From the NCBI GenBank assembly GCA_019454165.1, contig CP075367.1, positions 956,179 to 1,020,178 on the forward strand: a DNA stretch of 64,000 nt. Direction: 5' to 3'. Under the pieces are notes generated by a model. The model made no database searches and had not been told where the DNA came from. It worked only from the letters and a program-made list of their open reading frames with translations. Shown piece after piece: positions 1-64,000 of this stretch; the first letter of the stretch is position 1, and every line of letters starts with the position of its first letter. The stretch is from Anaerolineales bacterium (GTDB lineage Bacteria > Chloroflexota > Anaerolineae > Anaerolineales > UBA11579). The translations under genes and the position numbers were made by a program.

Positions 1-547
1 GCGGGAAGCCCAGCTCCTCCAGGCGGGGGAAGTCTTTGGCGAGGATGACCTGGCACTGGTCGGCGCCGAGGGTCACCTGGAGCAGGCGGCTGACCTCTTT
101 GAGGGCCACCTCGACATCGAGGATGTTGTTGAGCTGCTGGATGACCTCGTAGAGCAGCACGGCATGGTTATCGAAGGATTCGAGCAGCAGCTCGCGGCTG
201 AAGGGCTGCAGGCCGCGGGCGGCCAGCTCGTCCTCAGGGCTGGGGGCTTGCTGGGTGACCAGGATCTCGTACAGGCCGATGCGCACCACGTCGTTGGCGC
301 TGAGCTTGAAGTCAAAATTCTCCGTGATGCGGCGGCGGTTGATGTAGGTGCCGTTGCGGCTGCCCAGATCACGGATGGTGATGGCGTTGGTGTCTTGGTC
401 GAGGTGGATCTGGGCGTGCAGGCGCGAGGCCGCCTCGTCAGCGATGAGGATGTCGTTGTCCTGGCGGCGGCCGATGGTGTTCAGGCCGGGCTTCAGGAGG
501 TATTCGGTGGGTTTGCTGTCCGGCGAGCGGACGGTGAGGGTCCACAT
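1..547 (-). CDS. FHA domain protein with GAF-like continuation (3' part leaves the window)
   Basis: Absent from the ORF track because it runs off the window. Reading the complement from ATG 547..545 gives MWTLTVRSPDSKPTEYLLKPGLNTIGRRQDNDILIADEAASRLHAQIHLDQDTNAITIRDLGSRNGTYINRRRI. This is a canonical FHA signature (GR...SR.HA...DLGS.NGT.IN). The following LLYEVIQQLNNILDVEVALKEVSRLLQVTLGADQCQVIL looks like the start of a GAF domain. Confidence 0.8.
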   Translation of the reverse strand, partial: MWTLTVRSPDSKPTEYLLKPGLNTIGRRQDNDILIADEAASRLHAQIHLDQDTNAITIRDLGSRNGTYINRRRITENFDFKLSANDVVRIGLYEILVTQQAPSPEDELAARGLQPFSRELLLESFDNHAVLLYEVIQQLNNILDVEVALKEVSRLLQVTLGADQCQVILAKDFPRLEELGFP

Positions 548-557
548 AGACGAATGT

Positions 558-576
558 AACGTCATTCTATGACGTT
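558..576. promoter_or_regulatory. Perfect inverted repeat (candidate operator) in a divergent intergenic region
   Basis: AACGTCAT-tct-ATGACGTT lies between the FHA gene start (547) and the protease gene start (619). TATAAT at 605-610 ends only 8 nt before ATG 619. Confidence 0.4.
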
Positions 577-618
577 CAACCACACTGTGCAAGCTAAGCG
601 CACATATAATCATTGCTC

Positions 619-1842
619 ATGGATCTCTTGCGCACTTCATTGGTAAGTGTTGCGGTGCTGACGCTGGCGGCCTGCAACCTGGCGCCCAGCGCACCAACTG
701 CTACGCCAACGCTGACCGCCAGCCCAACGCCGCAGCCGAGCGCCACGCCGGCGCCCACGCGCACGCCGCAGCCCAGCCCCACCGTGCCTTCGGCGGAACT
801 GTGCAAGCGGCCCTCGTTCGTGCATCTGGGTCTCGGCTTCCCGCGCTCGGAGCACCGCCTGCCCTCGGTGGGCAAGGTGCATGCGACGGTGCTGTTCGCC
901 GATTTTGGCGACGAGCCGGCCACGCTGAGCCCGGAGGACGTGTTCGCATTCATCTCGCCGATGGCGGAGGAATTCTTCGCCCAGCAGTCGTATGGGCGCT
1001 TTGAGTTGGAGCTGACGCCGTACTTCACCTGGTTGCGCCTGAGCCAGCCCTCGGCGTATTACGGCAATAGCCTGACCAGCTATGAGCAGCACCTGGCCTT
1101 TTTGCAAGAGGCGGTGGACCTGGCTGACCCGATGGTGGATTTCTCGCAGACCGATCTGGTGGTGTTGCTCAATAATCCATATGCGTACGAGATCGTGTAT
1201 GGGCCGACCTACACCGGCTTTTTGGAGTCTGGCCTGACCGCGGATGGGGTCATCATCCCCAACGGCATGACCTCCGGCCGCGATCTGCTGCATTGGGGCT
1301 ACCTGTGGCTGAACCACGAGGCCGGGCACAGCCTTGGCCTGCCGGACCTGTACGCCTATGGCTTGGCCGAGGATATCTTTCCGTATACGGGCGGGTACAG
1401 CCTGATGGGCAACATCTTTGGGCATACGCCGGAGCTGACCGCTATGGAGCGCTGGGTGCTGGGCTGGCTGGATGATCGCCAGGTGTACTGCCTGCCGGCC
1501 GGGCAGGAGATCGAGCTCGAGCTGAGCGCGATCGAGCAGCCCGGCGGCGTGAAGGCGCTGATCACCCCGCTGGATGACAGCCGCCTGCTGGTGGTCGAGT
1601 CACGCCGGGCCTTGGGCTACGACGAGTACATGCCGGAGCAGGGCGCGCTGGTTTACATCGTGGATGCGAACGTGCCCAGCGGTTACGGCCCACTGCGGGT
1701 GCTGCCGCAGATCGAAGACGACTATGATTTTGCCCAGTCCACGCTGCGCGTGGGCGAGTCTGTGACGGTGGAAGGCATCACGATCCGGGTGGTGCTGGCC
1801 GGCGCAGACTTTGACCGGGTGGATCTGCGTATTACGCCTTGA
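619..1842 (+). CDS. Secreted lipoprotein zinc metalloprotease (M6 / immune-inhibitor-A-like HExxH)
   Basis: The ORF track gives 613..1842 (TTG); ATG at 619 is preferred. It has a lipobox (VAVLTLAAC), a Pro/Thr-rich linker and the motif NHEAGHSLGLPDLY, which resembles HExxHxxGLPDxY of M6 peptidases. Confidence 0.7.
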   Translation: MDLLRTSLVSVAVLTLAACNLAPSAPTATPTLTASPTPQPSATPAPTRTPQPSPTVPSAELCKRPSFVHLGLGFPRSEHRLPSVGKVHATVLFADFGDEPATLSPEDVFAFISPMAEEFFAQQSYGRFELELTPYFTWLRLSQPSAYYGNSLTSYEQHLAFLQEAVDLADPMVDFSQTDLVVLLNNPYAYEIVYGPTYTGFLESGLTADGVIIPNGMTSGRDLLHWGYLWLNHEAGHSLGLPDLYAYGLAEDIFPYTGGYSLMGNIFGHTPELTAMERWVLGWLDDRQVYCLPAGQEIELELSAIEQPGGVKALITPLDDSRLLVVESRRALGYDEYMPEQGALVYIVDANVPSGYGPLRVLPQIEDDYDFAQSTLRVGESVTVEGITIRVVLAGADFDRVDLRITP

Positions 1843-2053
1843 CCGGCTCGGCCGCGGCGCTGAGCTGGTATTCCATCACCGTCTCCACTTTTACCAGGCG
1901 GCCCTGGTGGCCGCCGCAGGCCAGCAGCCATTTGCGCTCCAGCTGGCTGGTCTCGATGCGGGTCGTGGTGCAGCCGCAGGCGTAGTGCTCGATGCGGGTC
2001 ACCTCAACCTCCACGCGGCCTTTGGATTTCGACGCTTTCTTTTTGTCCCCCAT
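1832..2053 (-). CDS. Small Lys-rich / Cys-containing hypothetical protein (73 aa)
   Basis: Internal ATG (2053..2051) of ORF 1832..2182 gives MGDKKKASKSKGRVEVEVTRIEHYACGCTTTRIETSQLERKWLLACGGHQG. The spacing is CxC...CxxH-like. It overlaps the upstream HTH gene by 50 nt, so the start is uncertain. Confidence 0.4.
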   Translation of the reverse strand: MGDKKKASKSKGRVEVEVTRIEHYACGCTTTRIETSQLERKWLLACGGHQGRLVKVETVMEYQLSAAAEPVKA

Positions 2054-2429
2054 GATGTCCCCCTGTGAGTCTGATCTCGTCGCTGCGGCCAAGCGCCCAC
2101 CGGCCGATCTCGGTGAGGGGCGCGTAGTCTTGCGGGTGCATGGCCGCCAGAATGTCAGCCGCGAACTCGCCGCGCCAATCATGGCGGGCCACCTGGGCCA
2201 GGCGCATCATCATCAGCGTATCGGGCAGGTACAGGCGGTCTTGCCAGTTCTTGATGCTCTGGTAGCTGACCCGGCGGCCGATGGGTTGCAGTGCCTGGCT
2301 GAGCGCCCTGGCGAACTCGCGCAGGGTGGCGGGCTTGCGCTGGTTGCCGGCCAGGATGCGGTACTGCTGCACGATAAGCGCGACGGCAGTTTTGCTGCGA
2401 TGAGTGGTTTTGAGTATGGCGGCTGACAT
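2004..2429 (-). CDS. HTH (XRE-like) DNA-binding protein
   Basis: ATLREFARALSQALQPIGRRVSYQSIKNWQ reads as a helix-turn-helix. No other domain was recognised. Confidence 0.5.
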   Translation of the reverse strand: MSAAILKTTHRSKTAVALIVQQYRILAGNQRKPATLREFARALSQALQPIGRRVSYQSIKNWQDRLYLPDTLMMMRLAQVARHDWRGEFAADILAAMHPQDYAPLTEIGRWALGRSDEIRLTGGHHGGQKESVEIQRPRGG

Positions 2430-2512
2430 AGAACTATTGTTCTATAATCATAATTACTCCGCACAGTTTTTTCAAGAGCCAAGCCAGCAATGTCAAGCCA
2501 CTGGACAGGAAA

Positions 2513-4204
2513 GTGGCTGAGAAGCGGGCGGCTATAATGCGAGCCGACATGCAATGGTTGGATAAATACAAAAAGTGGTTGCTGCTTGGCGGGATGGTGC
2601 TGCTGTTCCTGGCGGTGCGGGTGCCTGGGCTGGGCCGCTTTGTCACGATCGATGAAGTGTATTGGCTCACCAAGTCAGCCCAACTGGCGGTGGCTGTGGC
2701 GGAGCGGGATTGGGATGCCACCGACCTTTCGAGCCACCCGGGCATGACCACCGCCTGGGCCGGCGCGTTGGCGCTGGAATTGCGCACCCCCGAACTCAAC
2801 ACAGAACCGCCGGAACACGTTTCTGATTTCCATCTGCGGCACTACTTTCGCCAGCAGGGGTACAACCCGGCCGAGATCCTGAGCACGGCGCGCCTGGTGA
2901 TGGTGGCGTTGAGCGCGGTGGTGTTCGCCGGCATTGTTGTGTATGCCTACCGGCTGTGGGGCGCAATGCCGGCGGCGCTGGTGGGCGGCCTGCTGGCCTT
3001 CGACCCGTATCTGATCGCCCACCAGCGCTTGCTGCACCAGGATGGGCTGATGGCGCTGTTGTGCGTGCTGAGCCTGCTGGCGTTTGCGGCGTATCTGCGT
3101 GAGCGCAGTTGGGCGCACCTGCTTGTTTCTGGCGCGGCCGCCGGCCTGGCATGGGCGACAAAGTCGCCTATGCTGTTGCTTGGCCCGTGGGTGGCGGTGA
3201 TGGCCGCGGTAGCGGTGCGCGGCCAGATGAAGAGCCAGGCGGCGCTGCGCATGCTGGGCAGCCTGGCCGCCTGGGGACTTGTGGGCGGGCTGGTGTTCAC
3301 GCTGCTGTGGCCGAAGATGTGGGTTGCGCCGGTGGAGGCGATCACGCAGGTGCTGAGCTATGCGGGCGAGTCGGCGGGCGGTGTGCACAGTGGCACCATA
3401 TTCTTTGCCGGCCAACTGTATGAGGATGGCAAGCTGGGCGCCGCCTCGGCGATCTTCTACCCGGTGAGCTTTGTGTGGCGGGCGACCCCGGTGGTGCTGC
3501 TGGGGCTGGCCGCAGCCGGCTGGGTGGGGCTGCGCCGCAAGGCATTTGAGCGCAGCCGCCTGGATGGAATTGTGGCGCTGTTGGGTTTCGCCATTCTTTT
3601 TGTGGTGATGATGAGCCTGGGCGACAAAAAGTTCGATCGTTATATGCTGCCGAGTTATGCGATCCTGGTGACGGTGGCGGGCTGGGGTCTGGCGCTGGGC
3701 CTGCAGTTGGCGGCGGGGCGCTGGCCGGTGTTGCGGGCGGCGGGCGCGAGCGCGCTGGCGGCAACGCTGTTGCTCTCAGCACAGTTGGGGAGCGCGGTGT
3801 CTGTCTTCCCGTATTACTTGAGCTATTACAACCCGCTGGTTGGCGGAACCCGGCGTGCGGACAACGTGATGATGCTGGGTTGGGGCGAGGGGTTAGAGCA
3901 GGCGGCCAACTGGCTGGCGCAGCAGCCGGGGATCGGCCAGGCGCGGGTGGCCAGCTGGTACAGCAACGCCTTCATGCTGAGCTTTCCTTATGATGTGACT
4001 GACATCCCGCTTGCTTTGTCGCTGCCTGAGCCGCAATTGCAAGACCTGCTGGCGCATGATTACCTGGTGATCTATGTGCACCAGTGGCAACGCCACATGC
4101 CGCAGGACCTGTTGGACGCGCTGGCAGACCAGCAACCGGTGCATGTTGTGGTTGTGGATGGAATTGAGTATGTGCGCGTGTATCAGGTGAATAGGGAGCA
4201 GTGA
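2513..4204 (+). CDS. Polytopic glycosyltransferase, GT39/ArnT-PMT-like
   Basis: 563 aa with many TM segments. It has an early-loop IDEVYW (DE motif) and a soluble C-terminal domain, the typical ArnT / dolichyl-phosphate-mannose transferase architecture. Confidence 0.65.
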   Translation: MAEKRAAIMRADMQWLDKYKKWLLLGGMVLLFLAVRVPGLGRFVTIDEVYWLTKSAQLAVAVAERDWDATDLSSHPGMTTAWAGALALELRTPELNTEPPEHVSDFHLRHYFRQQGYNPAEILSTARLVMVALSAVVFAGIVVYAYRLWGAMPAALVGGLLAFDPYLIAHQRLLHQDGLMALLCVLSLLAFAAYLRERSWAHLLVSGAAAGLAWATKSPMLLLGPWVAVMAAVAVRGQMKSQAALRMLGSLAAWGLVGGLVFTLLWPKMWVAPVEAITQVLSYAGESAGGVHSGTIFFAGQLYEDGKLGAASAIFYPVSFVWRATPVVLLGLAAAGWVGLRRKAFERSRLDGIVALLGFAILFVVMMSLGDKKFDRYMLPSYAILVTVAGWGLALGLQLAAGRWPVLRAAGASALAATLLLSAQLGSAVSVFPYYLSYYNPLVGGTRRADNVMMLGWGEGLEQAANWLAQQPGIGQARVASWYSNAFMLSFPYDVTDIPLALSLPEPQLQDLLAHDYLVIYVHQWQRHMPQDLLDALADQQPVHVVVVDGIEYVRVYQVNREQ

Positions 4205-4263
4205 GCAGGAAACCTGGGGAACAGTGAAAGGGAAGAGGAAGCTGATCGCTAATAGCTGAAAGC

Positions 4264-4827
4264 TTATTCTCTGCTATCCCACAGCGGCTCGCTGACGCCG
4301 CGTTGCAAATTCTCATAGCGGGCCATCACGAATAGCGCGTCGGAGAGGCGGTTCACATAGGTGACCGACTCGGGACGCACGGAATCCTCGCGGGCGAGGG
4401 TGACCAGGCGGCGCTCGGCGCGGCGGCAGACGGCGCGGGCCACCTGCAAGGTGGCGGCGCCCAGGCTGCCGCCGGGCAGGATGAAGTTCTCCAGCGGGCC
4501 GAGCTCTTCGTTCATTTCGTCGATCAGGGCTTCGAGCGCATCGATGTGGCGCTGCTCGATGCGGGGCACTTTGAACTCTTCGGCTTCTTCGGGTGGGAAG
4601 GACAGATCGCTGCCTAAATGGAAGAGCTGGTTCTGGATGGGCGGCAGGGCGGCGGCCAGCTTGGCGCACAGCCCGTGGGCCAGGGCCATGCCGATCACGG
4701 AGTTGAGCTCATCCACCGTGCCGTAGGCGCGCACGCGCGGGTGGTCCTTCGGCACGCGCTGTTTGCTGCCCAGGGCGGTGCTGCCGTCATCTCCGGTCTT
4801 GGTGTAGATCTTGGTCAGGCGTGGCAT
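4264..4827 (-). CDS. pduO: ATP:cob(I)alamin adenosyltransferase, PduO type
   Basis: [20 protein letters not shown]...[16 protein letters not shown] is the hallmark N-terminus of PduO/MMAB-type adenosyltransferases. Length is 187 aa. Confidence 0.9.
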
Positions 4828-4885
4828 GCGGTCATTATAGCTGGCGCGCCTGAATCGTCAGGCAGCGCTCTGTTATCATGCCTCT

Positions 4886-6583
4886 ATGCGTGCGGATATT
4901 CCCGCTTTTGCCATTCTGACCCGTTGGGCCTTGCTGCTGGCTCTGGCCGTGCAGCTCTCCATCACTGGCGCGGGCGTCATCACGATCCCCTTGTTGGTCG
5001 TGGCGCTGGGCGTGTGGAATCTGTGGCTGTCGCTGCGCTGGCTGCATGGCCAGACCTGGCCGCGCCAGGATCTGATCGAGATCGCGGTGGATTTCGTGTT
5101 CGCCGTGGCGCAGTTCTATTTCAGCCGCACGGTGCTAGGCCCGCTGGCCTGGCTGGGCCTGTTCCCGGTCATCCGCGCCGCGTGGACGCTGGGTTTGGGC
5201 GGCGGCTTGGCCGCCGGGGTGCTGACTGCGGCCGCCTTCGCGGCGCTGGCGGCGATCGACGTGCCGTTGGGTGAAGTTCCGTTGATGATGGCGCTGCCGG
5301 CGCTGGCGTTTTTGCTGGTGGGCAGCGTGTTGGGTTTCTGGGGCCGCCAGGTGCAGTTTGGTTTGCGTGAAAAGCAAGAATTGGGCGACTACCAGCGTTT
5401 GGAAGCGGCACGGCGTGACCGCGAGCGCGCCCAGACCTTGTTTGCCATCACCCAGCAGGTGAATTCCAGCCTGGTGTTCGACCAAGTGTTGGAAGGCGCG
5501 CTGGACGTCGGCACGAATGCGTTCGTTGAGCCGCACGACAACGTTACGCGCACGATCGGCGGCGTGTTGCTGTTCGATGAAGGCGGCCTGCGCCTGGCGG
5601 CGGCTCGCCAACTGACCGTGCAGGACCTGGGGCGGGTGCTGCCTGGGCAGCAAGGTGCGCTGGCGCACCTGCTGCAACACGGCGAGCCGCAGCAAGTGCC
5701 GCTGCCCGCCAAGGATGAGGAGCTCAAGCTGTTGGCCGGCCTGCACATTGCGCAGAGCTTGTATGCGCTGCCGCTGGTGTCGGGGCTCGACCTGTTCGGC
5801 GTATTGTTCTTCGCCCACCCGGAGCCCAACTTCTTCACGGCGGATCGCTGTGAGCTGGCCGGCGTGATCGCGCGCCAACTGATGGGCGCGCTGCAAAACG
5901 CCCAACTGTACGAAGCCCTGACGGAAGAAAAAGAGCGCATCGCCCATATTCAGGAGCAGGCCCGCCAGCAACTGGCGCGTAACCTGCACGACGGGCCGAC
6001 CCAGAACGTGGCGGCGATCGCCATGCGCATTAACCTGGCCCGCCGCCTGCTGAGCAAGGATGTGGCCGCCGCCAGCGAGGAACTGTACAAAGTCGAAGAC
6101 CTCTCGCGGCGCACCACGAAGGAAATGCGCTTCATGCTGTTCACGCTGCGCCCGCAAGCATTGGAGACCAGCGGCCTGTGTGTGGCGCTGGATGACCTGG
6201 CCAAGCACGCCCAGGAGACCTACGGGTACACGGTGCAACTGGAGGCCGACCCGGAGGCGGAGGCGCGCATGGACCGCGGCAAGCAGGGCGTGGTGTTCTC
6301 GATCGCATCTGAGGCGCTGGACAATGCGTATCGCTATGCCCAGGCCAGCCAGGTGGTGGTGCGGCTCAGCAAGCAGGATGGCAACATCACGCTGCTGGAA
6401 GTGCAAGACGATGGGGCGGCGCGCCCAGCCCAGCCGGATAAGCTGGATATTTTGCAGGAGCGCACCAACCTGATCAACGGCATCATGCGGCTCAACGCGG
6501 CTGAGGGCAAAGGCACCCGCCTGCGCGTGTGGGTGCCGCTCACCGAGCAGGCGGCAGACCGCCTGCGCCGGGGCGAGCTATGA
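4886..6583 (+). CDS. Membrane sensor histidine kinase with GAF domain (HisKA_3 / NarX-type)
   Basis: N-terminal TM segments and a GAF-like middle region. The H-box NLHDGPTQNVAAI is HisKA_3-type, followed by a C-terminal HATPase region. No response regulator is adjacent. Confidence 0.8.
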   Translation: MRADIPAFAILTRWALLLALAVQLSITGAGVITIPLLVVALGVWNLWLSLRWLHGQTWPRQDLIEIAVDFVFAVAQFYFSRTVLGPLAWLGLFPVIRAAWTLGLGGGLAAGVLTAAAFAALAAIDVPLGEVPLMMALPALAFLLVGSVLGFWGRQVQFGLREKQELGDYQRLEAARRDRERAQTLFAITQQVNSSLVFDQVLEGALDVGTNAFVEPHDNVTRTIGGVLLFDEGGLRLAAARQLTVQDLGRVLPGQQGALAHLLQHGEPQQVPLPAKDEELKLLAGLHIAQSLYALPLVSGLDLFGVLFFAHPEPNFFTADRCELAGVIARQLMGALQNAQLYEALTEEKERIAHIQEQARQQLARNLHDGPTQNVAAIAMRINLARRLLSKDVAAASEELYKVEDLSRRTTKEMRFMLFTLRPQALETSGLCVALDDLAKHAQETYGYTVQLEADPEAEARMDRGKQGVVFSIASEALDNAYRYAQASQVVVRLSKQDGNITLLEVQDDGAARPAQPDKLDILQERTNLINGIMRLNAAEGKGTRLRVWVPLTEQAADRLRRGEL

Positions 6584-6984
6584 ACGACCAACCGCAGCTG
6601 CCGGCCGCCTTCCCGCCGCTGGTGATGCGCGCCCTGGGGGCCAGTTGGCTGGTGCTGTTCCTGCTCTGGCTTCCGTTCGAAGACATCGGCCTGATCTTCC
6701 CCATTTTGCTGGCGATGGATCTGTGTGTTTGGTTGGCGCTGCGCCTTTGGCCGTTTTGGTCTACACTGGGCGACGTGCTGATCGCTTCGCTGGCCGCGGG
6801 GGCCTGGCTGGCGGCGGTGCCGGTGCTGACGCTGGGTTTCATGATCTTCAAAGGCGGCGTACACGGGCATGGTTTCCCGGATTTTGCGCTCAACCAGTTC
6901 GCCTATGTTCTGCTGGCGGCGCCGGTATGTGCGGCGCTGGGCGCGGTGTTGGGGGCGGTCGCATACTTTATTCGCAAACGTTGA
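6580..6984 (+). CDS. Small membrane protein, translationally coupled to the kinase gene
   Basis: ATG 6580 overlaps the kinase stop (ATGA at 6580-6583). The product has 4 predicted TM helices (MNDQPQLPAAFPPLVMRALGASWLVLFLLWL...). Confidence 0.6.
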   Translation: MNDQPQLPAAFPPLVMRALGASWLVLFLLWLPFEDIGLIFPILLAMDLCVWLALRLWPFWSTLGDVLIASLAAGAWLAAVPVLTLGFMIFKGGVHGHGFPDFALNQFAYVLLAAPVCAALGAVLGAVAYFIRKR

Positions 6985-7034
6985 TGGTCTAGGGTGGGCT
7001 GAAGGGGCAGCAGACCGCATCTCGGGAGGCAGCT

Positions 7035-7796
7035 ATGCCGAGAAGCGGGGGGCTGTACTACGCGTCCCAAGCGCAGCCGGTTGCCGGCCTGCCGGTGTTG
7101 GTATTGATCCATGGCGCAGGTGGCAGCCACGCCAACTGGCCGTACCAGTTGCGCCGCCTGCCGGGCTGGAACGTGCTGGCGCCGGACCTGCCTGGCCACG
7201 GCAGCACTCACGCCGACCCCAGATCCCATATCGCCGACTATGCCAAAAGCCTGTGGGCCTGGCTCGACAGCCTGGAGATCAGCACGGCGGTGTTGTGCGG
7301 GCATTCGATGGGCGCGGCGATCGCACTGCACATGGCGCATGCCGAGCCGCAGCGCGTGCGCGGCTTGCTGCTGCTGGGTGCGGCGGCGCGCTTTCAAGTA
7401 AACCCCCAATTGCTGGAAAAATTGCACAACCCGGCGCGCCTGGCTGACGGCGTGCGCAACATCGTGCAATGGTCGTTCGGCCGCGCTACCCATCCCTCGC
7501 TGCGGGCAGCCTATACGCGCCAACTGCTGCGCAATCCGCTGGGCCTGCTGCATGCCGATCTCAAGGCCTGCGCTGACTTCGATCTCACGGCCCTGGCGCC
7601 GCGCATCGCCACGCCGGCCGTGGTGCTGTGCGGTGACGAAGACCAGATGGTGGCCGAGCCGCTTTCGGCCAGTCTGGTGCGCAGCCTGCCCACGGCGCGC
7701 CAGGTGATGATCGCACGGGCGGGGCACATGTTGATGATGGAGCGGCCGGAGGAGGTGGCGGCTGCCCTGGAAGATGCCTTACAGAACTGGAAATAA
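7035..7796 (+). CDS. Alpha/beta-fold hydrolase
   Basis: VLIHGAGGSH oxyanion region, nucleophile elbow GHSMGAAIAL and C-terminal GHMLMMERPEEV. Confidence 0.85.
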   Translation: MPRSGGLYYASQAQPVAGLPVLVLIHGAGGSHANWPYQLRRLPGWNVLAPDLPGHGSTHADPRSHIADYAKSLWAWLDSLEISTAVLCGHSMGAAIALHMAHAEPQRVRGLLLLGAAARFQVNPQLLEKLHNPARLADGVRNIVQWSFGRATHPSLRAAYTRQLLRNPLGLLHADLKACADFDLTALAPRIATPAVVLCGDEDQMVAEPLSASLVRSLPTARQVMIARAGHMLMMERPEEVAAALEDALQNWK

Positions 7797-7816
7797 GATT
7801 AGAATCCTGAACAGCG

Positions 7817-9916
7817 ATGATTGAACGACTTCAACGCTGGTTCGTATCCCCTGAATTGGGCACATCAGAACTCAACCGCCGTGCAGGGTTGTTGCACGGC
7901 ATTCTGTTGGTGTTGCTCCCAACCACGCTTGGTTTTCTATTCGTCATTACCATGCTCACCCCGGACAACACGTCGGGTATCAGCGTTGCGGCAGGTGTGT
8001 TCATCGTCGAGTTGCTTACGCTGTGGTTGCTGCAGCGCGGCCGCCTGACGGCGGCGGGCATGAGCATGCTGCTCTCGCTTTGGGTATTGTTGGCCGTCTC
8101 CATGTACTTCGGGGCCGGCGTGCAAAGCGTATCTGCGATGGGGCAGATGCTGATCGTGCTGATGGCGGGTTTGCTGGTCAGTGGCTCCTTCGCTTCCGGG
8201 TTGGCCACCCTCACCATTCTTTATAACTACATTTTGCTGAAGACGCACCAGACCAATCCTGAGCTGGGCATGATGGTGCTGACCCCGCTGGCTTTCTGGG
8301 CGGCGCAATCCCTGTTCTTTGTGATCAGTGTGGGCTTGACCCAGGTGTATGTGCGCCGCCTGCGCACCGCGTTCAGTGAGGCGCAGGCCAAGGAAGACTC
8401 ACTGACCGAGAGCGTGGCCGACCTGCGGGCCGCCCAGGCGGAGCAGGCCCGCGAGGAAGCCAACCTGCGCCGCCGCGGCGCGATCCTGGCGGCGGTTTCG
8501 GTGGCGGCCGAGCGCCTGTTCCGCGGGCGCTCGTTCGCCGACAGCATCAGCCTGGTGGTGCAGGAGCTGGGCGAGGCGACCGGCGTGGACCGCGTGTGCA
8601 TTTTTGAGAATGCCAACGACCCGGGCGGCGATCTGATGTCGCACGAGGTGTATGGCTGGACCGCCGAAGGGGTCAGCGGCTACTTGCAGCTGGGCCGCTT
8701 CAAGAGCACGCACTTCCGTGAGGCGGGTTTGATGCGCTGGGTGGATGTGCTTTCCAACAATCAAGTTATCAGCGCCAAGGTGCAGGACCTGCCTGATTTG
8801 GAGCGGCGGCGGTTGCAGTCGCAAGGGTTGAAATCCATCCTGATCGTGCCGATCTTTGTAGGTGAAGAGTGGTGGGGCTTCATCGGCTTCGATGAGGTCA
8901 AGGTGGAGCGTGAATGGTCTTCTGAGGAAGAGGATGCGTTGCGCGGCGCGGCCGGGATCCTGGGCGGCGCGATCCAGCGCCAGCGGGCCGAGCGTGCGTT
9001 GCACCGCAGCCAGCAGCACTACCTGGCCATTTTGCAGGACCAGACCGATATGATCTGCCGCTATACGCCGCAAGGCCAGATCACCTTCGCCAACGAGGCT
9101 TATGTGCACTTCTTCGGTCTGCCCAGCAGCCTGGGCAAACGCCAGATCTGGCAGCAGTTGCCAACCGAAGTTGAAGTGACCGATCTGCAGCACAAGATCG
9201 ACAACATTACGCTTGAGCGGCCTTCGATGACCAGCCGCAACCAGAACCGCCGTGCGGATGGCGTGTTGCGCTGGATCGAATGGACTGACCGCGGCATCTT
9301 TGACGAGAACGGCCTGTTGGTGGAAGTGCAGGCCGCCGGCCGGGATGTGGACAATGAAGTCCACCTGCGCGAGGAGCTGGAGCGCAACCTGCGCGCCTCA
9401 GAGGCGCAAGCCATGACGGACGCGCTGACCGGCCTGCTCAACCGGCGGGCCATCACTGAGCGCGCCGAGCTGGAGTGGCAGCGCACCCAGGCAGAGGGCG
9501 AGGCGCTGAGCCTGGTGCTGCTGGATGTGGACCATTTGAAGCAGATCAACGATACGCACGGCCACCTGGCCGGCGACGAGGCGCTGCGCACGCTGGGCAA
9601 CCTGCTCAAAACCAGCATGCGGCGCGATGATTGGGCCGGGCGCTGGGGCGGCGATGAGTTCCTGCTGCTGCTGCCGGGCGCCGACAGCAAGACGGCCCGC
9701 CAGGTGGCGGAGCGCCTGCGGGAGCGGATCAACCGCAGCCGGGTGCAGCTGGAAAGCGGCGCGGAAGAGGAATTGCGGGTGAGTTTGGGGGTCGTTTCGA
9801 ACCATGACGCCATCCAGTCTCTGGATGCCATGTTCGCCCAGGCTGACCGGGCGCTGTACAGCGCCAAGCAGGCTGGGCGCAACCAGGTGAGCGTGGCTGA
9901 GGGCAAAGCGGCCTGA
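7817..9916 (+). CDS. Membrane GAF-PAS-GGDEF diguanylate cyclase
   Basis: Multi-TM N-terminus, coiled coil, and GAF-like and PAS-like segments. The GGDEF domain has DALTGLLNRR and RWGGDEFLLLLP. Confidence 0.85.
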   Translation: MIERLQRWFVSPELGTSELNRRAGLLHGILLVLLPTTLGFLFVITMLTPDNTSGISVAAGVFIVELLTLWLLQRGRLTAAGMSMLLSLWVLLAVSMYFGAGVQSVSAMGQMLIVLMAGLLVSGSFASGLATLTILYNYILLKTHQTNPELGMMVLTPLAFWAAQSLFFVISVGLTQVYVRRLRTAFSEAQAKEDSLTESVADLRAAQAEQAREEANLRRRGAILAAVSVAAERLFRGRSFADSISLVVQELGEATGVDRVCIFENANDPGGDLMSHEVYGWTAEGVSGYLQLGRFKSTHFREAGLMRWVDVLSNNQVISAKVQDLPDLERRRLQSQGLKSILIVPIFVGEEWWGFIGFDEVKVEREWSSEEEDALRGAAGILGGAIQRQRAERALHRSQQHYLAILQDQTDMICRYTPQGQITFANEAYVHFFGLPSSLGKRQIWQQLPTEVEVTDLQHKIDNITLERPSMTSRNQNRRADGVLRWIEWTDRGIFDENGLLVEVQAAGRDVDNEVHLREELERNLRASEAQAMTDALTGLLNRRAITERAELEWQRTQAEGEALSLVLLDVDHLKQINDTHGHLAGDEALRTLGNLLKTSMRRDDWAGRWGGDEFLLLLPGADSKTARQVAERLRERINRSRVQLESGAEEELRVSLGVVSNHDAIQSLDAMFAQADRALYSAKQAGRNQVSVAEGKAA

Positions 9917-9949
9917 TTTTTCAGTTATATTTCCTGCGGCCACTTTGAC

Positions 9950-11437
9950 ATGCAAGTTACTCAAAGTTTAAGCAAGCTCTTGCGGCTCAGCCGCGCCGGT
10001 GACATCTCAGAGGAGTTGCGTTCGCGCTACTTCGGGCTGGTTTTTTGGGTCACCACGTTCATCATCCCGCTTGGTTGGGCATTCAGCGGCCGCATTATTG
10101 AAGCTGCCCCTTTTATACGCGGGGTGCAGGTCTTCAGCTTCTCGTTCCTTGGTTTGCTATGGCTTCTCTGGCGCCGCGGCAAAGTGACCCTGGCGACGCA
10201 TTTGCTGGTATGGGTCTTTTGGGCGCTGGCCACCGGCGTGGTGGTGATCGAAGCCAACTCCAACAATATCTGGCTGGTGCCGCAATTCCTGCTGATCGTG
10301 CTGACCCGCCTGCTCTTGAGCGGGCGGGTTGCCATGTTCATGGCGCTGCTGACCCTGATCATCGATATCCTCATCTTCTCGCTTTCATTGCATCTGTACT
10401 TGCCGCCGTATCTCTCACAGATGGCGCAAAACACCGAGTGGACCCCGCTGGTGATCAGCTTCATCTCGCTGGTATTCATCTTCCTGTTGGGCGATCTGGT
10501 GCTGCGTGACAGCCTGGCGGAGGCACGCCGCAACGAAGGCCGTTACCGCTCACTGTTCACCCGCACCAACGACGCCGTATTTCTGATCGACCCGCGCTTG
10601 CGCTATCTGGAAGTGAACGAGCAGGGCGCGGCGCTGCTGGGGTATTCCCCGGAGGAGCTGGTGGGCAAGCCGATGGCGGAAGTGATCGCGCCCACCGAGC
10701 TGACGGCGATGAAAGCCAATTTCTCGCGCTTGCAGCGCGAGGGCGTGCTGCCGTTGTTTGAGCGCACCATGATCCGCAAGGATGGCAGCCGCATCATCAC
10801 CGAGATCAGCATCAACCTGGTGACTGATGAGGAGGGCCAGCCGCTGTATCACCAGAGCGTGGTGCGCGACATCACGGAGCGCAAGCGCCTGGAGGACCAG
10901 CTGCGCTATTCGCTGGAGGAGATGCAGGCCCTGGCGATGCAGGACCCGCTGACCGGGCTGCTCAACCGCCGGGCAGTGACCGAGCACGCTGAGGCGGAAT
11001 GGTTCCGCGCCCAGCGCGAGAGCCGCCCGCTGTGCCTGGTGCTGATCGATCTCGACAATCTGAAGGTTATAAACGACACCCAGGGCCATGCGGTAGGGGA
11101 TAAGGTCATCCTGGAGCTGGCGCGCTGCATCAAGATCCAGAAGCGGCGTTATGACTGGAGCGGGCGCTGGGGCGGCGACGAATTCCTGCTGGTGCTGCCC
11201 GGCACGACGCTGAGCGAAGCGGGCGATGTGGCCGAGCGCATCCGCAACCAGTACACCAGCAGCCCGCTGGTGCTGGAGACGGGGGAGGATGCCTCGCTGA
11301 GCATGGGGGTGGCGTGCTACTCCGGCCGGCGCGGGGACGAGATCGAGCTGACCCGTCTGCTTAATCAAGCCGACGAGGCGCTGTATACGGCCAAGCAGTC
11401 TGGCAAGAATCAGGTCCAGCTGTACCGAGATGCTTAA
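9950..11437 (+). CDS. Membrane PAS-GGDEF diguanylate cyclase
   Basis: Multi-TM N-terminus and a PAS domain (RYRSLFTRTNDAVFLIDP...). The GGDEF domain has DPLTGLLNRR and RWGGDEFLLVLP. Confidence 0.85.
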   Translation: MQVTQSLSKLLRLSRAGDISEELRSRYFGLVFWVTTFIIPLGWAFSGRIIEAAPFIRGVQVFSFSFLGLLWLLWRRGKVTLATHLLVWVFWALATGVVVIEANSNNIWLVPQFLLIVLTRLLLSGRVAMFMALLTLIIDILIFSLSLHLYLPPYLSQMAQNTEWTPLVISFISLVFIFLLGDLVLRDSLAEARRNEGRYRSLFTRTNDAVFLIDPRLRYLEVNEQGAALLGYSPEELVGKPMAEVIAPTELTAMKANFSRLQREGVLPLFERTMIRKDGSRIITEISINLVTDEEGQPLYHQSVVRDITERKRLEDQLRYSLEEMQALAMQDPLTGLLNRRAVTEHAEAEWFRAQRESRPLCLVLIDLDNLKVINDTQGHAVGDKVILELARCIKIQKRRYDWSGRWGGDEFLLVLPGTTLSEAGDVAERIRNQYTSSPLVLETGEDASLSMGVACYSGRRGDEIELTRLLNQADEALYTAKQSGKNQVQLYRDA

Positions 11438-11461
11438 AACGAAGAAGCCAGTGTAGAAGCA

Positions 11462-11492
11462 AAGAAGCCGGGCAATTGCCCGGCTTCTTTCA
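11462..11492. terminator. Bidirectional intrinsic terminator
   Basis: GAAGCCGGG-caattg-CCCGGCTTC is flanked by A-run and T-run, between convergent genes. Confidence 0.75.
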
Positions 11493-11508
11493 ATGAGGAC
11501 GACTTCGC

Positions 11509-11673
11509 TTACTTCTTGTCGGTGAAGGCGCCCAGCAGGCCGCCCGCGCCACCCAGGATACCGGCCAGGCCAGTGATCTGGTCAGCGAAGGGGATCTCGA
11601 CGCCGAAGTACTGCAGACCAACGAGAACAAAAAAGATTGCTTGCAATGCGGTGGTGGGTTTCTGAAGGTTCAT
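11509..11673 (-). CDS. Small membrane protein (54 aa)
   Basis: ATG at 11673 is preceded by AAAAAGGAGAT. The product is MNLQKPTTALQAIFFVLVGLQYFG...GLAGILGGAGGLLGAF (Gly-zipper-like). Confidence 0.55.
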   Translation of the reverse strand: MNLQKPTTALQAIFFVLVGLQYFGVEIPFADQITGLAGILGGAGGLLGAFTDKK

Positions 11674-11758
11674 CAGAATCTCCTTTTTTTGAAATGTACG
11701 GAGCACCGTACTTAGATTAATAAACACGATAGCGCCGCGGCGGTTGCGCAGGCGGGCG

Positions 11759-11767
11759 TGCTATAGT
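11759..11767 (+). promoter_or_regulatory. Extended -10 promoter element (TGcTATAGT)
   Basis: TG-c-TATAGT was read directly. It lies 31 nt upstream of the TTG start at 11798. Confidence 0.4.
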
Positions 11768-11797
11768 ATGGCCTGTTTGTGCAGCCTGGAGACTGAT

Positions 11798-12424
11798 TTG
11801 AAGACACGTGTACTTGCTTCATTGATATTTGTACTGTTTGTTGCCGCCTGCGCTCCGCAGGCGGAGGCGAAAGCCGAGCCTACCCGAGTGCCCTTTCTGA
11901 TGGCGGGCGGGTATTTCCTGAACGCACCCCAAGATTTTCTGCTCCTGCCAGAGCTGACCGGCGGGGCGTATACGCCGATGAGCGCCGGCACCGAATCGCC
12001 CAACAGCCGGATCCTGGAGCTGCGCGCCGACGGGCAAGAGTACATTGCGGCCACCGGCCGCCTGGTTGGCTGGCAGCGCCAGCTCGACCGGCAGTCTGGC
12101 GATGGCCCGCTGTATCTGGTGAACGTGGTCAACATCTATGAGACCGCGGATGGCCCGCTGACCGTGCTCAGCCGTGAGTGGCACGCGGATGTGTGGAGCC
12201 GCCTGGACAGCGGCGAGCTGACCCTGCTGGACGACCTGCCCGGTGTGGATGCTGAGCATCTGGTGTGGCAAGACTCGGCGGGCGGGATTGGGGTCGAGAT
12301 CGCCTATCACAATCTGTACATCCTGCTCACCGGGCCGAGCGAGAACGGCGCGGACCAGTATGGCTTCTTCGCCGAGTTGGTGCCTGTGTATCTTCAATGG
12401 ATACAAGCCGGGGAGACCCAGTAA
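11798..12424 (+). CDS. Hypothetical lipoprotein
   Basis: In-frame TTG at 11798 follows GGAGA and gives MKTRVLASLIFVLFVAAC, a textbook lipoprotein signal. The longer ORF-track start (11744) would precede the promoter-like element. Confidence 0.6.
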   Translation: MKTRVLASLIFVLFVAACAPQAEAKAEPTRVPFLMAGGYFLNAPQDFLLLPELTGGAYTPMSAGTESPNSRILELRADGQEYIAATGRLVGWQRQLDRQSGDGPLYLVNVVNIYETADGPLTVLSREWHADVWSRLDSGELTLLDDLPGVDAEHLVWQDSAGGIGVEIAYHNLYILLTGPSENGADQYGFFAELVPVYLQWIQAGETQ

Positions 12425-12426
12425 AC

Positions 12427-12457
12427 AAAAAACCGCTGCGTACGCAGCGGTTTTTTT
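12427..12457. terminator. Bidirectional intrinsic terminator
   Basis: AAAAAACCGCTGCG-ta-CGCAGCGGTTTTTTT lies between convergent genes. Confidence 0.85.
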
Positions 12458-12461
12458 AATG

Positions 12462-12950
12462 TCAAGCGTCCAGGCGGTGGATTACCTCATCGACATCCGC
12501 GTTGCGGATGTCGGAGAAGCTGCGCTCTTCGCCGATCAGGCGAAAGCCGCACTTCTCCAGGACTCGGACGGAGCCGATGTTGTCTTTGACGGCGCGTGCC
12601 CCGAGCGGGCGCTCGGTGTATTCCTGCAGGAACAGGCGCAGCGCCTGGGTGGCGATGCCGCGGCCCCAATGCTGGCGCTCGATCCAATACGAGATCTCAT
12701 TCTCGTCAAACATGACGAATTTGGCGATGTTGCCCACGACTTCGCCATCCGCCAGAATGGTGCGGTTCACAGTGTCGGGCAGGGCCAGGATGCGCTCCCA
12801 GCGGGCGGTGTGGGCCGCTTCGTCGAGTGCGTGCGGCGTGCCGAAGGCGGCCATGTGCCGCGAAACCTCGTCGGCCTGGTGAAGCAGCAAGATGGGGTAA
12901 TCGGCTGGCTCGACCGGACGCAGGGTTACATTGACCATGCCCAAGATCAT
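12462..12950 (-). CDS. GNAT family N-acetyltransferase (RimJ/RimL-like)
   Basis: 162 aa. WIERQHWGRGIATQALRLFL is the acetyl-CoA-binding Q/RxxGxG/A motif region. Confidence 0.8.
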   Translation of the reverse strand: MILGMVNVTLRPVEPADYPILLLHQADEVSRHMAAFGTPHALDEAAHTARWERILALPDTVNRTILADGEVVGNIAKFVMFDENEISYWIERQHWGRGIATQALRLFLQEYTERPLGARAVKDNIGSVRVLEKCGFRLIGEERSFSDIRNADVDEVIHRLDA

Positions 12951-12990
12951 AGCACGGATGGTCTATTTGCAAGAGCATGTAACTGGCAAT

Positions 12991-13017
12991 AAAAAACCCG
13001 CCTAACGGCGGGTTTTT
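12991..13017 (-). terminator. Intrinsic terminator overlapping the stop codon of the upstream gene
   Basis: AAAAAACCCGCC-taac-GGCGGGTTTTT. On the minus strand the hairpin is followed by a U-run. Confidence 0.7.
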
Positions 13018-13730
13018 GTTCGGGCGGTCTTTTTGGCTGCCTTCTTGGTTGCTTTCTTGGCCGCCTTCTTGGCAACTTTGCCAGCACTGGGCTTGGCTTT
13101 CGCCACGGCGGTTTTGGGCGTGATCTTCAGCACAATCCAACTGAAGAACAGGAACAGGCCGGTGATCGCCACGCTGTACAGCGCCACGCCGCGATAGCCG
13201 CCCTGCTCGATGGGGTTGAGGAAGCCATACGGATACCAGGCGGCCAGCGGGCCGCGCAGCAGGGTGTAGGCCAGGTAGCCCAGCGGGAACAGCAGCCAAT
13301 AAGCCCACACGTTCTTGGGCAGCTTCTGCTGCGGCGGCCACACGAGCCAGTCCACCAGGGCCATGATGGGGTTGATGTAGTGCACCACCAGGTTGCTCCA
13401 CGAGTAGAGCGATTCGATGCTACTGCGCAGCATGACCTCGTAGACCAGACCCACCACCAGAATGAAGACCACCGAGCCGCCGCGCAGCATCTCTTGCTTG
13501 ACGCTGGGCTGGCGGTTCTGGATCAGTGTCCATGCGCCGCTGAAGTACACGAACACCAGAATGATGTTGGTGAGGTTGGTGAAGTAGCTGAAGAAATTGG
13601 CCGGGCTGCCGCCGCTGCCCAGGTTGAACTGCCTGATCAGCGCGGCTACCGTGGCTACTCCCAAAATAAGACGTATTGCGATGATGAGTTTGCGTTTATC
13701 CATGCCCCGCATTGTAGATGATGTTGGCAT
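13002..13730 (-). CDS. Polytopic membrane protein (Pr6Pr/FAR-17a-like) with Lys-rich C-terminal tail
   Basis: Six hydrophobic segments and a FSYFTNLTNI motif. The C-terminal tail is AKAKPSAGKVAKKAAKKATKKAAKKTARTKTRR. It starts 29 nt downstream of the TerL stop on the same strand. Confidence 0.5.
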   Translation of the reverse strand: MPTSSTMRGMDKRKLIIAIRLILGVATVAALIRQFNLGSGGSPANFFSYFTNLTNIILVFVYFSGAWTLIQNRQPSVKQEMLRGGSVVFILVVGLVYEVMLRSSIESLYSWSNLVVHYINPIMALVDWLVWPPQQKLPKNVWAYWLLFPLGYLAYTLLRGPLAAWYPYGFLNPIEQGGYRGVALYSVAITGLFLFFSWIVLKITPKTAVAKAKPSAGKVAKKAAKKATKKAAKKTARTKTRR

Positions 13731-13759
13731 GCGCAGGCAATCCCTGAAAACAGGCTGGC

Positions 13760-15202
13760 TTACCTGCGCCCCAGGCTCATGAACGGGCTGGGGCGGCGGA
13801 CGGGCGCCTCGTGCCGCGGCGGGATGTAGCTGCTGGCGACGTGCAGCATCCAGGCCACCGCGTCGAGCGTGTCGTCGTGCTCACCGTCAGGCCAGCGCAG
13901 CCACTCCTCGCGGAAAGCGCGCAGGAAGGGAGTCTCGACATCCGCCACCCAGGCGCGGCCGCTTTGGAACAGCGGGGCCATGCCAGCTTCGAAGCGGCGG
14001 CCCTTGGTCTTGCCGCCCGGGTGCAGGCGCATCAGCGGCAGCCGGGAAGTGCGCAGTAGCAGGTGATAGAACTCCTCGCCTTTGCCTACCGCTTCGACCC
14101 CGATCATGTGGGTGGAGGGATAGCGCTCGGCGAGGGCGTGCAGCTGGTGCTCGGCTTCACCCTGGCTGATGCGAGCGCGGTAGCCATCCACCAGGATGAT
14201 GCCGCCGCCGGGTTTCAGGCGGCCGATGGCGACGGCGAAATAATCCCTCGTGCGGCCGCGCAGCGCATCCGCCGTGCTGGCATAGTCCACGCCCATCACC
14301 ACGGGCCAGTCCATATCGATCTTCTCGTGCGGATAGGGCTGCAGCCATTCGGGACGCAGGTGCAAACCTTCGGCGGCTTTGAGGTCGAGCAGGTACATGC
14401 GGGCGAATTCGGCTTCGCCGGTGAGTTGGCGCAGCTTGCGGATGCTGCCGGCCGGGAACTTGTGCGCCCACTGCGAGCGGCCGCGGCGCAGGATGGGCGT
14501 GCTGGCGGTCTTGAAGCGCCGGGTGGCGATCAGCGTGGCCAGCGCATCGTTGCTGCGCCACGGCGTGCCGACCACAAGCTGCCAAGTGTGCGGCGTCACC
14601 GTGGGCAGGATCGTGCCGGTCAGGATCTTGATGACGGTCTGCAGCTCGCGGGCTGAGCGAGTGTTGCTCTCGTCGTGAATGTCGTCAATGAGCAGTAAGC
14701 CAGTGGGGTGCTTGCCGATGATGGCGCGGGACTTATAGCCCAGGCCGAGCAGGGTGGGGTCTTTGCCCTTCTCCTGGGCGCAGAGGGCGCGCCAAGCGGC
14801 ATAGTCGCCCGTGGTGTCTTTGACCTCATAGCCGGCCGCGCCCCAGCTCACCTTGCGGTCAGGCTCCAGGTGGCCGAAGGCGGCCTTCCAGCCGGCGTTG
14901 TGCTGGATCAGTTCGGCCACCTGGGCGGCAGTGTCGCGGGCGGTCTGGCCGCCGGCCTGGATGATGAGATGGCTTTTGTGGGGCTGCTGGCCGATGCGGA
15001 AGGCGGTGAAGGCGATGCTGAGGGTGGTGGTCTTGCTGGAGCCGCGGAAGGCGGTCACCACCAGGCCTTTGCCGGCTGCGCGGGCGGCGTACAGCGGCCG
15101 GATCCAATCACGCATGGCGTGGGCGGGCAGCGCCCGTTGGTACAGCATGTAATAGAAGCGCGCGAACCCCTCTGCGCTGTCTGGCAGTGTGACCGTTTCC
15201 AT
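13760..15202 (-). CDS. Phage terminase large subunit (TerL)-like protein, intact
   Basis: 480 aa. Walker A-like VVTAFRGSSKTT and Walker B-like GLLLIDDIHDE. The C-terminal RNase-H-like nuclease signatures are VMGVDYAST...YFAVAIG...DGEHDDTLDAVAWM. SD is CAGGGGGAGAC-ATG. Confidence 0.8.
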   Translation of the reverse strand: METVTLPDSAEGFARFYYMLYQRALPAHAMRDWIRPLYAARAAGKGLVVTAFRGSSKTTTLSIAFTAFRIGQQPHKSHLIIQAGGQTARDTAAQVAELIQHNAGWKAAFGHLEPDRKVSWGAAGYEVKDTTGDYAAWRALCAQEKGKDPTLLGLGYKSRAIIGKHPTGLLLIDDIHDESNTRSARELQTVIKILTGTILPTVTPHTWQLVVGTPWRSNDALATLIATRRFKTASTPILRRGRSQWAHKFPAGSIRKLRQLTGEAEFARMYLLDLKAAEGLHLRPEWLQPYPHEKIDMDWPVVMGVDYASTADALRGRTRDYFAVAIGRLKPGGGIILVDGYRARISQGEAEHQLHALAERYPSTHMIGVEAVGKGEEFYHLLLRTSRLPLMRLHPGGKTKGRRFEAGMAPLFQSGRAWVADVETPFLRAFREEWLRWPDGEHDDTLDAVAWMLHVASSYIPPRHEAPVRRPSPFMSLGRR

Positions 15203-15209
15203 GTCTCCC

Positions 15210-15249
15210 CCTGTGGCTACAAAGAACGCGGTCTTTGTAGTACCACAGG
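15210..15249 (-). promoter_or_regulatory. Stem-loop in the TerL 5' leader overlapping its Shine-Dalgarno
   Basis: CCTGTGG-c-TACAAAGA / TCTTTGTA-gta-CCACAGG. On the mRNA the 3' arm (CCACAGG) runs into the GGGGGAG SD. Confidence 0.4.
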
Positions 15250-15312
15250 CTGGGTATACCGATGGGAAATGGCCGGGTGTATCAACCTGCTTGACGCTTC
15301 AAGTGAGCCTGG

Positions 15313-17457
15313 CTATTCGGTGATGCCCCAGATGGAGATCGAGGAGCGCGTGACAGCCACCAGGTTCATTCCATCTGTGGAGATACTCATGCCGCGGATG
15401 GTTTGGCCTACGTCTACACGCCCGATCTCTTCGAAGCCGTCAGTGGCATGGAAGCGGATCGTGCCCTCCTCGCAGGCCACGGCGATCAGAGATTTATCGG
15501 CAGAGATGCCCACGCCACTGATCTCACAATCGTAGGGAATGCGCTCGACTTCGGCATATTCGCCCAACCGTACGATCCAGACGTTCTGCGGGCCAGCAAA
15601 CCCCGTTTCCGAACGTGCGGGCGTGACCACGATGGTGCCATCCGGAGCGAAGGCGGGTTGCACACCGGGGCAATAGATGGTGAGCTTGTCCATCACCAAC
15701 TGCCAGCGGTCAGGGTTATGGATGTAGAAGTTGCCGTTGGACGCGCTGTTGCCGTTCTCTGCAACGCAGTAGGTATGCAGACCCCCATCTGGCGGCAGGA
15801 AGGCGTTGTCGAAAAGGCCAAGCCCCCATGAGCCATAGCCGCGTATGTACTTGGCCAGCAGCGTGCCGGTCTCGTAGTTGATGACGTACGATTCCACGAG
15901 GCGCGAGTCGCCCGCCACGATCAGCTCGTAGTACAGGATCTTGTGGTCGGTATCCAAAGCCACCGGGTATAGCACGGTGGATGAAGTGTCCTGGTAATCC
16001 GTGCTGTAGATGACCGGGAAGCGATCTGAATTGCCGTTGTAGATGACGAACTTTGAGCTCGTCAACTGGTAGGCATGGTATTTGCCATTGGCGGCGAACA
16101 TACCGGAGAGCTGGTCTGCATACCGGTAGCTGATCGGCAGGCGGGTGCCGTAACACACCATGCGCTGCAGTTCACTAAAGACACACTCCTTCGAATCCAT
16201 GCGGCCTATTTGCAGGAATAAGTTCTGGTTGCTGTATCCCCTGAAGAACAGCTCTTGATCCCAGGTGGCGTAGGAGCGCGGGTTGGTGATGAATTCGGGG
16301 CTGCCGTCCAGATGAAAGAACAGCTCGCGTCCGGCAGCTTCGACTCTGCGATTGTCCAGGCTGGTGCGGCTGAACAGGAACCAGCCTTCGGTGGGGCAAT
16401 GCCACATCGAAACCGCCCGCTCGCGGGTAGCGAGGTAGCGGTCATCCGGACTGAAGACGGGCTTGTTGCGCGGGCCGCCACCATCTCCACCCGTGCATTC
16501 GGGATGCAGGGTGTGCTCGATCTCGCCCGTTGCCAGGTCCCAGATGTTGAGCTCCACTTCCATGAAGGCAAACTTCTCTTCACTGTTGGAGAAGCCCCAG
16601 CTGTTGCCGCTGGCTTGGTAGGTCATGGGCCGGAACACGGGCCGAATGGTCAGGACGAGCTCCTCGGTGGTCAGATCCCACACGCGCAGGAAGTTATCGA
16701 TCTGGGCGGCAATGTATTTGCCATTGCGGGAAAGCTCTGGTGCATAGCCGTGAATGGCGGTGTAGCCGCCCAGCCACTCGTACGAGATCTCGTTGGTGTC
16801 CAGGTCCAATACAAAGAAGCGGCGTTGGGTGGAGAAGGCGAGCTGGTTGCTGTCTGCCGAAAGCGCCGCGGTGGCGTCTTGCATGTTGAATTCGCTGGTC
16901 AGGTCACGGATCTCTTTGGTTTGCAAATTGACCAGGAAGGTTTGATCCACCAGAGCCCAGACGCCGTCAGATGTGACCTGCAGGTCCATCTTGTAGGTCT
17001 GCCAATAGTATTCCGGAGAGAAATGGAACTCGTCTTGAGGATGTTTTTCGCCGTTCTCAAAGACGAACAAACCGTCAAAATCACGCACCAGCACCAGCTG
17101 GCCGTCCTGGGCCGTGCGCACGACGGAGTTGAGCTTGCCGGTGAAGTGGGCGACTTCGACGACATCGCCAATATTTTCGGCCGTGATGGGCTGCGCCAGT
17201 TTGGGGATGGACGAGCCCCAGCTCACCGGCAGCACCAGCGGGGTGGGAGTAGGCGTGGGGCTGGGAGTGGCGGTGGGAGTGTTGCTGGGCGCCGAGGTGG
17301 CGGTGGCAGTTGTTTCAGGTGTGAGGGTCGAGGCGGCTGGAGCGCTCTGGCAGGCTGCCAGCAGGACGCCCAGGATCAGCAAGGATGTGTGCAATCTCAC
17401 GAATTTCCTCCCGGTTGCAGAGTGCGTTCTTGGTTGATATAATTTACCACTGCTCAA
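15313..17457 (-). CDS. WD40/beta-propeller repeat lipoprotein
   Basis: Lipobox LGVLLAAC and a Pro/Thr-rich linker ([14 protein letters not shown]). Repeated motifs include [11 protein letters not shown]...[16 protein letters not shown] and [20 protein letters not shown]. Confidence 0.65.
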
Positions 17458-17499
17458 GGCCCTGCCACCGGTGGGGTCTTTTTAATGGGAAGACTAGCT

Positions 17500-19356
17500 A
17501 TGCAAACACCTCGTACTGATCTTAGAAACATTGCCATCATCGCCCACGTTGACCACGGCAAGACCACCCTGGTGGATGGTTTGCTGCGCCAGGCGCGGGT
17601 GTTCCGTGAGAACCAGCAGGTAGCCGAGCGGGTCATGGACTCAAATGACCTGGAGCGCGAGCGCGGCATCACCATCCTGGCCAAGAACACGGCCATCCAG
17701 ATCATTGACCCTGCCAGCGGGCAACCGGTCAAGATCAACATCGTCGATACGCCCGGCCATGCCGACTTTGGCGGTGAGGTGGAGCGCGTGATGAACATGG
17801 TGGACGGCGTGCTGCTGCTGGTGGACGCGGCCGAAGGCCCGCGCCCGCAGACCCGCTTCGTGCTCAAGAAGGCGCTGGAGATGGGGCTGCGCGCCATCGT
17901 GGTCATCAACAAAGTAGACCGCCGCGGGGCGGATGTGACCCGCACCCTCAACGAAACCTTTGACCTGTTCGTGGACCTGGGCGCAACGGATGAGCAAGCC
18001 GATTTTCCGGTCGTGTACGCCATCGGCACCGAGCAGCGCGCCGGCCTGACCCCTGACGTGGGGCCGGATCTGCAGCCGCTGTTCGAGACGATCTTGAAGG
18101 AAGTGCCGCCTCCCATAGTGGATGCGGACGCGCCGCTGCAGATGCTGGTCACCACCCTGGACTATGACAACTACCGCGGCCAGACCGCGATTGGCCGCAT
18201 TTTTGCGGGCCGCATGAAGGTTAACCAGCCTGTGGCGCGCCTGACCCAGGACGGCAAGAACCTGCCCGAAGTGCTGCGCTACCTGTATCTGCAGGATGGC
18301 TTGCAGCGGGTGGAAGTGCAAGAGGCCAGCGCCGGCGATATCGTCGCCGTGGCGGGGCTGGAAGGCATCGCCATCGGCGAGACCCTGGCCGACCGCGAGC
18401 ACCCGGTGGCTCTGCCCGGCATCACCGTGGAGGAGCCGACTGTGCGCATGGCCTTCGGCGTCAATACGTCGCCGTTCGCCGGCCGCGAGGGCAAGTGGGG
18501 CACCAGCCGCAAGCTGCGCGAGCGTTTGTACAACGAGCTGCGCAGCAACCTCTCGCTGCGGGTTGAGGATACAGACAGCGCCGACACCTTCATTGTGTCG
18601 GGCCGCGGCGAGCTGCACCTGGCTATTTTGATCGAGACCATGCGCCGCGAGGGCTTCGAGTTCCATGTAGCCCGCCCGGAGGTCATCCTCAAGACGGATG
18701 GCGAAGGCAACACGCTCGAGCCGTTCGAAGAAGTGCATATCGAGACCAGCCCGGAGAGTGCGGGCGTGGTGGTGGAGATGATGGGCAAGCGCCGCGGTGA
18801 GATGCAGCAGATGGTCGAAGGCCCTGGCGGCAGCACGCTGATGACCTTCGTTGTGCCGACCCGCGGGCTGCTCGGCTTCCGCCAGCAGTTCCTGACGGCG
18901 ACGCGCGGCCGCGGCATCATGAACACCATCTTCGCCGGCTACCGCCCGGTGGCGGGCGCCATCACCTCGCGCGCCCGCGGCTCGCTCATCGCCTATGAAG
19001 GCGGCACGGCCGTGACCTACGGCCTGCGCGCCGCCGAGGAGCGCGGCATCCTCTTCATCGGGCCTGGCACCGAGGTCTACGCCGGCATGGTGGTGGGCGA
19101 GCAGCCGCGTGAAGGCGACCTGGAAGTCAATGTGTGCAAGACGAAGAAGCTCACCAGCGTGCGGGCTGACAGCCGCGGCGAGATCGAGCAGCGCCTGACC
19201 CCGCCGCGGGTGATGAGCCTGGACGAGTGCATCGAACAGCTGGCTGACGACGAATTGCTGGAAGTGACGCCGGAGAGTCTGCGCATCCGTAAGAAGATCC
19301 TGGATATGCATGTGCGCGGCCGCGAGGCCAAGCGCGCCAAACTGGCCCTGGAGTAA
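17500..19356 (+). CDS. typA: Translational GTPase TypA/BipA
   Basis: [33 protein letters not shown] and NKVDR GTPase motifs. Full BipA-length architecture with C-terminal KKLTSVRA...RLTPP. Confidence 0.95.
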
Positions 19357-19388
19357 AAAAAGGGCGGCCATGTGGCCGCCCTTTTTTT
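19357..19388. terminator. Intrinsic terminator
   Basis: AAAAAAAGGGCGGCCA-tgt-GGCCGCCCTTTTTTT. Confidence 0.9.
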
Positions 19389-19502
19389 GTTCTAAGTTCA
19401 GATTGCCCGAGTTATTGCCCTAGTTTTAGTGCATTCTTTATCAGGAGCAGTGCAGTGCGTAGCAGGATGCGCCAGCGCTGGGTGAGAGTAAGCTGTTGCC
19501 AG

Positions 19503-19883
19503 TTATTCCTTAGTTCGTTTAGATTGGCGAGCTCGTCTTGCTTTTGGTTTTTCATGTCCCGCTTTCAGCATAGTTTCGGCCGAAGCCAGTAGTTGCTGCT
19601 GTTGCTCGCTGGTGAGGCGTCCCCAGTTTCGAGCAATAAAACGGAGCTTTGGGTCAGGGTCTTGCAGGCCCAGGATCTCGTAGATCTCCGGCCCAAGTCG
19701 TTGGGCAAGTTTGCCCACGTTCTCCGCAGTTGGCTTGCGTAGCCCGTTCAAGTAATGACTTAACAATGGCGCCGAGATGCCAAGATGCTCGGCAAATTGG
19801 GCCAGTGTGGCGCGTTTGCCGCGCTGGCCCTGCCATTCCAGATATTTTTGTTCCAGCCAAGCTGGAAAAGCCAAAGCTTCCAT
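19503..19883 (-). CDS. HTH (XRE/phage-repressor-like) DNA-binding protein with basic tail
   Basis: From ATG 19883: MEALAFPAWLEQKYLEWQGQRGKRATLAQFAEHLGISAPLLSHYLNGLRKPTAENVGKLAQRLG. The C-terminus is KPKARRARQSKRTKE. The gene is visibly less GC-rich than its neighbours. Confidence 0.6.
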   Translation of the reverse strand: MEALAFPAWLEQKYLEWQGQRGKRATLAQFAEHLGISAPLLSHYLNGLRKPTAENVGKLAQRLGPEIYEILGLQDPDPKLRFIARNWGRLTSEQQQQLLASAETMLKAGHEKPKARRARQSKRTKE

Positions 19884-20009
19884 TTTTTCGCGTGTGTGTC
19901 CTCTTCGTTCGTTGGCACAACCCCTTTCTGCCTGGTCATTAGACAATAGTTGACGTCATCTGCGTGTATAAGTAATATACTCCCTGTTAACCACACAGGT
20001 GGGTTTCTT

Positions 20010-20777
20010 ATGAAGTTTCTCAAGATCACTGCATTTCTGGCCATTATTGCATTTTGCGCATGGGCGTTGTGGACCGGGCAACAATCGCCGCGGCCTACGG
20101 TGATCGCGGCTGTGCCCACGGCGGAGTGTGCTGCGCAGCACTTGCCGGCGGAGTATCACGCCCTTGGCTCGGCGCTGCGCGAGTTTGATGATGCGCTCAA
20201 CCTGGCCATCAGCGTGCCGCGTGACATGGTGATCGCCCAGGTGGAGCAGTTGCAGCGCGTGCGCCGCGAGGTTGAGGCGGCCCAGGTGCCGGCCTGCCTT
20301 GAGGCGTACCGGGCCAGTGTGGTGCGTTATATGAACCGTGTGGTCGATCTGCTGGTGGCGTTTGTCGCCGGGGCAGCTCCCAGCCAGATCTCGGATGCGT
20401 TGTTCGGCGCTACTGACTTGCGCCAGGAGATCTTTGCTGAGATCACATTGCTGACCGGTATCAGCCCCACGCCGTATCCGACCGCGGTTCCGTTGGCATC
20501 GGCTACGCCTGAAGCTGCGGTAGGCATCCCGGTCACTGGGGCACCCCAGGCCGCGCTGGCCCTGGTGACGCACGCGGATGGCGTAAATTTGCGTGAAGGG
20601 CCGGGGGTCAATTACACCTTTTACATCGTAGTGGGGGCGGGCAGCCAGCTGCCTGTTTTGGGGGTGGATGCCAGCCGGCAGTGGCTCAAAGTACAGGTCA
20701 ACGAGCAGGAAGGTTGGGTGTTCCTGCCTCTGGTCGAGCTCAATTTACCCGTAGAAAGCCTGCTTGTGCTCGAATAG
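20010..20777 (+). CDS. Membrane-anchored protein with C-terminal SH3b domain
   Basis: ATG 20010 gives MKFLKITAFLAIIAFCAWALW (TM anchor). The C-terminus VNLREGPGVNYTFYIVVGAGSQLPVLGVDASRQWLKVQVNEQEGWVF is bacterial-SH3-like. Confidence 0.6.
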   Translation: MKFLKITAFLAIIAFCAWALWTGQQSPRPTVIAAVPTAECAAQHLPAEYHALGSALREFDDALNLAISVPRDMVIAQVEQLQRVRREVEAAQVPACLEAYRASVVRYMNRVVDLLVAFVAGAAPSQISDALFGATDLRQEIFAEITLLTGISPTPYPTAVPLASATPEAAVGIPVTGAPQAALALVTHADGVNLREGPGVNYTFYIVVGAGSQLPVLGVDASRQWLKVQVNEQEGWVFLPLVELNLPVESLLVLE

Positions 20778-20802
20778 CCTTACATTTTTGAAATTTACTC
20801 CT

Positions 20803-20831
20803 TGACAACTTTCTAAACTGTTAGTAGATTT
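20803..20831 (+). promoter_or_regulatory. Sigma-70-type promoter (TTGACA-17-TAGATT)
   Basis: TTGACA at 20803-20808, a 17-nt spacer, and TAGATT at 20826-20831. It lies ~80 nt upstream of ATG 20914. Confidence 0.55.
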
Positions 20832-20913
20832 CAGGTAACAATTCTGTTAGGTGACCAGCCGCCTGGGGAACTTTCGCTGCTGCCTTCCGGGGGTCACACA
20901 TAAAGGGAGAACT

Positions 20914-23565
20914 ATGAACTTCAGTTTTCGTTTCAAGTTGATGAGCGCAGCCATGGCGTTTGTGCTCATCTTTTCGATGGCAACGCCGATCGTGGCATTT
21001 GCCAACGAAGCTACGCCCGAGGAACCAACCACGGGTGAAAGCACGCCCCCCGCGGAAGAGCCCGCGCCGGAGGAGACTCCTGCTGCTGACTCTGCGGAAG
21101 GCGACGGCGAGGAGGCCTCAGCAGAAGAACCTGCCCCGCAGGAGACTCTGGCTGATGTGGTGCAGGCCCTCAGCGAATCTGAGGCTGTGTTGGTGGATGC
21201 CAATGGCGCACCGCTGGCTTTGGCGACCAACGAGGCCGCAGAGTTGCTGGCCAACCCTGATCCTTACATTGAGCGCGGTGGGATCACGTATCGCTTCCTC
21301 AACGATTGTTCGGCTTTCCCGGACGACCCAGAGAACATCTGCTATGAGTCTGCGACTCTAACTCCGATCCAGGATGCAATTGACTTTGCCATCGCTGGTG
21401 AAACTGTGCATGTTCTGGCCGGTGTTTTCACGGAGCAGGTTGTGATCAATAAGGACCTGACCTTGAAGGGCACTCCGGGTGCCATCATCAAGGCGCCGAC
21501 CACCCTGCCTGAGCACTTTGTTACCTCTGGTAACAATCGCCCCATCATCTATGTACACGATGCCAACAATGTGGTCATTGATGGCTTTGTTATCGATGGT
21601 GATAACAAAGGCGATGCGAATGCGCTAATGAATCGCTTTGTTGGCATTGGCTTTTACAACGCGGGTGGCACGATCTCCAACAATACGGTCACCAATGTCA
21701 TGGACAGTGTGCTCAAAGGCACTCAGCATGGCAATGCTATCTACGTTTATAGCGATGATGGCGTTGCCCGCACGGTGGTTATTGACGGCAATGTGGTCAA
21801 TAACTATCAAAAGAACGGCATCACTGTGCATGGCACCAACCTGAACGCCGAGATCACCAACAACACGGTCACCGGCGCGGGCACGACCACTGTCATCGCT
21901 CAGAACGGTATCCAGGTGTCTGGCGGTGCCGTTGCGCTGATCGAGGGCAACGATATCTCCGGGAATGACTATGGCAATACCAGTTGGGCCTCTACCGGCA
22001 TCTTGCTTAACGGGGCTGGTGATGGCGTTGAAATTCGTGACAATCAGATCCACGACAACCAGACCAACATCTATGCGATTGCTTCTGATGATCTGACCTT
22101 GGAGAACAACACGATTTCCGGGTCTTCGTTGTACTACAACGTGCTGTTGTACAACTTGGATGGTGCAACGGTAACCGGCAACACGATCAGCGACGCGGAT
22201 AATGAAGGCCTTGTGATCTACGACGCTGACAACGTGGATGTGAACGGCAACACCTTCTCTAACAATGGAACCGGCATCTACTCGGTATACGCCACGAATG
22301 TGACCATCAATCAGAATGACATCACTGGCAATGGGGTTGGCGTGTGGAATGATGATGTTACTGTTCTAGACGCCACCAACAACTATTGGGGTTGTGCTAC
22401 CGGCGCCAACACGGCTGGTTGCGATACCACCAGTGGTAACGTGGACACTGACCCCTCTCTGACCAACTCCATCTTCTTTGTGGATACCGATGGCGATGGC
22501 GTTGAAGATTCCCTGGACAACTGTCCCTTGGTTGCCAATGCGGACCAAGCTGACAGCGACGGCAATGGCGTGGGCGATGCTTGCGAGCCCCCGGCGCCTG
22601 TCGACACTGACGGCGATGGCATTCAAGATTCTCTGGACAACTGCCCCTTGGTTGCGAATGCGGACCAGGCTGACAGTGACGGTGATGGTGTAGGCGACGC
22701 CTGCGACACCACGACTGATGATGAAGATGACGACGTCGTGGTGCTCGTACCTGTTGGCGGTGGCCTGTTCATCCCGGTGACGGGCGGCCAAACCCAGAGC
22801 CTGAACCTGGACGCGCTGAGCACCACTGGCCTGTTGCAGCTGATCGCTGCCAACCAGTTCCCCCTGGCGGCAGAGGGCGGCTTCTTCTCCTTCTCCTGTG
22901 TGCTGAAGAGCGTGACCACGCTGACCCCTGACCAGTACATCGTGCAGGATGGCAAGACGGTTACCTCGGTTGGCCAGTGCAGCTACATGGCTAATGACGT
23001 GGAGCGCACCATCACGCTCGCCCTGACCTACCTGGGCGAGGGCGGCAGCTTTGCCCCTGGCGATGTGCTGCTGGTGAACCTGGCCGAAGGCGACTTTGCC
23101 GGCTTCGCCAACAGCGGCAACCCCTTCGATGCCGGCAACTTCATGCTGGCCAGCTCGCTGGATCGCATCGGCGTGACCGGCACGCTGGAGCTGACCGCGG
23201 ACGAGCTGCTGAGCGCGCTGGAAGGCGTGGCCGAGCCTGAGTTCCCGCTGACCGAAGAGGACGGTGCGTACGAGCTGGCTTGTGTGCTCGAGAGCGTGAC
23301 CGTGCTCGACGAAGGTGTTGAGCTGGAAGACGGCCAGGTGGCTACCGCCATCGGCGTCTGCAGTTACCTGCTGGACGGCGGCAAGCAGAGCGTGATCGTG
23401 GCCCTGAACTACGAGGGCGGCACGGACAGCTACTCGCCCGGCGAAGTACTCTCGCTGAGCCTGAGCGGCGACGCGGCTGTGAGCTTTGCTGGCAGCGGTA
23501 ACCCCGAGGACTTGGGCGGCATGGTGCAGCCCGACGGCCTGGAAGTTACCGGAGATGTGAACTAG
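20914..23565 (+). CDS. Large secreted protein: right-handed beta-helix repeats + thrombospondin type-3 repeats + duplicated C-terminal domain
   Basis: SD AGGGAGA precedes ATG 20914. Signal peptide [30 protein letters not shown]. Many NNT(V/I)(S/T)G beta-helix turns. Two TSP3 repeats DTDGDG(V/I)[20 protein letters not shown](N/D)GVGDAC, and two homologous ~110-aa C-terminal modules. Confidence 0.75.
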
Positions 23566-23581
23566 CTCCGCAACACGAAAC

Positions 23582-23611
23582 AAAAAGGGCGGCCATATGG
23601 CCGCCCTTTTT
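23582..23611. terminator. Bidirectional intrinsic terminator
   Basis: AAAAAGGGCGGCCA-tat-GGCCGCCCTTTTT lies between convergent genes. Confidence 0.9.
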
Positions 23612-23615
23612 GTTT

Positions 23616-23993
23616 CTATTTGCCTTCCATTTGCTCAAGCCGTTTTTTGGCTGTTATGTCCAGCGAGAGGATCATGGCCCCGTCTGGCCAGGGGAGGATG
23701 TTGAGATCGAACCAGCCTTCGCTGCCGTCAGGATAGTTGAAGTGGTTGAGCATGCGATGGGGCTGGCCGCTTTCCATCACTTCTTTGAGCTTGGTGAACA
23801 TTTCGGTGTTCTCAATGCCCGGGTAGGCTTCCATCATGGTCTTGCCGAGTAGATTTTCCCAGGTCTGCTTGCCCTGCTCGAGAATGACTTCGTTGAGGAA
23901 CAGATACTTGAAATCCCGGCTAATGATCTGGCAGCCTTCCAGCAGGCGGTTGAAGAAGGCGTAGTCTTCCAAAGTTACTTTGTGTTTGTCCAT
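23616..23993 (-). CDS. Stand-alone PAS domain protein
   Basis: 125 aa with a PAS-like core (CQIISRDFKYLFLNEV...GWFDLNILPWPDGAMILSLDITAKK). GC is lower than the surroundings. Confidence 0.6.
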   Translation of the reverse strand: MDKHKVTLEDYAFFNRLLEGCQIISRDFKYLFLNEVILEQGKQTWENLLGKTMMEAYPGIENTEMFTKLKEVMESGQPHRMLNHFNYPDGSEGWFDLNILPWPDGAMILSLDITAKKRLEQMEGK

Positions 23994-24091
23994 CTCTCCC
24001 GTCCCTGGTTGTTGGGTTGGTTGAATTATGGCACGATTTGAGCCTGAGAATGAACACTGACATATAATCTACTGCAAGGAGAATCCAGACC

Positions 24092-24772
24092 ATGATGCCG
24101 ATCGGTGATGACAACAGCGGCCGCCACCGTACCCCCGTGGTGACCTATGCATTGCTTGCGCTGAATGTGCTTGTGTTCCTACTGGAACTGATGCTGGGCG
24201 ACGCTTTCATAGTGGAGTGGGCATTCGTGCCAGCGCGCTTTGTGCAAAACCCGATCTGGGAATCGACCACGATCTTCAGCGCCATGTTCATGCACGCCGG
24301 CATTGTGCACCTGGGCGGCAACATGCTGTACCTGTGGATCTTTGGCGACAATGTGGAAGACAACTTTGGCCGCCTCAAGTTCTTGATCTTCTATATCCTA
24401 AGCGGTATCGGCGCTACCTTCTTGCAATTCATCTTCAATCCGGATTCCAACATTCCCAACCTGGGCGCCTCGGGCGCCATCGCAGGTGTGTTGGGCGCTT
24501 ACCTGGTCATGTTCCCCGGGCGGCGTATCAATGTGCTGGTGGGGCGCTTCATCACCCAGATGAACGCCTTGATCGTGATCGGTTTCTGGTTCGTGCTGCA
24601 GCTGTTCAGCGGGCTGGGCTCGCTGGACCCGAGCGCGGCCGACGTAGGCGGCGTGGCGTATATGGCCCATATCGGCGGCTTCATTGCCGGTTTCGTACTC
24701 TCGTTCATTTTCAGGGATAGGAGCCGCCTGCGGCAGATCTCGCCGCCGAGTGGCGGACGGTATATCGGATAA
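24092..24772 (+). CDS. Rhomboid family intramembrane serine protease
   Basis: HxxxN region ([17 protein letters not shown]), catalytic [13 protein letters not shown] and downstream AHIGGFIAG. Confidence 0.9.
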
Positions 24773-24804
24773 GAAAAAAGACGGCCATCCGGCCGTCTTT
24801 TTTC
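24773..24804. terminator. Bidirectional intrinsic terminator
   Basis: AAAAAAGACGGCCA-tc-CGGCCGTCTTTTTT lies between convergent genes. Confidence 0.85.
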
Positions 24805-25254
24805 TTAGAGTAATCTTTCGAACTCTTTGCCGTAGTCTCGCAAATCATAAATAAAACCTTGCCACCCGGCGCGACGAGCAGTATCACTTAGTGGTTTTCT
24901 GGGCACAAACAGATTTGGACGTTGTTTACTGGCTGGCAGATAAAAGATCGCTCTTTGCTTATTACTTGGACTCACTACTACGACAAACAAGGAAAAATAG
25001 ATGCCTTGATCCATGCGATCTTTCTGTACCTGCCAGGCTGCGCCGAGGATTTTAGTCGGCAGCTTATCGACTTTCACTTGGTTAGTTGCCTTAACCTGAG
25101 CTAGGAATCCACAAAAATCACATATCAGATCAGCACACTTAAAGTTGGGAGGAAGCCGTTTCAGGGAACCTTGTCGTTTGCAATTCGGACAGGCGCAAGA
25201 CCCGATCACAAGCTTCTCTCCATATTCGCCTAATTTTTGCTTTTCAGTACTCAT
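24805..25254 (-). CDS. DpnI-like (Dam-replacing family) PD-(D/E)XK nuclease domain protein, no winged-helix domain
   Basis: From ATG 25254 (149 aa): CPNCKRQGSLKRLPPNFKCADLICDFCGFLAQVK (CxxC...CxxC plus D...xVK). The C-terminal RKPLSDTARRAGWQGFIYDL matches my recollection of the DpnI catalytic domain (RKPLAPTARRAGWIGC). The gene is markedly AT-richer than its flanks. Confidence 0.55.
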   Translation of the reverse strand: MSTEKQKLGEYGEKLVIGSCACPNCKRQGSLKRLPPNFKCADLICDFCGFLAQVKATNQVKVDKLPTKILGAAWQVQKDRMDQGIYFSLFVVVVSPSNKQRAIFYLPASKQRPNLFVPRKPLSDTARRAGWQGFIYDLRDYGKEFERLL

Positions 25255-25344
25255 TGCATCCTCGGCTCCTATCCCTTGACAAGTGCCATTGTAATTGTGG
25301 CTTCTAATTATTAGAGGGTACGATCGATTCCAAAAGGGGGAACT

Positions 25345-27075
25345 ATGCAAGAACTAGCGCACTTTCAGTCTATCGCCACTCATATGATCGCGGCTGACCG
25401 CCAGCGTGACCAGATGCTGCGCGCCATGGACACCATGTGGCACAACCGCTGGCAGCTGCCGCCGGCCCTGCACGCCGTGGGCTGGGTGCATAAGGTGGTG
25501 AGCACCGACCCGCACGATGCCGTGCGGGCCGGTACGCGGGTACTCAGCTCGGTGGCGCCGCGCATCACCGCCCAGCCGCTAGGCTACGCCCAGGGCGGGG
25601 CGCAGGCCGCCCGCCAGCAGGCCGAGCGCATCGAGCGCGCCCTGGCCTGGCACTTCCGCAACGCCAGCCGCCGGCGGCGTGCCAGCATTTTGCGGGATGT
25701 GGTGCTGAGCGCGCTGCTGTACGACGAGGTGGTGGCCCAGGTGGTGTACCTGCCCGCCCAGCAGCAAGCCGCCCGCCAGCTGGGTCTGGCCGCCAGCGGC
25801 CTGGCCAGCAGGCCTGCCCAGCGCTTCGGGCCGTTCGCCATCATTGTGCGCAACCCGCAGCACGTGCATGTGCGCTATTCCGATTGGGCGCCGGAGGCGG
25901 TGCTGCTGAAGCAGGTCATGCCGCTCGGCGAGGCGGCCGCGTTTTGGGGCGGGGCCCTGACCGAGAAGCTGCCCCGGCCGCGCCGCGGCCGGGCGGCTAA
26001 GCGGGCCGAGGAGCTGCGCTACTGCACCATCTTCGATTACATGGATAGCGAGCAGCGCGCCGTGTGGGCCGTGCTGCAGGAGGACGGCGCGGCGCTGGCC
26101 GAGCCGACCGGCAGCGAGCAGGCCGCCGCCATCGAAATCCTGCGCGAGGAGCACGGGCTGGGCTTCCTGCCCTGGGCCGCCAAGGTGGGCGGCACCACGC
26201 TGCACAGCGGCGGCGCCCAGCGCATCCCGCTGCTGGCTTCGGTCTTTCAGTCGGGGCAGTGGGATACCCAGAACATCGTCGAGACTTTACTGGCGTCTGA
26301 GGTCATCGCCTACGCGGCTGCCCCGCGCCTCAAGGTGGAGGGGCCGACTGCTGAAGTGGATGTGGACTACAGCGAGCCGGGTCGGGTGGTGCACGTGCCG
26401 CCCGGCCACCAGCTCAACCCGCTGGCCGCGCCCGGGCTGGACGAGAGCCTGGCGCGCATCGCCGAGCGCGTGGCGGAGCGCATGGGCAAGAGCACGGTGC
26501 CGCGGGTGCTGCAAACCGCCGACTTCCCCAATGGCACAGCCTTCGCCACGCTCAACCTGGCGACCCAGAGCGGCATCAAGAGCCTAACGCCGTACAAAGA
26601 GCTGGCCGAGGATGCGCTGGCCGAGGTGTTCCAACTGATGCTGAGCTGGGTGCAGCACAGCGGCCAGGCGCTGGATGCGTATGTCAACCAGCGCGGCCGG
26701 AGCCAGCCGATCCGGCTGGACCCGAGCGAGGGTGACCTGACCGAGGTGCTGATCGATGTGGAGCTGACCGCGGATGTGCCTACCGACCGGATGGCGCGCA
26801 TTAATGCGGCCAGCATGGCGGTGCGCGATCTGGGCTACAGCCGCGAGCGGGCTTTGGAGCAGATCGGTGAGACGGATGCAAAAGAGGTGATGGCCGAGGC
26901 CGAGCGCGAGCAGCTGGCGGCGGCCCGCCTGGAGGCGCGCAAGCGCCAATTGCTGGCCGGCGCGGCGCCGGAGCCTGCGACCGTGAGCACGCAGGGCATG
27001 GACCCGGCCGCAGGCGGCCTGCCCCCGGTTGTTGCGAACCCGGAGGCAGTAGCCGGGGCGAATGTGAGGGAGTAG
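25345..27075 (+). CDS. Phage portal-like protein (podovirus type)
   Basis: 576 aa. The call rests on size, an acidic/coiled C-terminus (EREQLAAARLEARKRQLLA) and overall resemblance to head-tail connector proteins. SD is AAAAGGGGGAACT-ATG. Assigned by family flavour and context, not by a sharp motif. Confidence 0.55.
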   Translation: MQELAHFQSIATHMIAADRQRDQMLRAMDTMWHNRWQLPPALHAVGWVHKVVSTDPHDAVRAGTRVLSSVAPRITAQPLGYAQGGAQAARQQAERIERALAWHFRNASRRRRASILRDVVLSALLYDEVVAQVVYLPAQQQAARQLGLAASGLASRPAQRFGPFAIIVRNPQHVHVRYSDWAPEAVLLKQVMPLGEAAAFWGGALTEKLPRPRRGRAAKRAEELRYCTIFDYMDSEQRAVWAVLQEDGAALAEPTGSEQAAAIEILREEHGLGFLPWAAKVGGTTLHSGGAQRIPLLASVFQSGQWDTQNIVETLLASEVIAYAAAPRLKVEGPTAEVDVDYSEPGRVVHVPPGHQLNPLAAPGLDESLARIAERVAERMGKSTVPRVLQTADFPNGTAFATLNLATQSGIKSLTPYKELAEDALAEVFQLMLSWVQHSGQALDAYVNQRGRSQPIRLDPSEGDLTEVLIDVELTADVPTDRMARINAASMAVRDLGYSRERALEQIGETDAKEVMAEAEREQLAAARLEARKRQLLAGAAPEPATVSTQGMDPAAGGLPPVVANPEAVAGANVRE

Positions 27076-27093
27076 GGCTGGCAATGCAAACAT

Positions 27094-27252
27094 AGGGGCG
27101 GGGTTACCCGCCCCTACAAAAAGCCAATGTCATTCCGAGCAGAAGGGGGAAGCCTTCAGCACGGTTGCTGCTTGGAAGATAGGTAACGATGGATTCCTCC
27201 CTGATGCGGCATCGGCGGTCTGGTGTGGACTTCGATACCCGGTCGGAATGAC
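27094..27252. repeat. Intergenic repeat element, copy A (GC hairpin + GTCATTCCGA...TCGGAATGAC)
   Basis: GGGGCGGGG-tta-CCCGCCCC hairpin, then GTCATTCCGAGC (27129) ... CGGCGGTCTGGTGTGG ... GGTCGGAATGAC (27241-27252). Confidence 0.7.
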
Positions 27253-27261
27253 TTGAGGATT

Positions 27262-27296
27262 GCGGGGTGTACGCTGCTTCGCAGCGTACACCCCGC
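27262..27296. terminator. Long GC hairpin between convergent genes
   Basis: GCGGGGTGTACGCTGC-ttc-GCAGCGTACACCCCGC is a 16-bp stem. The U-tract is weak. Confidence 0.5.
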
Positions 27297-27300
27297 TTGT

Positions 27301-28077
27301 CTAGCTAAAGTCCAGGCCGATGTCAAAGGTGGCGGAATAGCCATCGTCTTGCGGAGTCAGGGATAGCAACGTCTGCCCGCCGCTCTGGCCGAAAATGCCG
27401 TCCTGGTTGTTGCGCAGGTACTCGCCGCTTTTTTGGTAATCGGCCAGTTGGTAGACCTCGTCTGACATGGCTTCGTCAAAGAAGAGCTGCGAGGTGAAGT
27501 CATAGCCGGCATCGGCGGGCGGATAATTGCGGATCTTGAAATGGATGTGCACTGCCCGGCCCTGATACCAGCCGGGGTAGATGGTGGTGAAGCGCGCCAG
27601 GCCGTTCTGATCGGTGACCTGGTAGCCGCGCAGGAACTTTTGCCCGGCGGTGCTGCCGAAGGTGGGGTCGGACGCGTCGGAGTACACGCCTTGCGCATCG
27701 CAGTGCCAGATGTCCACCATGGCGTTGGGCATGGGGCTGCACATGTTGTCCGCTACGTTGGATACCAGGAAGGTCAGCGTGAGCGGCAGGCCCGGGCGCA
27801 GGCTGCCGTCGCTCGGATCGCTGCGCACGTCTGAGCGCTCCAGGCGCTCATCTACGAAGTATGGCCCTTCGGTGAGGGCGGGGCGGGCGATGCAGCTGGG
27901 CAGGGCGGCGGTGCTGCTGGCGGCCGGGGTCGTGCCGCTGGCCGCGGTGGCCACTGCTTCGGTCAGGCTGCCGGTTTGGGCGCAGGCGGCCAGCAGGGCC
28001 GCGCCGCTGAGCCCGAACAGGGTCAGGGCTTCACGCCGGGAGAGGATATTGCCTATGGGCTTGTCGTCGTTGTCCAT
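27301..28077 (-). CDS. Tat-exported intradiol ring-cleavage dioxygenase family protein
   Basis: SRREALTLFGLSGAALLAAC is a Tat/lipoprotein-like leader. The intradiol dioxygenase core has IWHCDAQGVYS...YPGWYQGRAVHIHFKI. Confidence 0.8.
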   Translation of the reverse strand: MDNDDKPIGNILSRREALTLFGLSGAALLAACAQTGSLTEAVATAASGTTPAASSTAALPSCIARPALTEGPYFVDERLERSDVRSDPSDGSLRPGLPLTLTFLVSNVADNMCSPMPNAMVDIWHCDAQGVYSDASDPTFGSTAGQKFLRGYQVTDQNGLARFTTIYPGWYQGRAVHIHFKIRNYPPADAGYDFTSQLFFDEAMSDEVYQLADYQKSGEYLRNNQDGIFGQSGGQTLLSLTPQDDGYSATFDIGLDFS

Positions 28078-28151
28078 GCTTGCATGCTACAGCGGCGAGA
28101 TGAGGGCAGGCTGTGAATTGTGCGTGCTGCGTTGAGGGATGTATGGGTCGC

Positions 28152-28357
28152 GGGGGGGGGGCGGGTCTAAGACCCGCCCTACGCGGCCGGTGTTTGAGTA
28201 ACTGCCAGCTGGCGGAGGACTGCACTGAGGGTGTGCGCTATTTAGAAGACCCCAGCGGGGAATCCTTCGCTGGTGGTGAGTCGGCGGTCTGGTGTGGGTT
28301 CAAGCACCCGCTCAGGATGACACGGGGGTGGTTTCGGCCTCGTTCGGAATGACAAAT
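28152..28357. repeat. Intergenic repeat element, copy B (same orientation as copy A)
   Basis: GGGCGGGTC-taa-GACCCGCCC hairpin, then GTCGGCGGTCTGGTGTGGG and TTCGGAATGACAAATC. These blocks are shared with copies A and C. Confidence 0.65.
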
Positions 28358-28771
28358 CTAGGTCAACGATTGACGGGCGCCTAGGGTCCAGGCGCTGGGG
28401 TGCTTTTCGAAGCCGATATGGGGGTAATAATCCACTGCGGCCGGGGCGGCCAGCAGGATGATCTTGGCGTCTGGGCCCAGGGCAGCCTGGGTCTCGCGGA
28501 TCAGCTGCTTGCCGATGCCGCCGCGCTGGTGGCTGGAGCTGACCGCCAGGTCAGACAGGTAGCAGCAATAGACCCAATCCGTCACGGAGCGGGAGATGCC
28601 GACCAGCTGCTCGCCCTCCCAGGCGCTGACGATCAGGTTGGCGTTGGCCAGCATCTGGCGCATGCGCTCGGTATCGTCCACCGGGCGGCGCTCGCCCAGG
28701 GTGCTGGTGCGGTACACCTGGATGGCGGCTTCTAGCTCCAGGGGGACGTTCACTTTATAGGTGATGCTCAT
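28358..28771 (-). CDS. GNAT family N-acetyltransferase
   Basis: 137 aa. LAVSSSHQRGGIGKQLIRE is the acetyl-CoA motif. Confidence 0.8.
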   Translation of the reverse strand: MSITYKVNVPLELEAAIQVYRTSTLGERRPVDDTERMRQMLANANLIVSAWEGEQLVGISRSVTDWVYCCYLSDLAVSSSHQRGGIGKQLIRETQAALGPDAKIILLAAPAAVDYYPHIGFEKHPSAWTLGARQSLT

Positions 28772-28891
28772 GGTTGGCTCGCTTTCTGGGCTGGCTGGGA
28801 CAAATCGCCAGTGAAGTAAGGATAATCGTACCTAAGGCTTTTTTGGCGATTGGCATACATTTGGGGGAAATACCTCTATCAAGGGAGAGTT

Positions 28892-30364
28892 ATGCCACGA
28901 AAATTCGCAGTTCCCATCCTTATCCTGACCGTGCTCAGCTTGCTGCTCAGCGGCTGTTATTCGATCGAGCGCGAGCAGACCTCGATCAAGGCCACCCTGA
29001 ACGCTATGCAAGACCAGCTCAACGGCGAAAGCGGCCACAGCACCGGCCAAACCCCCAGCACCCCTGTCCCCCAGGCCGAAGCGCCGGATGGCCCGGCGGA
29101 TGTGTCGTATACGCTGACCACAGGCGTTGCCGGGCATAACCTGGTGTTCATCGGTGTGGGCGGCGAGATCGATGGAGTGCATAACCCCACGCTGCTGGCC
29201 GAACCGGGCGATATTGTGGAGATCACTCTGGTGAACGCCGAGGCAGTGCAGCACAACCTGCAGATCGATGACTTCGGGGTCGATACCGGCATGCTGAGCG
29301 GCCAGGGCGAACAGCAGACCATCAAGTTCGTGGCTGACCGTGAGGGCAGCTTCACCTATTTCTGCGTCGTGCCCGGCCACCAGGCCGCCGGCATGCAGGG
29401 CACCCTGCAGGTGGGCAGCGGCGACAGCGCGGCGGCCACCTCGGTGGTCAAGAGCCCCAGCGACCTGCCGGCCGCAGTGGGCGCACGCGGCCCGCAGCTG
29501 GTGCAGGCCGAGCTGGTGGCGGAGGAGGTCGTAGGCCAATTGGCGGACGGCACCACCTACCCGTACTTCACGTTCAATGGCACTGTGCCCGGCCCGTTCA
29601 TCCGCGCCCGCGTGGGTGACACGGTCGAGATCACGCTGCGTAACGAGACCAGCAGCACCTTCGTGCACTCGGTGGACCTGCACGCGGCCACCGGCCCCGG
29701 CGGCGGCGGCGAGGTGACCCAGGTGCAGCCTGGCGAGACCAAGACCTTCACCTTCACTGCGCTCAACCCGGGCATCTATGTCTATCACTGCGCCACGCCC
29801 AGCGTGCCGCACCACATTGCCAGCGGCATGTACGGCCTGATCCTGATCGAGCCGGCCGGCGGCCTGCCGCCGGTGGACCGCGAGTTCTATGTGATGCAAG
29901 GGGAGATCTACACCGAAGAGCCGTTCGGCACGCCGGGCCAACTGACCTTCAGCCATGAGAAGATGGCCAATGAGGATCCGGAGTACTTCGTGTTCAACGG
30001 CGCGGTCGGCGCGGTAGGTTTGGCGAGCGAAGCCAACATGCTGCAGGCCAATGTGGGCGACACCGTGCGCATCTTTGTTGGCGTGGGTGGGCCCAACTTC
30101 ACCTCATCGTTCCATGTGATCGGCGAGATCTTTGACAGGGCGTATGCCTTCGGTTCGCTGACCGCTGCGCCGCTCACGGATGTGCAGACCATCAGCGTGC
30201 CGCCCGGCGGCGCGGTCATGGTTGAGTTCGATGTGGAATACCCCGGCCACTATGTGCTGGTGGACCATGCGCTCAGCCGCCTAGAGCGCGGTCTGGTGGG
30301 TATGCTGCACGTGCAAGGCGCAGCTGACCCCAGCATCTTCAAAGAAGGCCCAGCCAACCCTTGA
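28892..30364 (+). CDS. nirK: Copper-containing nitrite reductase NirK with N-terminal fused cupredoxin domain (lipoprotein)
   Basis: SD AAGGGAGAG precedes ATG 28892, with lipobox LLLSGC. The N-terminal type-1 Cu domain has H...YFCVVPGHQAAGMQGTLQV. The NirK core has HSVDLHAATGPGGG and YVYHCATPSVPHHIASGMYGLILIEP, which supply the T1/T2 copper ligands. Confidence 0.85.
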   Translation: MPRKFAVPILILTVLSLLLSGCYSIEREQTSIKATLNAMQDQLNGESGHSTGQTPSTPVPQAEAPDGPADVSYTLTTGVAGHNLVFIGVGGEIDGVHNPTLLAEPGDIVEITLVNAEAVQHNLQIDDFGVDTGMLSGQGEQQTIKFVADREGSFTYFCVVPGHQAAGMQGTLQVGSGDSAAATSVVKSPSDLPAAVGARGPQLVQAELVAEEVVGQLADGTTYPYFTFNGTVPGPFIRARVGDTVEITLRNETSSTFVHSVDLHAATGPGGGGEVTQVQPGETKTFTFTALNPGIYVYHCATPSVPHHIASGMYGLILIEPAGGLPPVDREFYVMQGEIYTEEPFGTPGQLTFSHEKMANEDPEYFVFNGAVGAVGLASEANMLQANVGDTVRIFVGVGGPNFTSSFHVIGEIFDRAYAFGSLTAAPLTDVQTISVPPGGAVMVEFDVEYPGHYVLVDHALSRLERGLVGMLHVQGAADPSIFKEGPANP

Positions 30365-30385
30365 TAAGGAGGAGAGGCTGGTAAC

Positions 30386-30423
30386 AAAAAGGAGCGCAGC
30401 GAAAGCTGCGCTCTCTTTGTTTG
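30386..30423 (+). terminator. Intrinsic terminator after nirK
   Basis: AAAAAGGAGCGCAGC-gaaa-GCTGCGCTCTCTTTGTTT. Confidence 0.75.
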
Positions 30424-30498
30424 CGGCGGGTACATAAGCCGATTGAGTAGAGATGAAAGCAGATTAGATACCGCCGCGTTGGAGAACGGGATCGGAGC

Positions 30499-31605
30499 CT
30501 AATAATTTGTTGGCTGGCTTGACCCGTTCTCCAGCCTTGAGCGACGGAAGGAGATCGCCATCGAGATGAAGAACAGCAGGATCGCCAGGCCGTTGAGCAT
30601 GCCGCCCCAGCGGCGGATGTTTGCATCCAGCAGCAGGTTGCCGGCCACGCGCACCAGCAGCGAGGTATGCAACAGGGTGAGCGGCAGGTACAGGATGGGG
30701 TGATAGACCGCCGCGCGGGCCAGGATGGCCGGCAGAATGATCGGCCCGTGGGCAAAGACCATCGAGAGGACAAAGCCCACGAACATGCCATGCCAATAGG
30801 CGTCATAGATCAGGCCGGCGACCTGCGGCCCGTGCAGCAGGCCCAGGATGGCGCTGGCGCCGAGCCATATGTAGCCCAGCCCCAAGGCCACGGCGATGTA
30901 GCGCGGCAGGCCGTGGCTGCGCAGCGTGACGCGCACCACGTCGTAGCGCAGGAACCATACACACAAGCCGAGCAGCGCCAGGTTGTACAGCCGCGCCCCG
31001 TTGGTGAAATCGAAGGCCGCCAGCATCGCGCCGGCCAGCAGGGCGGCCACCGCCAACAGGAAGCCGGTTTGCGCGCCACGGCTGGGCCGCAGCAGGCGGC
31101 CCAGCTCCAGGCGCTCGCCGGCGATGGTGAGCAGCAGGAAGGCGGCCCACCAGTACACGACCAGCGAGAGCGGTTGGCCCAGCATCCACAGCAGGTTGCC
31201 CACCAGCCAGCTGGCGGCGCCCAGCGCCATGACGCGGGTGTAGTTGGCCGGCGCCTGGCGCACGATCAGCACGCCGATCAGCGTGAAGCTGAGGCTGGCG
31301 AGCACGAAGAGCCAGGCGGCGGGCCAGGCCTGGCCGAAGGCCAGCAGCAGCCCGGCGGCTGCGCTGCAGGCCGGGCCGATGTACATCCAGCGGCGGCTGA
31401 GCGCCACAGCGCGCTCGAGGGCGATCAGCGTACCGAAGAAGCCGCATACCATCAGCGGGCCGTGGGCGATCGGCAGCTGGCTGGGCAGGCTGGGCAGCGC
31501 CCAGCCGATGCGCGCCAGGCCGGCCAGTACCGCCAGCACCAGCAGGATCACGCATACGGCCAGCAGCGGCAAACGGAAACGGAAGAAAGCAGGCTTCGTA
31601 TTCAT
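30499..31605 (-). CDS. Polytopic membrane protein (~12 TM), possibly NnrS-like
   Basis: From ATG 31605 (368 aa). Conserved His in TM contexts (IAHGPLMVCGFFGTLIALERAV; WHGMFVGFVLSMVFAHGPI). It is convergent with nirK. The NnrS assignment rests on context and a loose motif only. Confidence 0.35.
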   Translation of the reverse strand: MNTKPAFFRFRLPLLAVCVILLVLAVLAGLARIGWALPSLPSQLPIAHGPLMVCGFFGTLIALERAVALSRRWMYIGPACSAAAGLLLAFGQAWPAAWLFVLASLSFTLIGVLIVRQAPANYTRVMALGAASWLVGNLLWMLGQPLSLVVYWWAAFLLLTIAGERLELGRLLRPSRGAQTGFLLAVAALLAGAMLAAFDFTNGARLYNLALLGLCVWFLRYDVVRVTLRSHGLPRYIAVALGLGYIWLGASAILGLLHGPQVAGLIYDAYWHGMFVGFVLSMVFAHGPIILPAILARAAVYHPILYLPLTLLHTSLLVRVAGNLLLDANIRRWGGMLNGLAILLFFISMAISFRRSRLENGSSQPTNY

Positions 31606-31846
31606 TGCGGTAAGTCTAATCCTGCTTTGCGAGCCTGGCAGGGGAGCTGCCGGGCTCGCCAGGCGGTGCAATTCTTTAAGCTTCGAGCATTGATTTTTGG
31701 GGGCAACCTAATAAAATATTCAAAATGACGGTAGATGGAGACTGTCCCTGTCCCAACTGCTTTAAGGGAGCTTAAGTAGCAAAACTGTACGGGCGAAGTA
31801 CGGCCCCAGTACAGTTTTTTTGTTTAACAATGTTTAAGGAGAGAGA

Positions 31847-32908
31847 ATGACATTGAACAAAATCAAAAATGTTGTATTGGTTCTGCTGGCGGCGGCCATG
31901 TTGGCTGCCTGCGGCGGCGCGGCTGCGGCCCCCAACACCCAACTGGTGGTGTTGGAGTGGTCTGGTTATGAGGAGCCCAGCTACTGGGAGCCTTTTGCCT
32001 TGCAACACCCGGAGATTGAGCCGGAGTACAGCTTTTTTGGTGAGGATGCCGAAGCCTATTCCAAGGCGCAGAGCGGCTTCCAGTTCGATGTGGTGCACCC
32101 TTGTGGCAGCTGGTGGGGCCTGTACGTTGAGGCCGGCCTGGTGATGCCGCTGGATACCTCGCGCTTGTCGAACTTTGACCAACTGTTCCCTGAACTGACC
32201 CAGCATGGCGTCTTTGACGGCCAGCAATACTTCATCCCGTGGGATTGGGCGTACGAGTCGATCACGGTGCGCACCGACCTGGTGGACGAAGTGCCTGACT
32301 CGTGGGCTGACCTGTGGGACCCGCAGTACGCCGGCAAAGTGGCTATCTTCGACTCGGGCGAATCCACCTTCCTGACCGCTGCGTATGCCCTGGGTTACGA
32401 CCCGTACAACACCACGCCTGAGCAGCAGGAAGAGATCAAGCAGCACCTGATCGCCCTGAAGCCCAACTTGCTGACCTACTGGGTGGACTACACCGAGATC
32501 AACCAACTGCTGGCCTCCGGCGATGTGGCCGTGGGCGCCAACACCTGGAACGACGCCTGGGCCACGCTGAACGACGAAGGCTACGAGGTGGAGTACGTCA
32601 ACCCGACCGAGGGCCGCATCAGCTACGCGTGTGGCTTCGGCATCTCGGCCAACTCCACCAATGTGGATCTGGCTTACGACTACATCAATGCGCTGATCGA
32701 CGCGCAGTCCAACGCCAACATGGCCAACGACTTCTACTACGGCGCGGCCAACATGAACTCCGTGCCGCTGCTCGACCCGAACCTGGTGGATGTGTTCCAG
32801 TACGACGACCCGTCTGTGCTGGCGCAGAGCAACTTCCAGCACCCGCTGACGCAAGCGCAGCGCGAGATGATGACCACGATCTGGAACGAGGTCAAAGCGC
32901 AACAATAG
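31847..32908 (+). CDS. ABC transporter substrate-binding lipoprotein (PotD/PotF polyamine type)
   Basis: Lipobox LLAAAMLAAC. Family-1 solute-binding protein features. It sits at the head of an operon with PotB/C/A-type partners. Confidence 0.7.
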   Translation: MTLNKIKNVVLVLLAAAMLAACGGAAAAPNTQLVVLEWSGYEEPSYWEPFALQHPEIEPEYSFFGEDAEAYSKAQSGFQFDVVHPCGSWWGLYVEAGLVMPLDTSRLSNFDQLFPELTQHGVFDGQQYFIPWDWAYESITVRTDLVDEVPDSWADLWDPQYAGKVAIFDSGESTFLTAAYALGYDPYNTTPEQQEEIKQHLIALKPNLLTYWVDYTEINQLLASGDVAVGANTWNDAWATLNDEGYEVEYVNPTEGRISYACGFGISANSTNVDLAYDYINALIDAQSNANMANDFYYGAANMNSVPLLDPNLVDVFQYDDPSVLAQSNFQHPLTQAQREMMTTIWNEVKAQQ

Positions 32909-32937
32909 CATTGCCGGCTAGCCAGCCGGCCATGCTG

Positions 32938-32977
32938 GCGGGAGCAGGGTGGGGCGAAGCCCCACCCTGCTCCCCGC
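32938..32977 (+). promoter_or_regulatory. Intercistronic GC hairpin between binding-protein and permease genes
   Basis: GCGGGAGCAGGGTGGGG-cgaa-GCCCCACCCTGCTCCCCGC, preceded by a second hairpin GCCGGCT-agcc-AGCCGGC (32913-32930). Confidence 0.6.
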
Positions 32978-32990
32978 CCAGGACACTCCC

Positions 32991-33842
32991 GTGGAAAACA
33001 AGCGCCGCCTGTTCGCCCTGATAACACCGCCCTCGGTGTTCTTGCTGTTCTTCTTCATGGTGCCGCTGGTGATCATGGCGTTATACACGATGAAGGAGAG
33101 CAGCTTTGGGCCGCTGTTCCCGCTTTCGTTCGAAGCGTTCCGCTCGTTCTTCTCCAACCCGGCTTACTTTGTGCTGCTGTTGAGTTCCAGCCAGTTGGCG
33201 CTGTTCACCGCGCTGCTTTCCATCTTACTGGCCTATCCGGTTTCCTATTACCTGGTCTTTTACACCGGTTCGCGGCGTGTGATCCTGCTGACCCTGCTCA
33301 TTCTGCCGGCCTGGATCAGTTACCTGCTGCGTGTGCTGGCCTGGAAGGTCATCCTCGGCTCTGAGGGCTTGCTGAACCAGCTGCTGATCAGCGCTGGGCT
33401 GATCGAGAATGGGGCGCCGATCCTGCTGTTCAGCCAGGCGGCGGTGCTCATCACGCTCGTTTATGTATGGATTCCGTTCGCGGCGCTGCCGATCTTCGCC
33501 GCGATGGAGCGCATCGACCCGCGCCTGCATGAGGCCGCCGCGGATCTGGGCGCTTCGCCCGGGGTCACGTTCTGGCGGGTCACCTTCCCGCTGACCATGC
33601 CGGGTGTGGCCTCGGCGTTCTTCTTTGTATTCATCCCCACGCTGGGCGAGTGGGTGACGCCCAACCTGGTGGGCGGCGTCAGCGGCATCATGTACGGCAA
33701 CCTGATCCAGGATCAGTTCGGGCGCGCCCTCAACTGGCCGCTGGGTGCGCTGATGAGCATGGTGCTGCTGGTGCTGGTGGGTGTATTTAGTTACGTATTC
33801 AACCGCTTTATCCCGATCACTGAAGTGCCGGTTTCTTCCTAG
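32991..33842 (+). CDS. ABC transporter permease (PotB-like)
   Basis: The GTG at 32991 is chosen because the ORF-track start (32949) lies inside the hairpin. The EAA-loop-type region is MERIDPRLHEAAADLGASPGVTFWRVTFPL. Confidence 0.75.
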   Translation: MENKRRLFALITPPSVFLLFFFMVPLVIMALYTMKESSFGPLFPLSFEAFRSFFSNPAYFVLLLSSSQLALFTALLSILLAYPVSYYLVFYTGSRRVILLTLLILPAWISYLLRVLAWKVILGSEGLLNQLLISAGLIENGAPILLFSQAAVLITLVYVWIPFAALPIFAAMERIDPRLHEAAADLGASPGVTFWRVTFPLTMPGVASAFFFVFIPTLGEWVTPNLVGGVSGIMYGNLIQDQFGRALNWPLGALMSMVLLVLVGVFSYVFNRFIPITEVPVSS

Positions 33843-33864
33843 GTAGCTGAAAGATGAAGGCACT

Positions 33865-34665
33865 GTGATGCGACAGACAGGCAAGTGGTTGGGGCTGGGG
33901 TACTACCTGCTGTTGCTGCTCTTTTTGCAGCTGCCCATCCTGCTGCTGATCGTATTCTCTTTCAATGATTCGGTGTTGCTGGTGTTCCCGCTGCGCGGCT
34001 TCACCTTGCAGTGGTACCGCGAATTGCTGCAAGCCACGGAGCTGATCAATGCGGCCAAGAACAGCCTGCTGATCGGCCTGGTCTCATCGGTAGTGGCGAC
34101 GGTGCTGGGCGGGGCGGCCGCGATTGCGATCGCGCGCTACAACTTCCCTGGCCGCGAATTCTTTTTGAACATCGCCACACTGCCGCTGGTGATCCCGTAT
34201 GTGGTGCTGGCGGTGGCGCTGCTGATCCTGTTCCAAGCTCTCAAGATCGAGTTGAGCTTGTGGACGATCATGATCGGCCATACCATCATCAATATGCCGT
34301 ACGTCATGCTGATCGTGGCGGCGCGCCTGTCTGGCTTTGCCAACAATCTGGAAGAAGCTGCGATGGATCTGGGCGCAACCTACTGGGGCACGCTGATGCG
34401 GGTGACCCTGCCGATCTCCATGCCGGCGCTGGTGGCGGCGTTCCTGTCTTCGTTCACCATGTCGTTCGATGAGTTCTCGCTGGCGTTCTTCCTGGCCGGC
34501 ACGCAGAACACCCTGCCGGTGTATTTGTATTCGCAGTTGCGCTTCCCCAGCCGCCTGCCGCTGGCGGTCACCACCGCGGCAGTGGTGATCATGGTGTCTG
34601 TGGTGATCTTGTTGTTCTCTGAATGGTTGCGCCGCATTGGAACTTCGAAACCACCTAAGGTATGA
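33865..34665 (+). CDS. ABC transporter permease (PotC-like)
   Basis: Six TM segments. The EAA loop is LEEAAMDLGATYWGTLMRVTLPI. Confidence 0.8.
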   Translation: MMRQTGKWLGLGYYLLLLLFLQLPILLLIVFSFNDSVLLVFPLRGFTLQWYRELLQATELINAAKNSLLIGLVSSVVATVLGGAAAIAIARYNFPGREFFLNIATLPLVIPYVVLAVALLILFQALKIELSLWTIMIGHTIINMPYVMLIVAARLSGFANNLEEAAMDLGATYWGTLMRVTLPISMPALVAAFLSSFTMSFDEFSLAFFLAGTQNTLPVYLYSQLRFPSRLPLAVTTAAVVIMVSVVILLFSEWLRRIGTSKPPKV

Positions 34666-34798
34666 GCATGAACAAGCGTAGAGCTATATCGCGAATGGGT
34701 TCGGGCGGCGCGTTGGAGAACGGGCGCGTGCTTGAGCGGAATGAAGAGAAGGTTTGCCCGTTCTCCTTTACGCCGCAGGGATAAGATTGATTTGAAAG

Positions 34799-36046
34799 TT
34801 GGATATGTCTATGAAACCATTGGCAGTTGAACTCAAGAATGTCAGCAAAGTCTTCTCCGGCGTCGGACGCGGGGAAGGTTTGATGCACGCCGTCAAAGGC
34901 GTCGATCTGCAGATCAAGCAGGGTGAATTCTTCACCATGCTTGGCCCTAGCGGCTGCGGCAAGACCACGACCTTGCGCATGATCGCCGGCTTCGAGTTCC
35001 CGACCAGTGGTGATATTTACTTGAATGGCGAGCTGTCCAACCAGGTGCCGCCGTACAAGCGCGCCGTCAACACCGTGTTCCAAAGCTACGCGCTCTTTCC
35101 GCATCTGACCGTGGCGCAGAACGTGGGCTTCGGCCTGGCGGTCAAGCGCGTGCCCAAGGGCGAGCGCGAAGTGCGCGTGCGCGAGGCGCTGGAGCTGGTC
35201 AAGCTGGGCCAGCTGGGCGAGCGCAAGCCCAACCAACTCTCGGGCGGGCAGCAGCAGCGCGTGGCGCTGGCGCGGGCGCTGGTCAACCGCCCGGCGGTGC
35301 TGCTGCTGGATGAGCCGCTGGGCGCGCTGGACCTTAAGCTGCGCGAGACCATGCAGCATGAGCTGAAGGACCTGCAGAAGCGGGTCGGCATCACGTTCAT
35401 CTACGTTACGCACGACCAGGAAGAAGCGCTGACGATGAGCGACCGCATCGCTGTGATGAGCGAAGGCCGCGTGCAGCAGGTTGGCACACCGGAGCAGATC
35501 TACAACTTCCCTGCCAATCATTTTGTGGCCGATTTCATCGGCGACACCAATTTCCTTGAGGGCAAGGTGGTCTCGCTGCATGAGGACCGCACCGTTATCA
35601 AGGTGGGGCGCGAGGATGTGACCGCCGCCCGGGCCAACTTCCCGCTGATGCCGGGCGAGAAGGTCACCATGGTCATCCGCCCCGAGAAGCTGGCCGTGGC
35701 GCGCGAGCTGGCGCCGGCTTTGGCGCCGCCGCCCGCCGCCCCGGTGAACCCGGCCCGGCCGCAGCCGCTGCGGGTCAACGCAGTGATGAACGCCCGCGTG
35801 CTCGATTCGGTCTTTGTGGGTACGGATACCCGCGTGAACGTCACGCTCAAGGGCGGCACCGAGATCACGGTGCTGGTGCGCAACCTGGAGGATGACGAGG
35901 ATTTCAAGAAGGGCGACAAGGTTGTGGTCACCTACGACGCATCCGACTCGCGCTTGTTGCCGGCGGCGCAATTGGGCACGACGGAAGAGACCTATATTGG
36001 CAACGGCGAACCCGCCAATGGCGCGGCGCCTGCCGCTGCGAAGTAA
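34799..36046 (+). CDS. ABC transporter ATP-binding protein (PotA-like) with extended C-terminus
   Basis: Walker A GPSGCGKTT, signature LSGGQQQRVALARAL and Walker B LLLDEPLGALD. The C-terminal TOBE-like region has an Ala/Pro-rich insert. Confidence 0.85.
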   Translation: MDMSMKPLAVELKNVSKVFSGVGRGEGLMHAVKGVDLQIKQGEFFTMLGPSGCGKTTTLRMIAGFEFPTSGDIYLNGELSNQVPPYKRAVNTVFQSYALFPHLTVAQNVGFGLAVKRVPKGEREVRVREALELVKLGQLGERKPNQLSGGQQQRVALARALVNRPAVLLLDEPLGALDLKLRETMQHELKDLQKRVGITFIYVTHDQEEALTMSDRIAVMSEGRVQQVGTPEQIYNFPANHFVADFIGDTNFLEGKVVSLHEDRTVIKVGREDVTAARANFPLMPGEKVTMVIRPEKLAVARELAPALAPPPAAPVNPARPQPLRVNAVMNARVLDSVFVGTDTRVNVTLKGGTEITVLVRNLEDDEDFKKGDKVVVTYDASDSRLLPAAQLGTTEETYIGNGEPANGAAPAAAK

Positions 36047-36063
36047 GGCGCAACATCGGAGAT

Positions 36064-36090
36064 AAAAAGCCGGCCATGTGGCCGGCTTTT
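36064..36090. terminator. Bidirectional intrinsic terminator
   Basis: AAAAAGCCGGCCA-tgt-GGCCGGCTTTTTT. Confidence 0.85.
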
Positions 36091-36867
36091 TTATTCGAGG
36101 ACGGTTTTGACTTTGAGCCTGCGCTGCACGAAGGGCGGCGGAAAGTAGGCGATGTAGATCAGCGCTAGCGCAGCGATCCCCAAGATGCGGATGGTAAGCG
36201 GCCACCAACTGGTGGCGTTCAGGTTGATGCCCACAAGGAGGAGCAGGAGCGGAATAAAGTAGGCCACGCCAAACAAGCAGAAGAAGCCCAGCGGCACCAA
36301 CAGCGCACGGAACTTGGCGCTGCGCTCGCTGACTTTGAAATATAAGCTGAACATGCCGAAGCTGGCCAGGATGGGCGGCAAACTGAGCAGCACGATCAGC
36401 AGGACGCCATACACCAGGCCGAACAGTCCTTGCGGTACGTTTTGGTATTGGATGATGGCTTCCCAGGTTCCCAGCGACACGCCAATGGGCCGGAAGATGT
36501 AGATCGAGATGAGTAGAAAGAGGCCGAAGGCAATGTAGAAGCCGGCCACCCAGCGTGAGGCGCGGTGATTGCCTCTGAAGATGTACATCAGATAGGTCAG
36601 CAAGCCCCACAACGCCGGAGCAGCTGAAAGTGTAGCCGCCAGGCTGAATAGCACGAACAGAGGCAGGTAATCAACGCCCAGGCTCAGGAACAAAACCGAC
36701 AGGCCGTTGATGGCCGTGTTGGCGGCCATGCCAAACCACCACACGCGGAAGGCGCGCCAGGCGCGCCCATCATCGGCGTTATCGAATGTCTTCTTGCCCA
36801 GGGAGTGGCCAATGAAGAAATACAGGATGCTGTTTGCAAAAAAGATGACCAGCGGAGCGATGTTCAT
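36091..36867 (-). CDS. 7-TM membrane protein, paralog B
   Basis: From internal ATG 36867 of the 475-aa ORF (258 aa). It is collinear with the upstream paralog, sharing RAW.AF..WWFGMAAN, SRWVAGFYIAFG, LPPILAS and WWPLT.R..GI.AL.LIY.AY.PP. Confidence 0.65.
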   Translation of the reverse strand: MNIAPLVIFFANSILYFFIGHSLGKKTFDNADDGRAWRAFRVWWFGMAANTAINGLSVLFLSLGVDYLPLFVLFSLAATLSAAPALWGLLTYLMYIFRGNHRASRWVAGFYIAFGLFLLISIYIFRPIGVSLGTWEAIIQYQNVPQGLFGLVYGVLLIVLLSLPPILASFGMFSLYFKVSERSAKFRALLVPLGFFCLFGVAYFIPLLLLLVGINLNATSWWPLTIRILGIAALALIYIAYFPPPFVQRRLKVKTVLE

Positions 36868-36881
36868 ACAGCTATGGCCCT

Positions 36882-37652
36882 TTAGTTGGTAAGGGCGGCA
36901 ACGCCAAAGCGTTGGCGCATCAATGCCGGCGGGTAATAGGCGAAATAGATCAGCAGCAGCGCCAGGATGCCCACCAGGCGGAAGGTGAGCGGCCACCAGG
37001 GGAGCTGGGTCGTGATGATGCCAAACAGATACAGGATGATGGGCATGATGTATGGCACGCCGAAGAACAAGAAGATGCCGATCGTGACCAATGCGGAGCG
37101 ATAGCGCGAACTGCGTTCGGTCAGGCTGAAGAACAGGCGAAAAAAGGCCGCGCTGGCCAGAATGGGCGGCAGCCCGAACAAAAGCAGCAAGCCAACCGGA
37201 TACAGTGGGCCGGGCGTGTGCTGGTACTCGATCAGCACTTGCCAGGTCGAGAGGCTGGCCCGCACCGGCACGAAAGCGAACACGGTGTAAAGCAGGTAGA
37301 TGCCAAAGGCGATGTAGAAGCCAGCCACCCAGCGAGACGGCCGCCAGCTGCCTGTGTATACGTACAGCAGATAGCTGAGCAAGCCCCACAAGGCCCACCC
37401 AGCCGCAAAGGTGCCTAGCAGGCTGAGCGCTACGAAGAGGTACAGGCTGCTGACGCCAAACGCGCTCAGCGCCATCGAAAAGCCCATCAGGGCAGAATTG
37501 GCGGCCATGCCGAACCACCAGATGAGGAAAGCGGCCCAGGCGCGCTGGTCTTTCGCATCCTCATACTGCTTGGCCCTCAGGCGCAGCCCGATATAAAGAA
37601 ACAGTGCACCGCTGAGCAAGTGCACCAGAATGGCAACGGTGGGGGATGTCAT
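36882..37652 (-). CDS. 7-TM membrane protein, paralog A
   Basis: 256 aa. It shares the same conserved blocks as paralog B, from which it is separated by 14 nt. Confidence 0.65.
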   Translation of the reverse strand: MTSPTVAILVHLLSGALFLYIGLRLRAKQYEDAKDQRAWAAFLIWWFGMAANSALMGFSMALSAFGVSSLYLFVALSLLGTFAAGWALWGLLSYLLYVYTGSWRPSRWVAGFYIAFGIYLLYTVFAFVPVRASLSTWQVLIEYQHTPGPLYPVGLLLLFGLPPILASAAFFRLFFSLTERSSRYRSALVTIGIFLFFGVPYIMPIILYLFGIITTQLPWWPLTFRLVGILALLLIYFAYYPPALMRQRFGVAALTN

Positions 37653-37801
37653 ATCATTCGGGCCGCGCGTGCTGCTAGCGTGTCGCCGGTTTCCTTTACT
37701 GGATTCACCTTCGCTGGCGCCTTGCTTTTGAGGCGCGCTTTGTCCGGCTTCAGCTTAGGAGGTTTGGCAGTCTTCGTGGTTTTAGCTTTCGGTTTTCCCA
37801 T
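37649..37801 (-). CDS. Small Lys/Pro-rich protein (50 aa), translationally coupled to paralog A
   Basis: MGKPKAKTTKTAKPPKLKPDKARLKSKAPAKVNPVKETGDTLAARAARMI. Its stop overlaps the next ATG (ATGA at 37649-37652). There is no clear SD. Confidence 0.35.
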   Translation of the reverse strand: MGKPKAKTTKTAKPPKLKPDKARLKSKAPAKVNPVKETGDTLAARAARMI

Positions 37802-37962
37802 TGCTACAAGTCCTGTCAGGCATGATAGTTGAAATTCGTTGGCGCTCCAATAACCTTGCATTTCTGATAGGCACTGCTGAGCATGTCCAGCAGCTTGACT
37901 TGGGGCTTCAAAAAGCGGTTTTTAGGCAAATGCGTGCTATTACAAGCTGCAAAGGGGGAAGT

Positions 37963-38322
37963 ATGCACGGGGGAAATACGAGTGACGGCGCGGACACCGC
38001 GCCACAGTCTGCTGGCATTGGCGCCAGTAAAAAGCAACAGCGCATCGCTGATCTGGTGAAGGAGCAACTGCACGGCCAGCTAAAGGAGGAGCTGGAGCAG
38101 GCGCTCGAAGCGCGCCTGGCGCAATGGAGCGCGCCAGCCGCCCCGGCTGGCGCCGAGCCCGGCCGCGCCAGCCGGGTGATCCCACCCGGCGGCGCGGGAG
38201 CGCCGGCGCCTGACCTGCGCGAGGAGTACGCCCGCCGCCTGGGCGCACTGCGCCCGGGCGACCTAGCGGCGGTGCTGGAGCTGAAGCGCGAATTCCGCAA
38301 GCGCGGGCTGGAGGTGTATTAG
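37963..38322 (+). CDS. Scaffolding-like protein (small, helical, immediately upstream of the capsid gene)
   Basis: SD AAAGGGGGAAGT precedes ATG 37963. 119 aa, charged/helical (QQRIADLVKEQLHGQLKEELEQALEARLAQW) with an Ala/Pro-rich middle. The function is inferred from position only. Confidence 0.45.
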   Translation: MHGGNTSDGADTAPQSAGIGASKKQQRIADLVKEQLHGQLKEELEQALEARLAQWSAPAAPAGAEPGRASRVIPPGGAGAPAPDLREEYARRLGALRPGDLAAVLELKREFRKRGLEVY

Positions 38323-38327
38323 AGCAA

Positions 38328-38350
38328 GGATGAAGGATGAAGGATGAAGG
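38328..38350. repeat. Tandem (GGATGAA)x3 simple repeat
   Basis: GGATGAAGGATGAAGGATGAAGG lies directly after the stop of the scaffold-like gene. The same word flanks the four-helix-bundle gene at 61 kb. Confidence 0.8.
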
Positions 38351-38388
38351 CGATACGACTTTAGGTATTTAGATGACAAGGGGGATGA

Positions 38389-39519
38389 ATGGCAATTTAC
38401 GATGGAATGAAGACAACCTACGCGGATACTGCCGCCCAGGCGCGTGCCATCAGCGATGTGGTGCAGATGATCGACCCGCGCGACACTCCGCTGCTGGCGC
38501 GGCTGGGGTTGGACAGCGCTCGCGAGAAGTTCAAGATCCGCATGAACGGGAACAAGGTCGAGCTGCTCGAAGACGAGCTCGACCCGCTGGTGACCGCCGC
38601 CAACAACGGCGAGACCATCGCGGTGGGCGACACCAGCTTTGTGGTGGCGGACGCCTCGGTGTTCCAGGATGGGCATGTGATCCTGATCGATGCCGAGTAC
38701 ATGGTGGTCAAGAGCGTGGACCTGGGCACCAACACGATCACGGTCTACAGCCGCGCCTATGGCGGCACGAACGCCACGCACGCGGCCAACGCGCCGATCC
38801 ACATCACCGCCATGGCACGCCTGGAGGGCGACGATGCCGACTACGGGCCGCTGGTGGCGTTGAACGTTCCGTTCAACTACACCAGCATCTTCCAGAAGGC
38901 GGTGCAAGTCAGCGGCACGCAGCAGGCCATCAGCCAGTACGGCATCGAGGATGAGTTCCAGTACCAGGCCAACAAGGCCGTGCCGCACTTGCTGCGCCTG
39001 GTGGAAGGCGCAGCCTTCCACGGCGTGCGGGCGGCTGGCTCCGCCAGCACGCCGCGCTCCACGGGCGGGCTAGGCGCCTTCATCACCAACAACGTGGTGG
39101 ATGCGGGCGGCGCCATCGCCAAGGCGGATGTCGACAGCCTGATGGAAGAGATCGTGATGGATGGGGGCAACCCGGACCTGCTGGTGATGAACCCGCGCGT
39201 CGCCAATGATCTGCGCGGCCTGCTGGACAACAGCACCTTCGTGCGCGTGGGCCAGGGCGAGCACAAGCTCGGCCTGGACGCGATCGAGCGCGTAGTCACG
39301 CAGTACGGCGAGCTGGAACTGGTGATGGATCGCTGGTGCCCGGTGCACACCGCCTATGTGCTGGAGAGCGGCAAGGTGGGCTTCTACACGTTGCGCGGCT
39401 TCGAGGCCAAGGAGCTGGCCCGCTCGGGCGACAGCCTGAAGGGCGAAGTGGTGGGCGAGCTGAGTTTGCTGGTGGCCAACAACAAGGCCCACGGCAAGAT
39501 CACCGGCATCACTACGTAA
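38389..39519 (+). CDS. Phage major capsid protein (HK97 fold, SU10/DUF5309-like family)
   Basis: 376 aa. The N-terminal block ISDVVQMIDPRDTPLLARLG...KVELLEDELD matches the I..I.P.DTP....G....EW.ED.L signature I associate with this MCP family. SD is ACAAGGGGGATGA-ATG. Confidence 0.8.
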   Translation: MAIYDGMKTTYADTAAQARAISDVVQMIDPRDTPLLARLGLDSAREKFKIRMNGNKVELLEDELDPLVTAANNGETIAVGDTSFVVADASVFQDGHVILIDAEYMVVKSVDLGTNTITVYSRAYGGTNATHAANAPIHITAMARLEGDDADYGPLVALNVPFNYTSIFQKAVQVSGTQQAISQYGIEDEFQYQANKAVPHLLRLVEGAAFHGVRAAGSASTPRSTGGLGAFITNNVVDAGGAIAKADVDSLMEEIVMDGGNPDLLVMNPRVANDLRGLLDNSTFVRVGQGEHKLGLDAIERVVTQYGELELVMDRWCPVHTAYVLESGKVGFYTLRGFEAKELARSGDSLKGEVVGELSLLVANNKAHGKITGITT

Positions 39520-39596
39520 GCAGGTGAACAGTGAGCAGTGAGGAGGGAGCAGGGCCGGTGGCCTTATTCGCAACTCGCTGCTGATTGTCTTGCTTG

Positions 39597-39635
39597 AACA
39601 GGCCTAGGCGAGGGGGAGCCTGGGCCTGTTTGTTT
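39597..39635 (+). terminator. Terminator-like hairpin directly downstream of the capsid gene
   Basis: AACAGGCCTAGGC-gaggggga-GCCTGGGCCTGTT (one mismatch) is followed by TGTTT. Confidence 0.5.
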
Positions 39636-39735
39636 AACTCCTTGACATGCGGATACGAATCCGCGCAAAGTGCAGCCGGCGTGCTATGAATGCGGCAGGC
39701 TGCGCGCGAATGGCGCAGCGGAACAAGGGGGATGT

Positions 39736-40563
39736 ATGTCGTACACGTTCAGTGAGTTGCTTCAAGACGCCTATACCGAATTGGGCCAGCTGCGCCGCGG
39801 CCTGGCCAGCGGCGGCAGCGCCAGCACGCTGGCGGATGCCGCCGAGCTGGCCGGCCAGTACCGCGAGGATGACTGGAAGGGCGGCGCGCTGTTCCTGGCG
39901 GCGGGCGGCATGCCGCCCGCCGGCGAGTTCGCTCGCGTGGTTGGCTTCGTCGCCAGCAGCGGCACGCTGGCGCTGGGCAGCAGCCTCAGCGAGCCGGTCG
40001 AGGCCGGCATGGCCTATGGGCTGGCCTCGGCGCAGTACCCGCTCGCCACCATGATCGAGCTGGCCAACAGCGGCCTGCGCGGCCTTGGGGATGTGCCCCA
40101 GGTCGACGAAGATGTGCTGCCCTCCAGCGCCCACACGCTGGCCTGGGCGCGCCGCCGCCCGCTGCGCATCGATTATCTGGCGGTGCCCGGTGTGAGCGCC
40201 GGCGACCCGTGGCGCACCTTGCATGATTGGGATTTTGTGCCCGCCGCGCCCGGCTCGCCCGGGATGGTGTTGTTCGCCGACCCGCTGCCGGCCGGGCGGC
40301 CGCTGCGCGTGTGGTACCTGGCCGCCCATCCGCGCCTGGCCGCGCATGGTGATGTGCTCGCCGAGGCGGTGGCGCCCGAACTGGCCGTGGCCGCCGTGGC
40401 CGAGCGTGCCCTGCGCTGGCAGTGCGCCCGCAAAGGCGGTGACGAAAAGCTGGCCCTGCTGTGGCAGGAGGCGGTGGAGGAGCTGCAAGCCGCCCGCCGC
40501 CGCTTCCCGATCTGGCGGCCGCAGCGCCCGGCCCGCCTGCTACGCCTGCGGGGGCAGGCGTGA
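39736..40563 (+). CDS. Virion-associated protein, adaptor / tail-tubular-A-like by position
   Basis: SD ACAAGGGGGATGT precedes ATG 39736. 275 aa with no recognisable motif. The function is inferred from its position after the MCP and before the large protein. Confidence 0.4.
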   Translation: MSYTFSELLQDAYTELGQLRRGLASGGSASTLADAAELAGQYREDDWKGGALFLAAGGMPPAGEFARVVGFVASSGTLALGSSLSEPVEAGMAYGLASAQYPLATMIELANSGLRGLGDVPQVDEDVLPSSAHTLAWARRRPLRIDYLAVPGVSAGDPWRTLHDWDFVPAAPGSPGMVLFADPLPAGRPLRVWYLAAHPRLAAHGDVLAEAVAPELAVAAVAERALRWQCARKGGDEKLALLWQEAVEELQAARRRFPIWRPQRPARLLRLRGQA

Positions 40564-43109
40564 GTGTGCGCGTCTACGCCGGGGCCAGCGTCGCCAGCCA
40601 CGAACTCAGCCTGAGCGATGGCGTGCTGACCTGGGGCTTGCGCTTGGAGGGCGGGGCGCAGGGCATCAAGGAGAGCGTGCTGACACCCTCCGGCTTGCGG
40701 CTCAACTGGGTCAGCGGCTTCGGCGCCTGGGAGCCGGGGCTGGCCCAGGTCGAGCAGCGTGATTGGAGCGGCGGCCGCGGCGCGGCCCGCTTCAGCACGC
40801 AGGCCGCCCGCCGCTTCTACGACAGCCAGGACGCCTGGACCCTGACGCCGGGCCGAGTACATGCCACGCCACAGTGGCGCTATGCCAGCGGCCTGCGTAC
40901 CGCGGCCCAGCGCCTGCCGGGCGATGTGCGCTGGCAGGCGCTGATCGGCGCGCAGCGCAGCCTGGCGGCCGCGTTCAGTGTGGCTGCCGGCGGCCTGGCT
41001 GCGAAGCAGGCGCGGGTCTGGCTGCGCCGGGTGGGTTCGCCCGGGCAGCTGACGCTGCAACTGCACGCGGATGCGGCCGGGCAGCCGGGTACGGTGCTGC
41101 CCGGCTCCACCAGCGCCATCACGCAGGCGGATGTTGGCGATGTCATCAGTCAGTTGCGCAGCTTCGATGTCTCCGGCTACAGCACGCCGCTCAGCGCGGG
41201 CAGCTATCACCTCTCGCTGCACGGGGCCGCGGCGGACAATGCCAGCAATCACTGGGAGATCGGCGTGCAGCGGCGTGCCAGCGGCGGGCACAGCTCGCCG
41301 GATGGCAGCGCCTGGACGGCCACCGAGTTTTGCGCCTACTACCGCGTGCAGGATGCGGATATCCCGCGCACCTTCCTGTTCTTCGAATTGCGCGGCGTGC
41401 TGTACGCGGTGGACCAGCGCGCCAATGGCAACGCCTCGCGCGTGTACATGAACGGCGAGCGCGGCGTCGCCACCAGCGGGGCGGCCGCCACGCTGAGCGA
41501 CACGAACCGCAACTGGCCGGCCGATCAGTGGGCTGGGGCATGGGTACGTATCCTGGCCGGCAAAGGGGCCGGGCAGGCGCGGCGCATTCTTTCGAACACG
41601 GTCAGCGTGCTCAGCGTGGCCGCCTGGGATCTGGCGCCGGACAGCACGTCTGAGTACATCATCTACGCCACGCCGCACTGGCGGGATGTTTCGCCGAGCT
41701 CGGGCGACCAGATCGATGGCACGGTGCGGGACGTGAGTGTGCTCAACGGGCAGGCGCTGTTCGCCCAGGGCTCCAGTGTGCCGATCCTGCGCATGCGTTT
41801 CAACGCCGGAGCTTCACCGCCCAAGCACGAATTTCTGGATGATGGCAGCAACACCGCCGACCTCCTGCATGTCTTCCAGCACAGCGAGCTTGGCCCGCAG
41901 GTGTGGCGCGGTGTGGCCAGCAATGCTCAGCTTTCGCGGGCCGCGCCGGCCGGCTGGCTTACGCCGCTCAGCTTCGGCACGGCGATCCAGTTGGGCGCGG
42001 ACGGCCAGGCGCTCCACAAGCTGTTGGATTTCAACGGCCAGCTGTGGGGCGTCAAAGCCAACAGTCTATGGATCGTTGAGCGCACTGAGCATGTTGCCCG
42101 CCACAACCTGGGGCTGGAGGCGTTTCCGCAACTGAGCGGCGGGCAACCGGCGCGGGTGTGGGAGGACAAGCTGTGGCTGGGCTGGGGCTGCAGCCTGCTG
42201 GTGACTGGCGGCAGCGGCCTGGCCGACGTTGGCCCGGGCCGCGGCGAGGGGCTGCCTGCCGGCCGCGGCGGCCGGGTGGAGGCGCTGGTGCCGCTGGGCG
42301 CTGGCCGCATGGCGGCCGCCATCGACGCCGGAGATGGGCATTCCAGTGTGATGGTGTGGGATGGCGAGGCTTGGCATGAGCTGCTGCGCGCCCCGCGGGC
42401 TGGCGAGCGCATCCGCGGCCTGTACTGGCAAAGCTGTCCGGGCAGCACGCCGCGGCTGTGGGTGGAGATGGGCGGTGAGCTGGCGTATGTGCAGCTACCC
42501 GCCTATGGCGAAAACCCGCTGGGCGATGCGGATCTGCAATACCAGCACGAGGGTGTGCTGGTAGGCAGCACTATCGATATGGAGGCCACGCTGCTGCCCA
42601 AGTTCCTCACCCAGCTCAGCCTCGTGAGCCGCAACCTGGGCGAAGGCGCACAGGTGGAGCTGGACTATCAGGTGGATGGTGAGATCGGCGGGCCGCGCTG
42701 GCGCCAGGCCGGCGGCTTCTACTCCTCGCCGCTGGATACGCTGACGCTGAACACGGGCGAGATCTCCGCCTTTCGCCCGCGCCTGCGCTTGCTCAGCCAG
42801 CGCGCCAGCAAACCGGCCACCGTGGAGGCGACCCAGCTGGAAGGCTTTGCGCGTACGCCGCAGAAGTACCAGTGGGAGCTGCGCGTGCGCCTGGGCGAGT
42901 TGCAGCTGGATGGCGGCGGCGGGCTTGACCCGGCGCCGGCGGCCTTCCTGGCCTGGCTGCGGCGGGTGGCGCGCAGCGCCGCCCGCATCCACCTGCGCTC
43001 CGTGTGGAGCGCGTTGGATGACACCTACGTCATCGTCGAGGCGCCCAGCCTGCAACGCGAGCTGGACAGCGAGGGCGGCGTGGCGGTGGTGAAAGTGCGC
43101 GAGGGATAA
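40560..43109 (+). CDS. Large virion-associated protein (849 aa), nozzle / tail-tubular-B-like by position and size
   Basis: GTG 40560 overlaps the preceding stop (GTGA) and follows GGGGG by 5 nt. The protein is beta-rich and repeat-like. The ORF-track start at 40461 would overlap the previous gene by 100 nt. Confidence 0.45.
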   Translation: MSVRVYAGASVASHELSLSDGVLTWGLRLEGGAQGIKESVLTPSGLRLNWVSGFGAWEPGLAQVEQRDWSGGRGAARFSTQAARRFYDSQDAWTLTPGRVHATPQWRYASGLRTAAQRLPGDVRWQALIGAQRSLAAAFSVAAGGLAAKQARVWLRRVGSPGQLTLQLHADAAGQPGTVLPGSTSAITQADVGDVISQLRSFDVSGYSTPLSAGSYHLSLHGAAADNASNHWEIGVQRRASGGHSSPDGSAWTATEFCAYYRVQDADIPRTFLFFELRGVLYAVDQRANGNASRVYMNGERGVATSGAAATLSDTNRNWPADQWAGAWVRILAGKGAGQARRILSNTVSVLSVAAWDLAPDSTSEYIIYATPHWRDVSPSSGDQIDGTVRDVSVLNGQALFAQGSSVPILRMRFNAGASPPKHEFLDDGSNTADLLHVFQHSELGPQVWRGVASNAQLSRAAPAGWLTPLSFGTAIQLGADGQALHKLLDFNGQLWGVKANSLWIVERTEHVARHNLGLEAFPQLSGGQPARVWEDKLWLGWGCSLLVTGGSGLADVGPGRGEGLPAGRGGRVEALVPLGAGRMAAAIDAGDGHSSVMVWDGEAWHELLRAPRAGERIRGLYWQSCPGSTPRLWVEMGGELAYVQLPAYGENPLGDADLQYQHEGVLVGSTIDMEATLLPKFLTQLSLVSRNLGEGAQVELDYQVDGEIGGPRWRQAGGFYSSPLDTLTLNTGEISAFRPRLRLLSQRASKPATVEATQLEGFARTPQKYQWELRVRLGELQLDGGGGLDPAPAAFLAWLRRVARSAARIHLRSVWSALDDTYVIVEAPSLQRELDSEGGVAVVKVREG

Positions 43110-43203
43110 GACCCCGAGTGACCAGGGAGCAGCAATGAGTGAGCAGCAACCAGTAATCAGTGAGCAGTAATCGGTGAGCAGGTACAGGTCTGCTGAGCAC
43201 GGA

Positions 43204-43259
43204 TCACTGATCCCTAATCCCTAATCCCTAATCCCTAATCACTGATCCCTGTTCACTCT
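43204..43259. repeat. Heptamer tandem repeat: (TCCCTAA)x4 flanked by TCACTGA/TCCCTGT/TCACTCT variants
   Basis: Four perfect TCCCTAA units at 43211-43238 and about 8 related units in total. The upstream half of the spacer (43110-43200) carries the inverse words (CAGTGAGCAG x4). Confidence 0.85.
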
Positions 43260-43287
43260 TGATGGCTAATGCCAGAAAGGAAACTCT

Positions 43288-43713
43288 ATGTACAGTTTTA
43301 TCTACAACGCCGGCAAGCTGGCTTTGCTGAAGGGCGAAGTGCAGCCGCTGGCGCATACGTTGCGGGCGGCGCTAGTGACAGATGCATACCTGGCGAACAA
43401 AGATGCGCATGCCGTCTTTGCCGACATCAGCCATGAGGTGACCGGCACCGGTTACACCGGCGGTGGCAAAGCGCTGACCGGTGTCACGCTGGTGCAAGAC
43501 AACGCCAATGACCGCGCCGCCTTGAAGGCCGACAATGTGGTGTGGAGCGTGGGGGCGTTCACGGCGCGGGCGGCGGTGCTCTACAAGGACACCGGGAACC
43601 CGGCCACCAGCCCGCTGCTGGCCTATATGAACTTTGGCGGTGACCACACCGTGAGCGGCGACGACTTCAATCTGGAATGGAGCCCCGAGGGCGTCATCTA
43701 CCTCGGCGAATAG
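43288..43713 (+). CDS. Conserved phage-like structural protein (141 aa)
   Basis: MYSFIYNAGKLALLKGEV...ALVTDAY...HEVTGTGYTGGGKAL...DNVVWSVGAFTARAAVLYKDTG resembles a small protein family I have seen in podophage structural modules. Its function is unknown. Confidence 0.5.
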   Translation: MYSFIYNAGKLALLKGEVQPLAHTLRAALVTDAYLANKDAHAVFADISHEVTGTGYTGGGKALTGVTLVQDNANDRAALKADNVVWSVGAFTARAAVLYKDTGNPATSPLLAYMNFGGDHTVSGDDFNLEWSPEGVIYLGE

Positions 43714-43716
43714 GCG

Positions 43717-45084
43717 ATGGCTACTTGGATCGAAGGTTTCCTGGAAAGCGAGAGCGAGCTGGCTCGCCTACCGGTGGTGACGCGCAGCGCCCATTCCACC
43801 CACTTTGAGCTGGGGGCGGGCGTGCAGCGGGCGGTCATCACCACCGCGCCGCAATACTTCCGCAGCCCGCAGGGCTGGCAGGCCTATGACCTGCAGCTGC
43901 GCGCCGATGCGGCCGCCCGCTGGGGCGCGCCGGGCGCCCCAGCACGCCTGGCCGCCGACGGCAGCGTGTGGCTGGGCGAGTACCAGCAGCACACGCGCAG
44001 CGTGGGCGTGTTGGTGGATGAGGCGTACACGCCGCTCTGCACGCTGCCCGAGGGCCGCGTGGCCGGCCCACGCTTGGTGCGCGAAACCAGCCCCTTCCGC
44101 CATGAGCTTTTGCTGACCGAGGATGGCGTCAAGGAGGAGCTGCATATCGCCAGCCTGCCGGATGGCCTGGAGGGTGGCTACCTGGTCTACGAGACCCACA
44201 GCCGCGGCGCGCGCCTCGGCCTCAGCTTTTCGCCCGGCAGCTCGATGGATGCGGCCGGCCGGGCCTGGCCGCTATATCGCTTCGAGGTCGGCGGCGTTAC
44301 CTACACCGGCCTGGCAGCCGAAGATCTGGCGCGGGCGGAGTTCCCGCTGGTGATCGACCCCACCGTGTCGTACGCTTCTGCCGGAGATGGCACCATCACC
44401 GGCTATTCCGGCAGCTACACCACCGCGCACACCACCTCGGTTCACTTCGATAGCGGGGCGGCCGAGCTGATCGTCGGCCAGGCGTTCGATACCGGCATCC
44501 CGCGCTTCTACATGTTCCGGGCCGCCATCAAGTTCAGCCTGGCGTCGCTGAATCCGTTGGCGGTCATCTATGCTGCCAACCTGCGCATGGTGTGCACGAT
44601 GGACGAGTCGACGCTGGCTGACTTCGGCGTGCAGATCGTCAAGCACAACTGGGCCGCCCAGGACCCGCTGACGAATGGCAACCGCGAGGCGGTGTTCGAT
44701 GCCTGCCTGGCGGGGACTACCGATGCGGTGTGGAAGAACACCAGCGCCATTACGGTGAATACGCAATACACCAGCGCGCCGCTGGATGTCAACTGGTTGA
44801 CGCCGGGCGGCACGGTGTACTACAGCCTGCGCAGCAGCCGGGATGCGGCCGGGGTGATCCCGCCCGCCAACGGCAACGAGTACGTACGCCTGGGGGCCGG
44901 GGCGCACAGCAACGTGAACCGCCGCCCGGCGCTAATCGTGGACTACTTCGCCGTGCCGAGTGCGGCCGGCAAGCTGGCTCAACCCAGCCCGCGCGTGCGC
45001 ATTGAGGATACGCGCATCAAGCTGCGCGCCCGCCGGCGCAAGACCTTGCTTGATGCGCGCAACAGGGGGAATGATGGCAGATAG
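43717..45084 (+). CDS. Fibre/receptor-binding-like structural protein (455 aa)
   Basis: It starts 3 nt after the preceding stop. It is beta-rich and ends in a basic tail. The function is inferred from position. Confidence 0.4.
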   Translation: MATWIEGFLESESELARLPVVTRSAHSTHFELGAGVQRAVITTAPQYFRSPQGWQAYDLQLRADAAARWGAPGAPARLAADGSVWLGEYQQHTRSVGVLVDEAYTPLCTLPEGRVAGPRLVRETSPFRHELLLTEDGVKEELHIASLPDGLEGGYLVYETHSRGARLGLSFSPGSSMDAAGRAWPLYRFEVGGVTYTGLAAEDLARAEFPLVIDPTVSYASAGDGTITGYSGSYTTAHTTSVHFDSGAAELIVGQAFDTGIPRFYMFRAAIKFSLASLNPLAVIYAANLRMVCTMDESTLADFGVQIVKHNWAAQDPLTNGNREAVFDACLAGTTDAVWKNTSAITVNTQYTSAPLDVNWLTPGGTVYYSLRSSRDAAGVIPPANGNEYVRLGAGAHSNVNRRPALIVDYFAVPSAAGKLAQPSPRVRIEDTRIKLRARRRKTLLDARNRGNDGR

Positions 45085-45403
45085 TGCAGTCTGGCTGATC
45101 GACAGCCCGGTCAGCATGCTGGCCGGCGAGCAGATCGCCTACAGTGTGGATTGGCAGGGCGCCACCAGCGTCAGCGCGCCGCACGCCACGGTGTACCGCA
45201 ACGGGGCCGACATCACCGCCGAGGCGATGGACGCCGGCGATGCGCATGTGATCACCGGCAGCGTGCTGACGCTTAAAAAGCTACGCGCCCTCGATGCCGA
45301 TGGGGGCGCGCGCTATGTGGTGCTGATGGGTGCGCTGGTGGACGGCAACCAGGAGCGGCGTAAGCTGCTGGTGCAGGTCGTCTCGGCCAGTGCAGAAAGC
45401 TAG
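45071..45403 (+). CDS. Small beta-rich protein (110 aa) ending the plus-strand structural string
   Basis: ATG 45071/45074 directly follows AGGGGGA and overlaps the previous gene by 14 nt. The product begins MMADSAVWLIDSPVSMLAGEQIAYSVDWQG. Confidence 0.45.
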   Translation: MMADSAVWLIDSPVSMLAGEQIAYSVDWQGATSVSAPHATVYRNGADITAEAMDAGDAHVITGSVLTLKKLRALDADGGARYVVLMGALVDGNQERRKLLVQVVSASAES

Positions 45404-45567
45404 GGTTTCGACACTTGCTTGTAACGCATGTAGGCGGTTGCCATCGCCCAGGCCAGCAGGCCGGCGATGCAGCCAAGCACAAGGTTGTCTCGGATCAGGC
45501 CAGTGCCTACGCCAACGCCCAGCCCGAGCCAGATCGCCTGGCGGCTGTTCATCTCGATAGGCTTCAT
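45400..45567 (-). CDS. Small membrane protein (55 aa, Gly-zipper)
   Basis: Below the ORF-track length cut-off. My translation is MKPIEMNSRQAIWLGLGVGVGTGLIRDNLVLGCIAGLLAWAMATAYMRYKQVSKP. It shares a palindromic CTAG stop with the plus-strand gene. Confidence 0.45.
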   Translation of the reverse strand: MKPIEMNSRQAIWLGLGVGVGTGLIRDNLVLGCIAGLLAWAMATAYMRYKQVSKP

Positions 45568-45569
45568 GG

Positions 45570-45839
45570 CTACTTCTGGCTGGCCGAGCCGGCCGCGCCG
45601 AAGGCCGCGCCCAGCGCAACGCCGATGGCGATGCCCATGCCGATATTGTCCGTCGCCACGCCAATGGCGACGCCCAGGGCAAGCCCGGTGGCCAACGAAA
45701 CCGGGAAGGTGTTGGCGCTACCCTTCTTGGCTTCCGGCTTCTTGGCGGCGCTCTTGGTTACAGGCTTCTTGGCCGCGGTCTTCTTGGCAGCCGGTTTGGC
45801 GGTCTTCTTGGTGGTGGTCTTTTTCTTTGCGTTAGCCAT
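45570..45839 (-). CDS. Small protein with Lys-rich N-terminus and Gly-zipper TM C-terminus (89 aa)
   Basis: SD GAGGAGAT precedes ATG 45839. The product is MANAKKKTTTKKTAKPAAKKTAAKKPVTKSAAKKPEAKKG...LATGLALGVAIGVATDNIGMGIAIGVALGAAFGAAG. Confidence 0.55.
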   Translation of the reverse strand: MANAKKKTTTKKTAKPAAKKTAAKKPVTKSAAKKPEAKKGSANTFPVSLATGLALGVAIGVATDNIGMGIAIGVALGAAFGAAGSASQK

Positions 45840-45888
45840 TTTCTCGATCTCCTCATCGGGATTGTAGTGCATTTTGAAGGGGGAAACT

Positions 45889-46095
45889 ATGGATACGGAT
45901 ATGCGTGTACTGTTCGAAGCGATCAATGCCTTGGGGGTAGTTGGCCTGCTGATGTTCATGGTGCTGGCGTTCTACCGAGGTGACTTGATCGCCCGCAACC
46001 TGCTCGACCGCATCTTGAGCTTGTATGAGGAGCAGCTGGACCAACTGAGCCAGCGCATTCTTGCCAAGTTGGAGGAGGTGATGAAGAAAGACTAG
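45889..46095 (+). CDS. Holin-like small protein (1 TM + charged coiled C-terminus)
   Basis: SD GAAGGGGGAAACT precedes ATG 45889. The product is MDTDMRVLFEAINALGVVGLLMFMVLAFYRGD...EEQLDQLSQRILAKLEEVMKKD. Confidence 0.45.
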   Translation: MDTDMRVLFEAINALGVVGLLMFMVLAFYRGDLIARNLLDRILSLYEEQLDQLSQRILAKLEEVMKKD

Positions 46096-46152
46096 GAATG
46101 GGAGTTGATCGGAGATGGTCTGGTCTTGATCGTTGATCTTTAGGGGGGAACT

Positions 46153-46404
46153 ATGGAACAAGCATTGTATTGGCTGACCGGCGCGCTGGGCGTGCCGTTG
46201 GTGAATTGGCTCAAAGCCCGCTACGGCCTGCAGGGCCGCGCCGCCATGTGGCTCACCACCGCCGTGGCGGCGCTGCTGGGCCTGGCGGCCGCGCTGCTCA
46301 GCCGTGAGCTTGCGCCGGGCAGCCTGCAGCCGGAGGGGCTGCTGGCTGCCTTCGGCCAGGTGCTGGCCGCCGCCACGCTGGCCTACAAGCTGCTGGCGGA
46401 GTAG
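46153..46404 (+). CDS. Holin-like small membrane protein (83 aa, 2-3 TM)
   Basis: SD TAGGGGGGAACT precedes ATG 46153. The product begins MEQALYWLTGALGVPLVNWLKARYGLQGRAAMWLTTAVAALLGLAAALL. Confidence 0.45.
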   Translation: MEQALYWLTGALGVPLVNWLKARYGLQGRAAMWLTTAVAALLGLAAALLSRELAPGSLQPEGLLAAFGQVLAAATLAYKLLAE

Positions 46405-46408
46405 AGCC

Positions 46409-46522
46409 GTCATTCCGACGAGGCGAAGGCCGAGGAGGAATCCTTTAGGACGGAAAGAACCGGCCTGAGCTTGCAATGCCCTAAAGGATTCCTCGCCTTC
46501 GCTTCGCTCGGCTCGGAATGAC
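46409..46522. repeat. Palindromic MITE-like element, copy C
   Basis: GTCATTCCGACGAGGCGAAGG...GAGGAATCCTTTAGG // CCTAAAGGATTCCTC...CCTTCGC..TCGGCTCGGAATGAC. The whole ~114 nt folds as one long hairpin. Confidence 0.8.
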
Positions 46523-46542
46523 AAATGTGCAATAATTTAACG

Positions 46543-47100
46543 ATGGACATTCGCATTGTGGACGCTGCCACGCTGCCAGCCGAGGGCCGCCCGCAGCTGG
46601 CGCAAGTGCTGGTAGACGCTTTTGCCGAGAGCTGGCCCACGGCCTGGCCTACCCTGGCGGATGCGCTGGAGGAGCTGGAAGACTTCAACGACCCGCAGCG
46701 CATTTGCCGCGCCGCCGTGGATGACGGCGGCCGCGTGGTGGGCTGGATCGGCGGCATCCCTGAATATGACGGCAACGTGTGGGAGCTGCATCCGCTGGCG
46801 GTAGCCCCGCCGTTTCAAGGGCTGGGCATAGGCCGTGCCCTCGTATTGGACTTCGAAGCCCAGGTGCGTGCCCGCGGCGGCGGGCTGGTCATGCTCGGCT
46901 CGGATGACGAGAACGGCATGACCTCGCTGGCCGGGCAAGACCTGTTTCCCGACCCGCTGCAGAAGCTGGCCGCCATCCAGGCGGTGAAGGCACACCCGTT
47001 CGTCTTCTATCAGAAGATGGGCTATGCGCTGATCAGTGTCGTGCCGGATGCGAACGGGCCGGGCAAGCCGGACATTCTGATGGGCAAGCGCATCTCGTGA
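46543..47100 (+). CDS. GNAT family acetyltransferase (AAC(6')-like)
   Basis: MDIRIVDAATL...ELHPLAVAPPFQGLGIGRALVLDFE carries the acetyl-CoA motif. The ATG at 46525 is an alternative start but abuts the repeat. Confidence 0.75.
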   Translation: MDIRIVDAATLPAEGRPQLAQVLVDAFAESWPTAWPTLADALEELEDFNDPQRICRAAVDDGGRVVGWIGGIPEYDGNVWELHPLAVAPPFQGLGIGRALVLDFEAQVRARGGGLVMLGSDDENGMTSLAGQDLFPDPLQKLAAIQAVKAHPFVFYQKMGYALISVVPDANGPGKPDILMGKRIS

Positions 47101-47567
47101 TGGACACGGCTGCCTTGCTGGCTTCCGCTCAGCGCCATTTTGCAAGCCCAGGCGAGCCGCGGGCGGCCTCCCAGCGCCACTTTGCCAGCCAAGGCGAGCC
47201 GCAGGCTGCCGCTGGCCTGACCCTGCTGCAGCGCAACGGCCAGCCCATCGGGCTGGCCTTGCTGACGCACCAGCCGGATGGGCTGGCTTACTTGCGCGCC
47301 TTTGAAGACGGTATGCAAGCCGTGCTGGCCGCCCGCCAGCAGCAGCCCAGCTGGCAGCTGGCGCTGGTGGTGGACATGCAGCCCGCATTCGAGCCGCAGG
47401 CCGCCTCGTACCGGGCCGCGCTCAAGAAATATTCCAACTCTGTGGTGTTTGAGGATGTGGGCATCGGCCTGTTGCTGCTTGGCCGGCCGCAGCCGGTTTG
47501 GCTGCCGCCCGCCGAGGTCAGCGCCTTCCTGCGCCAGCTCGACCGCTGGCTGTTGGCGGCTCGCTAG
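47097..47567 (+). CDS. Hypothetical protein with short internal duplication
   Basis: ATGA overlap with the GNAT stop. It contains the duplication QRHFASPGEPRAAS / QRHFASQGEPQAA. Confidence 0.45.
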   Translation: MMDTAALLASAQRHFASPGEPRAASQRHFASQGEPQAAAGLTLLQRNGQPIGLALLTHQPDGLAYLRAFEDGMQAVLAARQQQPSWQLALVVDMQPAFEPQAASYRAALKKYSNSVVFEDVGIGLLLLGRPQPVWLPPAEVSAFLRQLDRWLLAAR

Positions 47568-47578
47568 CAGCCAGGCTG

Positions 47579-49186
47579 CTAGGCCGCTACGGCTGCCCGT
47601 TTGAGCGCCCGGGCCGGCAGCTCACCAAGATCGGCCATCATCTTGAGGAACACCGGCAGGATGTGCGGGTCAAAGTGAGTGCCCATCTGCTTGCTCATGA
47701 ATTCGGCGGTGCGCGAGGGTGACCAGGCTTTGCGATACGGCCGGTCCGAGGTCAGCGCGTCCCATACATCCACCACGGCGAACAGGCGCGCCGGGGCGGG
47801 GATGCGGGTGCCTTTTAACCGGCGCGGGTAGCCGGTGCCATCCCAACGTTCGTGATGGGCATAAGGGATGGGCAGCGCCGAATGCAAAAAGACGATGGGC
47901 CGCAACATATCGCGGGCGTAATTGGGGTGACGGCGCATGATGCGCCATTCGCTATCGTTCAGTTTGCCGGGCTTGTTCAGGATCGCATCCGGCACGCCCA
48001 GCTTGCCAATATCGTGCAGCAGCGCGCCGCGGCGGATATCGGTCACCTCGGAGTCGTTGTAGCCCAGGCGGGTGGCCAGCTCGACTGCCAGGCGCGTCAC
48101 GCGCTGCGTGTGGCCCTCGGTCTCCTGGTCGCGCAATTCCAGCGCCTTGGCCCAGCCCAGCAGGGTGCGCTCGTATTCCTCCTCGCGCTGGATGTGAGCG
48201 CCCAGGATGTCGGCCACGGCGTGCAGCGCATCGGTCTCCGCCGCGCCCCATTTGCGCCGGTTGGTGATGGAGGCCAGGCTGATGCTGCCCCACCACTGGC
48301 TGCCGGCGAAGATCGGCATGACCAGCATGGAGCGGATCTCCTCCTGGCTCATCATGGCGCGGATGCTGGCGCTGAGCACATCCGTAGTGCTACTCACCGC
48401 TTTACCGGCGGCCAACTGCTGCTGCCATTCCTGCAAGCCGGCATCTTCATGGGCGATCTTGCGCAGGCCCATGCGATCTTTGAAGCGCGGGTCAGACACC
48501 CACTCTTTGCGCAGCGAGAGCATGGTGCCTTTTTTGTTGCTGTTGGGAATGTTCTGGAACAGGCGCACGCGCTCCACCTGGGTGGCTTTGCCCAGGCTGG
48601 ACAGCATGTCAGGGATGGGCTCTACATACTTATCCGCCTTGAGCGTTTCTTCGGCGATGCCGGCGATGGTCTCCAGGATGGAGCCGCGGTATTGCAGCCC
48701 GGCCTGGGCGCGCTTGCGGGCGTGCAGTTCCGCGCTGAGCTGGCTGTTCAGGTCAGACAGTTGGCGGGTGCGGGTCTTGACCCGGCCTTCGAGCTGGGCG
48801 TTGAGGTATTGCAGCGCCTTCTCAGCCGTCTCACGCAGGCTGATCTCTTTGAGCAGCTCTTTGCGCGTCTCACTGATGAAGCCGGCGCTGGCGCCGTAGA
48901 ACAGAATGATGAAGGTGTTGAACACCAGCGCCAGCGGGTCTTGCAGCGAATTGGCGCCGGCCAGCAGCAGCAGGATCATGTTGGTGGAGATGGAGGTGAG
49001 GGCGGCCACCAGACCGCCGCCCAGGCCAAAGTACCAGGCGATCACCAATACAGGGATGGCGGCCGCCGTGCCGGCAATGTTGCCGAGGTAGGGATAGCCA
49101 TAGAAGACGAGCAGGATGTAAGCAGAAAGCGAGACAAGCAAAGAGACAAATCGATCTACAACATCGCTTTGCTTGGTATCCATCAA
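47579..49186 (-). CDS. Membrane GAF + HD-GYP c-di-GMP phosphodiesterase
   Basis: N-terminal TM segments, a coiled coil and a GAF-like region. The HD-GYP domain has LLHDIGKLGVPDAIL and HHERWDGTGYPRRLKG. Confidence 0.85.
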   Translation of the reverse strand: MMDTKQSDVVDRFVSLLVSLSAYILLVFYGYPYLGNIAGTAAAIPVLVIAWYFGLGGGLVAALTSISTNMILLLLAGANSLQDPLALVFNTFIILFYGASAGFISETRKELLKEISLRETAEKALQYLNAQLEGRVKTRTRQLSDLNSQLSAELHARKRAQAGLQYRGSILETIAGIAEETLKADKYVEPIPDMLSSLGKATQVERVRLFQNIPNSNKKGTMLSLRKEWVSDPRFKDRMGLRKIAHEDAGLQEWQQQLAAGKAVSSTTDVLSASIRAMMSQEEIRSMLVMPIFAGSQWWGSISLASITNRRKWGAAETDALHAVADILGAHIQREEEYERTLLGWAKALELRDQETEGHTQRVTRLAVELATRLGYNDSEVTDIRRGALLHDIGKLGVPDAILNKPGKLNDSEWRIMRRHPNYARDMLRPIVFLHSALPIPYAHHERWDGTGYPRRLKGTRIPAPARLFAVVDVWDALTSDRPYRKAWSPSRTAEFMSKQMGTHFDPHILPVFLKMMADLGELPARALKRAAVAA

Positions 49187-49198
49187 AACCCCGTTAGT

Positions 49199-50920
49199 TC
49201 ATTCTAGCCATTTTTGCAGTTGTTTGATAGTCCAGGTATTGATCACATCGGCTGGGGTGACCCAGCCGCGGCGGGCGGTGGCCACGCCAAAAAACAGGAA
49301 ATCCATATGATCGGCGTGGTGCGAGTCGGTGTTGATCGAGAGCTTGATCCCCATCTCCACGGCGCGGCGGGCCTGCACATCATCCAGATCCAGGCGGGCC
49401 GGGTTGGCGTTGATCTCCAGCGCGGTGCCGGTTTCGGCGGCCGCCTTCAGCACGGCGTCCATGTCCAGGTCGGCGCCCTCGCGGTCTGGCAGCTTGCGGT
49501 TGGTGGGGTGGCCGATGATGTCGACGTGCGGGTGGTGGATGGCAGCCAGCATGCGCTCGGTGATCTGGGCGCGCGGCTGGCGCATGCTCTGGTGCACGGA
49601 GGCCACCACAATATCCAGCGAGGCCAGCACATCATCCGGCAGGTCCAGCGTGCCGTCGGCGCGCACTTCCACTTCCACGCCATGCAGGATGGTGAGCGCA
49701 TCGCCCATCTTCTTGCGGGCCTTCTCGATCTCCTTGCGCTGCTCGATCACCTTCTCAGGCGTCAGGCCGTTGAGGATGCCGATGGCGGCCGAGTGGTCGG
49801 TGACCGCCAGGATCTTGTAGCCGTGCGCCACGGCCGCCTCAGCCATCTCCAGGATGCTTTGCTGGCCATCGCTCCAGGTGGTGTGGCTGTGCAGCTCAGC
49901 CTTGATGTGCTTGACCTCGATCAGCTTGGGCAGCTTCTTCTCGAGCGCCAGCTGGATCTCGCCGCGGTCTTCGCGGATCTCGGGCGGAACCCAGTCCATG
50001 CCCAGGATCTGGTAGACCTCTTCTTCTGTGGCGCACAAGATCTCGCTGCCGTCTTCTTTTTCAAAGGATTGGTCGGAGAGCGAGAGGCCAATATCCAGCG
50101 CCATCTCGCGCAGGCGCACATTGTGCTCCTTGGAGCCGGTGGCGTATTGCAGGGCGGTGCCGAAGCGGGCCGGCTCATGCACCCAGATCTGGCCGCGCAT
50201 CCCGTTGTGGAATTCGACGCCGGATTTGACCGTGCCGCTGCCGGTGACACGCGCCACGTTGGGCGCCTCGGTGAACGCCTTGATGACCTTTTCTGGGTCG
50301 GTGGAGGAGACCAGAATGTCAATATCGCCAATGCTGCTACGCATGCGCCGCAGGCTGCCAGCCGCCTCGGCCCGCTTCACGCCCTTGACCTTGCGCAGGG
50401 TCTCCAGCAGCTCCTGCGCAAAGGGCCACACGTTGCCCAGCGGCAGGCGGCCGCTGCGGCGGCCGAGCGCCTCGATGCCGGTCAGGATCTTGGTCTCGGA
50501 CTTTGGACCCATGCCGGGCAGGTCTTGCAGCTTGCCCTCCTGGGCGGCGGCTTTCAGCTCATCGATTGTGGTGATGCCCAGCTCGCGGTAGAACATGGCG
50601 ATCTTCTTGGGGCCGAGGTCTGGGATGCGCAGCAGGGTGGCCAGCTCCTGGGGTACCTCTTTCTTGAGCTTCTCGAGGAAGCTCATCTCGCCGGTGCTGA
50701 GCAGCTCGTCGATCTTCTCGGCGATGGCTTTGCCCACACCGGGGATCTCCAGCAGCGCTTTTTGCCCGCCTTCGGCCCAGATGGTGGTCACATCCCGGCC
50801 TAAATTCGTCAGGTTTTCGGAGGCTTTGCGGTAGGCCAGGGTCTTGTAGACCACCTCGCCCTTGATCTCGAGGAGATTGGCGATGAGGAGGAAGGTATCG
50901 GCCAGCTCTTTATTGGTCAT
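49199..50920 (-). CDS. polX: DNA polymerase X family protein with C-terminal PHP domain (PolX)
   Basis: From ATG 50920: MTNKELADTFLLIANLLEIKGE...YRKASENL. HhH motifs, the nucleotidyltransferase core GSLRRMRSSIGDIDILV, and a PHP domain with LHSHTTWSDG. Confidence 0.9.
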   Translation of the reverse strand: MTNKELADTFLLIANLLEIKGEVVYKTLAYRKASENLTNLGRDVTTIWAEGGQKALLEIPGVGKAIAEKIDELLSTGEMSFLEKLKKEVPQELATLLRIPDLGPKKIAMFYRELGITTIDELKAAAQEGKLQDLPGMGPKSETKILTGIEALGRRSGRLPLGNVWPFAQELLETLRKVKGVKRAEAAGSLRRMRSSIGDIDILVSSTDPEKVIKAFTEAPNVARVTGSGTVKSGVEFHNGMRGQIWVHEPARFGTALQYATGSKEHNVRLREMALDIGLSLSDQSFEKEDGSEILCATEEEVYQILGMDWVPPEIREDRGEIQLALEKKLPKLIEVKHIKAELHSHTTWSDGQQSILEMAEAAVAHGYKILAVTDHSAAIGILNGLTPEKVIEQRKEIEKARKKMGDALTILHGVEVEVRADGTLDLPDDVLASLDIVVASVHQSMRQPRAQITERMLAAIHHPHVDIIGHPTNRKLPDREGADLDMDAVLKAAAETGTALEINANPARLDLDDVQARRAVEMGIKLSINTDSHHADHMDFLFFGVATARRGWVTPADVINTWTIKQLQKWLE

Positions 50921-51043
50921 TGGCGCATTATACGCCGTGTTATAATCTCTGCGCTTCCAGCTGTATTGGGTATAGCGTTCCAGTGTGGACGCTTTATTTA
51001 TGTAAGGCAGGCGGCAGTCCACGATGGAAAGGTGGTGTTAGGT

Positions 51044-51274
51044 TTGCCCAAGGTTGTTCTCAGGCCCGGTGAGTCGCAAGGCTCTCTGCTGAAGCGCTTC
51101 CGCAAGAAAGTTGCCCGCAGCAAAGTGCTGAGCACGGTGCGCCGCAAGCGCTGGTTCATTTCTACCAATGAGCAGCGCCGTATGGAGAAGCAAAAAGCCA
51201 TTCGCAAAGCGCAGCGTCGCCTCTCTGGCTGGAAGCCCAAGCCACGGCCTACTTCTGGCTCCGCCCAGTCGTAA
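51044..51274 (+). CDS. rpsU: 30S ribosomal protein S21
   Basis: TTG 51044 follows GGAAAGGTGGTG and gives MPKVVLRPGESQGSLLKRFRKKVARSKVLSTVRRKRWFISTNEQRRMEKQKAIRKAQRR, the S21 pattern. The exact start is uncertain. Confidence 0.8.
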   Translation: MPKVVLRPGESQGSLLKRFRKKVARSKVLSTVRRKRWFISTNEQRRMEKQKAIRKAQRRLSGWKPKPRPTSGSAQS

Positions 51275-51278
51275 AACC

Positions 51279-51311
51279 AAAGCGGCCCCGAATTTTCGGG
51301 GCCGCTTTTTG
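51279..51311 (+). terminator. Intrinsic terminator after rpsU
   Basis: AGCGGCCCCG-aatttt-CGGGGCCGCTTTTT. Confidence 0.85.
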
Positions 51312-51336
51312 TTTGCCTGCTCAGCAGGCGGCTGGT

Positions 51337-51504
51337 CTAGCCGCCTGCGACCGGCTGGCCGAAGATCAGCGAGATGATGAACAGAACAATGAAGATGAAG
51401 AACAAGCCCTTGGCAATGCTCGTGGCGGTACCCGCCACGCCGCGAAAACCGAACAGGGCCGCGATGACTGCAATGATCAAAAACCAGATCGCCCAACTTA
51501 ACAT
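51337..51504 (-). CDS. UPF0391 / DUF1328 small membrane protein (55 aa)
   Basis: Below the ORF-track cut-off. SD AGGAGGAT precedes ATG 51504. The product is [49 protein letters not shown]. Confidence 0.8.
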
Positions 51505-51512
51505 AGATCCTC

Positions 51513-51746
51513 CTAGATAGTCTTCTTCTTGGTTGTTGTTTTCCTGGCTGCTTTCTTCACAGCCTTTTTCTTTTGCGCCGGCACTTTGGCGCCCTTCTCA
51601 CGCGCTTCCGAAAGGCCAATGGCGATCGCCTGCTTGCGGCTGGTCACCTTCTGGCCTGAGCTGGAGCGCAGGGTGCCCTTCTTGCGCTTGCGCATGGCGC
51701 TGGCTACGCTCTTTTGAGCTGCTTCTCCATATTTGGCCATCATCAA
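51513..51746 (-). CDS. Small basic protein with conserved [20 protein letters not shown] motif and Lys-rich tail
   Basis: [54 protein letters not shown] matches a widespread small-protein family. I recall it as DUF6496, but the number is not certain. Confidence 0.65.
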
Positions 51747-51894
51747 CCTCGTGTTGGGGCAAACGAGCGCGTATGGCGGGTATTACTGCCTGGCACAGAA
51801 TGAGAGCACTCTCATTTTGAGGCGGCGCGATAACAGGGCGAACCTGGCAGCGTTGGCAGGAGTACATCCACTATTCGATACGTAGGAGGTTGAG

Positions 51895-52071
51895 ATGAAC
51901 CAGCACGACAAAGAGCGAAAGGATGAGCGCGAGCCGGTGCGCCCTCCGATCGAAGGCGATGAGAACTTGCCCGACGGGGCTATTCACCATACCCCCGAGC
52001 AGGCGCCTGGCCAGACCCCTCAACGCGAGCGGGAAGACAAAGGCCGCATCGAAGAGGAGCTGGCGGCCTGA
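51895..52071 (+). CDS. Small hydrophilic charged protein (58 aa)
   Basis: Below the cut-off. SD TAGGAGGT precedes ATG 51895. The product begins MNQHDKERKDEREPVRPPIEGDENLPDG and is followed by a clean terminator. Confidence 0.5.
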   Translation: MNQHDKERKDEREPVRPPIEGDENLPDGAIHHTPEQAPGQTPQREREDKGRIEEELAA

Positions 52072-52089
52072 CGGCGCACGGTGTTAAAC

Positions 52090-52121
52090 AAAAGAGCGAG
52101 GGAATGCCCTCGCTCTTTTTT
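52090..52121. terminator. Bidirectional intrinsic terminator
   Basis: AAAAGAGCGAGGG-aatg-CCCTCGCTCTTTTTT. Confidence 0.85.
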
Positions 52122-52138
52122 ATTGCGAAACTACGGAA

Positions 52139-52486
52139 TTAGGGCATGACCCATTCGTACACTACGCGCAGCAGGGCGCCGGCAGCAGCTGCACCAGCAG
52201 CCCAGGCCGCACCACCCAGCACGCCGGCCACCAGGCCGCCCAGCATGGGGACGAACATATCACCACCGGCCGAGGAGAACGCAACCAGGGCCAAGGCGGC
52301 CACAAAGAAGCCGGTGCGATCCTTCATCGTGCCAATGTACAGGACGCCGCCCAAGAATGCAGCGACAGCCGAGATGGTCGCCAGAATTTCAGGCAGAGCC
52401 ATTCCCAGCCCGGAGGCCAAACCCCAAATGAGACCGAGCGCAAGGCCAACGATCCAAAGCCACTTACCGATGTTTCCTGTATCCAT
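52139..52486 (-). CDS. Small membrane protein (115 aa)
   Basis: SD CAAGGAGAGAA precedes ATG 52486. The product has 4 Gly/Ala-rich TM segments. Confidence 0.6.
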   Translation of the reverse strand: MDTGNIGKWLWIVGLALGLIWGLASGLGMALPEILATISAVAAFLGGVLYIGTMKDRTGFFVAALALVAFSSAGGDMFVPMLGGLVAGVLGGAAWAAGAAAAGALLRVVYEWVMP

Positions 52487-52668
52487 CTGTTCTCTCCTTG
52501 AGATAGATGTTTGCGACAACCGCCGCTCACAGTTAACAACCCCTGCACAGGTGTGCAGGTTGCACGGTTTTGCCATTGTGAAATAGGGAGCATTCGTAAC
52601 TTTTTGAGACATGGGGAACAGCCACCAGCGGCTTTTGGCAGGGAGTAAAATTGCCCTCAGGTGAACCT

Positions 52669-53346
52669 ATGAAACGTTATCTGCTCTCTGGATTTTTGAT
52701 TCTGCTCCTGACCGCCTGCAGCACGCCGGATGGCGGCTACCCGGGCCGCTACCAGGCCGACATCGACTCCCAGGTGATCGTGCTTACCTTGGCTAAGGAC
52801 GGCGGCGCCACGCTGTGGCAAGACCCCGGTGATGGGCAAGCCCCGCAAGTGGATAGCGGCGCCTGGCTGGGCAGCGAAGATTCGCTGGATGTGACCTTTG
52901 ACGGCGCGGTGCTGACCTTCGGCCGCGCCGATGACGACTCGCTGACCCTGGTGGATGACCTGACCGGCATCGCCCCGGCCGGCCTGGTGCTCCAGCCCAC
53001 CTCGCAGCTGATGGGCACCCGCTGGGTATGGCTGCGCACCGTGGCCAACGGGCAGGTGACCGATCCCAGCACGCCGGAGGCCTTCACGCTCACTTTCAAT
53101 GAAATGGCATATGCCTCGATGGAGACAGATTGCAACTCCGGCCAGGGCGGCTTTGCGGTCGGCCCAGAGCGCAGGCTGCGCCTGCTCTGGATCGCCACCA
53201 CGCAGATGTTCTGCGAAGGCTCCAACGAGGGCGACTTCTACGCCCAGATGGACCTGGTGGAGAGCTACAGCATCACCGCCGACGGCGTGCTGGAGCTGCA
53301 CCTGGGCGGCGAGGGCGGCACGATGGAATTCTCGCCCGAAGCGTAG
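52669..53346 (+). CDS. Lipoprotein with META (HslJ-like) domain
   Basis: MKRYLLSGFLILLLTAC lipobox. The C-terminal half (TRWVWLRT...FTLTFNE...ETDCNSGQGGF...IATTQMFCEG) looks META-like. Confidence 0.6.
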   Translation: MKRYLLSGFLILLLTACSTPDGGYPGRYQADIDSQVIVLTLAKDGGATLWQDPGDGQAPQVDSGAWLGSEDSLDVTFDGAVLTFGRADDDSLTLVDDLTGIAPAGLVLQPTSQLMGTRWVWLRTVANGQVTDPSTPEAFTLTFNEMAYASMETDCNSGQGGFAVGPERRLRLLWIATTQMFCEGSNEGDFYAQMDLVESYSITADGVLELHLGGEGGTMEFSPEA

Positions 53347-53354
53347 GTTCAGGC

Positions 53355-53603
53355 ATGCTGCAAATTCGCCCCAACTGTGAATGCTGCAACGCGGATCTGG
53401 CGCCGGACGCGGATGCCTACATCTGCTCGTTCGAGTGCACCTTCTGCCCGGCCTGCGCGCAAGACAAGCTGCACCTGGTGTGCCCCAACTGCGGCGGCGG
53501 GCTGGTGCGCCGGCCAGTGCGCCCGGCGGCGAAGCTGGCTACGTATCCAGCCTCGACCGAGCGGGTCTACAAGCCCGAAGGCTGCGTCGCCAAAGCCGAC
53601 TAG
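53355..53603 (+). CDS. DUF1272 zinc-ribbon protein
   Basis: MLQIRPNCECCNADLAPDADAYICSFECTFCPACAQDKLHLVCPNCGGGLVRRPVRP is the characteristic DUF1272 pattern. Confidence 0.8.
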   Translation: MLQIRPNCECCNADLAPDADAYICSFECTFCPACAQDKLHLVCPNCGGGLVRRPVRPAAKLATYPASTERVYKPEGCVAKAD

Positions 53604-53633
53604 GCATCTTTTTCCTTCACTTCCGGAGTCATT

Positions 53634-54521
53634 GTGGGTAACACGCTTCTATACCTCATTCCTGTATTCATTTGGGGCTCTACCTGGCTGGCGATAAAGT
53701 TTCAGTTGGGCGTAGTGCCGCCAGAACTTTCTGTGGCGTACCGCTTCCTGCTCGGCGCGCTGATCTTGTTTGCATATATCAAGTGGCGTGGGCTCAATTT
53801 GCGTTTCAGCCGTCGTGAGCATATGTTCATGGCCTTGCAAGGCCTGATGTTGTTCTCGCTCAACTATGTGATGGTGTATTTCTCGGAGATGTATGTCACC
53901 AGTGGCCTGGTGGCGGTGTTGTTCTCGGCTGTGATCATTCTTAACGTTGTGTTCGGCGCGATCTTTCTGGGCAACGCCGTGCAAGGGCGCGTGGTGGCCG
54001 GCGCGCTGGTTGGCGTGGTGGGGGTTGCGCTCATCTTCTGGCCGGAATTGCAAGATCTGCAGGTGGATAGCCTGCGGGCGCTGGGGATCGCGCTTGGGCT
54101 GTTCGCGGCGGTATCCGCTTCGCTGGGCAACATCGTCTCGGCTCGCAACCAACGCGCCCAGCTGCCCGTGATCCAGACCAACGCGTATGGCATGCTGTAC
54201 GGCTCGCTCGTGACCCTGGCCTTCGCCGTGCTGCGCGGCACGCAGTTCAGCTTTGATCCGTCCCTGAGCTATGTTGCTTCGCTGCTGTATCTGGCGCTGT
54301 TCGGCTCGGTGATCGCCTTCGGGAGTTACCTGACCCTGCTGGGCCGCATCGGCGCAGACCGGGCCGCGTATGTGAACGTGTTCGTGCCCGTGATCGCCTT
54401 GGCGCTCTCGGCCCTGTTCGAAGGTTTGGAGCTGGGTTGGTTTGAGTTTATGGGCGTGGCCTTGGTGCTGCTGGGCAACGCGATCGTGGTCAGCACCAAA
54501 CGGCTCAGCGCCAAGGCCTGA
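53634..54521 (+). CDS. EamA/DMT family transporter
   Basis: The GTG start follows GGAG. Ten TM segments in two EamA-like halves (IWGSTWLAIK...). Confidence 0.8.
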   Translation: MGNTLLYLIPVFIWGSTWLAIKFQLGVVPPELSVAYRFLLGALILFAYIKWRGLNLRFSRREHMFMALQGLMLFSLNYVMVYFSEMYVTSGLVAVLFSAVIILNVVFGAIFLGNAVQGRVVAGALVGVVGVALIFWPELQDLQVDSLRALGIALGLFAAVSASLGNIVSARNQRAQLPVIQTNAYGMLYGSLVTLAFAVLRGTQFSFDPSLSYVASLLYLALFGSVIAFGSYLTLLGRIGADRAAYVNVFVPVIALALSALFEGLELGWFEFMGVALVLLGNAIVVSTKRLSAKA

Positions 54522-54978
54522 GCCGCGGCAGCCAGCGCGGCACGGTTGATTTGTATCGGCGGTATGGCTCGCCGAAGCGCTGCTCCAGGCCCGGCTCCTC
54601 AGACAGCACGAAGTAGATGTGGTTGATGGTGACGAACACCACGCTCCATACCAGCAAGGCCACAGAACCAAAATAGATGGCTTCGCCCAATAGCATGGCG
54701 GCCACCCCGCTGATCATGGGATTGCGCACATAGCGGTACGGGCCGACCGCCACCAGCGCGGTGGTGGGGTCCCACGGCGCCAGCGTGCCGCGGCCCACGC
54801 GCACGAACAGGCTGACGCACCAGGCAAACAAGCTGAACCCGGCCGCGAAGACCAGCCCGCCGGCGGCCTGCTGCCACAGGGCCGGCTCGCCCGCGCCGAA
54901 CTGGCCCAGTAAATAGGCGGGAATGACCGCGGTGATCACAAAGGGCAGCAGCAAGACGGCCAACGTGTGGCGCAGCAT
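54505..54978 (-). CDS. Isoprenylcysteine carboxyl methyltransferase (ICMT/PEMT) family membrane protein
   Basis: GPYRYVRNPMISGVAAMLLGEA motif, 157 aa, 4 TM. Confidence 0.75.
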   Translation of the reverse strand: MLRHTLAVLLLPFVITAVIPAYLLGQFGAGEPALWQQAAGGLVFAAGFSLFAWCVSLFVRVGRGTLAPWDPTTALVAVGPYRYVRNPMISGVAAMLLGEAIYFGSVALLVWSVVFVTINHIYFVLSEEPGLEQRFGEPYRRYKSTVPRWLPRLRPWR

Positions 54979-54981
54979 GGG

Positions 54982-55956
54982 CTAATTATCGTCCAGCGGC
55001 TGGCCCAGCGCGGCGGGTGGGGCTGCCTGCAGCAGGCCGCGCAGCGGCCGCCGCAGGGCCGCCGGCGCCTGCGCCAGCAGCGGGGCGGCCAGCCGCCCGC
55101 TGACCAGCACCAGCACGAGGATCATGAGCAGCCACGGCACGGCGTTGAAGGCGACCAACGCCACCTGCGGAAAACTGCGCTGCAACACGGTGGCCAGCGC
55201 CTTGGTGGCGCCGAACAATACCGCGCCCAGCGCACCGCGCAGCGGCGACCAGCCGCCGAAGATCACGATGGCCAGGGCGATCCAGCCCATGCCGCGGGTG
55301 TGCCCCTCGGCCCAGCCGATCTTGACGTCGAGCGAATATGCCGCGCCGGCGATGCCCACCAGAGCGCCGCCCAGCACCGCATAGATGTAGCGCAGCTTGC
55401 GCACCGCCACGCCGCGCGTGAAGGCGGCCTCCGGCCGCTCGCCGGCGCTGCGCAGCTCCAGCCCGGCCCGCGTGCGGAACAAGAACCACCAGGTCGCCGC
55501 CACCAGCAGCAGGGCGAAATACACCACCGCATCCTGGCGAAACAAGATCGGGCCGAGCACCGGAACATCCTTGAGCACCGGAATGTGCCAGGCCGGCACG
55601 CTGGGGCCAGGCAGGCGGGTGTAGTTCTGGCCGAGGAAGGCGCTCAGGCTGTCGCCCAGCATGGCCAGCACAAAGCCGATCGCCACCTGGTTCTGACGCA
55701 GGTGCAGGCTGCCGAAGGCCACTATCAGCGCGAATATTGCGCCCACGGCCGCGGCGGCCAGGAAGCCGAGCAGCAGGCTGCCGGTCAGCAGGGCGGCCGC
55801 AAACCCGGCCAGCGCAGAGAGCAGCAGGCTGCCATCCAACGAGAGGTTGATGATGCCGGCCCGCTCGCTGATCGTCTCGCCGCATACGGCAATGATGAGC
55901 GGGGCGGACTGCAGCAGGATCGAGCCAAAAATGGCGATGAGTTGGGTGCTATCCAT
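54982..55956 (-). CDS. ABC transporter permease (BMP/nucleoside-sugar type)
   Basis: 324 aa, ~9 TM. It is the last gene of a four-gene operon with the BMP-family binding protein. Confidence 0.8.
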   Translation of the reverse strand: MDSTQLIAIFGSILLQSAPLIIAVCGETISERAGIINLSLDGSLLLSALAGFAAALLTGSLLLGFLAAAAVGAIFALIVAFGSLHLRQNQVAIGFVLAMLGDSLSAFLGQNYTRLPGPSVPAWHIPVLKDVPVLGPILFRQDAVVYFALLLVAATWWFLFRTRAGLELRSAGERPEAAFTRGVAVRKLRYIYAVLGGALVGIAGAAYSLDVKIGWAEGHTRGMGWIALAIVIFGGWSPLRGALGAVLFGATKALATVLQRSFPQVALVAFNAVPWLLMILVLVLVSGRLAAPLLAQAPAALRRPLRGLLQAAPPAALGQPLDDN

Positions 55957-57004
55957 CCGCTTGGCTCCTGCGCCGCCGGAAGGCGCGGCGCACGCGTTCG
56001 TAGTTGCCGAACAGCAGCACCAGCAGCACCAGCACGCCGGTCAATATGTCGCCCAGCGCCGAGTGCAGCTGCGTGCGCAGTTGCAGGGTGATGCTGCCAT
56101 TCAGTACGGCTGAGAAGAAAAAGGCCACCAGCGGCGTCAGCACTAGGCGGAAGCCGGCCAGCAGCACCACCATGAGAGCCAAGTAGCCGATGCCGCCGGA
56201 GATGCTTTGGCGCAGGCTATCGAACCAGCTCAGCACGCGCACGCCGCCGCCCAGCCCGGCCAGCGCACCGCACACCGCCATCGCCAGCAGCATCTCACGG
56301 TTGCTGGACACGCCCAGCAGGAAGGCCGAGCGGGCGTTCTGGCCCAACGCCTTGAGGCGCAAACCCCAGTGGCTGTTGGTCAGCACCAATGCCACCCCCG
56401 CGAACGCCACGACGGCCAGCGCCAGCGAGAGCAGGCTGAGGCGCGAATTCTCGAACAGGGGCAGCAGGGCGTGCGCGCCAAAAGGTTGCGTGCCACGGAA
56501 GCTGCCGCCCTCGGGCGGCTGCCAGGGGCCGGCGATCAGATAGTTGGTGAACAGGATCGCCAGGTTGTTGAGCGCCAGCCCGCCGAAGATCTCATGCACG
56601 CCGCCGCGCGTCTTTAATATGCCGGCCAGCGCCGCCCACAGGGCGCCGCCGGCCATGGCGGCCAGCAGCTCCAGCGGGATCTGCAGCCCGGCGGGCAGCT
56701 GCACCCGCAGGGCGACCCAACTGGCGGCGACCGCGCCCATGATGATCTGGCCCTCGATGCCAATATTCCACAGCCCGGCTTTGAAGGTGAGCAGCAGGCC
56801 GCTGGCCGCCAGCAAGAGGGGCACCAGGAAGGCGAGCACGCTGTACACGCGTGCGCTGGTGCCAAACGCGCCCTGCCACATGGCGCTGTAGGCGTCGATC
56901 GGCGAAGTGCCCATCGCCAGCAACAGCAGCGTGGTGACCAGCAGGGCGGCCAGCCCGGGCAGCAGCGGCCAGATGCGCTCCAGGCGCGGTTTGGGCTGGC
57001 TCAT
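55949..57004 (-). CDS. ABC transporter permease (BMP/nucleoside-sugar type)
   Basis: ATG 57004 overlaps the ATPase stop (ATGA). 351 aa, beginning MSQPKPRLERIWPLLPGLAALLV. Confidence 0.8.
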   Translation of the reverse strand: MSQPKPRLERIWPLLPGLAALLVTTLLLLAMGTSPIDAYSAMWQGAFGTSARVYSVLAFLVPLLLAASGLLLTFKAGLWNIGIEGQIIMGAVAASWVALRVQLPAGLQIPLELLAAMAGGALWAALAGILKTRGGVHEIFGGLALNNLAILFTNYLIAGPWQPPEGGSFRGTQPFGAHALLPLFENSRLSLLSLALAVVAFAGVALVLTNSHWGLRLKALGQNARSAFLLGVSSNREMLLAMAVCGALAGLGGGVRVLSWFDSLRQSISGGIGYLALMVVLLAGFRLVLTPLVAFFFSAVLNGSITLQLRTQLHSALGDILTGVLVLLVLLFGNYERVRRAFRRRRSQADG

Positions 57005-58458
57005 AGTGCGCCGCCGATCAGGTGGCCGAGCTCGTCCGCCGTGGTCTCGGCGGCGGGCACGCTGCGCAGCAGCCGCCCGCCGGAGAACACGGCGATCTGG
57101 TCGCTGCGGGCGGCGATCTCGTCCAGGTCGGCCGAGAGGAAGATGATGGCCGTGCCATCGGCACGGCGCCGGTCGAGCTGCTCCCAGATCCAATCCGTCG
57201 AGCGGATGTCCAGCCCGCGGGTGGGGTGCTCCATCAGGATCAGTTTCAGGTTCTGCGGCAGCATGGCGAACAGAAAGCGCTGCTGGTTGCCGCCGGATAG
57301 ATTTTCGATATAGGACTCAGGCTGGCCTACCACTTGGTAGGTGCTTATGTGTTGGGCGGCCAGTTGGCGGTTCTGTAGCCAATCCACCAGCAGGCCGTGG
57401 GCGTTGCTGACCAGGGCCATGTGCTCGGTCAGGGTCAGGCCGGCGATCAGGCCTTCCTCCAGGCGGCCGGCGGCCAGGTAGGCGACGCCGTGCTGCCGCG
57501 CCCGCGGGTAATCCCAGTCTGGCTGCGGCTCGCCGGCCAGCCGCAGGCTGCCGCCGCTCAGCGGCAGCAGCCCGGCGCAGGCGCGCAGCAGCAGCTCCTG
57601 CCCGCTGCCCTCCAGGCCGGCCAGGCCAAGCACCTGGCCGGCCTGCACGTGGAGGCTGACCGGCTCGAGCTCCAGACGCGGGGTGCGCGCGGAGACGTGC
57701 TGCAAGTCCAGCAGCACGTCTCCAGGCGCAGTTTGGCGGGCGGGCCGCGGGGCCAGCTCGTCGAACATCAAATCGACTAATTCCTGGTTGGGGCAGGGCA
57801 GCTGTTTGCCGCCCACCAGACGGCCTTTGCGTAGCACATAGGCGTAGTCGCACAGCTCTTGCACTTCGTCCAGTTTGTGGGATACCAAGATCAGGGTCTT
57901 GCCTTCTTCACGCGCCAGGGTGCGCATGGAGGCAAACAATAAGTCCTTTTGTTCGGCGCTGATGCCGGTGGTGGGTTCGTCCAGGATCAATACTTCGGCG
58001 CCGCCGGCCAGCAGGCGCAGCAGCTCCAGCTGCTGGCGCTCGCCCATGCTCAGCTCGCGGGTGTGCTCGTGCGGGTCAACCTGGAAGCCATAGCGCCCAG
58101 CCAACTGGGCTAACGCCTTGGCCGACTGTTGCGGGCGTTGGCCGTCATCGGCGCGGCCGAGCAAAAAATTCTCGAGCACGGTGAAGACCGGCACATCCAG
58201 CGGCTCCTGGTACAGCATGCCCACGCCAGCCGCCAGCGCCTGGCGTGGCGTGGCGAAATGCTGCACCACGCCGTTGAGGGCGATCTCGCCGCGGTCTGGC
58301 TGCTGATAGCCAGACAGAATTTTCATCAGCGTGCTTTTGCCCGCGCCGTTCTCACCCAGCAGGCCATAAATGCGCCCGGGCTCGAACTGTATGGAAATTT
58401 CATCGTTGGCAACCAGGCTGCCAAACTGTTTATGGATCGTGTTGAGGTGTACCTGCAT
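57001..58458 (-). CDS. ABC transporter ATP-binding protein, duplicated ATPase
   Basis: The first half has GENGAGKST, LSMGERQQLELLRLL and LILDEPT. The second half is degenerate with LSGGNQQRF. Confidence 0.9.
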   Translation of the reverse strand: MQVHLNTIHKQFGSLVANDEISIQFEPGRIYGLLGENGAGKSTLMKILSGYQQPDRGEIALNGVVQHFATPRQALAAGVGMLYQEPLDVPVFTVLENFLLGRADDGQRPQQSAKALAQLAGRYGFQVDPHEHTRELSMGERQQLELLRLLAGGAEVLILDEPTTGISAEQKDLLFASMRTLAREEGKTLILVSHKLDEVQELCDYAYVLRKGRLVGGKQLPCPNQELVDLMFDELAPRPARQTAPGDVLLDLQHVSARTPRLELEPVSLHVQAGQVLGLAGLEGSGQELLLRACAGLLPLSGGSLRLAGEPQPDWDYPRARQHGVAYLAAGRLEEGLIAGLTLTEHMALVSNAHGLLVDWLQNRQLAAQHISTYQVVGQPESYIENLSGGNQQRFLFAMLPQNLKLILMEHPTRGLDIRSTDWIWEQLDRRRADGTAIIFLSADLDEIAARSDQIAVFSGGRLLRSVPAAETTADELGHLIGGAL

Positions 58459-58539
58459 GATGAGTTAGCCCAGTAGACCAGAAAAAATCCGTGCTGGCTG
58501 CCGCAACTGCGGCAGCCAGCACGGTGGTCCTTGATGTGG

Positions 58540-59715
58540 CTACTGGCTGGGGCCTTGCATCCCTTCCAGCAGTTGGGGCAGATACCAGATCTCCTCATCG
58601 CTGCCGACTGCGCCGGCCGCGATGTAGGGCGTGCCGTTCTGCAGGTTGATGGGGCCGGTCCACACGGCCACTTCGCCGCTGGCCAGTTTGCTGATGTAAT
58701 CCGCCAGGTTGGCGGCGGCTTCCTCGCTCAGGCCGGGGCCGTTGAGCCAGCCCACGGAAGTGCTGTCAAGATCGCTCAGGTCATCCCAGTTGGGGCCGTT
58801 CCACAGCCAGCTCTGGCTCCATTCACCCTCGACCACCGCTTCGGCGATCGCAAGATAATCCGGGCCCCAGTTGAAGAAAGGCACACCCAGGCAGATGGCG
58901 GGCGCATTGTCGCAGGCGCCCAGGTAGTCGTATGGCACGGCCCACACCGTGGCGCCAGCGGCAGCCCGCTGGCCGGCCACGTTGATGGCTTCGGTGGTGT
59001 CGATACCGCTCAGCACTACGTCCACGCCGGTGTCGAGGAAGTTGGTGGTCACCTCGGTCGGGTCGCTGGTGACGCCGGGGATGTTGAACCAGAAGCCGAT
59101 CCAGCTCACGGTGAACTGCAGGTCATCGCCGCTCTCGCCGCGGTAGGTCTCGTAGCAGTGGCGGGCGCCCAGGTAGGCCGAGGCGGTGAGGCGCAGGGTC
59201 TCATGGTTGATCAGCGGGCCAACATAGCCCAGCTGGCCGGTTTGGGTGGTGAGCGCGGCGGCGCAGCCGGCGATGGCCTTCATCTCTTCCATGCGGCCCA
59301 TGACGTTGCTGAGGTTGGCCGGGGCTTCGCCGGTGAGGACGTCATCACCGGAGACGTTGACGAAGACCACATCCGGGTACTTGGCTGCCACGGTGGTGGT
59401 GTCCTCTTCGAACTCGTCCGAAGTGGTGAAGATCAGGGTGGCGCCCTGCGCCACCATCTCGTCCACCACGCCTTCCAGCGTGGCTTCCGGCTTGTCAGCC
59501 GGGTTGAGCAGATCGAACACGATCATCTCAGCGCCGGGCAGGTTCTCGACCACGTACTGCCCGCCCTCATAGTGCGCCTGGCTCCAGCCGTGATCATTCT
59601 GTGGGCCGACCAGGATCATGCCAAAGGTGAAGCCTTCCCCGCTGGGGCCAGCGCCACCGCAGGCCGCCAGAAGCAGGGCCGCCAAGGTGAGTAAAACAAT
59701 AAGTCGCTTATGCAT
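58540..59715 (-). CDS. BMP family (PnrA/Med-like) ABC substrate-binding lipoprotein
   Basis: MHKRLIVLLTLAALLLAAC lipobox. FGMILVGPQNDHGWSQAHYEG is typical of BMP-family binding proteins. Confidence 0.8.
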   Translation of the reverse strand: MHKRLIVLLTLAALLLAACGGAGPSGEGFTFGMILVGPQNDHGWSQAHYEGGQYVVENLPGAEMIVFDLLNPADKPEATLEGVVDEMVAQGATLIFTTSDEFEEDTTTVAAKYPDVVFVNVSGDDVLTGEAPANLSNVMGRMEEMKAIAGCAAALTTQTGQLGYVGPLINHETLRLTASAYLGARHCYETYRGESGDDLQFTVSWIGFWFNIPGVTSDPTEVTTNFLDTGVDVVLSGIDTTEAINVAGQRAAAGATVWAVPYDYLGACDNAPAICLGVPFFNWGPDYLAIAEAVVEGEWSQSWLWNGPNWDDLSDLDSTSVGWLNGPGLSEEAAANLADYISKLASGEVAVWTGPINLQNGTPYIAAGAVGSDEEIWYLPQLLEGMQGPSQ

Positions 59716-59970
59716 CGTTCCTCTTCCTCCACGAAGTAGTTAATGAAACCGAGAAAATAAAAAGCTGAGGGTAGGTGAGCTCGCTCTCGGGTCACCTCCT
59801 CAGCTTTGATGTGAATTATGGAAAAACAAACGTCCCATCAAGGTGATGGGACGTGATTCCGACTGTGGCTTACACTCCTCCCCGTGTAGCGGTTTCCAGG
59901 CCAGGGGAGCGTAGAAACCGTGCATGCGTCCTTATGGAGTGGGCGTATACATGGCGGTTGAGGGTGGTAA
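59716..59970 (-). promoter_or_regulatory. Long structured 5' leader with two terminator hairpins (riboswitch/attenuator candidate, class unidentified)
   Basis: On the minus strand, the candidate outer helix is CACTCC...GGAGTG (59936-59941 / 59873-59878). The inner stem is CGGTTTC...GAAACCG, with CTCCCC / GGGGAG pseudoknot potential. Next comes CGTCCCATC-loop-GATGGGACG + TTTGTTTTT (59821-59854), then AAAGCTGAGG...CCTCAGCTTT + TTATTTT (59751-59808). Confidence 0.45.
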
Positions 59971-59976
59971 GAGCCC

Positions 59977-60006
59977 AATATACAGGCAAATTGGTCGCCG
60001 AGTCAA
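59977..60006 (-). promoter_or_regulatory. Sigma-70-type promoter (TTGACT-18-TATATT) for the BMP transporter operon
   Basis: Minus strand: TTGACT (60006..60001), an 18-nt spacer, and TATATT (59982..59977). Confidence 0.55.
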
Positions 60007-60050
60007 GCATTTTGCGAAAATTGGTACAAAAGTGGGTCTAGAATGAGGCC

Positions 60051-61004
60051 ATGCCTCAAAATCGACCTGTTCTCGTTCTCGGCTGCGGCGTGTCAGGCTT
60101 GAGCAGCAGCATCCTGCTGCTGCAGGCCGGACACGCGGTCACCATCTGGGCGCGCGAGCTGCCGCCGCACACCACCTCCAACCAGGCGGCCGCGCTGTGG
60201 TTCCCGTACCTGGCGCATCCGATGGAGCGGGTTGGCCCGTGGGCCAGCCGCACGCTGGCCTACTTCAAGCAGCACCTGCTGCCAGACCCGGCCAGCGGCT
60301 GCCGCCCGACCCGTGTGCAGGACCTATACGCCCATCCGGTCGAGACGCCCTGGTGGGCAGGCGCGGTGGCAGCCTATCGCCGCCTGGCGGCGGATGAGCT
60401 GCCCGCCGGCTATGTGGACGGCTTCGAGACCGAGTCGGTCGTGATCGATACCAGCGTGTACATGGACTATTTGGTGGCCTGGTTTCGCCGCCTGGGCGGC
60501 GAGATCGTGCAGCGCGAGGTGACCGGCATCGAGGAAGCCACTGCCGAATGCAAATGGGTGGTGAACTGCACCGGCCTGGGCTCACGCCAGCTGTTTGGCG
60601 ATGAGAGCCTGCACCCGGTGCGCGGCCAAACCGTGAAGGTGCGCCTGAACGGAGTGGAGCACAGCATCCTGGATGACGAGGGGCCGAACGGGCTGGGCTA
60701 CATCATCCCGCGCAGCGCCGATATTGTGCTGGGCGGGACGGCCCAGGCGGCTGATTGGGACACTAACGTGCGCTCCGCAGACCAAGCCGAGATTTTGCGC
60801 AAGGCCGCCAACCTGCACCCCGCCTTTGGCGAGGTGCAGGTGTTGGCGGCCGGCGTGGGCTTGCGCCCCGTGCGCCACGAGGTGCGCCTGGAAGCGGAGC
60901 GCATCGGCGACGCGCTGGTCGTGCACAACTACGGCCACGGCGGGGCGGGCTTCACGCTGAGCTGGGGCTGCGCGGAAGAAACAAGGATGAAGGTGGAAGG
61001 ATGA
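60051..61004 (+). CDS. FAD-dependent D-amino-acid oxidase family protein
   Basis: VLVLGCGVSGLSSSILLLQAGHAVTIWA is the GxGxxG dinucleotide fold. AAALWFPY and C-terminal HNYGHGGAGFTLSWGCA are typical of DAAO. Confidence 0.85.
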   Translation: MPQNRPVLVLGCGVSGLSSSILLLQAGHAVTIWARELPPHTTSNQAAALWFPYLAHPMERVGPWASRTLAYFKQHLLPDPASGCRPTRVQDLYAHPVETPWWAGAVAAYRRLAADELPAGYVDGFETESVVIDTSVYMDYLVAWFRRLGGEIVQREVTGIEEATAECKWVVNCTGLGSRQLFGDESLHPVRGQTVKVRLNGVEHSILDDEGPNGLGYIIPRSADIVLGGTAQAADWDTNVRSADQAEILRKAANLHPAFGEVQVLAAGVGLRPVRHEVRLEAERIGDALVVHNYGHGGAGFTLSWGCAEETRMKVEG

Positions 61005-61016
61005 AGGATGAGGTGG
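60984..61016. repeat. GGATGAAGG-type simple repeat, left flank of the four-helix-bundle cassette
   Basis: AGGATGAAGGTGGAAGGATGAAGGATGAGGTGG. The DAAO stop codon (GGA-TGA) lies inside it. Confidence 0.8.
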
Positions 61017-61082
61017 GGGTAGCGCAAAATGAAGCAATAGAGCCGATACCTAAGCTGAGTCAGAGGGAGAGGTTATACAAGG

Positions 61083-61451
61083 ATGAGGAATGACAACAGC
61101 AATCCGCCAGACTTAAAGCAACGCACACGAACCTTCGCTATAAGGATCATCAGACTGTATGCGAGCTTGCCCAAAAGCACGGAAGCACAGGTGCTTGGTA
61201 AACAGCTGCTCAGAGCCGGAACCTCTGTTGGGGCTCAGTATGCAGAGGCTCAACGCGCCAAATCAAACAAAGATTTGATTACAAAAATCGAAGGCTCTCT
61301 TCAAGAGTTGGAGGAAGTGCTGTATTGGATCGATTTACTAACCGAGATGAATCTGGGCAATCCAGAAACACTTGCGGCTCTGAACAAGGAAACAAATGAA
61401 CTACTTGCCATCTTCGTTACGATTGTCAGACGAGTGAAGGCCAACCGCTAG
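61083..61451 (+). CDS. Four-helix-bundle protein (23S rRNA intervening-sequence protein family)
   Basis: LKQRTRTFAIRIIRLYASLPKSTEAQVLGKQLLRAGTSVGAQYAEAQRAKSNKDLITKIEGSLQELEEVLYWIDLL is the characteristic pattern of this family. The gene is much AT-richer than its flanks. Confidence 0.85.
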   Translation: MRNDNSNPPDLKQRTRTFAIRIIRLYASLPKSTEAQVLGKQLLRAGTSVGAQYAEAQRAKSNKDLITKIEGSLQELEEVLYWIDLLTEMNLGNPETLAALNKETNELLAIFVTIVRRVKANR

Positions 61452-61462
61452 AGTAAAGAAAA

Positions 61463-61505
61463 GGCGGAAGGAATTCATCCTTCCGCCTTCATCCTTCATC
61501 CTTTG
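61463..61505. repeat. Inverted copy of the GGATGAAGG repeat, right flank of the cassette (includes a hairpin)
   Basis: GGCGGAAGG-aattcat-CCTTCCGCC is followed by TTCATCCTTCATCCTTTG. The pckA stop (TCA on plus) lies inside it. Confidence 0.8.
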
Positions 61506-63139
61506 CTTATCGGTCCGGCACCTTTGATCGCCGCACTCGCGCTGCCGGCGAAGCGCCCAAAATTCTTGTGGAACTCCGCTGCCAGCTTGGCGGCCTGCGC
61601 GTCGTAGGCGGCCTTGTCGGCCCAGGTGTCACGCGGGTTCAGCACCTCGCTGGGCACATCCGGCGCGCTGGCGGGGATCGCCAGGCCGAACACCGGGTCG
61701 GTCTGCGTGGACACGCCGTCCAGCGCGCCCTCCACCGCGGCGCGCACCATGGCGCGGGTGTAGTCGATCTTCATGCGCTTGCCCACGCCGTACGGGCCGC
61801 CGGTCCAGCCGGTGTTGACCAGCCAGGCCTGCGTGTTGTGCTTGCGCATCTTCTCGGCCAGCATCTCGGCGTAGACGGTCGGGTCCCACACCATGAACAC
61901 CTCGCCGAAGCAGGCCGAGAAGGTGGCCTGCGGCTCGGTGACGCCGCGCTCGGTGCCAGCCAGCTTGGCCGTGTAGCCGGAGAGGAAGTAGTACATCGCC
62001 TGCTCGGGGGTCAGCTTGGAAATCGGCGGCAGCACGCCCCACGCATCTGCGCTCAGGAACACGATGTGGTTGGGGTGGCCGGCCATGCCGTCAGGGTCTG
62101 TGTTGGAGTTGAAGTTGAGGGGGTAGGCGGAGCGGGTGTTCTCGGTGATCTTGTCACTTTCCAGATCCAGGCTGCGGTCCGGATTGAGCACCACATTCTC
62201 CAGCACGGTGCCGTAGCGGTGCGAGGCGGCCCAGATGTCCGGCTCCGCTTTCTGCGAGAGCTTGATCACCTTGGCGTAGCAGCCGCCCTCCAGGTTGAAC
62301 ACGCCGTTGTCACTCCAGCCGTGCTCGTCGTCGCCGATGAGGGCGCGGGACGGGTCGGCCGAGAGGGTGGTCTTGCCCGTGCCCGACAGGCCGAAGAACA
62401 GCGCCGTACGCCGGTCGCTGCCCACATTGGCCGAGCAGTGCATCGAGAGCACGCCCTGCTTGGGCAGCAGATAGTTTAGCGAAGAGAAGATGGATTTCTT
62501 GAGCTCACCCGCGTAGCGCGTGCCGCCGATCAGCACCATTTTCTTAGCCAGGTTGAGCACAATGAAGGTGCCAGAGCGCACGCCGTCCGTCTTCGGGTTG
62601 GCCTGCAGCTCAGGCGCGTGCAGCACGGTGAACTCGGCCTCGAACTTGCTCACATCCTTGTGGCGGAACATGTTCTTGACGAACAGCATGTGCCAGGCCG
62701 AGGTGGATACAAAGCGCACCGGCATCTCGTAGGCCGGGTCGGCGCAGGCATACACCTCGCGCACGTACAGCTTTTCTTGTTTATTGAGGTAGGCGACCAT
62801 CTTCTGGTGCAGACGGTCGAAGTGTTTCTCGCTGATGTCTACGTTCACCTGGCCCCAGTGCACATCCTGCTCACTGGCGGCTTCGCGCACCACGAAGCGA
62901 TCCTTGGGGGAACGCCCGGTGTGCGGGGTGGTGACTGCGTTCATGGGGCCGGCGGCGGTGAGCTGCACCTCGCCGTTGCGCACGGCATGCTCATAGCTCT
63001 CGGCGGTGGTCAGGTTGTAAAAGGCCTTCTTCAGACTCAGGGCAGCCGGCTTGCTGCTGGCTGCGGATTTGCGTTTCTTGGGCTTGGTTGTTGGTTTCTT
63101 GACGGTGGCTTTGCGCTGCAACTTCTTTTTGACCGGCAT
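61496..63139 (-). CDS. pckA: Phosphoenolpyruvate carboxykinase (ATP) with Lys-rich N-terminal extension
   Basis: TTPHTGRSPKDRFVV, kinase-1a FFGLSGTGKTTLSADP and IGDDEHGW. There is a ~35-aa extension MPVKKKLQRKATVKKPTTKPKKRKSAASSKP before the conserved core. Confidence 0.93.
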   Translation of the reverse strand: MPVKKKLQRKATVKKPTTKPKKRKSAASSKPAALSLKKAFYNLTTAESYEHAVRNGEVQLTAAGPMNAVTTPHTGRSPKDRFVVREAASEQDVHWGQVNVDISEKHFDRLHQKMVAYLNKQEKLYVREVYACADPAYEMPVRFVSTSAWHMLFVKNMFRHKDVSKFEAEFTVLHAPELQANPKTDGVRSGTFIVLNLAKKMVLIGGTRYAGELKKSIFSSLNYLLPKQGVLSMHCSANVGSDRRTALFFGLSGTGKTTLSADPSRALIGDDEHGWSDNGVFNLEGGCYAKVIKLSQKAEPDIWAASHRYGTVLENVVLNPDRSLDLESDKITENTRSAYPLNFNSNTDPDGMAGHPNHIVFLSADAWGVLPPISKLTPEQAMYYFLSGYTAKLAGTERGVTEPQATFSACFGEVFMVWDPTVYAEMLAEKMRKHNTQAWLVNTGWTGGPYGVGKRMKIDYTRAMVRAAVEGALDGVSTQTDPVFGLAIPASAPDVPSEVLNPRDTWADKAAYDAQAAKLAAEFHKNFGRFAGSASAAIKGAGPISKG

Positions 63140-63229
63140 TCAATCTCCTCGGGGGTCGGGGTCGTTGATACGCTCCAAAAATTGTATCAGTATTCTGTTG
63201 GCGGTTAAAATCGCTGCTGCGAGGGCCCC

Positions 63230-64000
63230 ATGAAACGTCAGATGAATGAAAACAAACGCGCCAAGAGCAGCCTGGTCAATACAGAGTTGCTGGAACAGCA
63301 TATCCGCGAGGCGCTTGAGCGCCGCCAGAATACAGCCCTCAAGGCGGCTCTCGAAGGCCAGCACCAGGCCAACATTGCCGATGTGATGGAGCGCCTCAAC
63401 ACCAGCCAGCGCCGCCGCGTCTTCGGCGCGCTGGAGCTGGAGCGCCAGGCCGCCGTGCTCGGCGAACTGCCGCCCAACCTGGTGCGCGAGGTGGCCAGCC
63501 CGCTGAAGGTGGGCCAGATCGCCACCATTGTCGACCAGATGCCCATGGACGAGGCGGCCCAGATCGTGCCGCTGTTCCCGCGTCGCCGCTCGGTGATCCT
63601 GGAGGCCATGGATCCCCAGCACGCGCTGGATATCCAGCGTCTGCTGCAGTACCCGATCCACAGCGCCGGCCGCATGATGACCGAGCGCTTCGTGCGCGTG
63701 CACAAAGACTGGCGCGCCGCTGAGACGCTGGTGCGCCTGCGCCGCATGAACGCTGCGGTCGAGACCCTGACCAATCTCTATGTGGTGGACGACGAAGACC
63801 GCCTGGAAGGTGTGGTCTCGCTGCGCGAGGTGGTGGTGGCGCCGGCCCGCAAGAAACTGGGCGATCTTATGAACACTCAGGTCGTCAGCGTGACGCCCGA
63901 GACCGACCGTGAAGAAGTGGCCCGCCTGCTCTCGCACTACGATTATCTGGCCATGCCCGTGCTGGATGTGACCGGGCGTATGCTCGGCATAATCCCGGTC
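63230..64000 (+). CDS. mgtE: Magnesium transporter MgtE (N-terminal and CBS domains; 3' part leaves the window)
   Basis: Absent from the ORF track because it is open-ended. From ATG 63230: MKRQMNENKRAK...IADVMERLNTSQRRRVFGAL...AGRMMTERFVRVHKDWRAAETLVRLRR...LYVVDDEDRLEGVVSLREVV. Confidence 0.85.
   Translation, partial: MKRQMNENKRAKSSLVNTELLEQHIREALERRQNTALKAALEGQHQANIADVMERLNTSQRRRVFGALELERQAAVLGELPPNLVREVASPLKVGQIATIVDQMPMDEAAQIVPLFPRRRSVILEAMDPQHALDIQRLLQYPIHSAGRMMTERFVRVHKDWRAAETLVRLRRMNAAVETLTNLYVVDDEDRLEGVVSLREVVVAPARKKLGDLMNTQVVSVTPETDREEVARLLSHYDYLAMPVLDVTGRMLGIIPV

Follow-up and report, generated by a model that had tools for sequence, protein, structure and literature searches.

A dispersed, podovirus-derived virion and packaging gene set as a candidate domesticated, GTA-like particle system in Anaerolineales

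The 64,000-nucleotide stretch of an Anaerolineales chromosome analyzed here (the window) carries virion and packaging genes of a short-tailed phage at several separate places. These genes were shown to be intact, under purifying selection, and diverging in step with their host neighbors. We consider that they probably encode an anciently domesticated, gene transfer agent (GTA)-like particle system of podovirus origin. As the original prediction had supposed, the literature searched describes no GTA in Chloroflexota, and the system, if real, would be new to the phylum as a GTA-like particle. The prediction had placed intact but non-contiguous phage hallmark genes at three loci within 13760-46404. 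Each was recovered there as an uninterrupted open reading frame, and a fourth locus, a small HTH gene, was found outside that range. Coordinates are collected in Table 1, in which, as in the text, L-numbers denote fetched homologous loci. A further contig, JAHBVE010000001, is ~99% identical to the window.

Table 1. Genes and putative regulatory sites of the phage-derived set in the window.
Feature	Coordinates	Strand	Evidence or remark
Small XRE-type HTH protein (fourth locus)	2004..2429	-	Homologue directly 5' of TerL in L003, L004, L021, L022
LexA-type box, perfect palindrome AGAAC-N4-GTTCT	2430..2443		Just 5' of the small HTH gene
Dyad operator GTCCAGTGGCTTGAC (putative)	2492..2506	-	63 nt 5' of the annotated HTH gene start; 1 mismatch to pattern
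TerL, intact	13760..15202	-	PHROG phrog_38, 2.3e-56; Pfam Terminase_6C
Dyad operator GTCAAGCAGGTTGAT (putative)	15281..15295	-	79 nt 5' of TerL; 2 mismatches to scaffold-derived pattern
Portal, intact	25345..27075	+	Fold match to phage portals; 35% identity to the MW202608.1 gene after TerL
Dyad operator GTCCAGCAGCTTGAC (putative)	37885..37899	+	64 nt 5' of scaffold ATG; phylogenetic footprint
Scaffold-like protein, 119 aa	37963..38322	+	Position; Ala/Pro/charged-rich, conserved C-terminus
MCP, SU10 family	38389..39519	+	Pfam SU10_MCP, 4e-63; PDB 7z45 (SU10 head protein)
275-aa protein, adaptor position	39736..40563	+	Place after MCP; MW202608.1 homologue
849-aa protein, nozzle position	40560..43109	+	MW202608.1 homologue; kept in 17 loci
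141-aa virion-module protein	43288..43713	+	phrog_644, PHROG 9.5e-33; found in 10 loci
455-aa protein, candidate fibre/receptor-binding	43717..45084	+	Fast evolution
~110-aa conserved protein (p110), tail-end module	45071..45403	+	17 loci; 40% identity to the MW202608.1 gene after nozzle
73-aa holin-like protein	45874..46095	+	Predicted N-terminal TM segment and coiled coil
83-aa holin-like protein	46153..46404	+	Two predicted TM segments

The predicted identities of TerL and MCP were confirmed by profile searches and that of the portal by structure. The Walker A, Walker B, and nuclease Asp residues of TerL were invariant in 24 aligned homologs. MCP measured 376 or 378 aa in 110 of its 120 best homolog clusters, at no less than 70% identity. 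Pfam, PHROG, and PDB sequence searches returned zero matches for the portal. An AlphaFold2 model computed from a 22-sequence alignment (pLDDT 69) was compared with the PDB using Foldseek, and the top 40 matches were phage portals only, headed by the SU10 portal 7z44 (E 1e-8). Judging from this predicted fold, the product is a phage portal. The scaffold-like gene stands directly 5' of MCP in 21 loci, and its start is backed by a Shine-Dalgarno sequence and the phylogenetic footprint; its position points to a scaffold function.

The gene for the 275-aa protein comes next after MCP in 20 loci. Its product is 35% identical to that of the gene just before the nozzle-position gene of phage MW202608.1, and the 849-aa protein is 38% identical to an 882-aa protein of that phage across 98% of its length. 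For both genes, the start given in the original prediction coincides with the onset of homology. The predicted adaptor and nozzle have homologs at the corresponding places in a phage; for the nozzle, a PDB profile search gave no match and a single-sequence structure model reached only pLDDT 34. We retain both as candidate labels, based on position and on homology to unannotated phage genes. The 455-aa protein showed 63% identity where its neighbors showed 83–95%, L013 and L019 have only weak homologs of it, and a Laminin_G_3 protein occupies its position in L036; it may be a fibre or receptor-binding protein. At the end of the string, predicted TM segments agreed with the earlier holin-like calls. 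The 73-aa protein is kept in L005–L008, L012, and L013, and the 83-aa gene is the last conserved one (15 loci, 50–98% identity). An open reading frame at 45415-45867 is probably spurious.

Pfam searches of the blocks between the loci bore out the cellular genes predicted there, namely TypA/BipA, a rhomboid, a dioxygenase, GNATs, a cupredoxin/multicopper (nirK-like) protein, and a transporter consisting of an SBP, two permeases, and an ATPase. Integrase, replication, endolysin, and tRNA genes were not found in the 64-kb window, nor were direct repeats bracketing the gene set (no att site). A small terminase (TerS) was not found either, and the TerL-adjoining gene of relatives is XRE-like and cannot be recognized as a TerS. 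Apart from that of tRNA genes, these absences were all listed in the original prediction. GH25 lysozyme is absent from the window's clade and present within the string of six other fetched lineages; lysis-type GH25 and M23 genes are kept in some lineages. The prediction had also given the set the GC of its host. ORF and codon-position analysis found all phage-like genes of the window uninterrupted and host-like in GC3, whereas the overall GC of the element was 0.669 against 0.622 in the flanks, ~4.5 points higher.

Homologs numbered 419 for TerL (96–45% identity), 184 for the portal, and 531 for MCP. Those with names were nearly all from Anaerolineales/Chloroflexota MAGs, some on contigs of 0.2–4.4 Mb, and the top matches included no cultured Anaerolineae species. 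The split layout of the window was repeated in the same chromosomal contexts in related species (L002/L025, L005–L008). An assembly or binning chimera joining phage and host contigs, conceivable for a metagenome-assembled genome, is effectively excluded by this recurrence in independent assemblies. The junctions reappear in Logan contig L001 (GGDEF-TerL-WD40), in an 856 kb contig with L002/L025, and in L005–L008, and the dS of the element matches that of host genes.

Eight distinct layouts were seen among the loci. On chromosome OY776212, portal and MCP are 167 kb apart. Element parts have essential single-copy host genes between them, typA in the window and rpsU in relatives. In L019, the genes form a single uninterrupted cluster of ~14 kb with a tRNA-Ile gene at its end, which looks like the ancestral layout. 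Decay or frameshifts occur in L021, L007, L022, and the TerL of L019; in the L021 MAG, TerL, portal, and adaptor are present as fragments only. Genes for c-di-GMP recur adjoining the loci.

Across the element genes, dN/dS was 0.03–0.30, with values of 0.03–0.09 for MCP, 0.09–0.14 for the 275-aa, 0.06–0.15 for the 849-aa, 0.08–0.10 for the 141-aa, and 0.15–0.30 for the 455-aa protein, and dS matched that of neighboring host genes. The interrupted layout is common to species separated by dS of 0.4–1.0. MCP diverges about as slowly as typA (identities of 94 vs. 91% for L025/L002 and 79 vs. 79% for L009). Element GC followed flank GC across a range of 41–62% (r = 0.95), and TerL and portal distances co-varied (Mantel r = 0.85). 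Since the catalytic residues of TerL and the portal are strictly conserved, DNA packaging itself seems to be under selection. That the set is a non-functional fossil, scattered prophage debris yet to degrade, is very unlikely. The L021 fragments and the frameshifts in several MAGs would suit such a fossil, although errors in MAGs or in long reads plausibly explain some of the latter; core-gene dN/dS of 0.03–0.18 at substantial dS, intact reading frames in hosts of 41–66% GC, a nearly invariant MCP length, and conserved promoter footprints argue against it. Inheritance and conservation of the set by related species fit a host-owned, GTA-like particle, and the domesticated reading of the prediction is supported by the gene identities, the shared contexts, the low dN/dS, and the host-matching dS.

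The nearest true phage was the podovirus MW202608.1 (41.8 kb, uncultured), which has the order TerL-portal ... scaffold-MCP-adaptor-nozzle-p110 in common with the window, including homologs of TerL, portal, 275-aa, 849-aa, and p110 genes. The SU10/Kuravirus podophages are linked through the MCP family and the fold of the portal. Identities to SU10/Kuravirus-type phages and MW202608.1 are low (29–40%), and these phages, unlike the window's set, possess lysis, replication, and regulatory modules. Their TerL and portal are adjacent, and an ~8 kb block encoding a LysM/M23 protein and a 2156-aa protein separates portal from scaffold. This block was absent from the chromosomal loci fetched, so that DNA delivery may differ from that of a phage with its ejection proteins. 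In the portal tree, 112 chromosomal/metagenomic sequences formed a clade excluding the 6 viral ones. An ordinary prophage or temperate phage family that integrated repeatedly and was then broken by morons and rearrangement could account for phage relatives (portal 33–44%, TerL 29–53%, and one MCP 62% identical), for the tRNA-bordered L019 cluster, and for the retained lysis-type genes. We regard it as unlikely, given the monophyly of the chromosomal portals, the host genes between the parts, the 167 kb separation, and an identical interrupted layout in species that diverged substantially. Neither the window nor the L019 flanks yielded an integrase, a repressor-integrase module, replication genes, or att repeats, and the L019 cluster, frameshifted in TerL, is not strain-specific; it does not look like the contiguous, att-flanked, strain-specific prophage that the original prediction had set out as a refuting case.

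The fourth locus may hold the regulator. Its HTH family comprised 98 representative clusters, with a Pfam HTH_3 match in 13 of 58 aligned members; Pfam and PHROG searches gave no match for the window's own protein, which probably begins at the GTG of codon 16 (near 2384). The adjoining AGAAC-N4-GTTCT was the single match in 64 kb with 1 mismatch allowed. This sequence is a Gram-positive/Chloroflexi-type LexA motif (PMC4951493), and by motif similarity LexA may bind the box. Perfect boxes lie 14–26 nt 5' of the small HTH gene in L003, L004, L021, and L022, and most lineages also have a LexA-type box 5' of the scaffold-MCP operon. We regard the HTH protein as a candidate SOS-controlled regulator of the element. 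In the window, a putative 15-bp dyad operator, GTCMAR-N3-STTGAY, precedes the scaffold operon, TerL, and the HTH gene at distances of 63–79 nt. Its pattern was built solely from scaffold-promoter footprints of six genomes (the window, L005, L006, L007, L008, and L025). Upstream of TerL in L002, the dyad is kept at 14/15 positions and the surrounding spacer has diverged. At the scaffold promoter, the dyad is followed by a conserved GTGCTAT (-10-like) block and then by the Shine-Dalgarno sequence AAAGGGGGA; the window's portal promoter is without a full dyad. Recurrence of the LexA-type box and the dyad 5' of dispersed loci suggests one SOS-linked regulon.

Under the domesticated, GTA-like reading, an Anaerolineales ancestor would have captured the virion and packaging module of an SU10-like short-tailed phage, which shed its selfish functions and came to be inherited as ordinary chromosomal genes. 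Their products would still assemble into a short-tailed capsid that is filled with DNA. With its parts dispersed among essential host genes, and without integrase or replication genes, such a particle could not carry its own genome and would package host DNA in the style of a GTA. Expression is apparently coordinated by host stress signaling: DNA damage would relieve LexA repression, the HTH regulator would be made and would turn on the dispersed loci together, TerL would fill the heads through the portal, and holin-mediated lysis would release the particles. Random packaging and transfer are put forward as a candidate function, proposed from the gene set. A domesticated particle with a purpose other than gene transfer has a smaller but appreciable chance. 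It may be an SOS-induced, PBSX-like killer or defective phage, a biofilm-matrix lysis and DNA-release device, or an altruistic abortive response, and its heads might package DNA only incidentally. The SOS-type box and XRE-type regulator resemble defective-prophage control, the fibre-like gene evolves fast, c-di-GMP genes are adjacent, and loss of the ejection block speaks against efficient DNA delivery. Strict conservation of the TerL catalytic residues and the portal points the other way, and the phage-like bacteriocins known so far are encoded in contiguous clusters of tail or myovirus origin. Nothing at the sequence level separates killing from transfer.

The set was compared with RcGTA and CcGTA (Alphaproteobacteria), BaGTA, VSH-1 (Brachyspira), Dd1 (Desulfovibrio), and VTA (Methanococcus). 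GTAs arose repeatedly from different phages, and their genomic signature is packaging and structural genes only, spread over several loci that can be separated by as much as hundreds of kb (PMC11841831). The window's set resembles this class in its restriction to packaging, structural, and lysis-type genes, in its several, possibly distant loci (PMC11841831), in its vertical inheritance on the chromosome under purifying selection, and in its apparent host-side control. RcGTA-type control involves SOS/LexA and c-di-GMP (PMC6473078, PMC9143464). RcGTA itself shows no sequence relationship to the set, descends from a siphovirus rather than an SU10-like short-tailed phage, and is under CtrA/GafA control in place of the proposed LexA box and XRE-type HTH protein; the window has no tail-tube or tape-measure genes.

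PBSX-type defective prophages are chromosomal and non-propagating, SOS-inducible under the control of an XRE-type repressor, able to package host DNA, and conserved across a host clade, traits that the window's set may share. PBSX differs in being contiguous and myovirus-like with a contractile tail; the set in the window is dispersed and of podovirus type, and homology between the two was not found at the sequence level. As summarized in PMC11841831, the "divided genome" of VSH-1 has head, tail, and lysis genes split by non-GTA blocks (Stanton et al. 2009). At the level of that summary, the gene set of the window is similarly divided. The two differ in ancestry, morphology, and host, and dispersal in Anaerolineales varies among lineages.

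The phage-like proteins of the window were searched against profile and structure databases. The terminase large subunit (TerL) and the major capsid protein (MCP) proposed in the original prediction were both recovered by profile (phrog_38, E = 2.3e-56, and Terminase_6C for TerL; Pfam SU10_MCP, E = 4e-63, for the MCP), and the MCP also matched the SU10 head protein (7z45). Across 24 aligned TerL homologues there was no variation in Walker A (FRGSSKT), Walker B (LLIDD), the GTP coupling motif or the nuclease aspartates. The proposed portal gave no portal match by sequence in Pfam, PHROGs, NCBIfam or a PDB profile search and was resolved by structure prediction only. Phage portals made up all of the top 40 Foldseek PDB matches to its AlphaFold2 model (22-sequence alignment; pLDDT 69, pTM 0.65), with SU10 7z44 first, which upholds the assignment. 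The element carries an SU10-family MCP and predicted portal, as does the structural module of an SU10-like podovirus.

The starts first read for the 275-aa and 849-aa proteins agreed with the onset of homology. Both proteins have homologues (35–38% identity) in the complete 41.8 kb uncultured podovirus MW202608.1, where they come after the capsid genes, as adaptor and nozzle genes do in short-tailed phages. Position and homology to these unannotated MW202608.1 genes suggest an adaptor and a nozzle, respectively. The 849-aa protein found no match in a PDB profile search, and its single-sequence AlphaFold model (pLDDT 34) was unusable. Fibre and holin roles are putative and come from position, homology to unannotated phage genes, or transmembrane (TM) prediction. 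ORF 45415–45867 is probably spurious; antisense to it is encoded an 89-aa Lys-rich, glycine-zipper membrane protein, which stands in the string where relatives carry a GH25 lysozyme. Short tandem repeats make up most of the 178 nt that separate p141 from the nozzle-position gene; in one of them the heptamer ATCCCTA (telomere-like CCCTAAT) recurs about six times.

Features of the window, with pairwise Nei-Gojobori dN/dS between the window and five related species
Feature	Position	Strand	Remark	dN/dS
Small HTH gene	2004-2429	-		
AGAAC-N4-GTTCT palindrome	2430-2443			
c-di-GMP turnover genes	7817-11437			
Histone-H1-like tract	13002-13730	-	Lys/Ala-rich	
TerL	13760-15202	-		
TypA/BipA	17485-19356		Pfam	
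30-nt palindrome	19357-19386		3' of typA	
SH3-domain protein	19950-20777			
904-aa beta-helix protein	20851-23565			
30-nt palindrome	23582-23611		3' of beta-helix gene	
Rhomboid	24092-24772		Pfam	
30-nt palindrome	24774-24803		3' of rhomboid	
DpnI-like endonuclease	24805-25350	-		
Portal	25345-27075	+		0.18
60-nt repeat	27193-27252, 28262-28321			
Dioxygenase	27301-28077	-	Pfam	
GNATs			Pfam	
Cupredoxin/multicopper (nirK-like)	28850-30364		Pfam	
Transporter	31847-36046		Pfam; SBP, 2 permeases, ATPase	
30-nt palindrome	36063-36092		3' of ABC ATPase	
Scaffold	37963-38322	+		
MCP	38389-39519	+		0.03-0.09
275-aa, adaptor position	39736-40563	+		0.09-0.14
849-aa, nozzle position	40560-43109	+		0.06-0.15
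Tandem repeats	43116-43181, 43210-43250			
p141	43288-43713	+		0.08-0.10
455-aa fibre-like	43717-45084	+		0.15-0.30
p110	45071-45403	+		
Histone-H1-like tract	45570-45839	-	Lys/Ala-rich	
TM protein	45874-46095	+	TM segments	
p83	46153-46404	+	TM segments	0.07-0.21
c-di-GMP turnover genes	47579-49186			
rpsU	50966-51274			
Histone-H1-like tracts	~51530-51617, ~63020-63112	-	Lys/Ala-rich	
Flanking host genes				0.01-0.45

The window is a segment of bacterial chromosome with high GC (~0.63), in which Pfam confirmed the cellular genes named from the sequence and added GGDEF proteins, an HD-GYP protein, PolX and PEPCK. An assembly chimera does not fit the data. The MCP region is 99% identical to JAHBVE010000001.1 (930 kb, 'Anaerolineales bacterium ACE_CHL7'), and an independent Logan assembly contains an identical TerL protein.

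Profile scans (Pfam, PHROG, NCBIfam) of the ~53 window ORFs found no integrase, recombinase, replication or repressor-integrase/lysogeny module. The same scans found no integrase, recombinase, replication or lysogeny module in the flanks of a nearly contiguous cluster of ~14 kb in a related locus (L019; L-numbers denote loci or contigs fetched for comparison); these flanks hold an Eco57I-type methylase, Fic, DUF302 and a methyltransferase. The window contains no att-like or bracketing direct repeats and no tRNA genes, and an Rfam scan, which included riboswitches such as those for c-di-GMP, found no family. A tRNA gene as integration site was rejected for want of a consistent neighbour: three loci adjoin a tRNA gene (Pro, Ile or Glu), and the others adjoin none. 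An integrated prophage, which would be contiguous and strain-specific and carry an integrase, att sites and replication or lysogeny genes, does not fit the element, whose genes are conserved across species.

TerL, portal and MCP each have hundreds of homologues, and those with names are nearly all from Anaerolineales/Chloroflexota MAGs, some on contigs of 0.2–4.4 Mb. Identity declines smoothly, from 96 to 45% for TerL, from 96 to 44% for the portal and from 95 to 70% among the best 120 for the MCP, which is exactly 376 or 378 aa long in 110 of these 120 clusters. Several TerL homologues (P0021, P0051, P0078, P0104–P0106, P0109, P0110 and P0117) are 553–630 aa long, and only about half of the query falls within the best local alignment to them, which suggests that some lineages carry an insertion of 100–150 aa, possibly an intein.

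Layouts differed among the genomes compared, all of which are MAGs. In L019, the order is TerL, portal, rpsU (reversed), scaffold, MCP, adaptor, nozzle, p141, fibre, p110, TM protein and p83. A four-way split like that of the window was found in L002/L025 (TGS_CHL6, 856 kb contig), and the window's stretch from the ABC transporter to the string is common to L005–L008. Of the two genomes with the order HTH-TerL-GGDEF-GGDEF-portal (L003 and L004), KQH61 has its MCP string 7.7 kb from the portal and inverted, and OY776212, a complete 4.43 Mb chromosome, has it 167 kb away. Insertions of 1.3–3.1 kb occur within the string in seven loci (L008, L012, L013, L014, L020, L026, L028), and the MCP stands apart from adaptor and nozzle in L009 and L025. 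The small HTH gene of the window, outside the range of the original prediction, is a fourth locus, because its homologue is the small gene 5' of TerL in L003, L004, L021 and L022. The four loci span 44.4 kb, compared with 41.8 kb for the nearest phage genome, and, with the loci separated, a particle would probably be unable to carry its own coding set.

Several of these loci showed further peculiarities. L021 is a decayed copy with only TerL, portal and adaptor fragments and without a nozzle. Frameshift-type splits affect TerL in L019 (3847–5374), the adaptor in L007 (11398–12261) and both in L022 (173–1589 and 11234–12090); together with the L021 fragments they are signs of decay or of sequencing frameshifts. 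L011 and L013, from the same MAG (ERP124720_co1_127), carry MCP loci 86.5% identical to each other, so that the element is present twice or the bin is mixed. In L025, the MCP is directly followed, where the adaptor and nozzle genes would stand, by a Gly/Thr/Ser-rich protein of 3122 aa that appears to have a signal peptide (11422–20790). In L012, L019, L021, L022, L036 and L037, rpsU (ribosomal protein S21) lies divergently ~1.2–1.7 kb upstream of the MCP, which in L019 places it between portal and scaffold. The gene is also close to the MCP in L014 and L027, and the window's clade has it ~4.5 kb past the string end. It is a host anchor of the ancestral insertion, or else a retained phage-borne S21.

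Few relatives were found in phage collections. Identities to the Manatee Spring podovirus were 29% for TerL, 35% for the portal and 38% for the nozzle, and six IMG/VR contigs reached 33–44% (portal), 35–53% (TerL) and, in one case, 62% (MCP). In a portal tree built by neighbor joining, with distance methods and midpoint rooting only, 112 non-viral portals formed one clade with the six viral ones outside it. TerL and portal are adjacent in the viral genomes, which also carry, between portal and scaffold, a block of 8–9 kb that encodes a LysM/M23 protein and, conserved among the viral contigs, a protein of 2156 aa. None of the chromosomal loci fetched has this block, and the 3122-aa protein of L025, considered as a counterpart of the 2156-aa protein, proved unrelated. 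An M23 peptidase is kept after the portal in L036, and in L017, L020–L023 and L036 a retained GH25 lysozyme gene separates p110 from the TM proteins; neither was found in the window's clade.

Selection on the element genes was investigated through dN/dS, which was 0.03–0.30; the MCP changed about as slowly as typA. Within each comparison, dS was equal for element and host genes (~0.2 for L005, 0.4–0.7 for L008, 0.5–1.0 for L006/L007); the element therefore diverged along with the chromosome. Across 14 loci with flanks of 41–62% GC, element GC tracked flank GC (r = 0.95) and was consistently ~4.5 points above it. TerL and portal distances co-varied over 19 contigs (Mantel r = 0.85, 0 of 5000 permutations). 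The dN/dS values, matching dS, synteny (L002/L025, L005–L008), GC co-variation and monophyly of the portals against viral ones point to vertical inheritance in the host clade under purifying selection. A fossil phage does not fit the element.

The promoters were searched for shared signals. A perfect AGAAC-N4-GTTCT palindrome occurs once in the 64 kb, directly upstream of the small HTH gene, and a perfect box lies 14–26 nt upstream of this gene in all four other loci having it. One study gives GAAC-N4-GTTC as the LexA motif of Firmicutes and Actinobacteria and reports Chloroflexi variants of it (PMC4951493, citing Fernandez de Henestrosa et al. 2002). A one-mismatch form, AGAAC-N4-GTGCT, overlaps a −10-like GTGCTAT upstream of the scaffold ORF. 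It is found 33–65 nt upstream of that ORF in seven lineages (L012, L014, L019, L020, L023, L037 and L017, in the last of which it overlaps the called start), 256 nt upstream in L022, and directly 5' of the adaptor gene in L026, where this gene is parted from the MCP.

Alignment of the scaffold promoter footprint from six genomes revealed a conserved 15-bp dyad, GTCCARCRGCTTGAY, 64 nt upstream of the scaffold ATG (37885–37899 in the window). Scanning the window with this scaffold-only pattern (≤2 mismatches) gave seven matches, where 1.15 would be expected. Two of these, correctly oriented, precede the HTH gene by 63 nt (2492–2506) and TerL by 79 nt (15281–15295), and L002 has kept the TerL site. 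The generalised form GTCMAR-N3-STTGAY was also present upstream of the scaffold in L009, L011, L014 and L016 and of the split adaptor in L013, and the portal promoter has the TTGACA part of the dyad only. Apart from the scaffold-derived scan and the new L009 and L011 sites, the significance of the operators was judged in part post hoc. A loose palindrome skeleton with 2 mismatches gave 77 matches in this GC-rich DNA and was set aside as too permissive in favour of the stricter patterns. At the level of sequence, the candidate LexA-type box and the shared dyad operator would place the loci in co-regulation under host control.

The small HTH family comprises 98 representative clusters, with a Pfam HTH_3 match in 13 of 58 members. 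Four lineages (L003, 6451–6469; L004, 6722–6740; L021; L022) have, between the HTH gene and TerL, a conserved GC-rich hairpin, CCCCTGA(A/C)CGCCYWTCAGGGG, usually with a T-run behind it. The window, in which 11 kb separate the two genes, lacks this hairpin, a possible terminator or antiterminator. Based on the LexA-type box, the HTH_3 matches and the 3' terminator-like hairpin, we read the small HTH protein as a putative SOS-controlled XRE-type regulator rather than a small terminase (TerS). As a TerS it was rejected, being XRE/HTH_3-like and separated from TerL by 270–450 nt and the conserved hairpin.

No TerS was recognised in the window. A comparison of the ORFs that precede TerL in phages and in the loci showed a shared protein, of 139–162 aa, in L019 and L004 only; it has no homologue in the window. 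This helical protein, a candidate small terminase, is encoded just upstream of TerL in L019 (3388–3807) and, in L004 (14053–14541), 2.4 kb downstream of the portal in OY776212.

Genes for c-di-GMP turnover (GGDEF, HD-GYP) stand beside roughly half of the independent element loci, including the window, L003/L004 (8.2–9.9 kb), L014, L016, L022 and L028. The GGDEF pair between TerL and portal is kept in L003 and L004, two quite distant genomes whose TerL and portal are 70–72% and whose GGDEF orthologues are only 42–45% identical. These genes may be functionally linked to the element, since the gene transfer agent (GTA) RcGTA is regulated by c-di-GMP (PMC9143464), or may merely be abundant signalling genes.

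The data agree with the genomic signature published for GTAs, with packaging and structural genes only and loci up to hundreds of kb apart; GTAs are also described as having arisen independently from different phages (PMC11841831). From this fit, we infer that the element may function as a GTA. It has no homology to the alphaproteobacterial RcGTA family, differing from it in its SU10_MCP capsid protein and podovirus-like tail genes, and no Pfam or PHROG match to tail-tube or tape-measure genes was found in the window. We tentatively propose, as a possibility somewhat short of an even chance, the first candidate GTA-type system in Chloroflexota: an independent, ancient domestication of an SU10-like podovirus across much of Anaerolineales. 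Its scattered loci would make up a single SOS-linked regulon (LexA box, XRE-type activator, shared dyad operator, possibly c-di-GMP-tuned), and its particles would move host DNA in the filamentous, biofilm- and floc-forming communities in which these bacteria are plentiful, such as activated sludge, anammox reactors and sediments. The searchable literature yielded no report of a GTA-like element in Chloroflexi/Anaerolineae and nothing relevant on DUF5309.

The lysis-type genes of the window are two holin-like proteins called by TM prediction. Since TerS, endolysin (in the window's clade) and the phage ejection block were not found, the element may have a role other than transfer, such as that of a PBSX-like killer particle or of a device for lysis and DNA release. 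Absence of the ejection block makes DNA delivery to recipients uncertain.

GTAs outside Alphaproteobacteria have received only cursory characterisation, the full gene complements of Methanococcus VTA and Brachyspira VSH-1 remain open questions, and too few further examples are the main obstacle to recognising GTAs in genomes (PMC11841831). The element is a clade-wide, sequence-defined candidate from a different phylum and a different phage morphotype of origin, with explicit core genes and candidate operators, and its layout series, from contiguous to 167 kb apart, documents a prophage dissolving into the chromosome. Anaerolineales are abundant in wastewater and sediment, and a host-owned DNA-packaging particle, if real, would bear on horizontal gene flow there. 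Such a particle would also bear on MAG curation and on 'viral' signals in metagenomes, where these genes are easily miscalled as prophages. The predictions are directly testable in metatranscriptomes, viromes and enrichment cultures.

The host stretches of the window showed additional features. GC is lower (0.56–0.58) at 19000–25350, which includes a fast-evolving SH3-domain protein (53% identity in L002) and the 904-aa beta-helix/NosD/TSP3-repeat protein, also fast-evolving, with a weak tail-spike PHROG match (E = 8e-4) and a C-terminal fragment matching L009 between MCP and typA; this protein may belong to the cell surface or else be a tailspike that became detached. The ORF for a DpnI-like restriction endonuclease of the Dam-replacing family adjoins the start of the portal gene and overlaps it, and a Fic gene takes its place in L002; this site seems to gather defence or toxin genes. 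WD40/PD40 propeller proteins were left out of the element parts because those of the window and L036 have no detectable homology. The Lys/Ala-rich histone-H1-like tracts belong to several proteins, among them the 89-aa antisense ORF in the string and the membrane protein just downstream of TerL, which has its tract at the C-terminus. The 60-nt repeat (70% identity) lies downstream of the minus-strand dioxygenase and GNAT genes, and the four near-identical (80–97%) 30-nt palindromes AAAAAGGGCGGCCATGTGGCCGCCCTTTTT, each directly 3' of a gene, look like a repeated bidirectional terminator family.

Follow-up and report, generated by a model that had tools for sequence, protein, structure and literature searches.

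The window analysed here, a stretch of 64,000 nucleotides from an Anaerolineales bacterium, carries phage-type capsid and packaging genes (TerL, portal and major capsid protein, MCP) within a cellular chromosome (Table 1). TerL was recognised by its profile matches (phrog_38 at 2e-56, also PF17289), and the MCP by PF17236 (SU10_MCP, 4e-63) and PDB entry 7z45, the SU10 head protein (4.5e-9); MCP homologues sharing 67-99% identity were found in Anaerolineales genomes. The gene at 25345 gave no HMM match. Its AF2 model matches the portals of Pan3, SU10, N4 and T7 (E ~1e-10; 7z44 at E = 4.5e-10), and on this predicted fold it is a portal of podovirus type. The gene at 37963 is called scaffold-like from its position between portal and MCP and its composition. 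Sequence searches against Pfam, PHROG and PDB gave nothing informative for genes downstream of the MCP, and tail genes (adaptor, nozzle, tail fibre) were not identifiable by sequence. The genes lying between the three loci are cellular, and include TypA/BipA, a rhomboid, a nirK-like gene and an ABC transporter. Neither the 64-kb window nor the relatives' loci showed an integrase or any replication, integration or lysogeny gene. An Rfam search of the window returned no match, and the window holds no rRNA.

Table 1. Element genes and associated features in the window (SD, Shine-Dalgarno sequence; G5, run of five G).
Feature	Position	Strand	Remarks
HTH-like ORF, 141 aa	2004..2429	-	start codon within palindrome ATAGAACAATAGTTCTAT
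Zn-ribbon-like ORF (CxC...CGGH), 73 aa, start 2053	1832..2063	-	G5 SD 2059-2063
Large terminase gene TerL, 480 aa, start 15202	13760..15211	-	G5 SD 15207-15211 (CACAGGGGGAGAC-ATG)
Bipartite promoter-like motif upstream of TerL	15240..15285	-	TTGATA-N35-TGGTAC
Looser copy of the bipartite motif upstream of portal gene	25276..25321	+	TTGACA-N35-GGGTAC
Portal gene, 576 aa, start 25345	25336..27075	+	G5 SD 25336-25340 (AAAAGGGGGAACT-ATG)
Bipartite promoter-like motif upstream of scaffold-like gene	37895..37940	+	TTGACT-N35-TGCTAT (extended -10 type)
Scaffold-like gene, 119 aa, start 37963	37954..38322	+	G5 SD 37954-37958
MCP gene, 376 aa, start 38389	38380..39519	+	G5 SD 38380-38384 (ACAAGGGGGATGA-ATG)
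Terminator-like 14-bp hairpin + UUUGUUU, just 3' of MCP gene	39596..39638	+	
Bipartite promoter-like motif upstream of g39736	39642..39687	+	TTGACA-N35-TGCTAT
Conserved cluster gene, 275 aa, start 39736	39727..40563	+	G5 SD 39727-39731
Conserved cluster gene, 849 aa, GTG start 40560	40550..43109	+	GGGGGC 40550-40554
g43288 (141 aa, phrog_644) and g43717 (455 aa)	43288..45084	+	both without G5
Cluster gene, 109 aa, start 45074	45065..45403	+	G5 SD 45065-45069
Cluster gene, 68 aa, start 45889	45879..46095	+	G5 SD 45879-45883
Membrane-like cluster gene, 83 aa, start 46153	46143..46404	+	G6 SD 46143-46148
rpsU (ribosomal protein bS21)	51044..51274	+	

Ten starts in the window are preceded, 4-5 nt 5' of the ATG or GTG, by a run of at least five G, mostly followed by A: those of TerL, portal, scaffold-like gene, MCP, five more cluster genes and the 73-aa ORF. 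Nearly all of the scattered phage-like genes have AAGGGGGA in place of AAGGAGG as their predicted ribosome-binding site. Their extended SD consensus is A-A-G-G-G-G-G-A, ending 4-5 nt before the AUG, in a very uniform context, AAGGGGGA(A/T)NT-ATG. All ten sites lie on the coding strand, upstream of starts confirmed by N-terminal alignment with orthologues. Two of them are located within upstream coding sequence, where the 4-5 nt spacing is kept, and the motif also precedes internal, translationally coupled operon genes (40560, 45074 and 2053). The GTG of 40560 overlaps the upstream stop codon, and its GGGGGC sits in the last codons of the upstream gene. Two cluster genes are devoid of G5, g43288 (AAAGGAA) and g43717 (no SD), the latter starting 4 nt 3' of the upstream stop. 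The nine sites listed in the first-pass annotation, every G5 row of Table 1 from TerL onwards, were all present, and a tenth, CACAGGGGGACATC-ATG at 2053(-), had been missed. For the gene which it placed at 45071, the site stands and the start does not: the conserved start is the second ATG, at 45074 (orthologues open with ATG GCA GAY).

The signal is specific to these genes. G5 was found at 10 of 13 element starts versus 0 of 47 cellular starts in the window (Fisher p = 3.8e-9), in agreement with the earlier claim that no cellular gene start there carries it; the cellular background consists of these ~47 genes and their orthologues, not of the whole genome. Likewise, none of ~100 database-called cellular starts in the sister genomes had a G5 SD. 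The five strong cellular SDs of the window all contain GGAGG, and the cellular SDs quoted beforehand have the sequences given for them. Restricting the comparison to starts with a 5-nt core yields 10 G5 and no GGAGG in the element versus no G5 and 5 GGAGG in cellular genes (p = 3.3e-4). GGGGG is depleted across the window, with 68 matches versus 233 expected, and 8 of the 12 AGGGGGA heptamers on its two strands are SDs of element genes.

We then compare related loci (L numbers). Relatives at 96, 94, 82, 80 and 77% identity have the TerL G5 as well, and the TerL and portal sites persist down to protein identities of 77-81%, with diverging sequence farther upstream; the portal AAAGGGGGAACT-ATG is identical in four genomes (the window, L032, L033 and L034). 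For element genes, the G5 rule holds across at least seven related genomes. Orthologous sites nevertheless interchange G5, G6, GGAGG, GGGAGG and GGAGGG among sister genomes, a purine always being kept. At 39736 a G5 or G6 run is also present in L013, L018 and L026; at 40560 L008 has GGAGG; at 45074 L001 and L007 have GGAGGG and L008 GGGAGG; and at 46153 the run is G4, G5 or G6 depending on the genome. Orthologues of g43288 and g43717 have GGAGG or GGGAGG in L001 and L007, and that of g43717 has G5 in L008. In the comparison of the window with L001, about one site in two is different; with dS at ~0.5-0.8, this is roughly the neutral rate. Outside the window's clade, the same genes are preceded in relatives by GGAGG, AGGAG or GGGAGG; low-GC relatives have A at the central SD position, and viral-contig relatives had no G5 at portal or MCP starts. 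The G5:GGAGG ratio is 40:9 in the window's clade versus 1:9 in other relatives of similar GC3 (0.78-0.86; p = 3e-5). The G5 spelling is confined to one clade, within which it probably arose. We conclude that this is a genuine, conserved signature, by which the dispersed genes are tied into one unit.

That these genes form one functional unit, as the first-pass annotation had argued from the shared initiation context, was borne out by evidence independent of the SD: contiguity in L019, co-occurrence, divergence in step and a common promoter-like motif. In the distant relative L019 the same element genes are nearly contiguous, and they co-occur across ~25 Anaerolineales loci. The dispersed layout, with the same cellular genes in between and conserved flank synteny, recurs in six sister genomes. 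The dS values of element genes (0.42-0.95) go along with those of flanking genes (0.62-1.13), and their dN/dS of 0.06-0.30 indicates purifying selection; vertical inheritance and purifying selection, as expected of a gene transfer agent (GTA), are thus both found. Four element transcription units share a bipartite promoter-like motif, TTGAY-N35-TGnTAY, which occurs nowhere else in the window, 29-55 nt upstream and at a variable distance to G5. The TerL copy has the same spacing in L032, L033, L035, L036 and L037, the portal genes of L036 and L037 are preceded by TTGACA-N35-TGGCTAC, and the scaffold-gene copy recurs in all sister genomes and, among distant relatives, in L009, L014, L016 and L023. 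We conclude that the element is an old, phage-like, vertically inherited, SU10-like head and packaging gene set. The hairpin after the MCP gene (-28.3 kcal/mol, z = -2.9) holds in its loop an AGGGGGA that is no SD.

It had been suggested to check whether further genes with the motif are missing members of the set. The check was fruitful: besides the nine listed sites, the window has one G5-SD ORF, that of the Zn-ribbon-like protein, and it shares an operon with the HTH-like protein. The Zn-ribbon ORF and its G5 SD are conserved in the metagenome relative L038 (75% identity), as is the HTH-like ORF together with the promoter region. In both L022 and L021, a homologue of the HTH-like protein (44-45% identity) is encoded immediately upstream of TerL; the window's protein has no Pfam or PHROG match, and from its position it is a candidate small terminase or element regulator. 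Among non-phage genes, rpsU alone is linked to the element in distant relatives (7 distant loci). In L019, L002, L012, L021 and L022 it is found on the opposite strand, immediately 5' of scaffold and MCP; in L019 it is placed between portal and scaffold, inside the head module, and partly so in five other loci. In the window's clade it is found 4.6 kb downstream of the cluster, and this chromosomal rpsU may be the host's only copy.

What does the G spelling represent? The reading we favour, and hold to be probable, is that G5 is a clade-specific spelling of a strong, ordinary SD containing one wobble pair. The G5 block would be the core of an extended SD, equal to AAGGAGG with its middle A changed to G; against the 16S rRNA tail (3'-UUCCUCC-5') it would form six Watson-Crick pairs, with a G·U wobble at the centre. 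With a canonical anti-SD assumed, predicted duplexes with ACCUCCUUU ranged from -8.6 to -11.2 kcal/mol for G5 sites versus -10.2 to -10.9 kcal/mol for cellular AGGAGG; we infer the canonical anti-SD, which the cellular GGAGG and AGGAG SDs of the window back indirectly. In this reading the gene set comprises a TerS-like HTH protein, a small Zn-ribbon protein, TerL, portal, scaffold, MCP and ~seven downstream genes; in this Anaerolineales clade, cellular genes have broken it up into at least four loci. Its genes carry strong SDs, at least four of their transcription units have the common promoter-like motif, and the set stands out against the cellular genes here, many of which have a weak SD or seem leaderless. 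Presumably, G rather than A is tolerated or maintained because a 7-bp helix makes the wobble energetically neutral, and a separate control mechanism would be unnecessary. Against this reading, GC pressure alone does not account for the G, given the ratios of 40:9 and 1:9, and the strong cellular SDs are all GGAGG although 72% of purine-ending two-fold codons end in G, so that a directional force seems to act on the element only. The common translational control hinted at in the first-pass annotation would be possible but is less likely: G5 is predicted to pair as well as AGGAGG, is not sequestered in structure, alternates with GG(G)AGG at orthologous sites of sister genomes and is absent in distant relatives.

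Alternatively, G5 could be a neutral by-product, the element genes being rarely expressed, in need of SD pairing and drifting under GC-biased mutation to the G·U variant, while well-expressed cellular genes retain the Watson-Crick A. The fraction of G at the central position in the clade (40/49) is near that at purine-ending two-fold codons of the window, 72% of which end in G, and the roughly neutral turnover relative to L001 and the A of low-GC relatives point the same way. However, the other high-GC3 relatives keep GGAGG (1:9), and the portal site is identical in four genomes despite diverged sequence farther upstream. We consider this alternative possible but not likely. Somewhat less likely still, G5A may be the operator of a dedicated trans-acting translational regulator, protein or small RNA, by which particle proteins would be translated together, under particular conditions only. 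In one clade, G has been gained at nine or more sites, for which neither GC content nor cellular SDs account, and the very uniform SD context speaks for it as well. One candidate would be the element's own Zn-ribbon protein, the ORF of which is element-linked and has the motif too; another would be a bS21-dependent ribosome state, given the linkage of rpsU and the proposal that phage bS21 favours late phage mRNAs (PMC9723584). Yet in sister genomes four or five of these genes have a GGAGG-type SD in place of G5, and their proteins are still under purifying selection; relatives in which rpsU adjoins the element use ordinary SDs, and no regulator was identified by homology. Nor did we find a conserved hairpin or second motif beside the SD: the prediction leaves the SD regions mostly unpaired (P(unpaired) 0.35-0.69), and G5 SDs share no common hairpin of the CsrA type (GGA in the loop) or riboswitch.

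Two further explanations meet stronger objections. If the genes were fragments of a recent prophage, G5 would reflect the SD habit of the phage's previous host; they are indeed of phage origin, and the GC of the cluster is 0.65-0.71 versus ~0.62 in its surroundings. This is already contradicted, and very improbable: dS equals that of flanking host genes, the dispersed layout is the same in six genomes, the GC of relatives' loci varies widely (0.46-0.65), the nearest isolated phages share only 26-31% MCP identity, and viral-contig relatives lack G5 as described. An intact or recently decayed prophage was rejected, as the genes are split by conserved cellular genes in a layout identical in sisters, with the dS of the host. 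That a short motif is conserved at the 5' end of several transcription units might also suggest an action on DNA or transcription (promoter, operator element or packaging site) rather than ribosome binding. Its distance is fixed to the start codon and not to the promoter-like motif, it precedes internal coupled genes and it is always on the coding strand, which makes such a role the least credible of all.

In E. coli, poly-G SDs drive strong initiation, attributed by the authors to G·U wobble, and native genes rarely have them, with GGGGG in 73 and GGAGG in 327 of 4566 genes (Kuo et al. 2020, PMC7263185). Like canonical and poly-G SDs, the G5 sites are purine-rich, placed a few nucleotides before the start and complementary to the 16S CCUCC tail; unlike the sporadic poly-G SDs, they are the rule for one co-inherited gene set and absent from the cellular genes seen. 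The head module resembles that of phage SU10, a Kuravirus-type podophage, in MCP family (PF17236, 7z45) and portal fold (7z44), but sequence similarity is remote, and the genes are non-contiguous and form no phage genome. In RcGTA of Rhodobacter capsulatus, a head-tail cluster and several dispersed loci are under common host regulation. The element shares with it chromosomal phage head and packaging genes, vertical inheritance, purifying selection, several loci, common regulatory signals and, over the window and related loci, no integrase or replication genes in view. RcGTA is a siphovirus-type particle, in contrast to the SU10-like MCP and podovirus-type portal found here in the phylum Chloroflexota. 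On its genes, the element looks domesticated and GTA-like, and we found no published description of such an element for Chloroflexota or Anaerolineae.

Some phages have bS21 inside the structural module (Chen et al. 2022, PMC9723584). The opposite-strand rpsU before scaffold and MCP in the five loci named above is the arrangement described there, with the difference that rpsU here is chromosomal and that relatives having it adjacent do not use G5. It is conceivable, though we would give it little credence, that poly-G SDs, the element-linked bS21 and the Zn-ribbon protein make up a translation-selection system separating particle mRNAs from cellular mRNAs, many of which look leaderless. If so, a gene transfer agent not described before in the Chloroflexota would have a translational code of its own.

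Scanning all runs of five or more G on both strands, we recovered each of the nine Shine-Dalgarno (SD) sites listed in the first-pass annotation, with a G5 run, usually followed by A, ending 4-5 nt before the start codon (Table). Two entries needed amendment: the gene placed at 45071 does carry a G5 SD, its conserved start being the second ATG, at 45074, and the 40560 site has the G5 run with a different following base (GGGGGC). The latter lies inside the last codons of the upstream gene, whose TGA stop is overlapped by the GTG start. A tenth site, CACAGGGGGACATC-ATG at 2053(-), had been overlooked. Two main-cluster genes lack G5, 43288 (SD AAAGGAA) and 43717 (no SD). All remaining combinations of G5 and start codon in the window, on either strand, were antisense or inside a known gene. 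GGGGG was found 68 times in the whole window, against 233 expected from dinucleotide composition (∼3.4 fold rarer), and G-runs are therefore generally avoided in this genome. Eight of the 12 AGGGGGA heptamers are SDs of genes of the phage-derived element. A G10 homopolymer was also seen at 28152-28161, where it immediately precedes a GC-rich hairpin (CGGGTCTAAGACCCG) in the dioxygenase-GNAT intergenic spacer.

Gene models were built from codon usage, and each candidate start was scored for pairing with ACCUCCUUU. In place of a whole-genome survey, the cellular background consisted of ∼47 window genes and ∼100 database-called starts in sister loci, the fetched loci of relatives carrying flanks of 10 kb or less. 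By this score the phage-like genes have strong SDs (predicted −8.6 to −11.2 kcal/mol), and most cellular genes of the window weak ones. G5 was present at 10 of 13 element starts and 0 of 47 cellular starts (Fisher test, p = 3.8e-9), in agreement with the earlier claim that no cellular gene in the window uses it, and at none of the ∼100 database-called cellular starts of the sister-genome loci. The five cellular genes with a full 5-nt SD core (7035, 17400, 51504, 51895 and 59715) all spell GGAGG or GGGAGG; among strong SDs, the choice between G5 and GGAGG differed between element and cellular genes (Fisher test, p = 3.3e-4).

At least 6 cellular genes of the window look leaderless, several lacking an SD and having a −10-like hexamer (TATAAT, TATCAT, TACAAT or TAGAAT) 6-7 nt ahead of the ATG, which suggests that leaderless mRNAs may be frequent in this lineage. 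Gene g13002, downstream of TerL (g numbers give start positions in the window), was considered as a member of the element and left out, its start being of the leaderless type (TACAAT-N7-ATG) and its product resembling a membrane protein. Also without G5 are two small membrane genes of glycine-zipper type inside the cluster: the 45839 gene has GAGGAG, and the 45567 gene no clear SD.

The G5 signal is a Shine-Dalgarno variant. AAGGGGG would pair with 3′-UUCCUCC-5′ through one central G·U wobble, and the simplest reading is that G5 acts as a normal strong SD, in which the length of the helix would allow the middle purine to be G. Poly-G SDs were found experimentally to be strong in E. coli, and wobble pairing was credited by the authors (PMC7263185). 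An Rfam search of the whole window returned no RNA family and no rRNA, so that the anti-SD could not be read from the window. The first-pass annotation had also hinted at a common translational control. We found no support for it: G5 sites are predicted to pair as strongly as the best cellular SDs do and to be accessible, and folding them revealed neither SD sequestration nor a common leader hairpin.

Comparison with relatives (loci L001 to L038) placed the G5 spelling within the window's clade. Sister genomes of this clade retain G5 at TerL where protein identity is as low as 77%, and at portal where it is as low as 81%; the scaffold, MCP and g39736 genes keep it too. The portal context AAAGGGGGAACT-ATG was identical in four genomes, with diverged sequence further upstream. 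Exceptions were found: the MCP SD is GGGAGG in L007, that of g45074 is GGAGGG in L001 and L007 and GGGAGG in L008, and that of g40560 is GGAGG in L008; g43717 has G5 in L008, not in the window; and the G-run of g46153 varies between G4, G5 and G6. The earliest G5 appears to be the site before g39736, common to L013, L018 and L026. Outside the clade, the same element genes carry GGAGG, GGGAGG or AGGAG.

GC pressure as the sole cause of the G5 spelling was rejected, since relatives with equally high GC3 keep GGAGG: the ratio of G5 to GGAGG is 40:9 in the window's clade versus 1:9 in other relatives with GC3 of 0.78-0.86 (p = 3e-5). G5 is therefore specific to the clade and does not simply follow from base composition. 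Part of the G spelling would be explained by genes of low expression drifting neutrally under GC bias, the G fraction of 0.82 at the SD site being close to the 0.72 of two-fold purine codons, but it leaves unaccounted for that other GC-rich relatives keep A. About 10 independent SD sites shifted to G in one clade, whereas the cellular GGAGG sites did not. A dedicated factor acting on G5 sites is possible, although nothing was found here in its support.

As to the genes themselves, TerL matched phrog_38 (2e-56) and PF17289, and MCP matched PF17236 SU10_MCP (4e-63), with sequence similarity to the SU10 head protein 7z45. The 576-aa portal candidate gave no HMM match, and a profile-versus-PDB match was judged spurious; its identity came instead from a fold search, in which an AlphaFold model (34 homologues, pLDDT 69.6) matched the portals of Pan3, SU10, N4 and T7 (E ∼1e-10). 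Pfam, PHROG and PDB sequence searches were uninformative for g39736, g40560, g43717 and g45074, and the 64-kb window yielded no gene for an integrase, a repressor or replication. The three loci are separated by cellular genes, encoding TypA/BipA, a rhomboid protease, PAS/GGDEF proteins, a nirK-like copper oxidase, GNAT acetyltransferases and a complete ABC transporter. In all sister genomes, an XRE-type HTH gene (PF01381) lies between TypA and an SH3-domain gene, within the stretch parting TerL from portal; it is a possible candidate controller of the element. In JAHBVE01 the portal gene (L032 10001-11730) is broken into two or more reading frames, as is TerL in L019 (3847-5374), L021 and L022; possible causes are local decay of the element and homopolymer errors of assembly.

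Many Anaerolineales/Chloroflexota MAGs carry MCP homologues of 67-99% identity, frequently on contigs of 0.2-4.4 Mb, the nearest genome being Anaerolineales bacterium ACE_CHL7 (JAHBVE01, 99%); isolated phages reach only 26-31%. By tblastn mapping, the ancestral order (TerL, portal, scaffold, MCP, g39736, g40560, g43288, g43717, g45074, g46153) is preserved almost contiguously in L019. Elsewhere among the relatives, TerL and portal have changed place or orientation, and the MCP gene is parted from g39736 by insertions. The order of the window, TerL(-), TypA, rhomboid, portal, nirK-like, ABC transporter and then the cluster, is kept in JAHBVE01, JAHCIJ01, JAHDWF01, DAOMSJ01, CAZUTS01 and one JGI contig, over the stretches their loci cover. 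Between the window and these genomes, element genes show dS of 0.42-0.95 and dN/dS of 0.06-0.30, alongside 0.62-1.13 and 0.05-0.24 for flanking cellular genes. Such values, together with the shared layout, rule out a recent prophage and point to an old, vertically inherited element under purifying selection.

A promoter-like motif, TTGAY-N35-TGNTAY, had three matches on the two strands (128 kb in all), one each ahead of TerL, the scaffold gene and g39736, against ∼0.12 expected by chance, a count that is partly circular as the pattern was derived from these very sites. A slightly looser form adds portal only. With the same spacing, the motif precedes the same genes in every sister genome, and it precedes the scaffold gene or g39736 in the distant relatives L009, L013, L014, L016 and L023. 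Its downstream half reads as a putative extended −10 element (TGnTAYnnn), and predicted leaders of portal and the scaffold gene would be only ∼13-14 nt long, beginning just before the SD. A sigma-70 consensus scan detected no classical −35/−10 promoter in the cluster. That the scattered genes form one unit, as first proposed from the SD, is supported independently of it by the recurrence of this motif, the joint order in L019 and the substitution rates. A strong hairpin with a U-tract follows the MCP gene; it was missed by the terminator scan and confirmed by folding. Tandem 7-nt repeats make up four intergenic spacers of the cluster (AAGGATG x3.6, AGCAGTG x4.7, an AGTGAGC-like unit and ATCCCTA x5.9), the first lying just before the MCP leader and resembling reiterated SD-like sites. 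Spacers of relatives are likewise 7-nt periodic, e.g. GCTAATA GCTAATA in L001.

Used as a pointer to missing members, as had been suggested, the G5 SD flagged one further element operon within the window. The tenth site precedes a 73-aa Zn-ribbon-like ORF, which follows a 141-aa HTH-like ORF (2429-2004) as second gene of an operon. A metagenome contig shares the G5 SD and both ORFs (HTH-like 79%, Zn-ribbon 75% identity); neither ORF obtained a family assignment in Pfam, PHROG and PDB sequence searches. In L021 and L022, a homologue of the HTH-like protein is encoded immediately before TerL, where a small terminase usually lies, and the gene is a candidate TerS or regulator. Its start lies within a conserved palindrome, ATAGAACAATAGTTCTATG, downstream of TTGACA, which looks like an operator overlapping the start codon and would imply autoregulation.

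The only non-phage gene of the window still linked to the element in distant relatives is rpsU (bS21). As a rule it is encoded there on the opposite strand, with 0.3-3 kb between it and the scaffold gene downstream; L019 has it between the portal and scaffold genes, the placement described for bS21-encoding phages (PMC9723584).

Table. Coordinates of features in the window and in loci of relatives (L numbers).
Feature	Window	Relatives	Remark
G5-marked starts (nine sites)	15202(-), 25345, 37963, 38389, 39736, 40560, 45074, 45889, 46153		
Palindrome at HTH-like start	2430-2500 (-)	L038 420-483	
XRE-type HTH gene (PF01381)	19503-19946 (-)	L032 4629-5009; L036 4960-5340; L037 6580-6957	
Leaderless-type cellular starts	4827(-), 4886(+), 28077(-), 31605(-), 60051(+); g13002	L036, L037	
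7-nt repeat spacers	38326-38350, 39519-39552, 43116-43181, 43210-43250		
Glycine-zipper membrane genes	45400-45567 (-), 45570-45839 (-)		inside cluster, opposite strand; conserved in window's clade only
rpsU (bS21)	51044-51274 (+)	L019 8813-9004 (-); L002 8870-9013 (-); also L012, L014, L021, L022, L027	

The interest of the finding lies mostly in the element that the motif marks. This element resembles SU10-like podophages in ancestry and gene transfer agents (GTAs) in genomic behaviour. Our literature search found neither a GTA nor a conserved domesticated phage reported from Anaerolineae or Chloroflexi, and no description of DUF5309 elements; the element bears the genomic hallmarks of a GTA in a phylum where we found none described. 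By itself, the G5 motif is a well-understood signal in a variant spelling. It is of use as a marker, singling out the dispersed genes of a phage-derived set that many Anaerolineales genomes conserve and that is served by a promoter type of its own. A small, clean test case of SD evolution is offered by the clade-wide A-to-G shift at ∼10 independent SDs, absent from the cellular genes seen. If particles are made, the element would add a podovirus-derived lineage to the GTAs, and would be a natural case of a domesticated virus keeping its own transcription signals together with a clade-distinct SD spelling.

Follow-up and report, generated by a model that had tools for sequence, protein, structure and literature searches.

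Chromosomal podovirus-like head and tail genes

Podoviruses normally need ejection proteins for DNA delivery, and we were interested in what a group of podovirus-like head and tail genes represents that lies in the chromosome of an Anaerolineales bacterium (Chloroflexota) and has no such proteins. The window analysed is a stretch of 64,000 nucleotides of this chromosome, and all positions are counted from its first letter. A preliminary description had listed seven plus-strand ORFs in the module, all of which were found. Direct reading of the sequence confirmed their tight packing, with a GTGA start/stop overlap between the 275-aa and 849-aa ORFs (40560-40563), a 3-nt gap (GCG) between the 141-aa and 455-aa ORFs (43714-43716) and a 14-nt overlap between the 455-aa and 110-aa ORFs, from ATG 45071 to the stop at 45084. 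The choice of start codons agrees with the lengths of homologues (849/848, 274-283, 141, 451-458 and 109-111 aa). GC3 is of the coding type in all seven ORFs (0.79-0.89) and dN/dS against orthologues is well below 1 for each of them, indicating that these are real genes and not chance ORFs. Their order (scaffold-like, capsid, 275-aa, nozzle and small tail proteins) is indeed podovirus-like, as had been proposed.

The 376-aa protein (38389-39519, plus strand) is a major capsid protein of the SU10/DUF5309 type, in agreement with the earlier assignment, with matches to Pfam PF17236 (4e-63), phrog_1328 (1.9e-54) and the SU10 major head protein (PDB 7z45; 4.5e-9). Its dN/dS is 0.03-0.08. Directly upstream of the capsid gene, as in every locus, lies the gene for a small helical protein of 120 aa (37963-38322, plus strand), which from this position would be the scaffold. 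It is internally shortened compared to relatives of about 175-220 aa, an N-terminal SKKQQRIADLVK helix and a C-terminal LKREFRKRGLEVY motif are kept among the homologues, and its dN/dS is 0.12-0.41. Just 3' of the capsid gene, a terminator-like hairpin on the plus strand (39599-39635; 14-bp stem, -27.6 kcal/mol, followed by TTTGTTT) may act as a partial terminator that reduces expression of the tail genes.

The 275-aa protein (39736-40563, plus strand) is a putative head-to-tail adaptor. Its gene takes the position of T7 gp11 and SU10 gp16, always immediately 5' of the nozzle gene, and its product shows 36% identity to that of the pre-nozzle gene of phage MW202725, 30% to that of the phage contig L050, and a dN/dS of 0.09-0.14. 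No match was obtained in Pfam, PHROG, NCBIfam or PDB sequences, and hhalign against SU10 gp16 was not significant, so that the suggested gp11-like nature is drawn from position only. The fold of the 849-aa protein (40560-43109, plus strand) is clearer. Its AlphaFold2 model (pLDDT 89.2, pTM 0.83) gave podovirus tail-complex chains as all of the best 15 Foldseek matches in the PDB; matches include SU10 (7z4f_G, 1.8e-11), E1004, cyanophage A4, T7 gp12 (9jyz_P, 8e4g_P, 7boy_s), P22 gp10, Sf6, Pa223, PhiM1 and Kp7. The protein, which is 38% identical to an 882-aa protein of MW202725, is a tail nozzle of the T7 gp12, P22 gp10 and SU10 type, as expected from the T7-like order.

Three further ORFs had been described as unrecognisable, which does not hold for two of them. 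The 141-aa small tail protein (43288-43713, plus strand) matches phrog_644 (9.5e-33), and a profile based on it matches the 'Tail wing arm, gp31' of mycobacteriophage Bxb1 (PDB 9d93_Ra; E=1.1e-6). Homologues occur in 145 phage records; that of Gordonia phage Sixama is annotated as a minor tail protein and is followed by a large tail-end gene. The 141-aa protein is likely the anchor for the 455-aa protein (43717-45084, plus strand), a lectin-like putative receptor-binding protein with two beta-sandwich domains and a disordered basic C-terminal tail (residues 416-455). Its AlphaFold2 model (pLDDT 85.1) matches carbohydrate-binding modules in the PDB (8wab at 8e-6, also 7vbo) and phage tail and CBM96 proteins in BFVD (top match 3e-14). 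A fibre of the gp17 type is absent, contrary to the T7 gp17 equivalent named previously. The 455-aa gene is the fastest evolving of the module (dN/dS 0.15-0.30), and in more distant loci its product shows 27-66% identity compared to 50-90% for its neighbours. In one chromosomal locus (L002) a Laminin_G_3 protein is found in its place. The 110-aa small tail-module protein (45071-45403, plus strand; dN/dS 0-0.21) is conserved in at least 14 chromosomal loci and is 40% identical to a 117-aa protein of MW202725 encoded two genes 3' of the nozzle gene; its profile gave no PDB match.

Two small membrane proteins are encoded downstream on the plus strand. The first (45874-46095), a protein of about 68-73 aa that likely starts at ATG 45889, has a coiled-coil tail behind a single N-terminal transmembrane helix, the latter seen in a hydropathy analysis. 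A GGGGGA motif precedes the ATG at +15, and the protein is kept 3' of the module in six loci (L001, L005, L007, L008, L012 and L013); it is possibly a lysis accessory protein. The second (46153-46404; 83 aa, GGGGGGA ribosome-binding motif) is a hydrophobic putative holin with one segment above the hydropathy threshold and a second borderline. It is kept at the module end in 12 loci, and its homologue comes after a GH25 muramidase gene in L002 and L003.

Terminase and putative portal genes at separate loci

The gene for the large terminase subunit TerL (480 aa; 13760-15202, minus strand) stands alone in cellular surroundings, at a distance of 2.3 kb from bipA. The protein matches Pfam Terminase_6C (1.5e-6) and phrog_38 (2.3e-56), with a match to NCBIfam termin_lrg_T7 below threshold, and is 29% identical to the TerL of MW202725. 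The Walker A lysine K57, Walker B D173/D174 and the nuclease acidic residues D306 and D443/444/447 are kept. The 'separate portal' of the preliminary description exists as an ORF of 576 aa (25345-27075, plus strand), also solitary, between a DpnI-like and a dioxygenase-like gene. It is portal-like by homology, with 35% identity over about 545 aa to the gene immediately after TerL in MW202725 and 29-58% to the post-TerL gene in L019, L036 and L042-L044; no Pfam, PHROG or PDB sequence match was obtained, and the hhalign match to the SU10 portal is weak (E=0.18). Drawn from synteny and homology to unannotated phage genes, the portal and adaptor assignments are putative. A GGGGG(A) ribosome-binding signature was found in 9 of 11 element genes over the three loci, including the TerL and portal genes (both GGGGGA), compared to 0 of 38 cellular genes (p=2.7e-8), and these strong sites are conserved.

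The element thus consists of three loci spanning 32.6 kb (13760-46404), with TerL (13.8-15.2 kb) 23 kb and the portal gene (25.3-27.1 kb) 11 kb upstream of the module (38.0-46.4 kb) and housekeeping genes in between, among them bipA and an ABC transporter gene. Cellular genes around and between the loci encode an ABC transporter, BipA, rhomboid, multicopper oxidase, PolX, HD-GYP and PEPCK. Neither an integrase nor a repressor or replication gene was detected among the window ORFs scanned, no tRNA, Rfam match or att site was found in the window, nor could a small terminase, an endolysin or a regulator be identified there. The cellular flanks, and the location of terminase and portal at two other loci beyond housekeeping genes, refute a small phage or normal prophage.

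Related phages and loss of the giant gene

Genes of the size or character of internal-core genes were, as previously noted, absent from the module and its vicinity. For comparison, uncultured podophages were available, namely MW202725.1 ('Podoviridae sp. ctzlq274', 41,774 bp) and the IMG/VR UViGs L043, L050 and L053-L059. They share with the element, in the same order, TerL (29-58% identity), adaptor-like (25-36%), nozzle (24-38%) and 110-aa proteins (29-40%), as well as the portal where it lies within the fetched locus (27-38%). The capsid proteins of the IMG/VR phages are 52-62% identical to that of the element, and the MW202725 capsid gene gave no BLAST match to the window capsid gene. In contrast to the chromosomal element, these phages have contiguous genomes of 37-42 kb with replication, regulatory and lysis genes, a giant gene encoding 1,867-3,036 aa, and beta-helix, LamG or collagen-like fibres. 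The giant gene lies between portal and scaffold in nine related true-phage contigs and is absent wherever the chromosomal portal-to-scaffold interval is readable (window, L002, L019); no homologue of its product was found anywhere in the 64 kb. As nine true-phage relatives carry this gene, the absence of internal-core/ejection genes is a derived loss. A search of IMG/VR returned full-length phage relatives only and not the chromosomal form.

Conservation, selection and dispersal

Across Anaerolineales the genes are conserved as a set, evolve under purifying selection and diverge in step with the chromosome. Capsid homologues of 66-99% identity were found in Anaerolineales/Chloroflexota genomes on contigs of 0.3-4.4 Mb, all relatives compared being metagenome-assembled genomes. 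Capsid proteins encoded in chromosomes group in a single clade, separate from those of phages, and the module gene order is conserved among chromosomal loci. For the capsid, adaptor-like, nozzle and 141-aa proteins dN/dS is 0.03-0.15, and in four genome pairs the dS of the module (0.2-0.9) equals that of flanking housekeeping genes; in L009, the capsid protein shows 78% and BipA 79% identity. Linkage of rpsU to the module was observed in 10 loci, and of bipA to TerL in the window and three further contigs.

The element is also progressively dispersed along the chromosomes. It is near-contiguous in L019, but with rpsU between portal and scaffold, and in L002 about 6.7 kb of other genes separate these two. 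The capsid gene lies apart from the tail genes in L009, L010 and L025, TerL is solitary in L030 and L031, and Rhs cassettes are inserted in L048 and L052. Decay was seen in some genomes, with TerL frameshifted in L019 and L022, where some frameshifts may be assembly errors, and with TerL and portal fragments only and a truncated adaptor-like gene in L021, so that the function is not universal.

A proposed domesticated particle system and its alternatives

Domestication of phage genes in this chromosome is well supported. The seven ORFs are a genuine podovirus head and tail set and belong not to a phage genome but to an ancient phage remnant, inherited vertically, scattered and much reduced, which looks like a new kind of gene transfer agent (GTA). 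We consider it somewhat probable that the element is a particle system of podovirus origin that was domesticated and dispersed, is fixed in the Anaerolineales chromosome and works like a GTA; particle production, random packaging and DNA transfer are read here from the genes alone. The element descends from a podophage of roughly 37-42 kb whose genes ran from TerL and portal through lysin, giant internal protein, scaffold and capsid to adaptor, nozzle and fibres. It no longer has the giant internal (ejection) protein or the functions for replication, lysogeny and integration, and in the window lineage the adjacent endolysin has been lost as well. The dispersed genes may be co-expressed in a subpopulation of cells, where scaffold and capsid protein would build procapsids on the portal and the intact terminase would pack host DNA by headful; no small terminase that would give specificity was seen. 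Adaptor, nozzle and small tail proteins would close the head, the 141-aa arm would hold the lectin-like 455-aa protein, which may bind a surface glycan of related cells, and release may be brought about by the holin-like proteins and a muramidase encoded elsewhere. In particles that lack ejection proteins, entry of the DNA would have to rely on the recipient, as for RcGTA; otherwise the particles would be non-infective, and the missing ejection proteins could equally mean that DNA cannot be delivered at all.

An alternative is a PBSX-like defective particle, DNA-filled and podovirus-like, without gene transfer and with killing, adhesion or another population-level role, packaging being a by-product. 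This we regard as rather unlikely. It would agree with the lack of the ejection proteins that every related true phage carries, the retention of a fast-evolving lectin-like binder and the Rhs/YD toxin cassettes inside the module in L048 and L052, and purifying selection indicates that the genes are used but is silent on the purpose. However, tailocins of other bacteria are devoid of capsid and terminase, and here capsid, terminase and portal are best kept and the catalytic motifs of TerL intact; moreover, the myovirus-like PBSX kills via a contractile tail, of which no equivalent is present. Inert, decaying prophage remains without present function might be suspected from the scattered genes, the missing integrase and replication module, the damaged TerL genes of L019, L022 and L021 and the shortened scaffold of the window lineage. 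Such remains are improbable because neutral decay over this divergence would have destroyed the ORFs, yet none of the element ORFs in the window is disrupted, dN/dS values are 0.03-0.3 at a dS identical to that of the housekeeping neighbours, the strong ribosome-binding sites persist, and the capsid protein, with at least 66% identity across the whole genome clade, evolves about as slowly as BipA.

A further explanation is piecemeal co-option, in which some genes, the capsid gene in particular, would have been kept for a cellular role other than tailed, DNA-filled particles and the others retained by linkage. No other product is nearly as conserved as the capsid protein (66-99%, compared to 39-56% for the nozzle of the same distant genomes), which is intact where its neighbours have been lost or moved (L009, L010, L021, L025), but purifying selection also acts on the TerL, portal, adaptor-like, nozzle, 141-aa and 110-aa proteins, whose genes are likewise intact although they lie at different loci and could not be preserved by linkage, and one ribosome-binding signature is common to the three loci, which leaves this explanation with little probability. 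Very improbable, finally, is a self-sufficient minimal podovirus or ordinary prophage with its core genes just outside the window, as the T7- and SU10-like gene order might imply. It is contradicted by the cellular genes between the loci, by the chromosomal neighbours that related species share at matching dS, and by rpsU at the position of the phages' giant gene in the near-contiguous L019; the failure to find an att site, tRNA or integrase in the window and the chromosomal form in IMG/VR also speaks against it.

Comparison with known systems

To our knowledge, sequenced GTAs are siphovirus- or myovirus-like. The element differs from the GTAs compared (RcGTA of Rhodobacter capsulatus and relatives, also BaGTA, VSH-1, Dd1 and VTA) in an independent T7/SU10-like podovirus origin, with a nozzle and without tail tube or tape measure. 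In addition, terminase and portal are themselves split from the capsid gene by housekeeping genes, and the element is known from its genes only; a literature search found no GTA report for Chloroflexota. As the related phages hold 37-42 kb, which exceeds the 32.6 kb of the three loci, a head too small for its own genes, a GTA criterion, is not established. Common to both are phage-derived head-tail genes fixed in the host chromosome without a replication/integration module, vertical inheritance with purifying selection across the host lineage, and a retained terminase with no specific small terminase evident (PMC11841831). The layout of GTAs, a core head-tail cluster with accessory genes at other sites, also matches that of the element (PMC11841831).

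With the Escherichia phage SU10 (Kuravirus) the element shares the PF17236 capsid family, including the match to the SU10 head protein, and with SU10 and T7 the nozzle fold and the adaptor-then-nozzle gene pair, at sequence identities of about 8-10% in the structural alignments; the likeness of TerL to that of T7 is below threshold. Internal virion/DNA-injection proteins (SU10 gp20-24, T7 gp14-16) and a gp17-type fibre are absent, and the element is not an autonomous virus. The tail wing of Bxb1 consists of gp30 (base), gp31 (arm) and gp33 (brush), and as for gp31, the 141-aa gene is followed by that of a larger peripheral tail protein. Bxb1 is, however, a siphovirus, the partner of the 141-aa protein resembles a carbohydrate-binding module, and no homologue of gp30 or gp33 was found for the element. 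PBSX of Bacillus forms chromosomally fixed, non-propagating phage-derived particles that package host DNA. Prophages of this type and the element are alike in being chromosomally fixed and phage-derived, with particles predicted from the genes in the latter case; PBSX is a contiguous myovirus-like cluster with a killing contractile tail, whereas the element is podovirus-like and dispersed.

Head and tail proteins encoded by the module

The seven plus-strand ORFs at 37963-45403, which the preliminary description had read as a T7-like head-tail module, are present as claimed and encode proteins of 120, 376, 275, 849, 141, 455 and 110 aa in that order, with a coding-type base composition (GC3 0.79-0.89). 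Their junctions could be reproduced exactly: start and stop codon overlap as GTGA at 40560-40563, 3 nt separate the two ORFs at 43714-43716, and 14 nt are shared at 45071-45084. The start codons chosen are consistent with the lengths of homologues at other loci. The 376-aa protein (start at 38389) is a major capsid protein of the SU10 type with HK97 fold. It matched Pfam PF17236 (4e-63), phrog_1328 and the SU10 head protein in the PDB (7z45; 4.5e-9), with a further, below-threshold match to the NCBIfam model capsid_maj_Podo, and an exact-sequence look-up returned no identical sequence on record.

Pfam, PHROGs and NCBIfam gave no match for the scaffold-like, 275-aa, 455-aa, 110-aa and putative portal proteins, and nothing significant was obtained when profile HMMs of the 275-aa, 849-aa, portal and 110-aa families were compared with PDB sequences. 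Fold prediction, one of the checks that the preliminary description had proposed for each product, gave informative models of two proteins. For the 849-aa protein 64 homologues were gathered and an AlphaFold2 model was calculated (pLDDT 89.2), and a Foldseek search of the PDB led exclusively to podovirus nozzle or tail-complex chains among the best 15 matches (E=1.8e-11 to 3.6e-7, probability 1.00), including SU10 (1.8e-11), E1004, cyanophage A4, T7 gp12, P22 gp10, Sf6, Pa223, PhiM1 and Kp7. The low whole-chain TM-scores of 0.15-0.36 are expected when a multidomain monomer model is compared with assembled chains. The protein is thus the tail nozzle, with the gp12-like fold of tail tubular protein B. 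Only the fold comparison gave this identity, as hhalign against the SU10 nozzle sequence was not significant (E=0.07). The model of the 455-aa protein (43717-45084; pLDDT 85.1) shows two domains of the beta-sandwich type and a basic tail that is disordered; carbohydrate-binding modules were matched in the PDB, and BFVD gave phage tail or CBM96 proteins, which makes it a putative lectin-like receptor binder. Its gene is the most variable of the module and is replaced by one for a Laminin_G_3 protein in the related chromosomal locus L002, as one would expect for a receptor binder. No match was obtained by tblastn in 50,697 phage records.

In all cases the 275-aa gene directly precedes the nozzle gene, and related phages have a homologue of it in the same pre-nozzle position. 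From this position, which is that of T7 gp11 and SU10 gp16, we infer a putative adaptor, an assignment by position because the sequence-profile tests were negative (hhalign against SU10 gp16, E=0.7). The 120-aa protein, scaffold-like by position, shares a conserved C-terminal motif with its homologues and is internally shortened in the lineage of the window compared to about 175-220 aa elsewhere. The 141-aa protein belongs to phrog_644 and has homologues in 145 phage records; its profile matched the 'tail wing arm' gp31 of phage Bxb1 in the PDB (E=1.1e-6), which joins the base protein to the peripheral brush (PMC12646305). The last three ORFs had been described as unrecognisable, and this now holds only for the 110-aa protein, which is conserved and common to the phage relatives. 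It is followed by a 150-aa plus-strand ORF (45415-45867) of low complexity, weak conservation and uncertain coding content, in whose place two small minus-strand genes were called in the related loci L001 and L052.

Solitary terminase and portal genes in a cellular setting

The large terminase gene terL (13760-15202, minus strand) is solitary and intact, with all ATPase and nuclease motifs conserved. Equally solitary is the gene of a putative 576-aa portal protein (25345-27075, plus strand), which is 35% identical to the post-terminase gene product of related phages and was not significantly aligned with the SU10 portal sequence by hhalign (E=0.18). Cellular genes separate it from terL (10.1 kb) and from the scaffold gene (10.9 kb), and the element therefore forms three loci spread over 32.6 kb; the podovirus arrangement, in which the portal gene adjoins the terminase gene ahead of the scaffold, was not observed in the window. 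The module itself is flanked by an ABC transporter upstream and by GNAT, HD-GYP, PolX and rpsU genes downstream, and the remaining window is ordinary chromosome (BipA, GGDEF proteins, histidine kinase, PEPCK).

Neither a tRNA nor an Rfam match nor an att-like feature was detected in the window. Integrase, repressor and replication genes were found neither among the ORFs scanned in the 64 kb nor in the inspected flanks of related loci, no endolysin was found in the window, and no candidate for a small terminase was recognised next to terL there or in other solitary terL loci. An intact prophage would be contiguous, bounded by att sites and equipped with integrase, regulatory, replication and lysis modules; the element differs from it because its loci are dispersed and because integrase, tRNA and endolysin were not found in the window. 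A normal prophage with the missing core genes just outside the window, which the preliminary description had allowed for, is contradicted by the same dispersal and by the cellular flanks.

Several neighbouring genes were inspected as well. A gene for a DpnI-like endonuclease of the Dam-replacing family (24805-25350, minus strand) is divergent from the putative portal gene, and an Eco57I-type methylase is encoded upstream of terL in the related locus L019, so that in two genomes the element has restriction-modification genes as neighbours. Two tandem paralogous genes for multi-pass membrane proteins without family match (36091-37652, minus strand) immediately precede the module; at least one copy, that at 36882-37652, is kept in L001, L005, L007, L008 and L052. 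A gene for a beta-propeller (WD40/PD40/Tricorn-like) lipoprotein adjoins terL (15313-17457, minus strand), and similar genes surround the portal gene of L002 (1-466, 4976-7891). The lipoproteins of both genomes show no sequence homology to each other or to phage genes, and their location may be a coincidence; the 714-aa protein beside terL was accordingly rejected as a part of the element. The stretch at 19400-24000, which may have been horizontally acquired, has a GC content of 0.57-0.58 against about 0.63 and encodes an SH3-domain protein (19950-20777) and a 904-aa protein (20851-23565) with a right-handed beta-helix, thrombospondin type 3 repeats and a 120-bp tandem repeat (22492-22732). 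The latter was considered as a tailspike and dismissed, as it has no homology to phage fibres or to any other phage or element gene.

A shared translation signal

A GGGGG(A) variant of the Shine-Dalgarno sequence, 3-8 nt before the start codon, was detected at nine of the 11 element genes and at none of 38 cellular genes (p=2.7e-8), which carry GGAG-type sites or none. The motif precedes the starts at 15202 (minus strand), 25345, 37963, 38389, 39736, 40560, 45071, 45889 and 46153 and is thus present in all three loci, which therefore ties them together. It is kept in the close relatives L001 and L008, and distant relatives have strong GGAGG-type sites. A search for a promoter or operator shared by the regions upstream of the three loci gave only this ribosome-binding signature, and a sigma-70 and terminator scan remained at background level.

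Short intergenic tandem repeats, some with 7-nt units, were found at 38326-38350, 43116-43181, 43210-43250, 60983-61011 and 61474-61503. The heptamer AAGGATG is repeated about 3.6-4.3 times at three sites, once as reverse complement, ATCCCTA occurs 5.9 times, and GAGTGAGCAG-type units represent a longer period. The repeat-rich spacer at 43110-43287 folds modestly better than shuffled sequences (z=-2.25). As similar heptamer repeats also stand beside cellular genes, these seem to form a repeat class that occurs throughout the genome and resembles the heptamer repeats of cyanobacteria.

Relatives in Anaerolineales and in true phages

Capsid homologues of 66-99% identity are abundant, on contigs of up to 4.4 Mb, and all named ones are from Anaerolineae or Chloroflexi; the window hardly differs from Anaerolineales bacterium ACE_CHL7 (L005). 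The order of the module is kept across these relatives while the layout varies, with a core cluster and genes at further chromosomal sites (three loci in the window; other splits in L002, L009, L025/L048 and L030/31). In L019, terL, portal, scaffold, capsid and tail genes are almost contiguous, in L002 other genes fill about 6.7 kb from portal to scaffold, the capsid gene of L009, L010 and L025 is apart from the tail genes, and in L030 and L031 terL stands alone near bipA. Rhs/YD toxin cassettes with small downstream ORFs are located between the capsid and adaptor-like genes of L048 (1-9007; JAHCIJ010000002.1) and L052 (3356-9052; CP075526.1); they encode, among others, a protein of more than 3,100 aa that combines SpvB, RHS and Laminin_G domains, as well as a fusion of a YD-shell protein with an M23 peptidase. 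Because other inserts of 2-3 kb occupy the same gap in L008, L012, L026 and L028, it is an insertion hot spot.

Homologues of the nozzle, adaptor-like, 110-aa, TerL and portal proteins are encoded by the 41.8-kb uncultured podophage MW202725, and further ones by the metagenome phage contig L043 and by IMG/VR viral contigs of 15-42 kb with 52-62% identical capsid proteins. All nine related phage contigs carry, in this order, terL, portal, a gene whose product has 300-460 aa (LysM in MW202725), a giant gene for 1,867-3,036 aa, scaffold and capsid, followed by adaptor and nozzle genes wherever the contig extends so far. The giant gene is absent from every chromosomal locus with a readable portal-to-scaffold interval (window, L002, L019), and neither the window nor the readable chromosomal loci contain a homologue of internal core or ejection proteins (T7 gp14-16, SU10 gp20-24, the giant protein). 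The absence of internal core genes, as noted in the preliminary description, is therefore real, and it is a derived loss accompanying domestication, in the course of which replication, regulatory and fibre genes were also lost. True phages with the giant internal protein and chromosomal copies without it form a pair that shows directly which genes were shed on domestication.

In 10 loci the element is linked to rpsU, the gene for ribosomal protein S21, namely in the window (51044-51226), L002 (8813-9013), L019 (8828-9004), L012, L014, L021, L022, L027, L001 and L052. In L019 rpsU stands between portal and scaffold, the position of the giant gene in true phages. No S21 gene was detected in the phage contigs searched, which did not include MW202725, and the linked gene may be either the host's sole copy or a phage-derived one.

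Descent, selection and decay

Comparison of the window with four related genomes led to dN/dS values of 0.03-0.08 for the capsid, 0.06-0.15 for the nozzle, 0.09-0.14 for the adaptor-like, 0.08-0.10 for the 141-aa and 0.15-0.30 for the 455-aa gene, and the synonymous divergence of the module equals that of neighbouring housekeeping genes. In L009 the capsid protein is 78% and BipA 79% identical. Chromosomal capsid proteins form one clade apart from those of phages, and linkage is conserved across that divergence, with rpsU in its 10 loci and with bipA in three contigs beyond the window. Selection, matching divergence, capsid phylogeny and linkage taken together indicate that the element was acquired once, long ago, and has since been inherited vertically under selection.

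Some copies look defective. TerL is frameshifted in L019 (about 4250-4284) and L022 (173-1589), and L021 (6325-6748, 11240-11494) retains fragments of TerL and portal and a truncated adaptor-like gene beside an intact capsid gene, due either to decay in some lineages or to assembly errors in metagenome-assembled genomes. In relatives of intermediate GC content (L009, L010, L028, L030 and L031; 0.53-0.56) the GC3 of capsid gene and terL is 0.78-0.85, like that of bipA (0.79-0.80), and most neighbours are at about 0.45-0.67. This suggests codon adaptation to the host, which has reportedly been seen for the genes of RcGTA, the gene transfer agent (GTA) of Rhodobacter capsulatus.

Possible function as a gene transfer agent

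The element is domesticated, dispersed and conserved in the chromosome, and we class it as a GTA-like viriform that stems from a podovirus and belongs to a phylum new for such elements. The podovirus-like architecture and the absent core genes had been recognised correctly in the preliminary description, which had missed the domestication, dispersal and conservation. Only a handful of independent GTA domestications are known. No report of a GTA-like element in Chloroflexi, Chloroflexota or Anaerolineae was found in the literature. A GTA is suggested by chromosomal capsid and tail genes with no linked self-propagation genes in the DNA seen, by the core cluster with scattered genes, and by long vertical inheritance under purifying selection, some decayed copies notwithstanding. 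That we are dealing with the first GTA family recognised in Chloroflexota, whose identified genes come from a T7/SU10-like short-tailed phage domesticated once, long ago, in Anaerolineales, with its genes since scattered among housekeeping genes and its ejection apparatus discarded, is a serious possibility that falls somewhat short of probable. In such a GTA, the dispersed genes would be co-expressed, the intact terminase would pack host DNA by headful, holin-like proteins would mediate release and the 455-aa protein would bind a glycan. A discarded ejection apparatus would imply recipient-assisted DNA uptake: with no ejection proteins, any delivery of DNA would be expected to depend on the receiving cell.

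The main rival is a particle that transfers nothing, as in the defective Bacillus prophage PBSX. Evidence against a GTA comes from the lack of a recognised small terminase or endolysin in the window, the missing ejection proteins, the defects in L019, L022 and L021, and from the genome size of the related phages, as discussed below. Inert decay and an ordinary prophage are both hard to reconcile with what selection and synteny show. An encapsulin or nanocompartment was rejected in view of terminase, portal and nozzle, a capsid-forming satellite (PICI) in view of the tail genes, the dispersed genes and the lack of an integrase among the ORFs scanned, and a tailocin in view of the retained capsid and terminase.

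Wastewater, anammox reactors, sediments and the subsurface are rich in Anaerolineales, and capsid, terminase and portal genes in these genomes should not be taken as a sign of a prophage or of bins contaminated by viruses. If the GTA reading is true, GTAs would be extended to a phylum and to a structural type that are both new for them, the latter podovirus-derived, dispersed and conserved across Anaerolineales. Known GTAs package 4-14 kb of DNA, and the shortened scaffold in the lineage of the window is suggestive, but only suggestive, of a smaller head. The related phages hold 37-42 kb, more than the span of the three loci. The layout of the element matches the published description of GTAs as a phage-derived head-tail cluster with accessory genes elsewhere, no self-propagation and conservation in the host lineage (PMC11841831).
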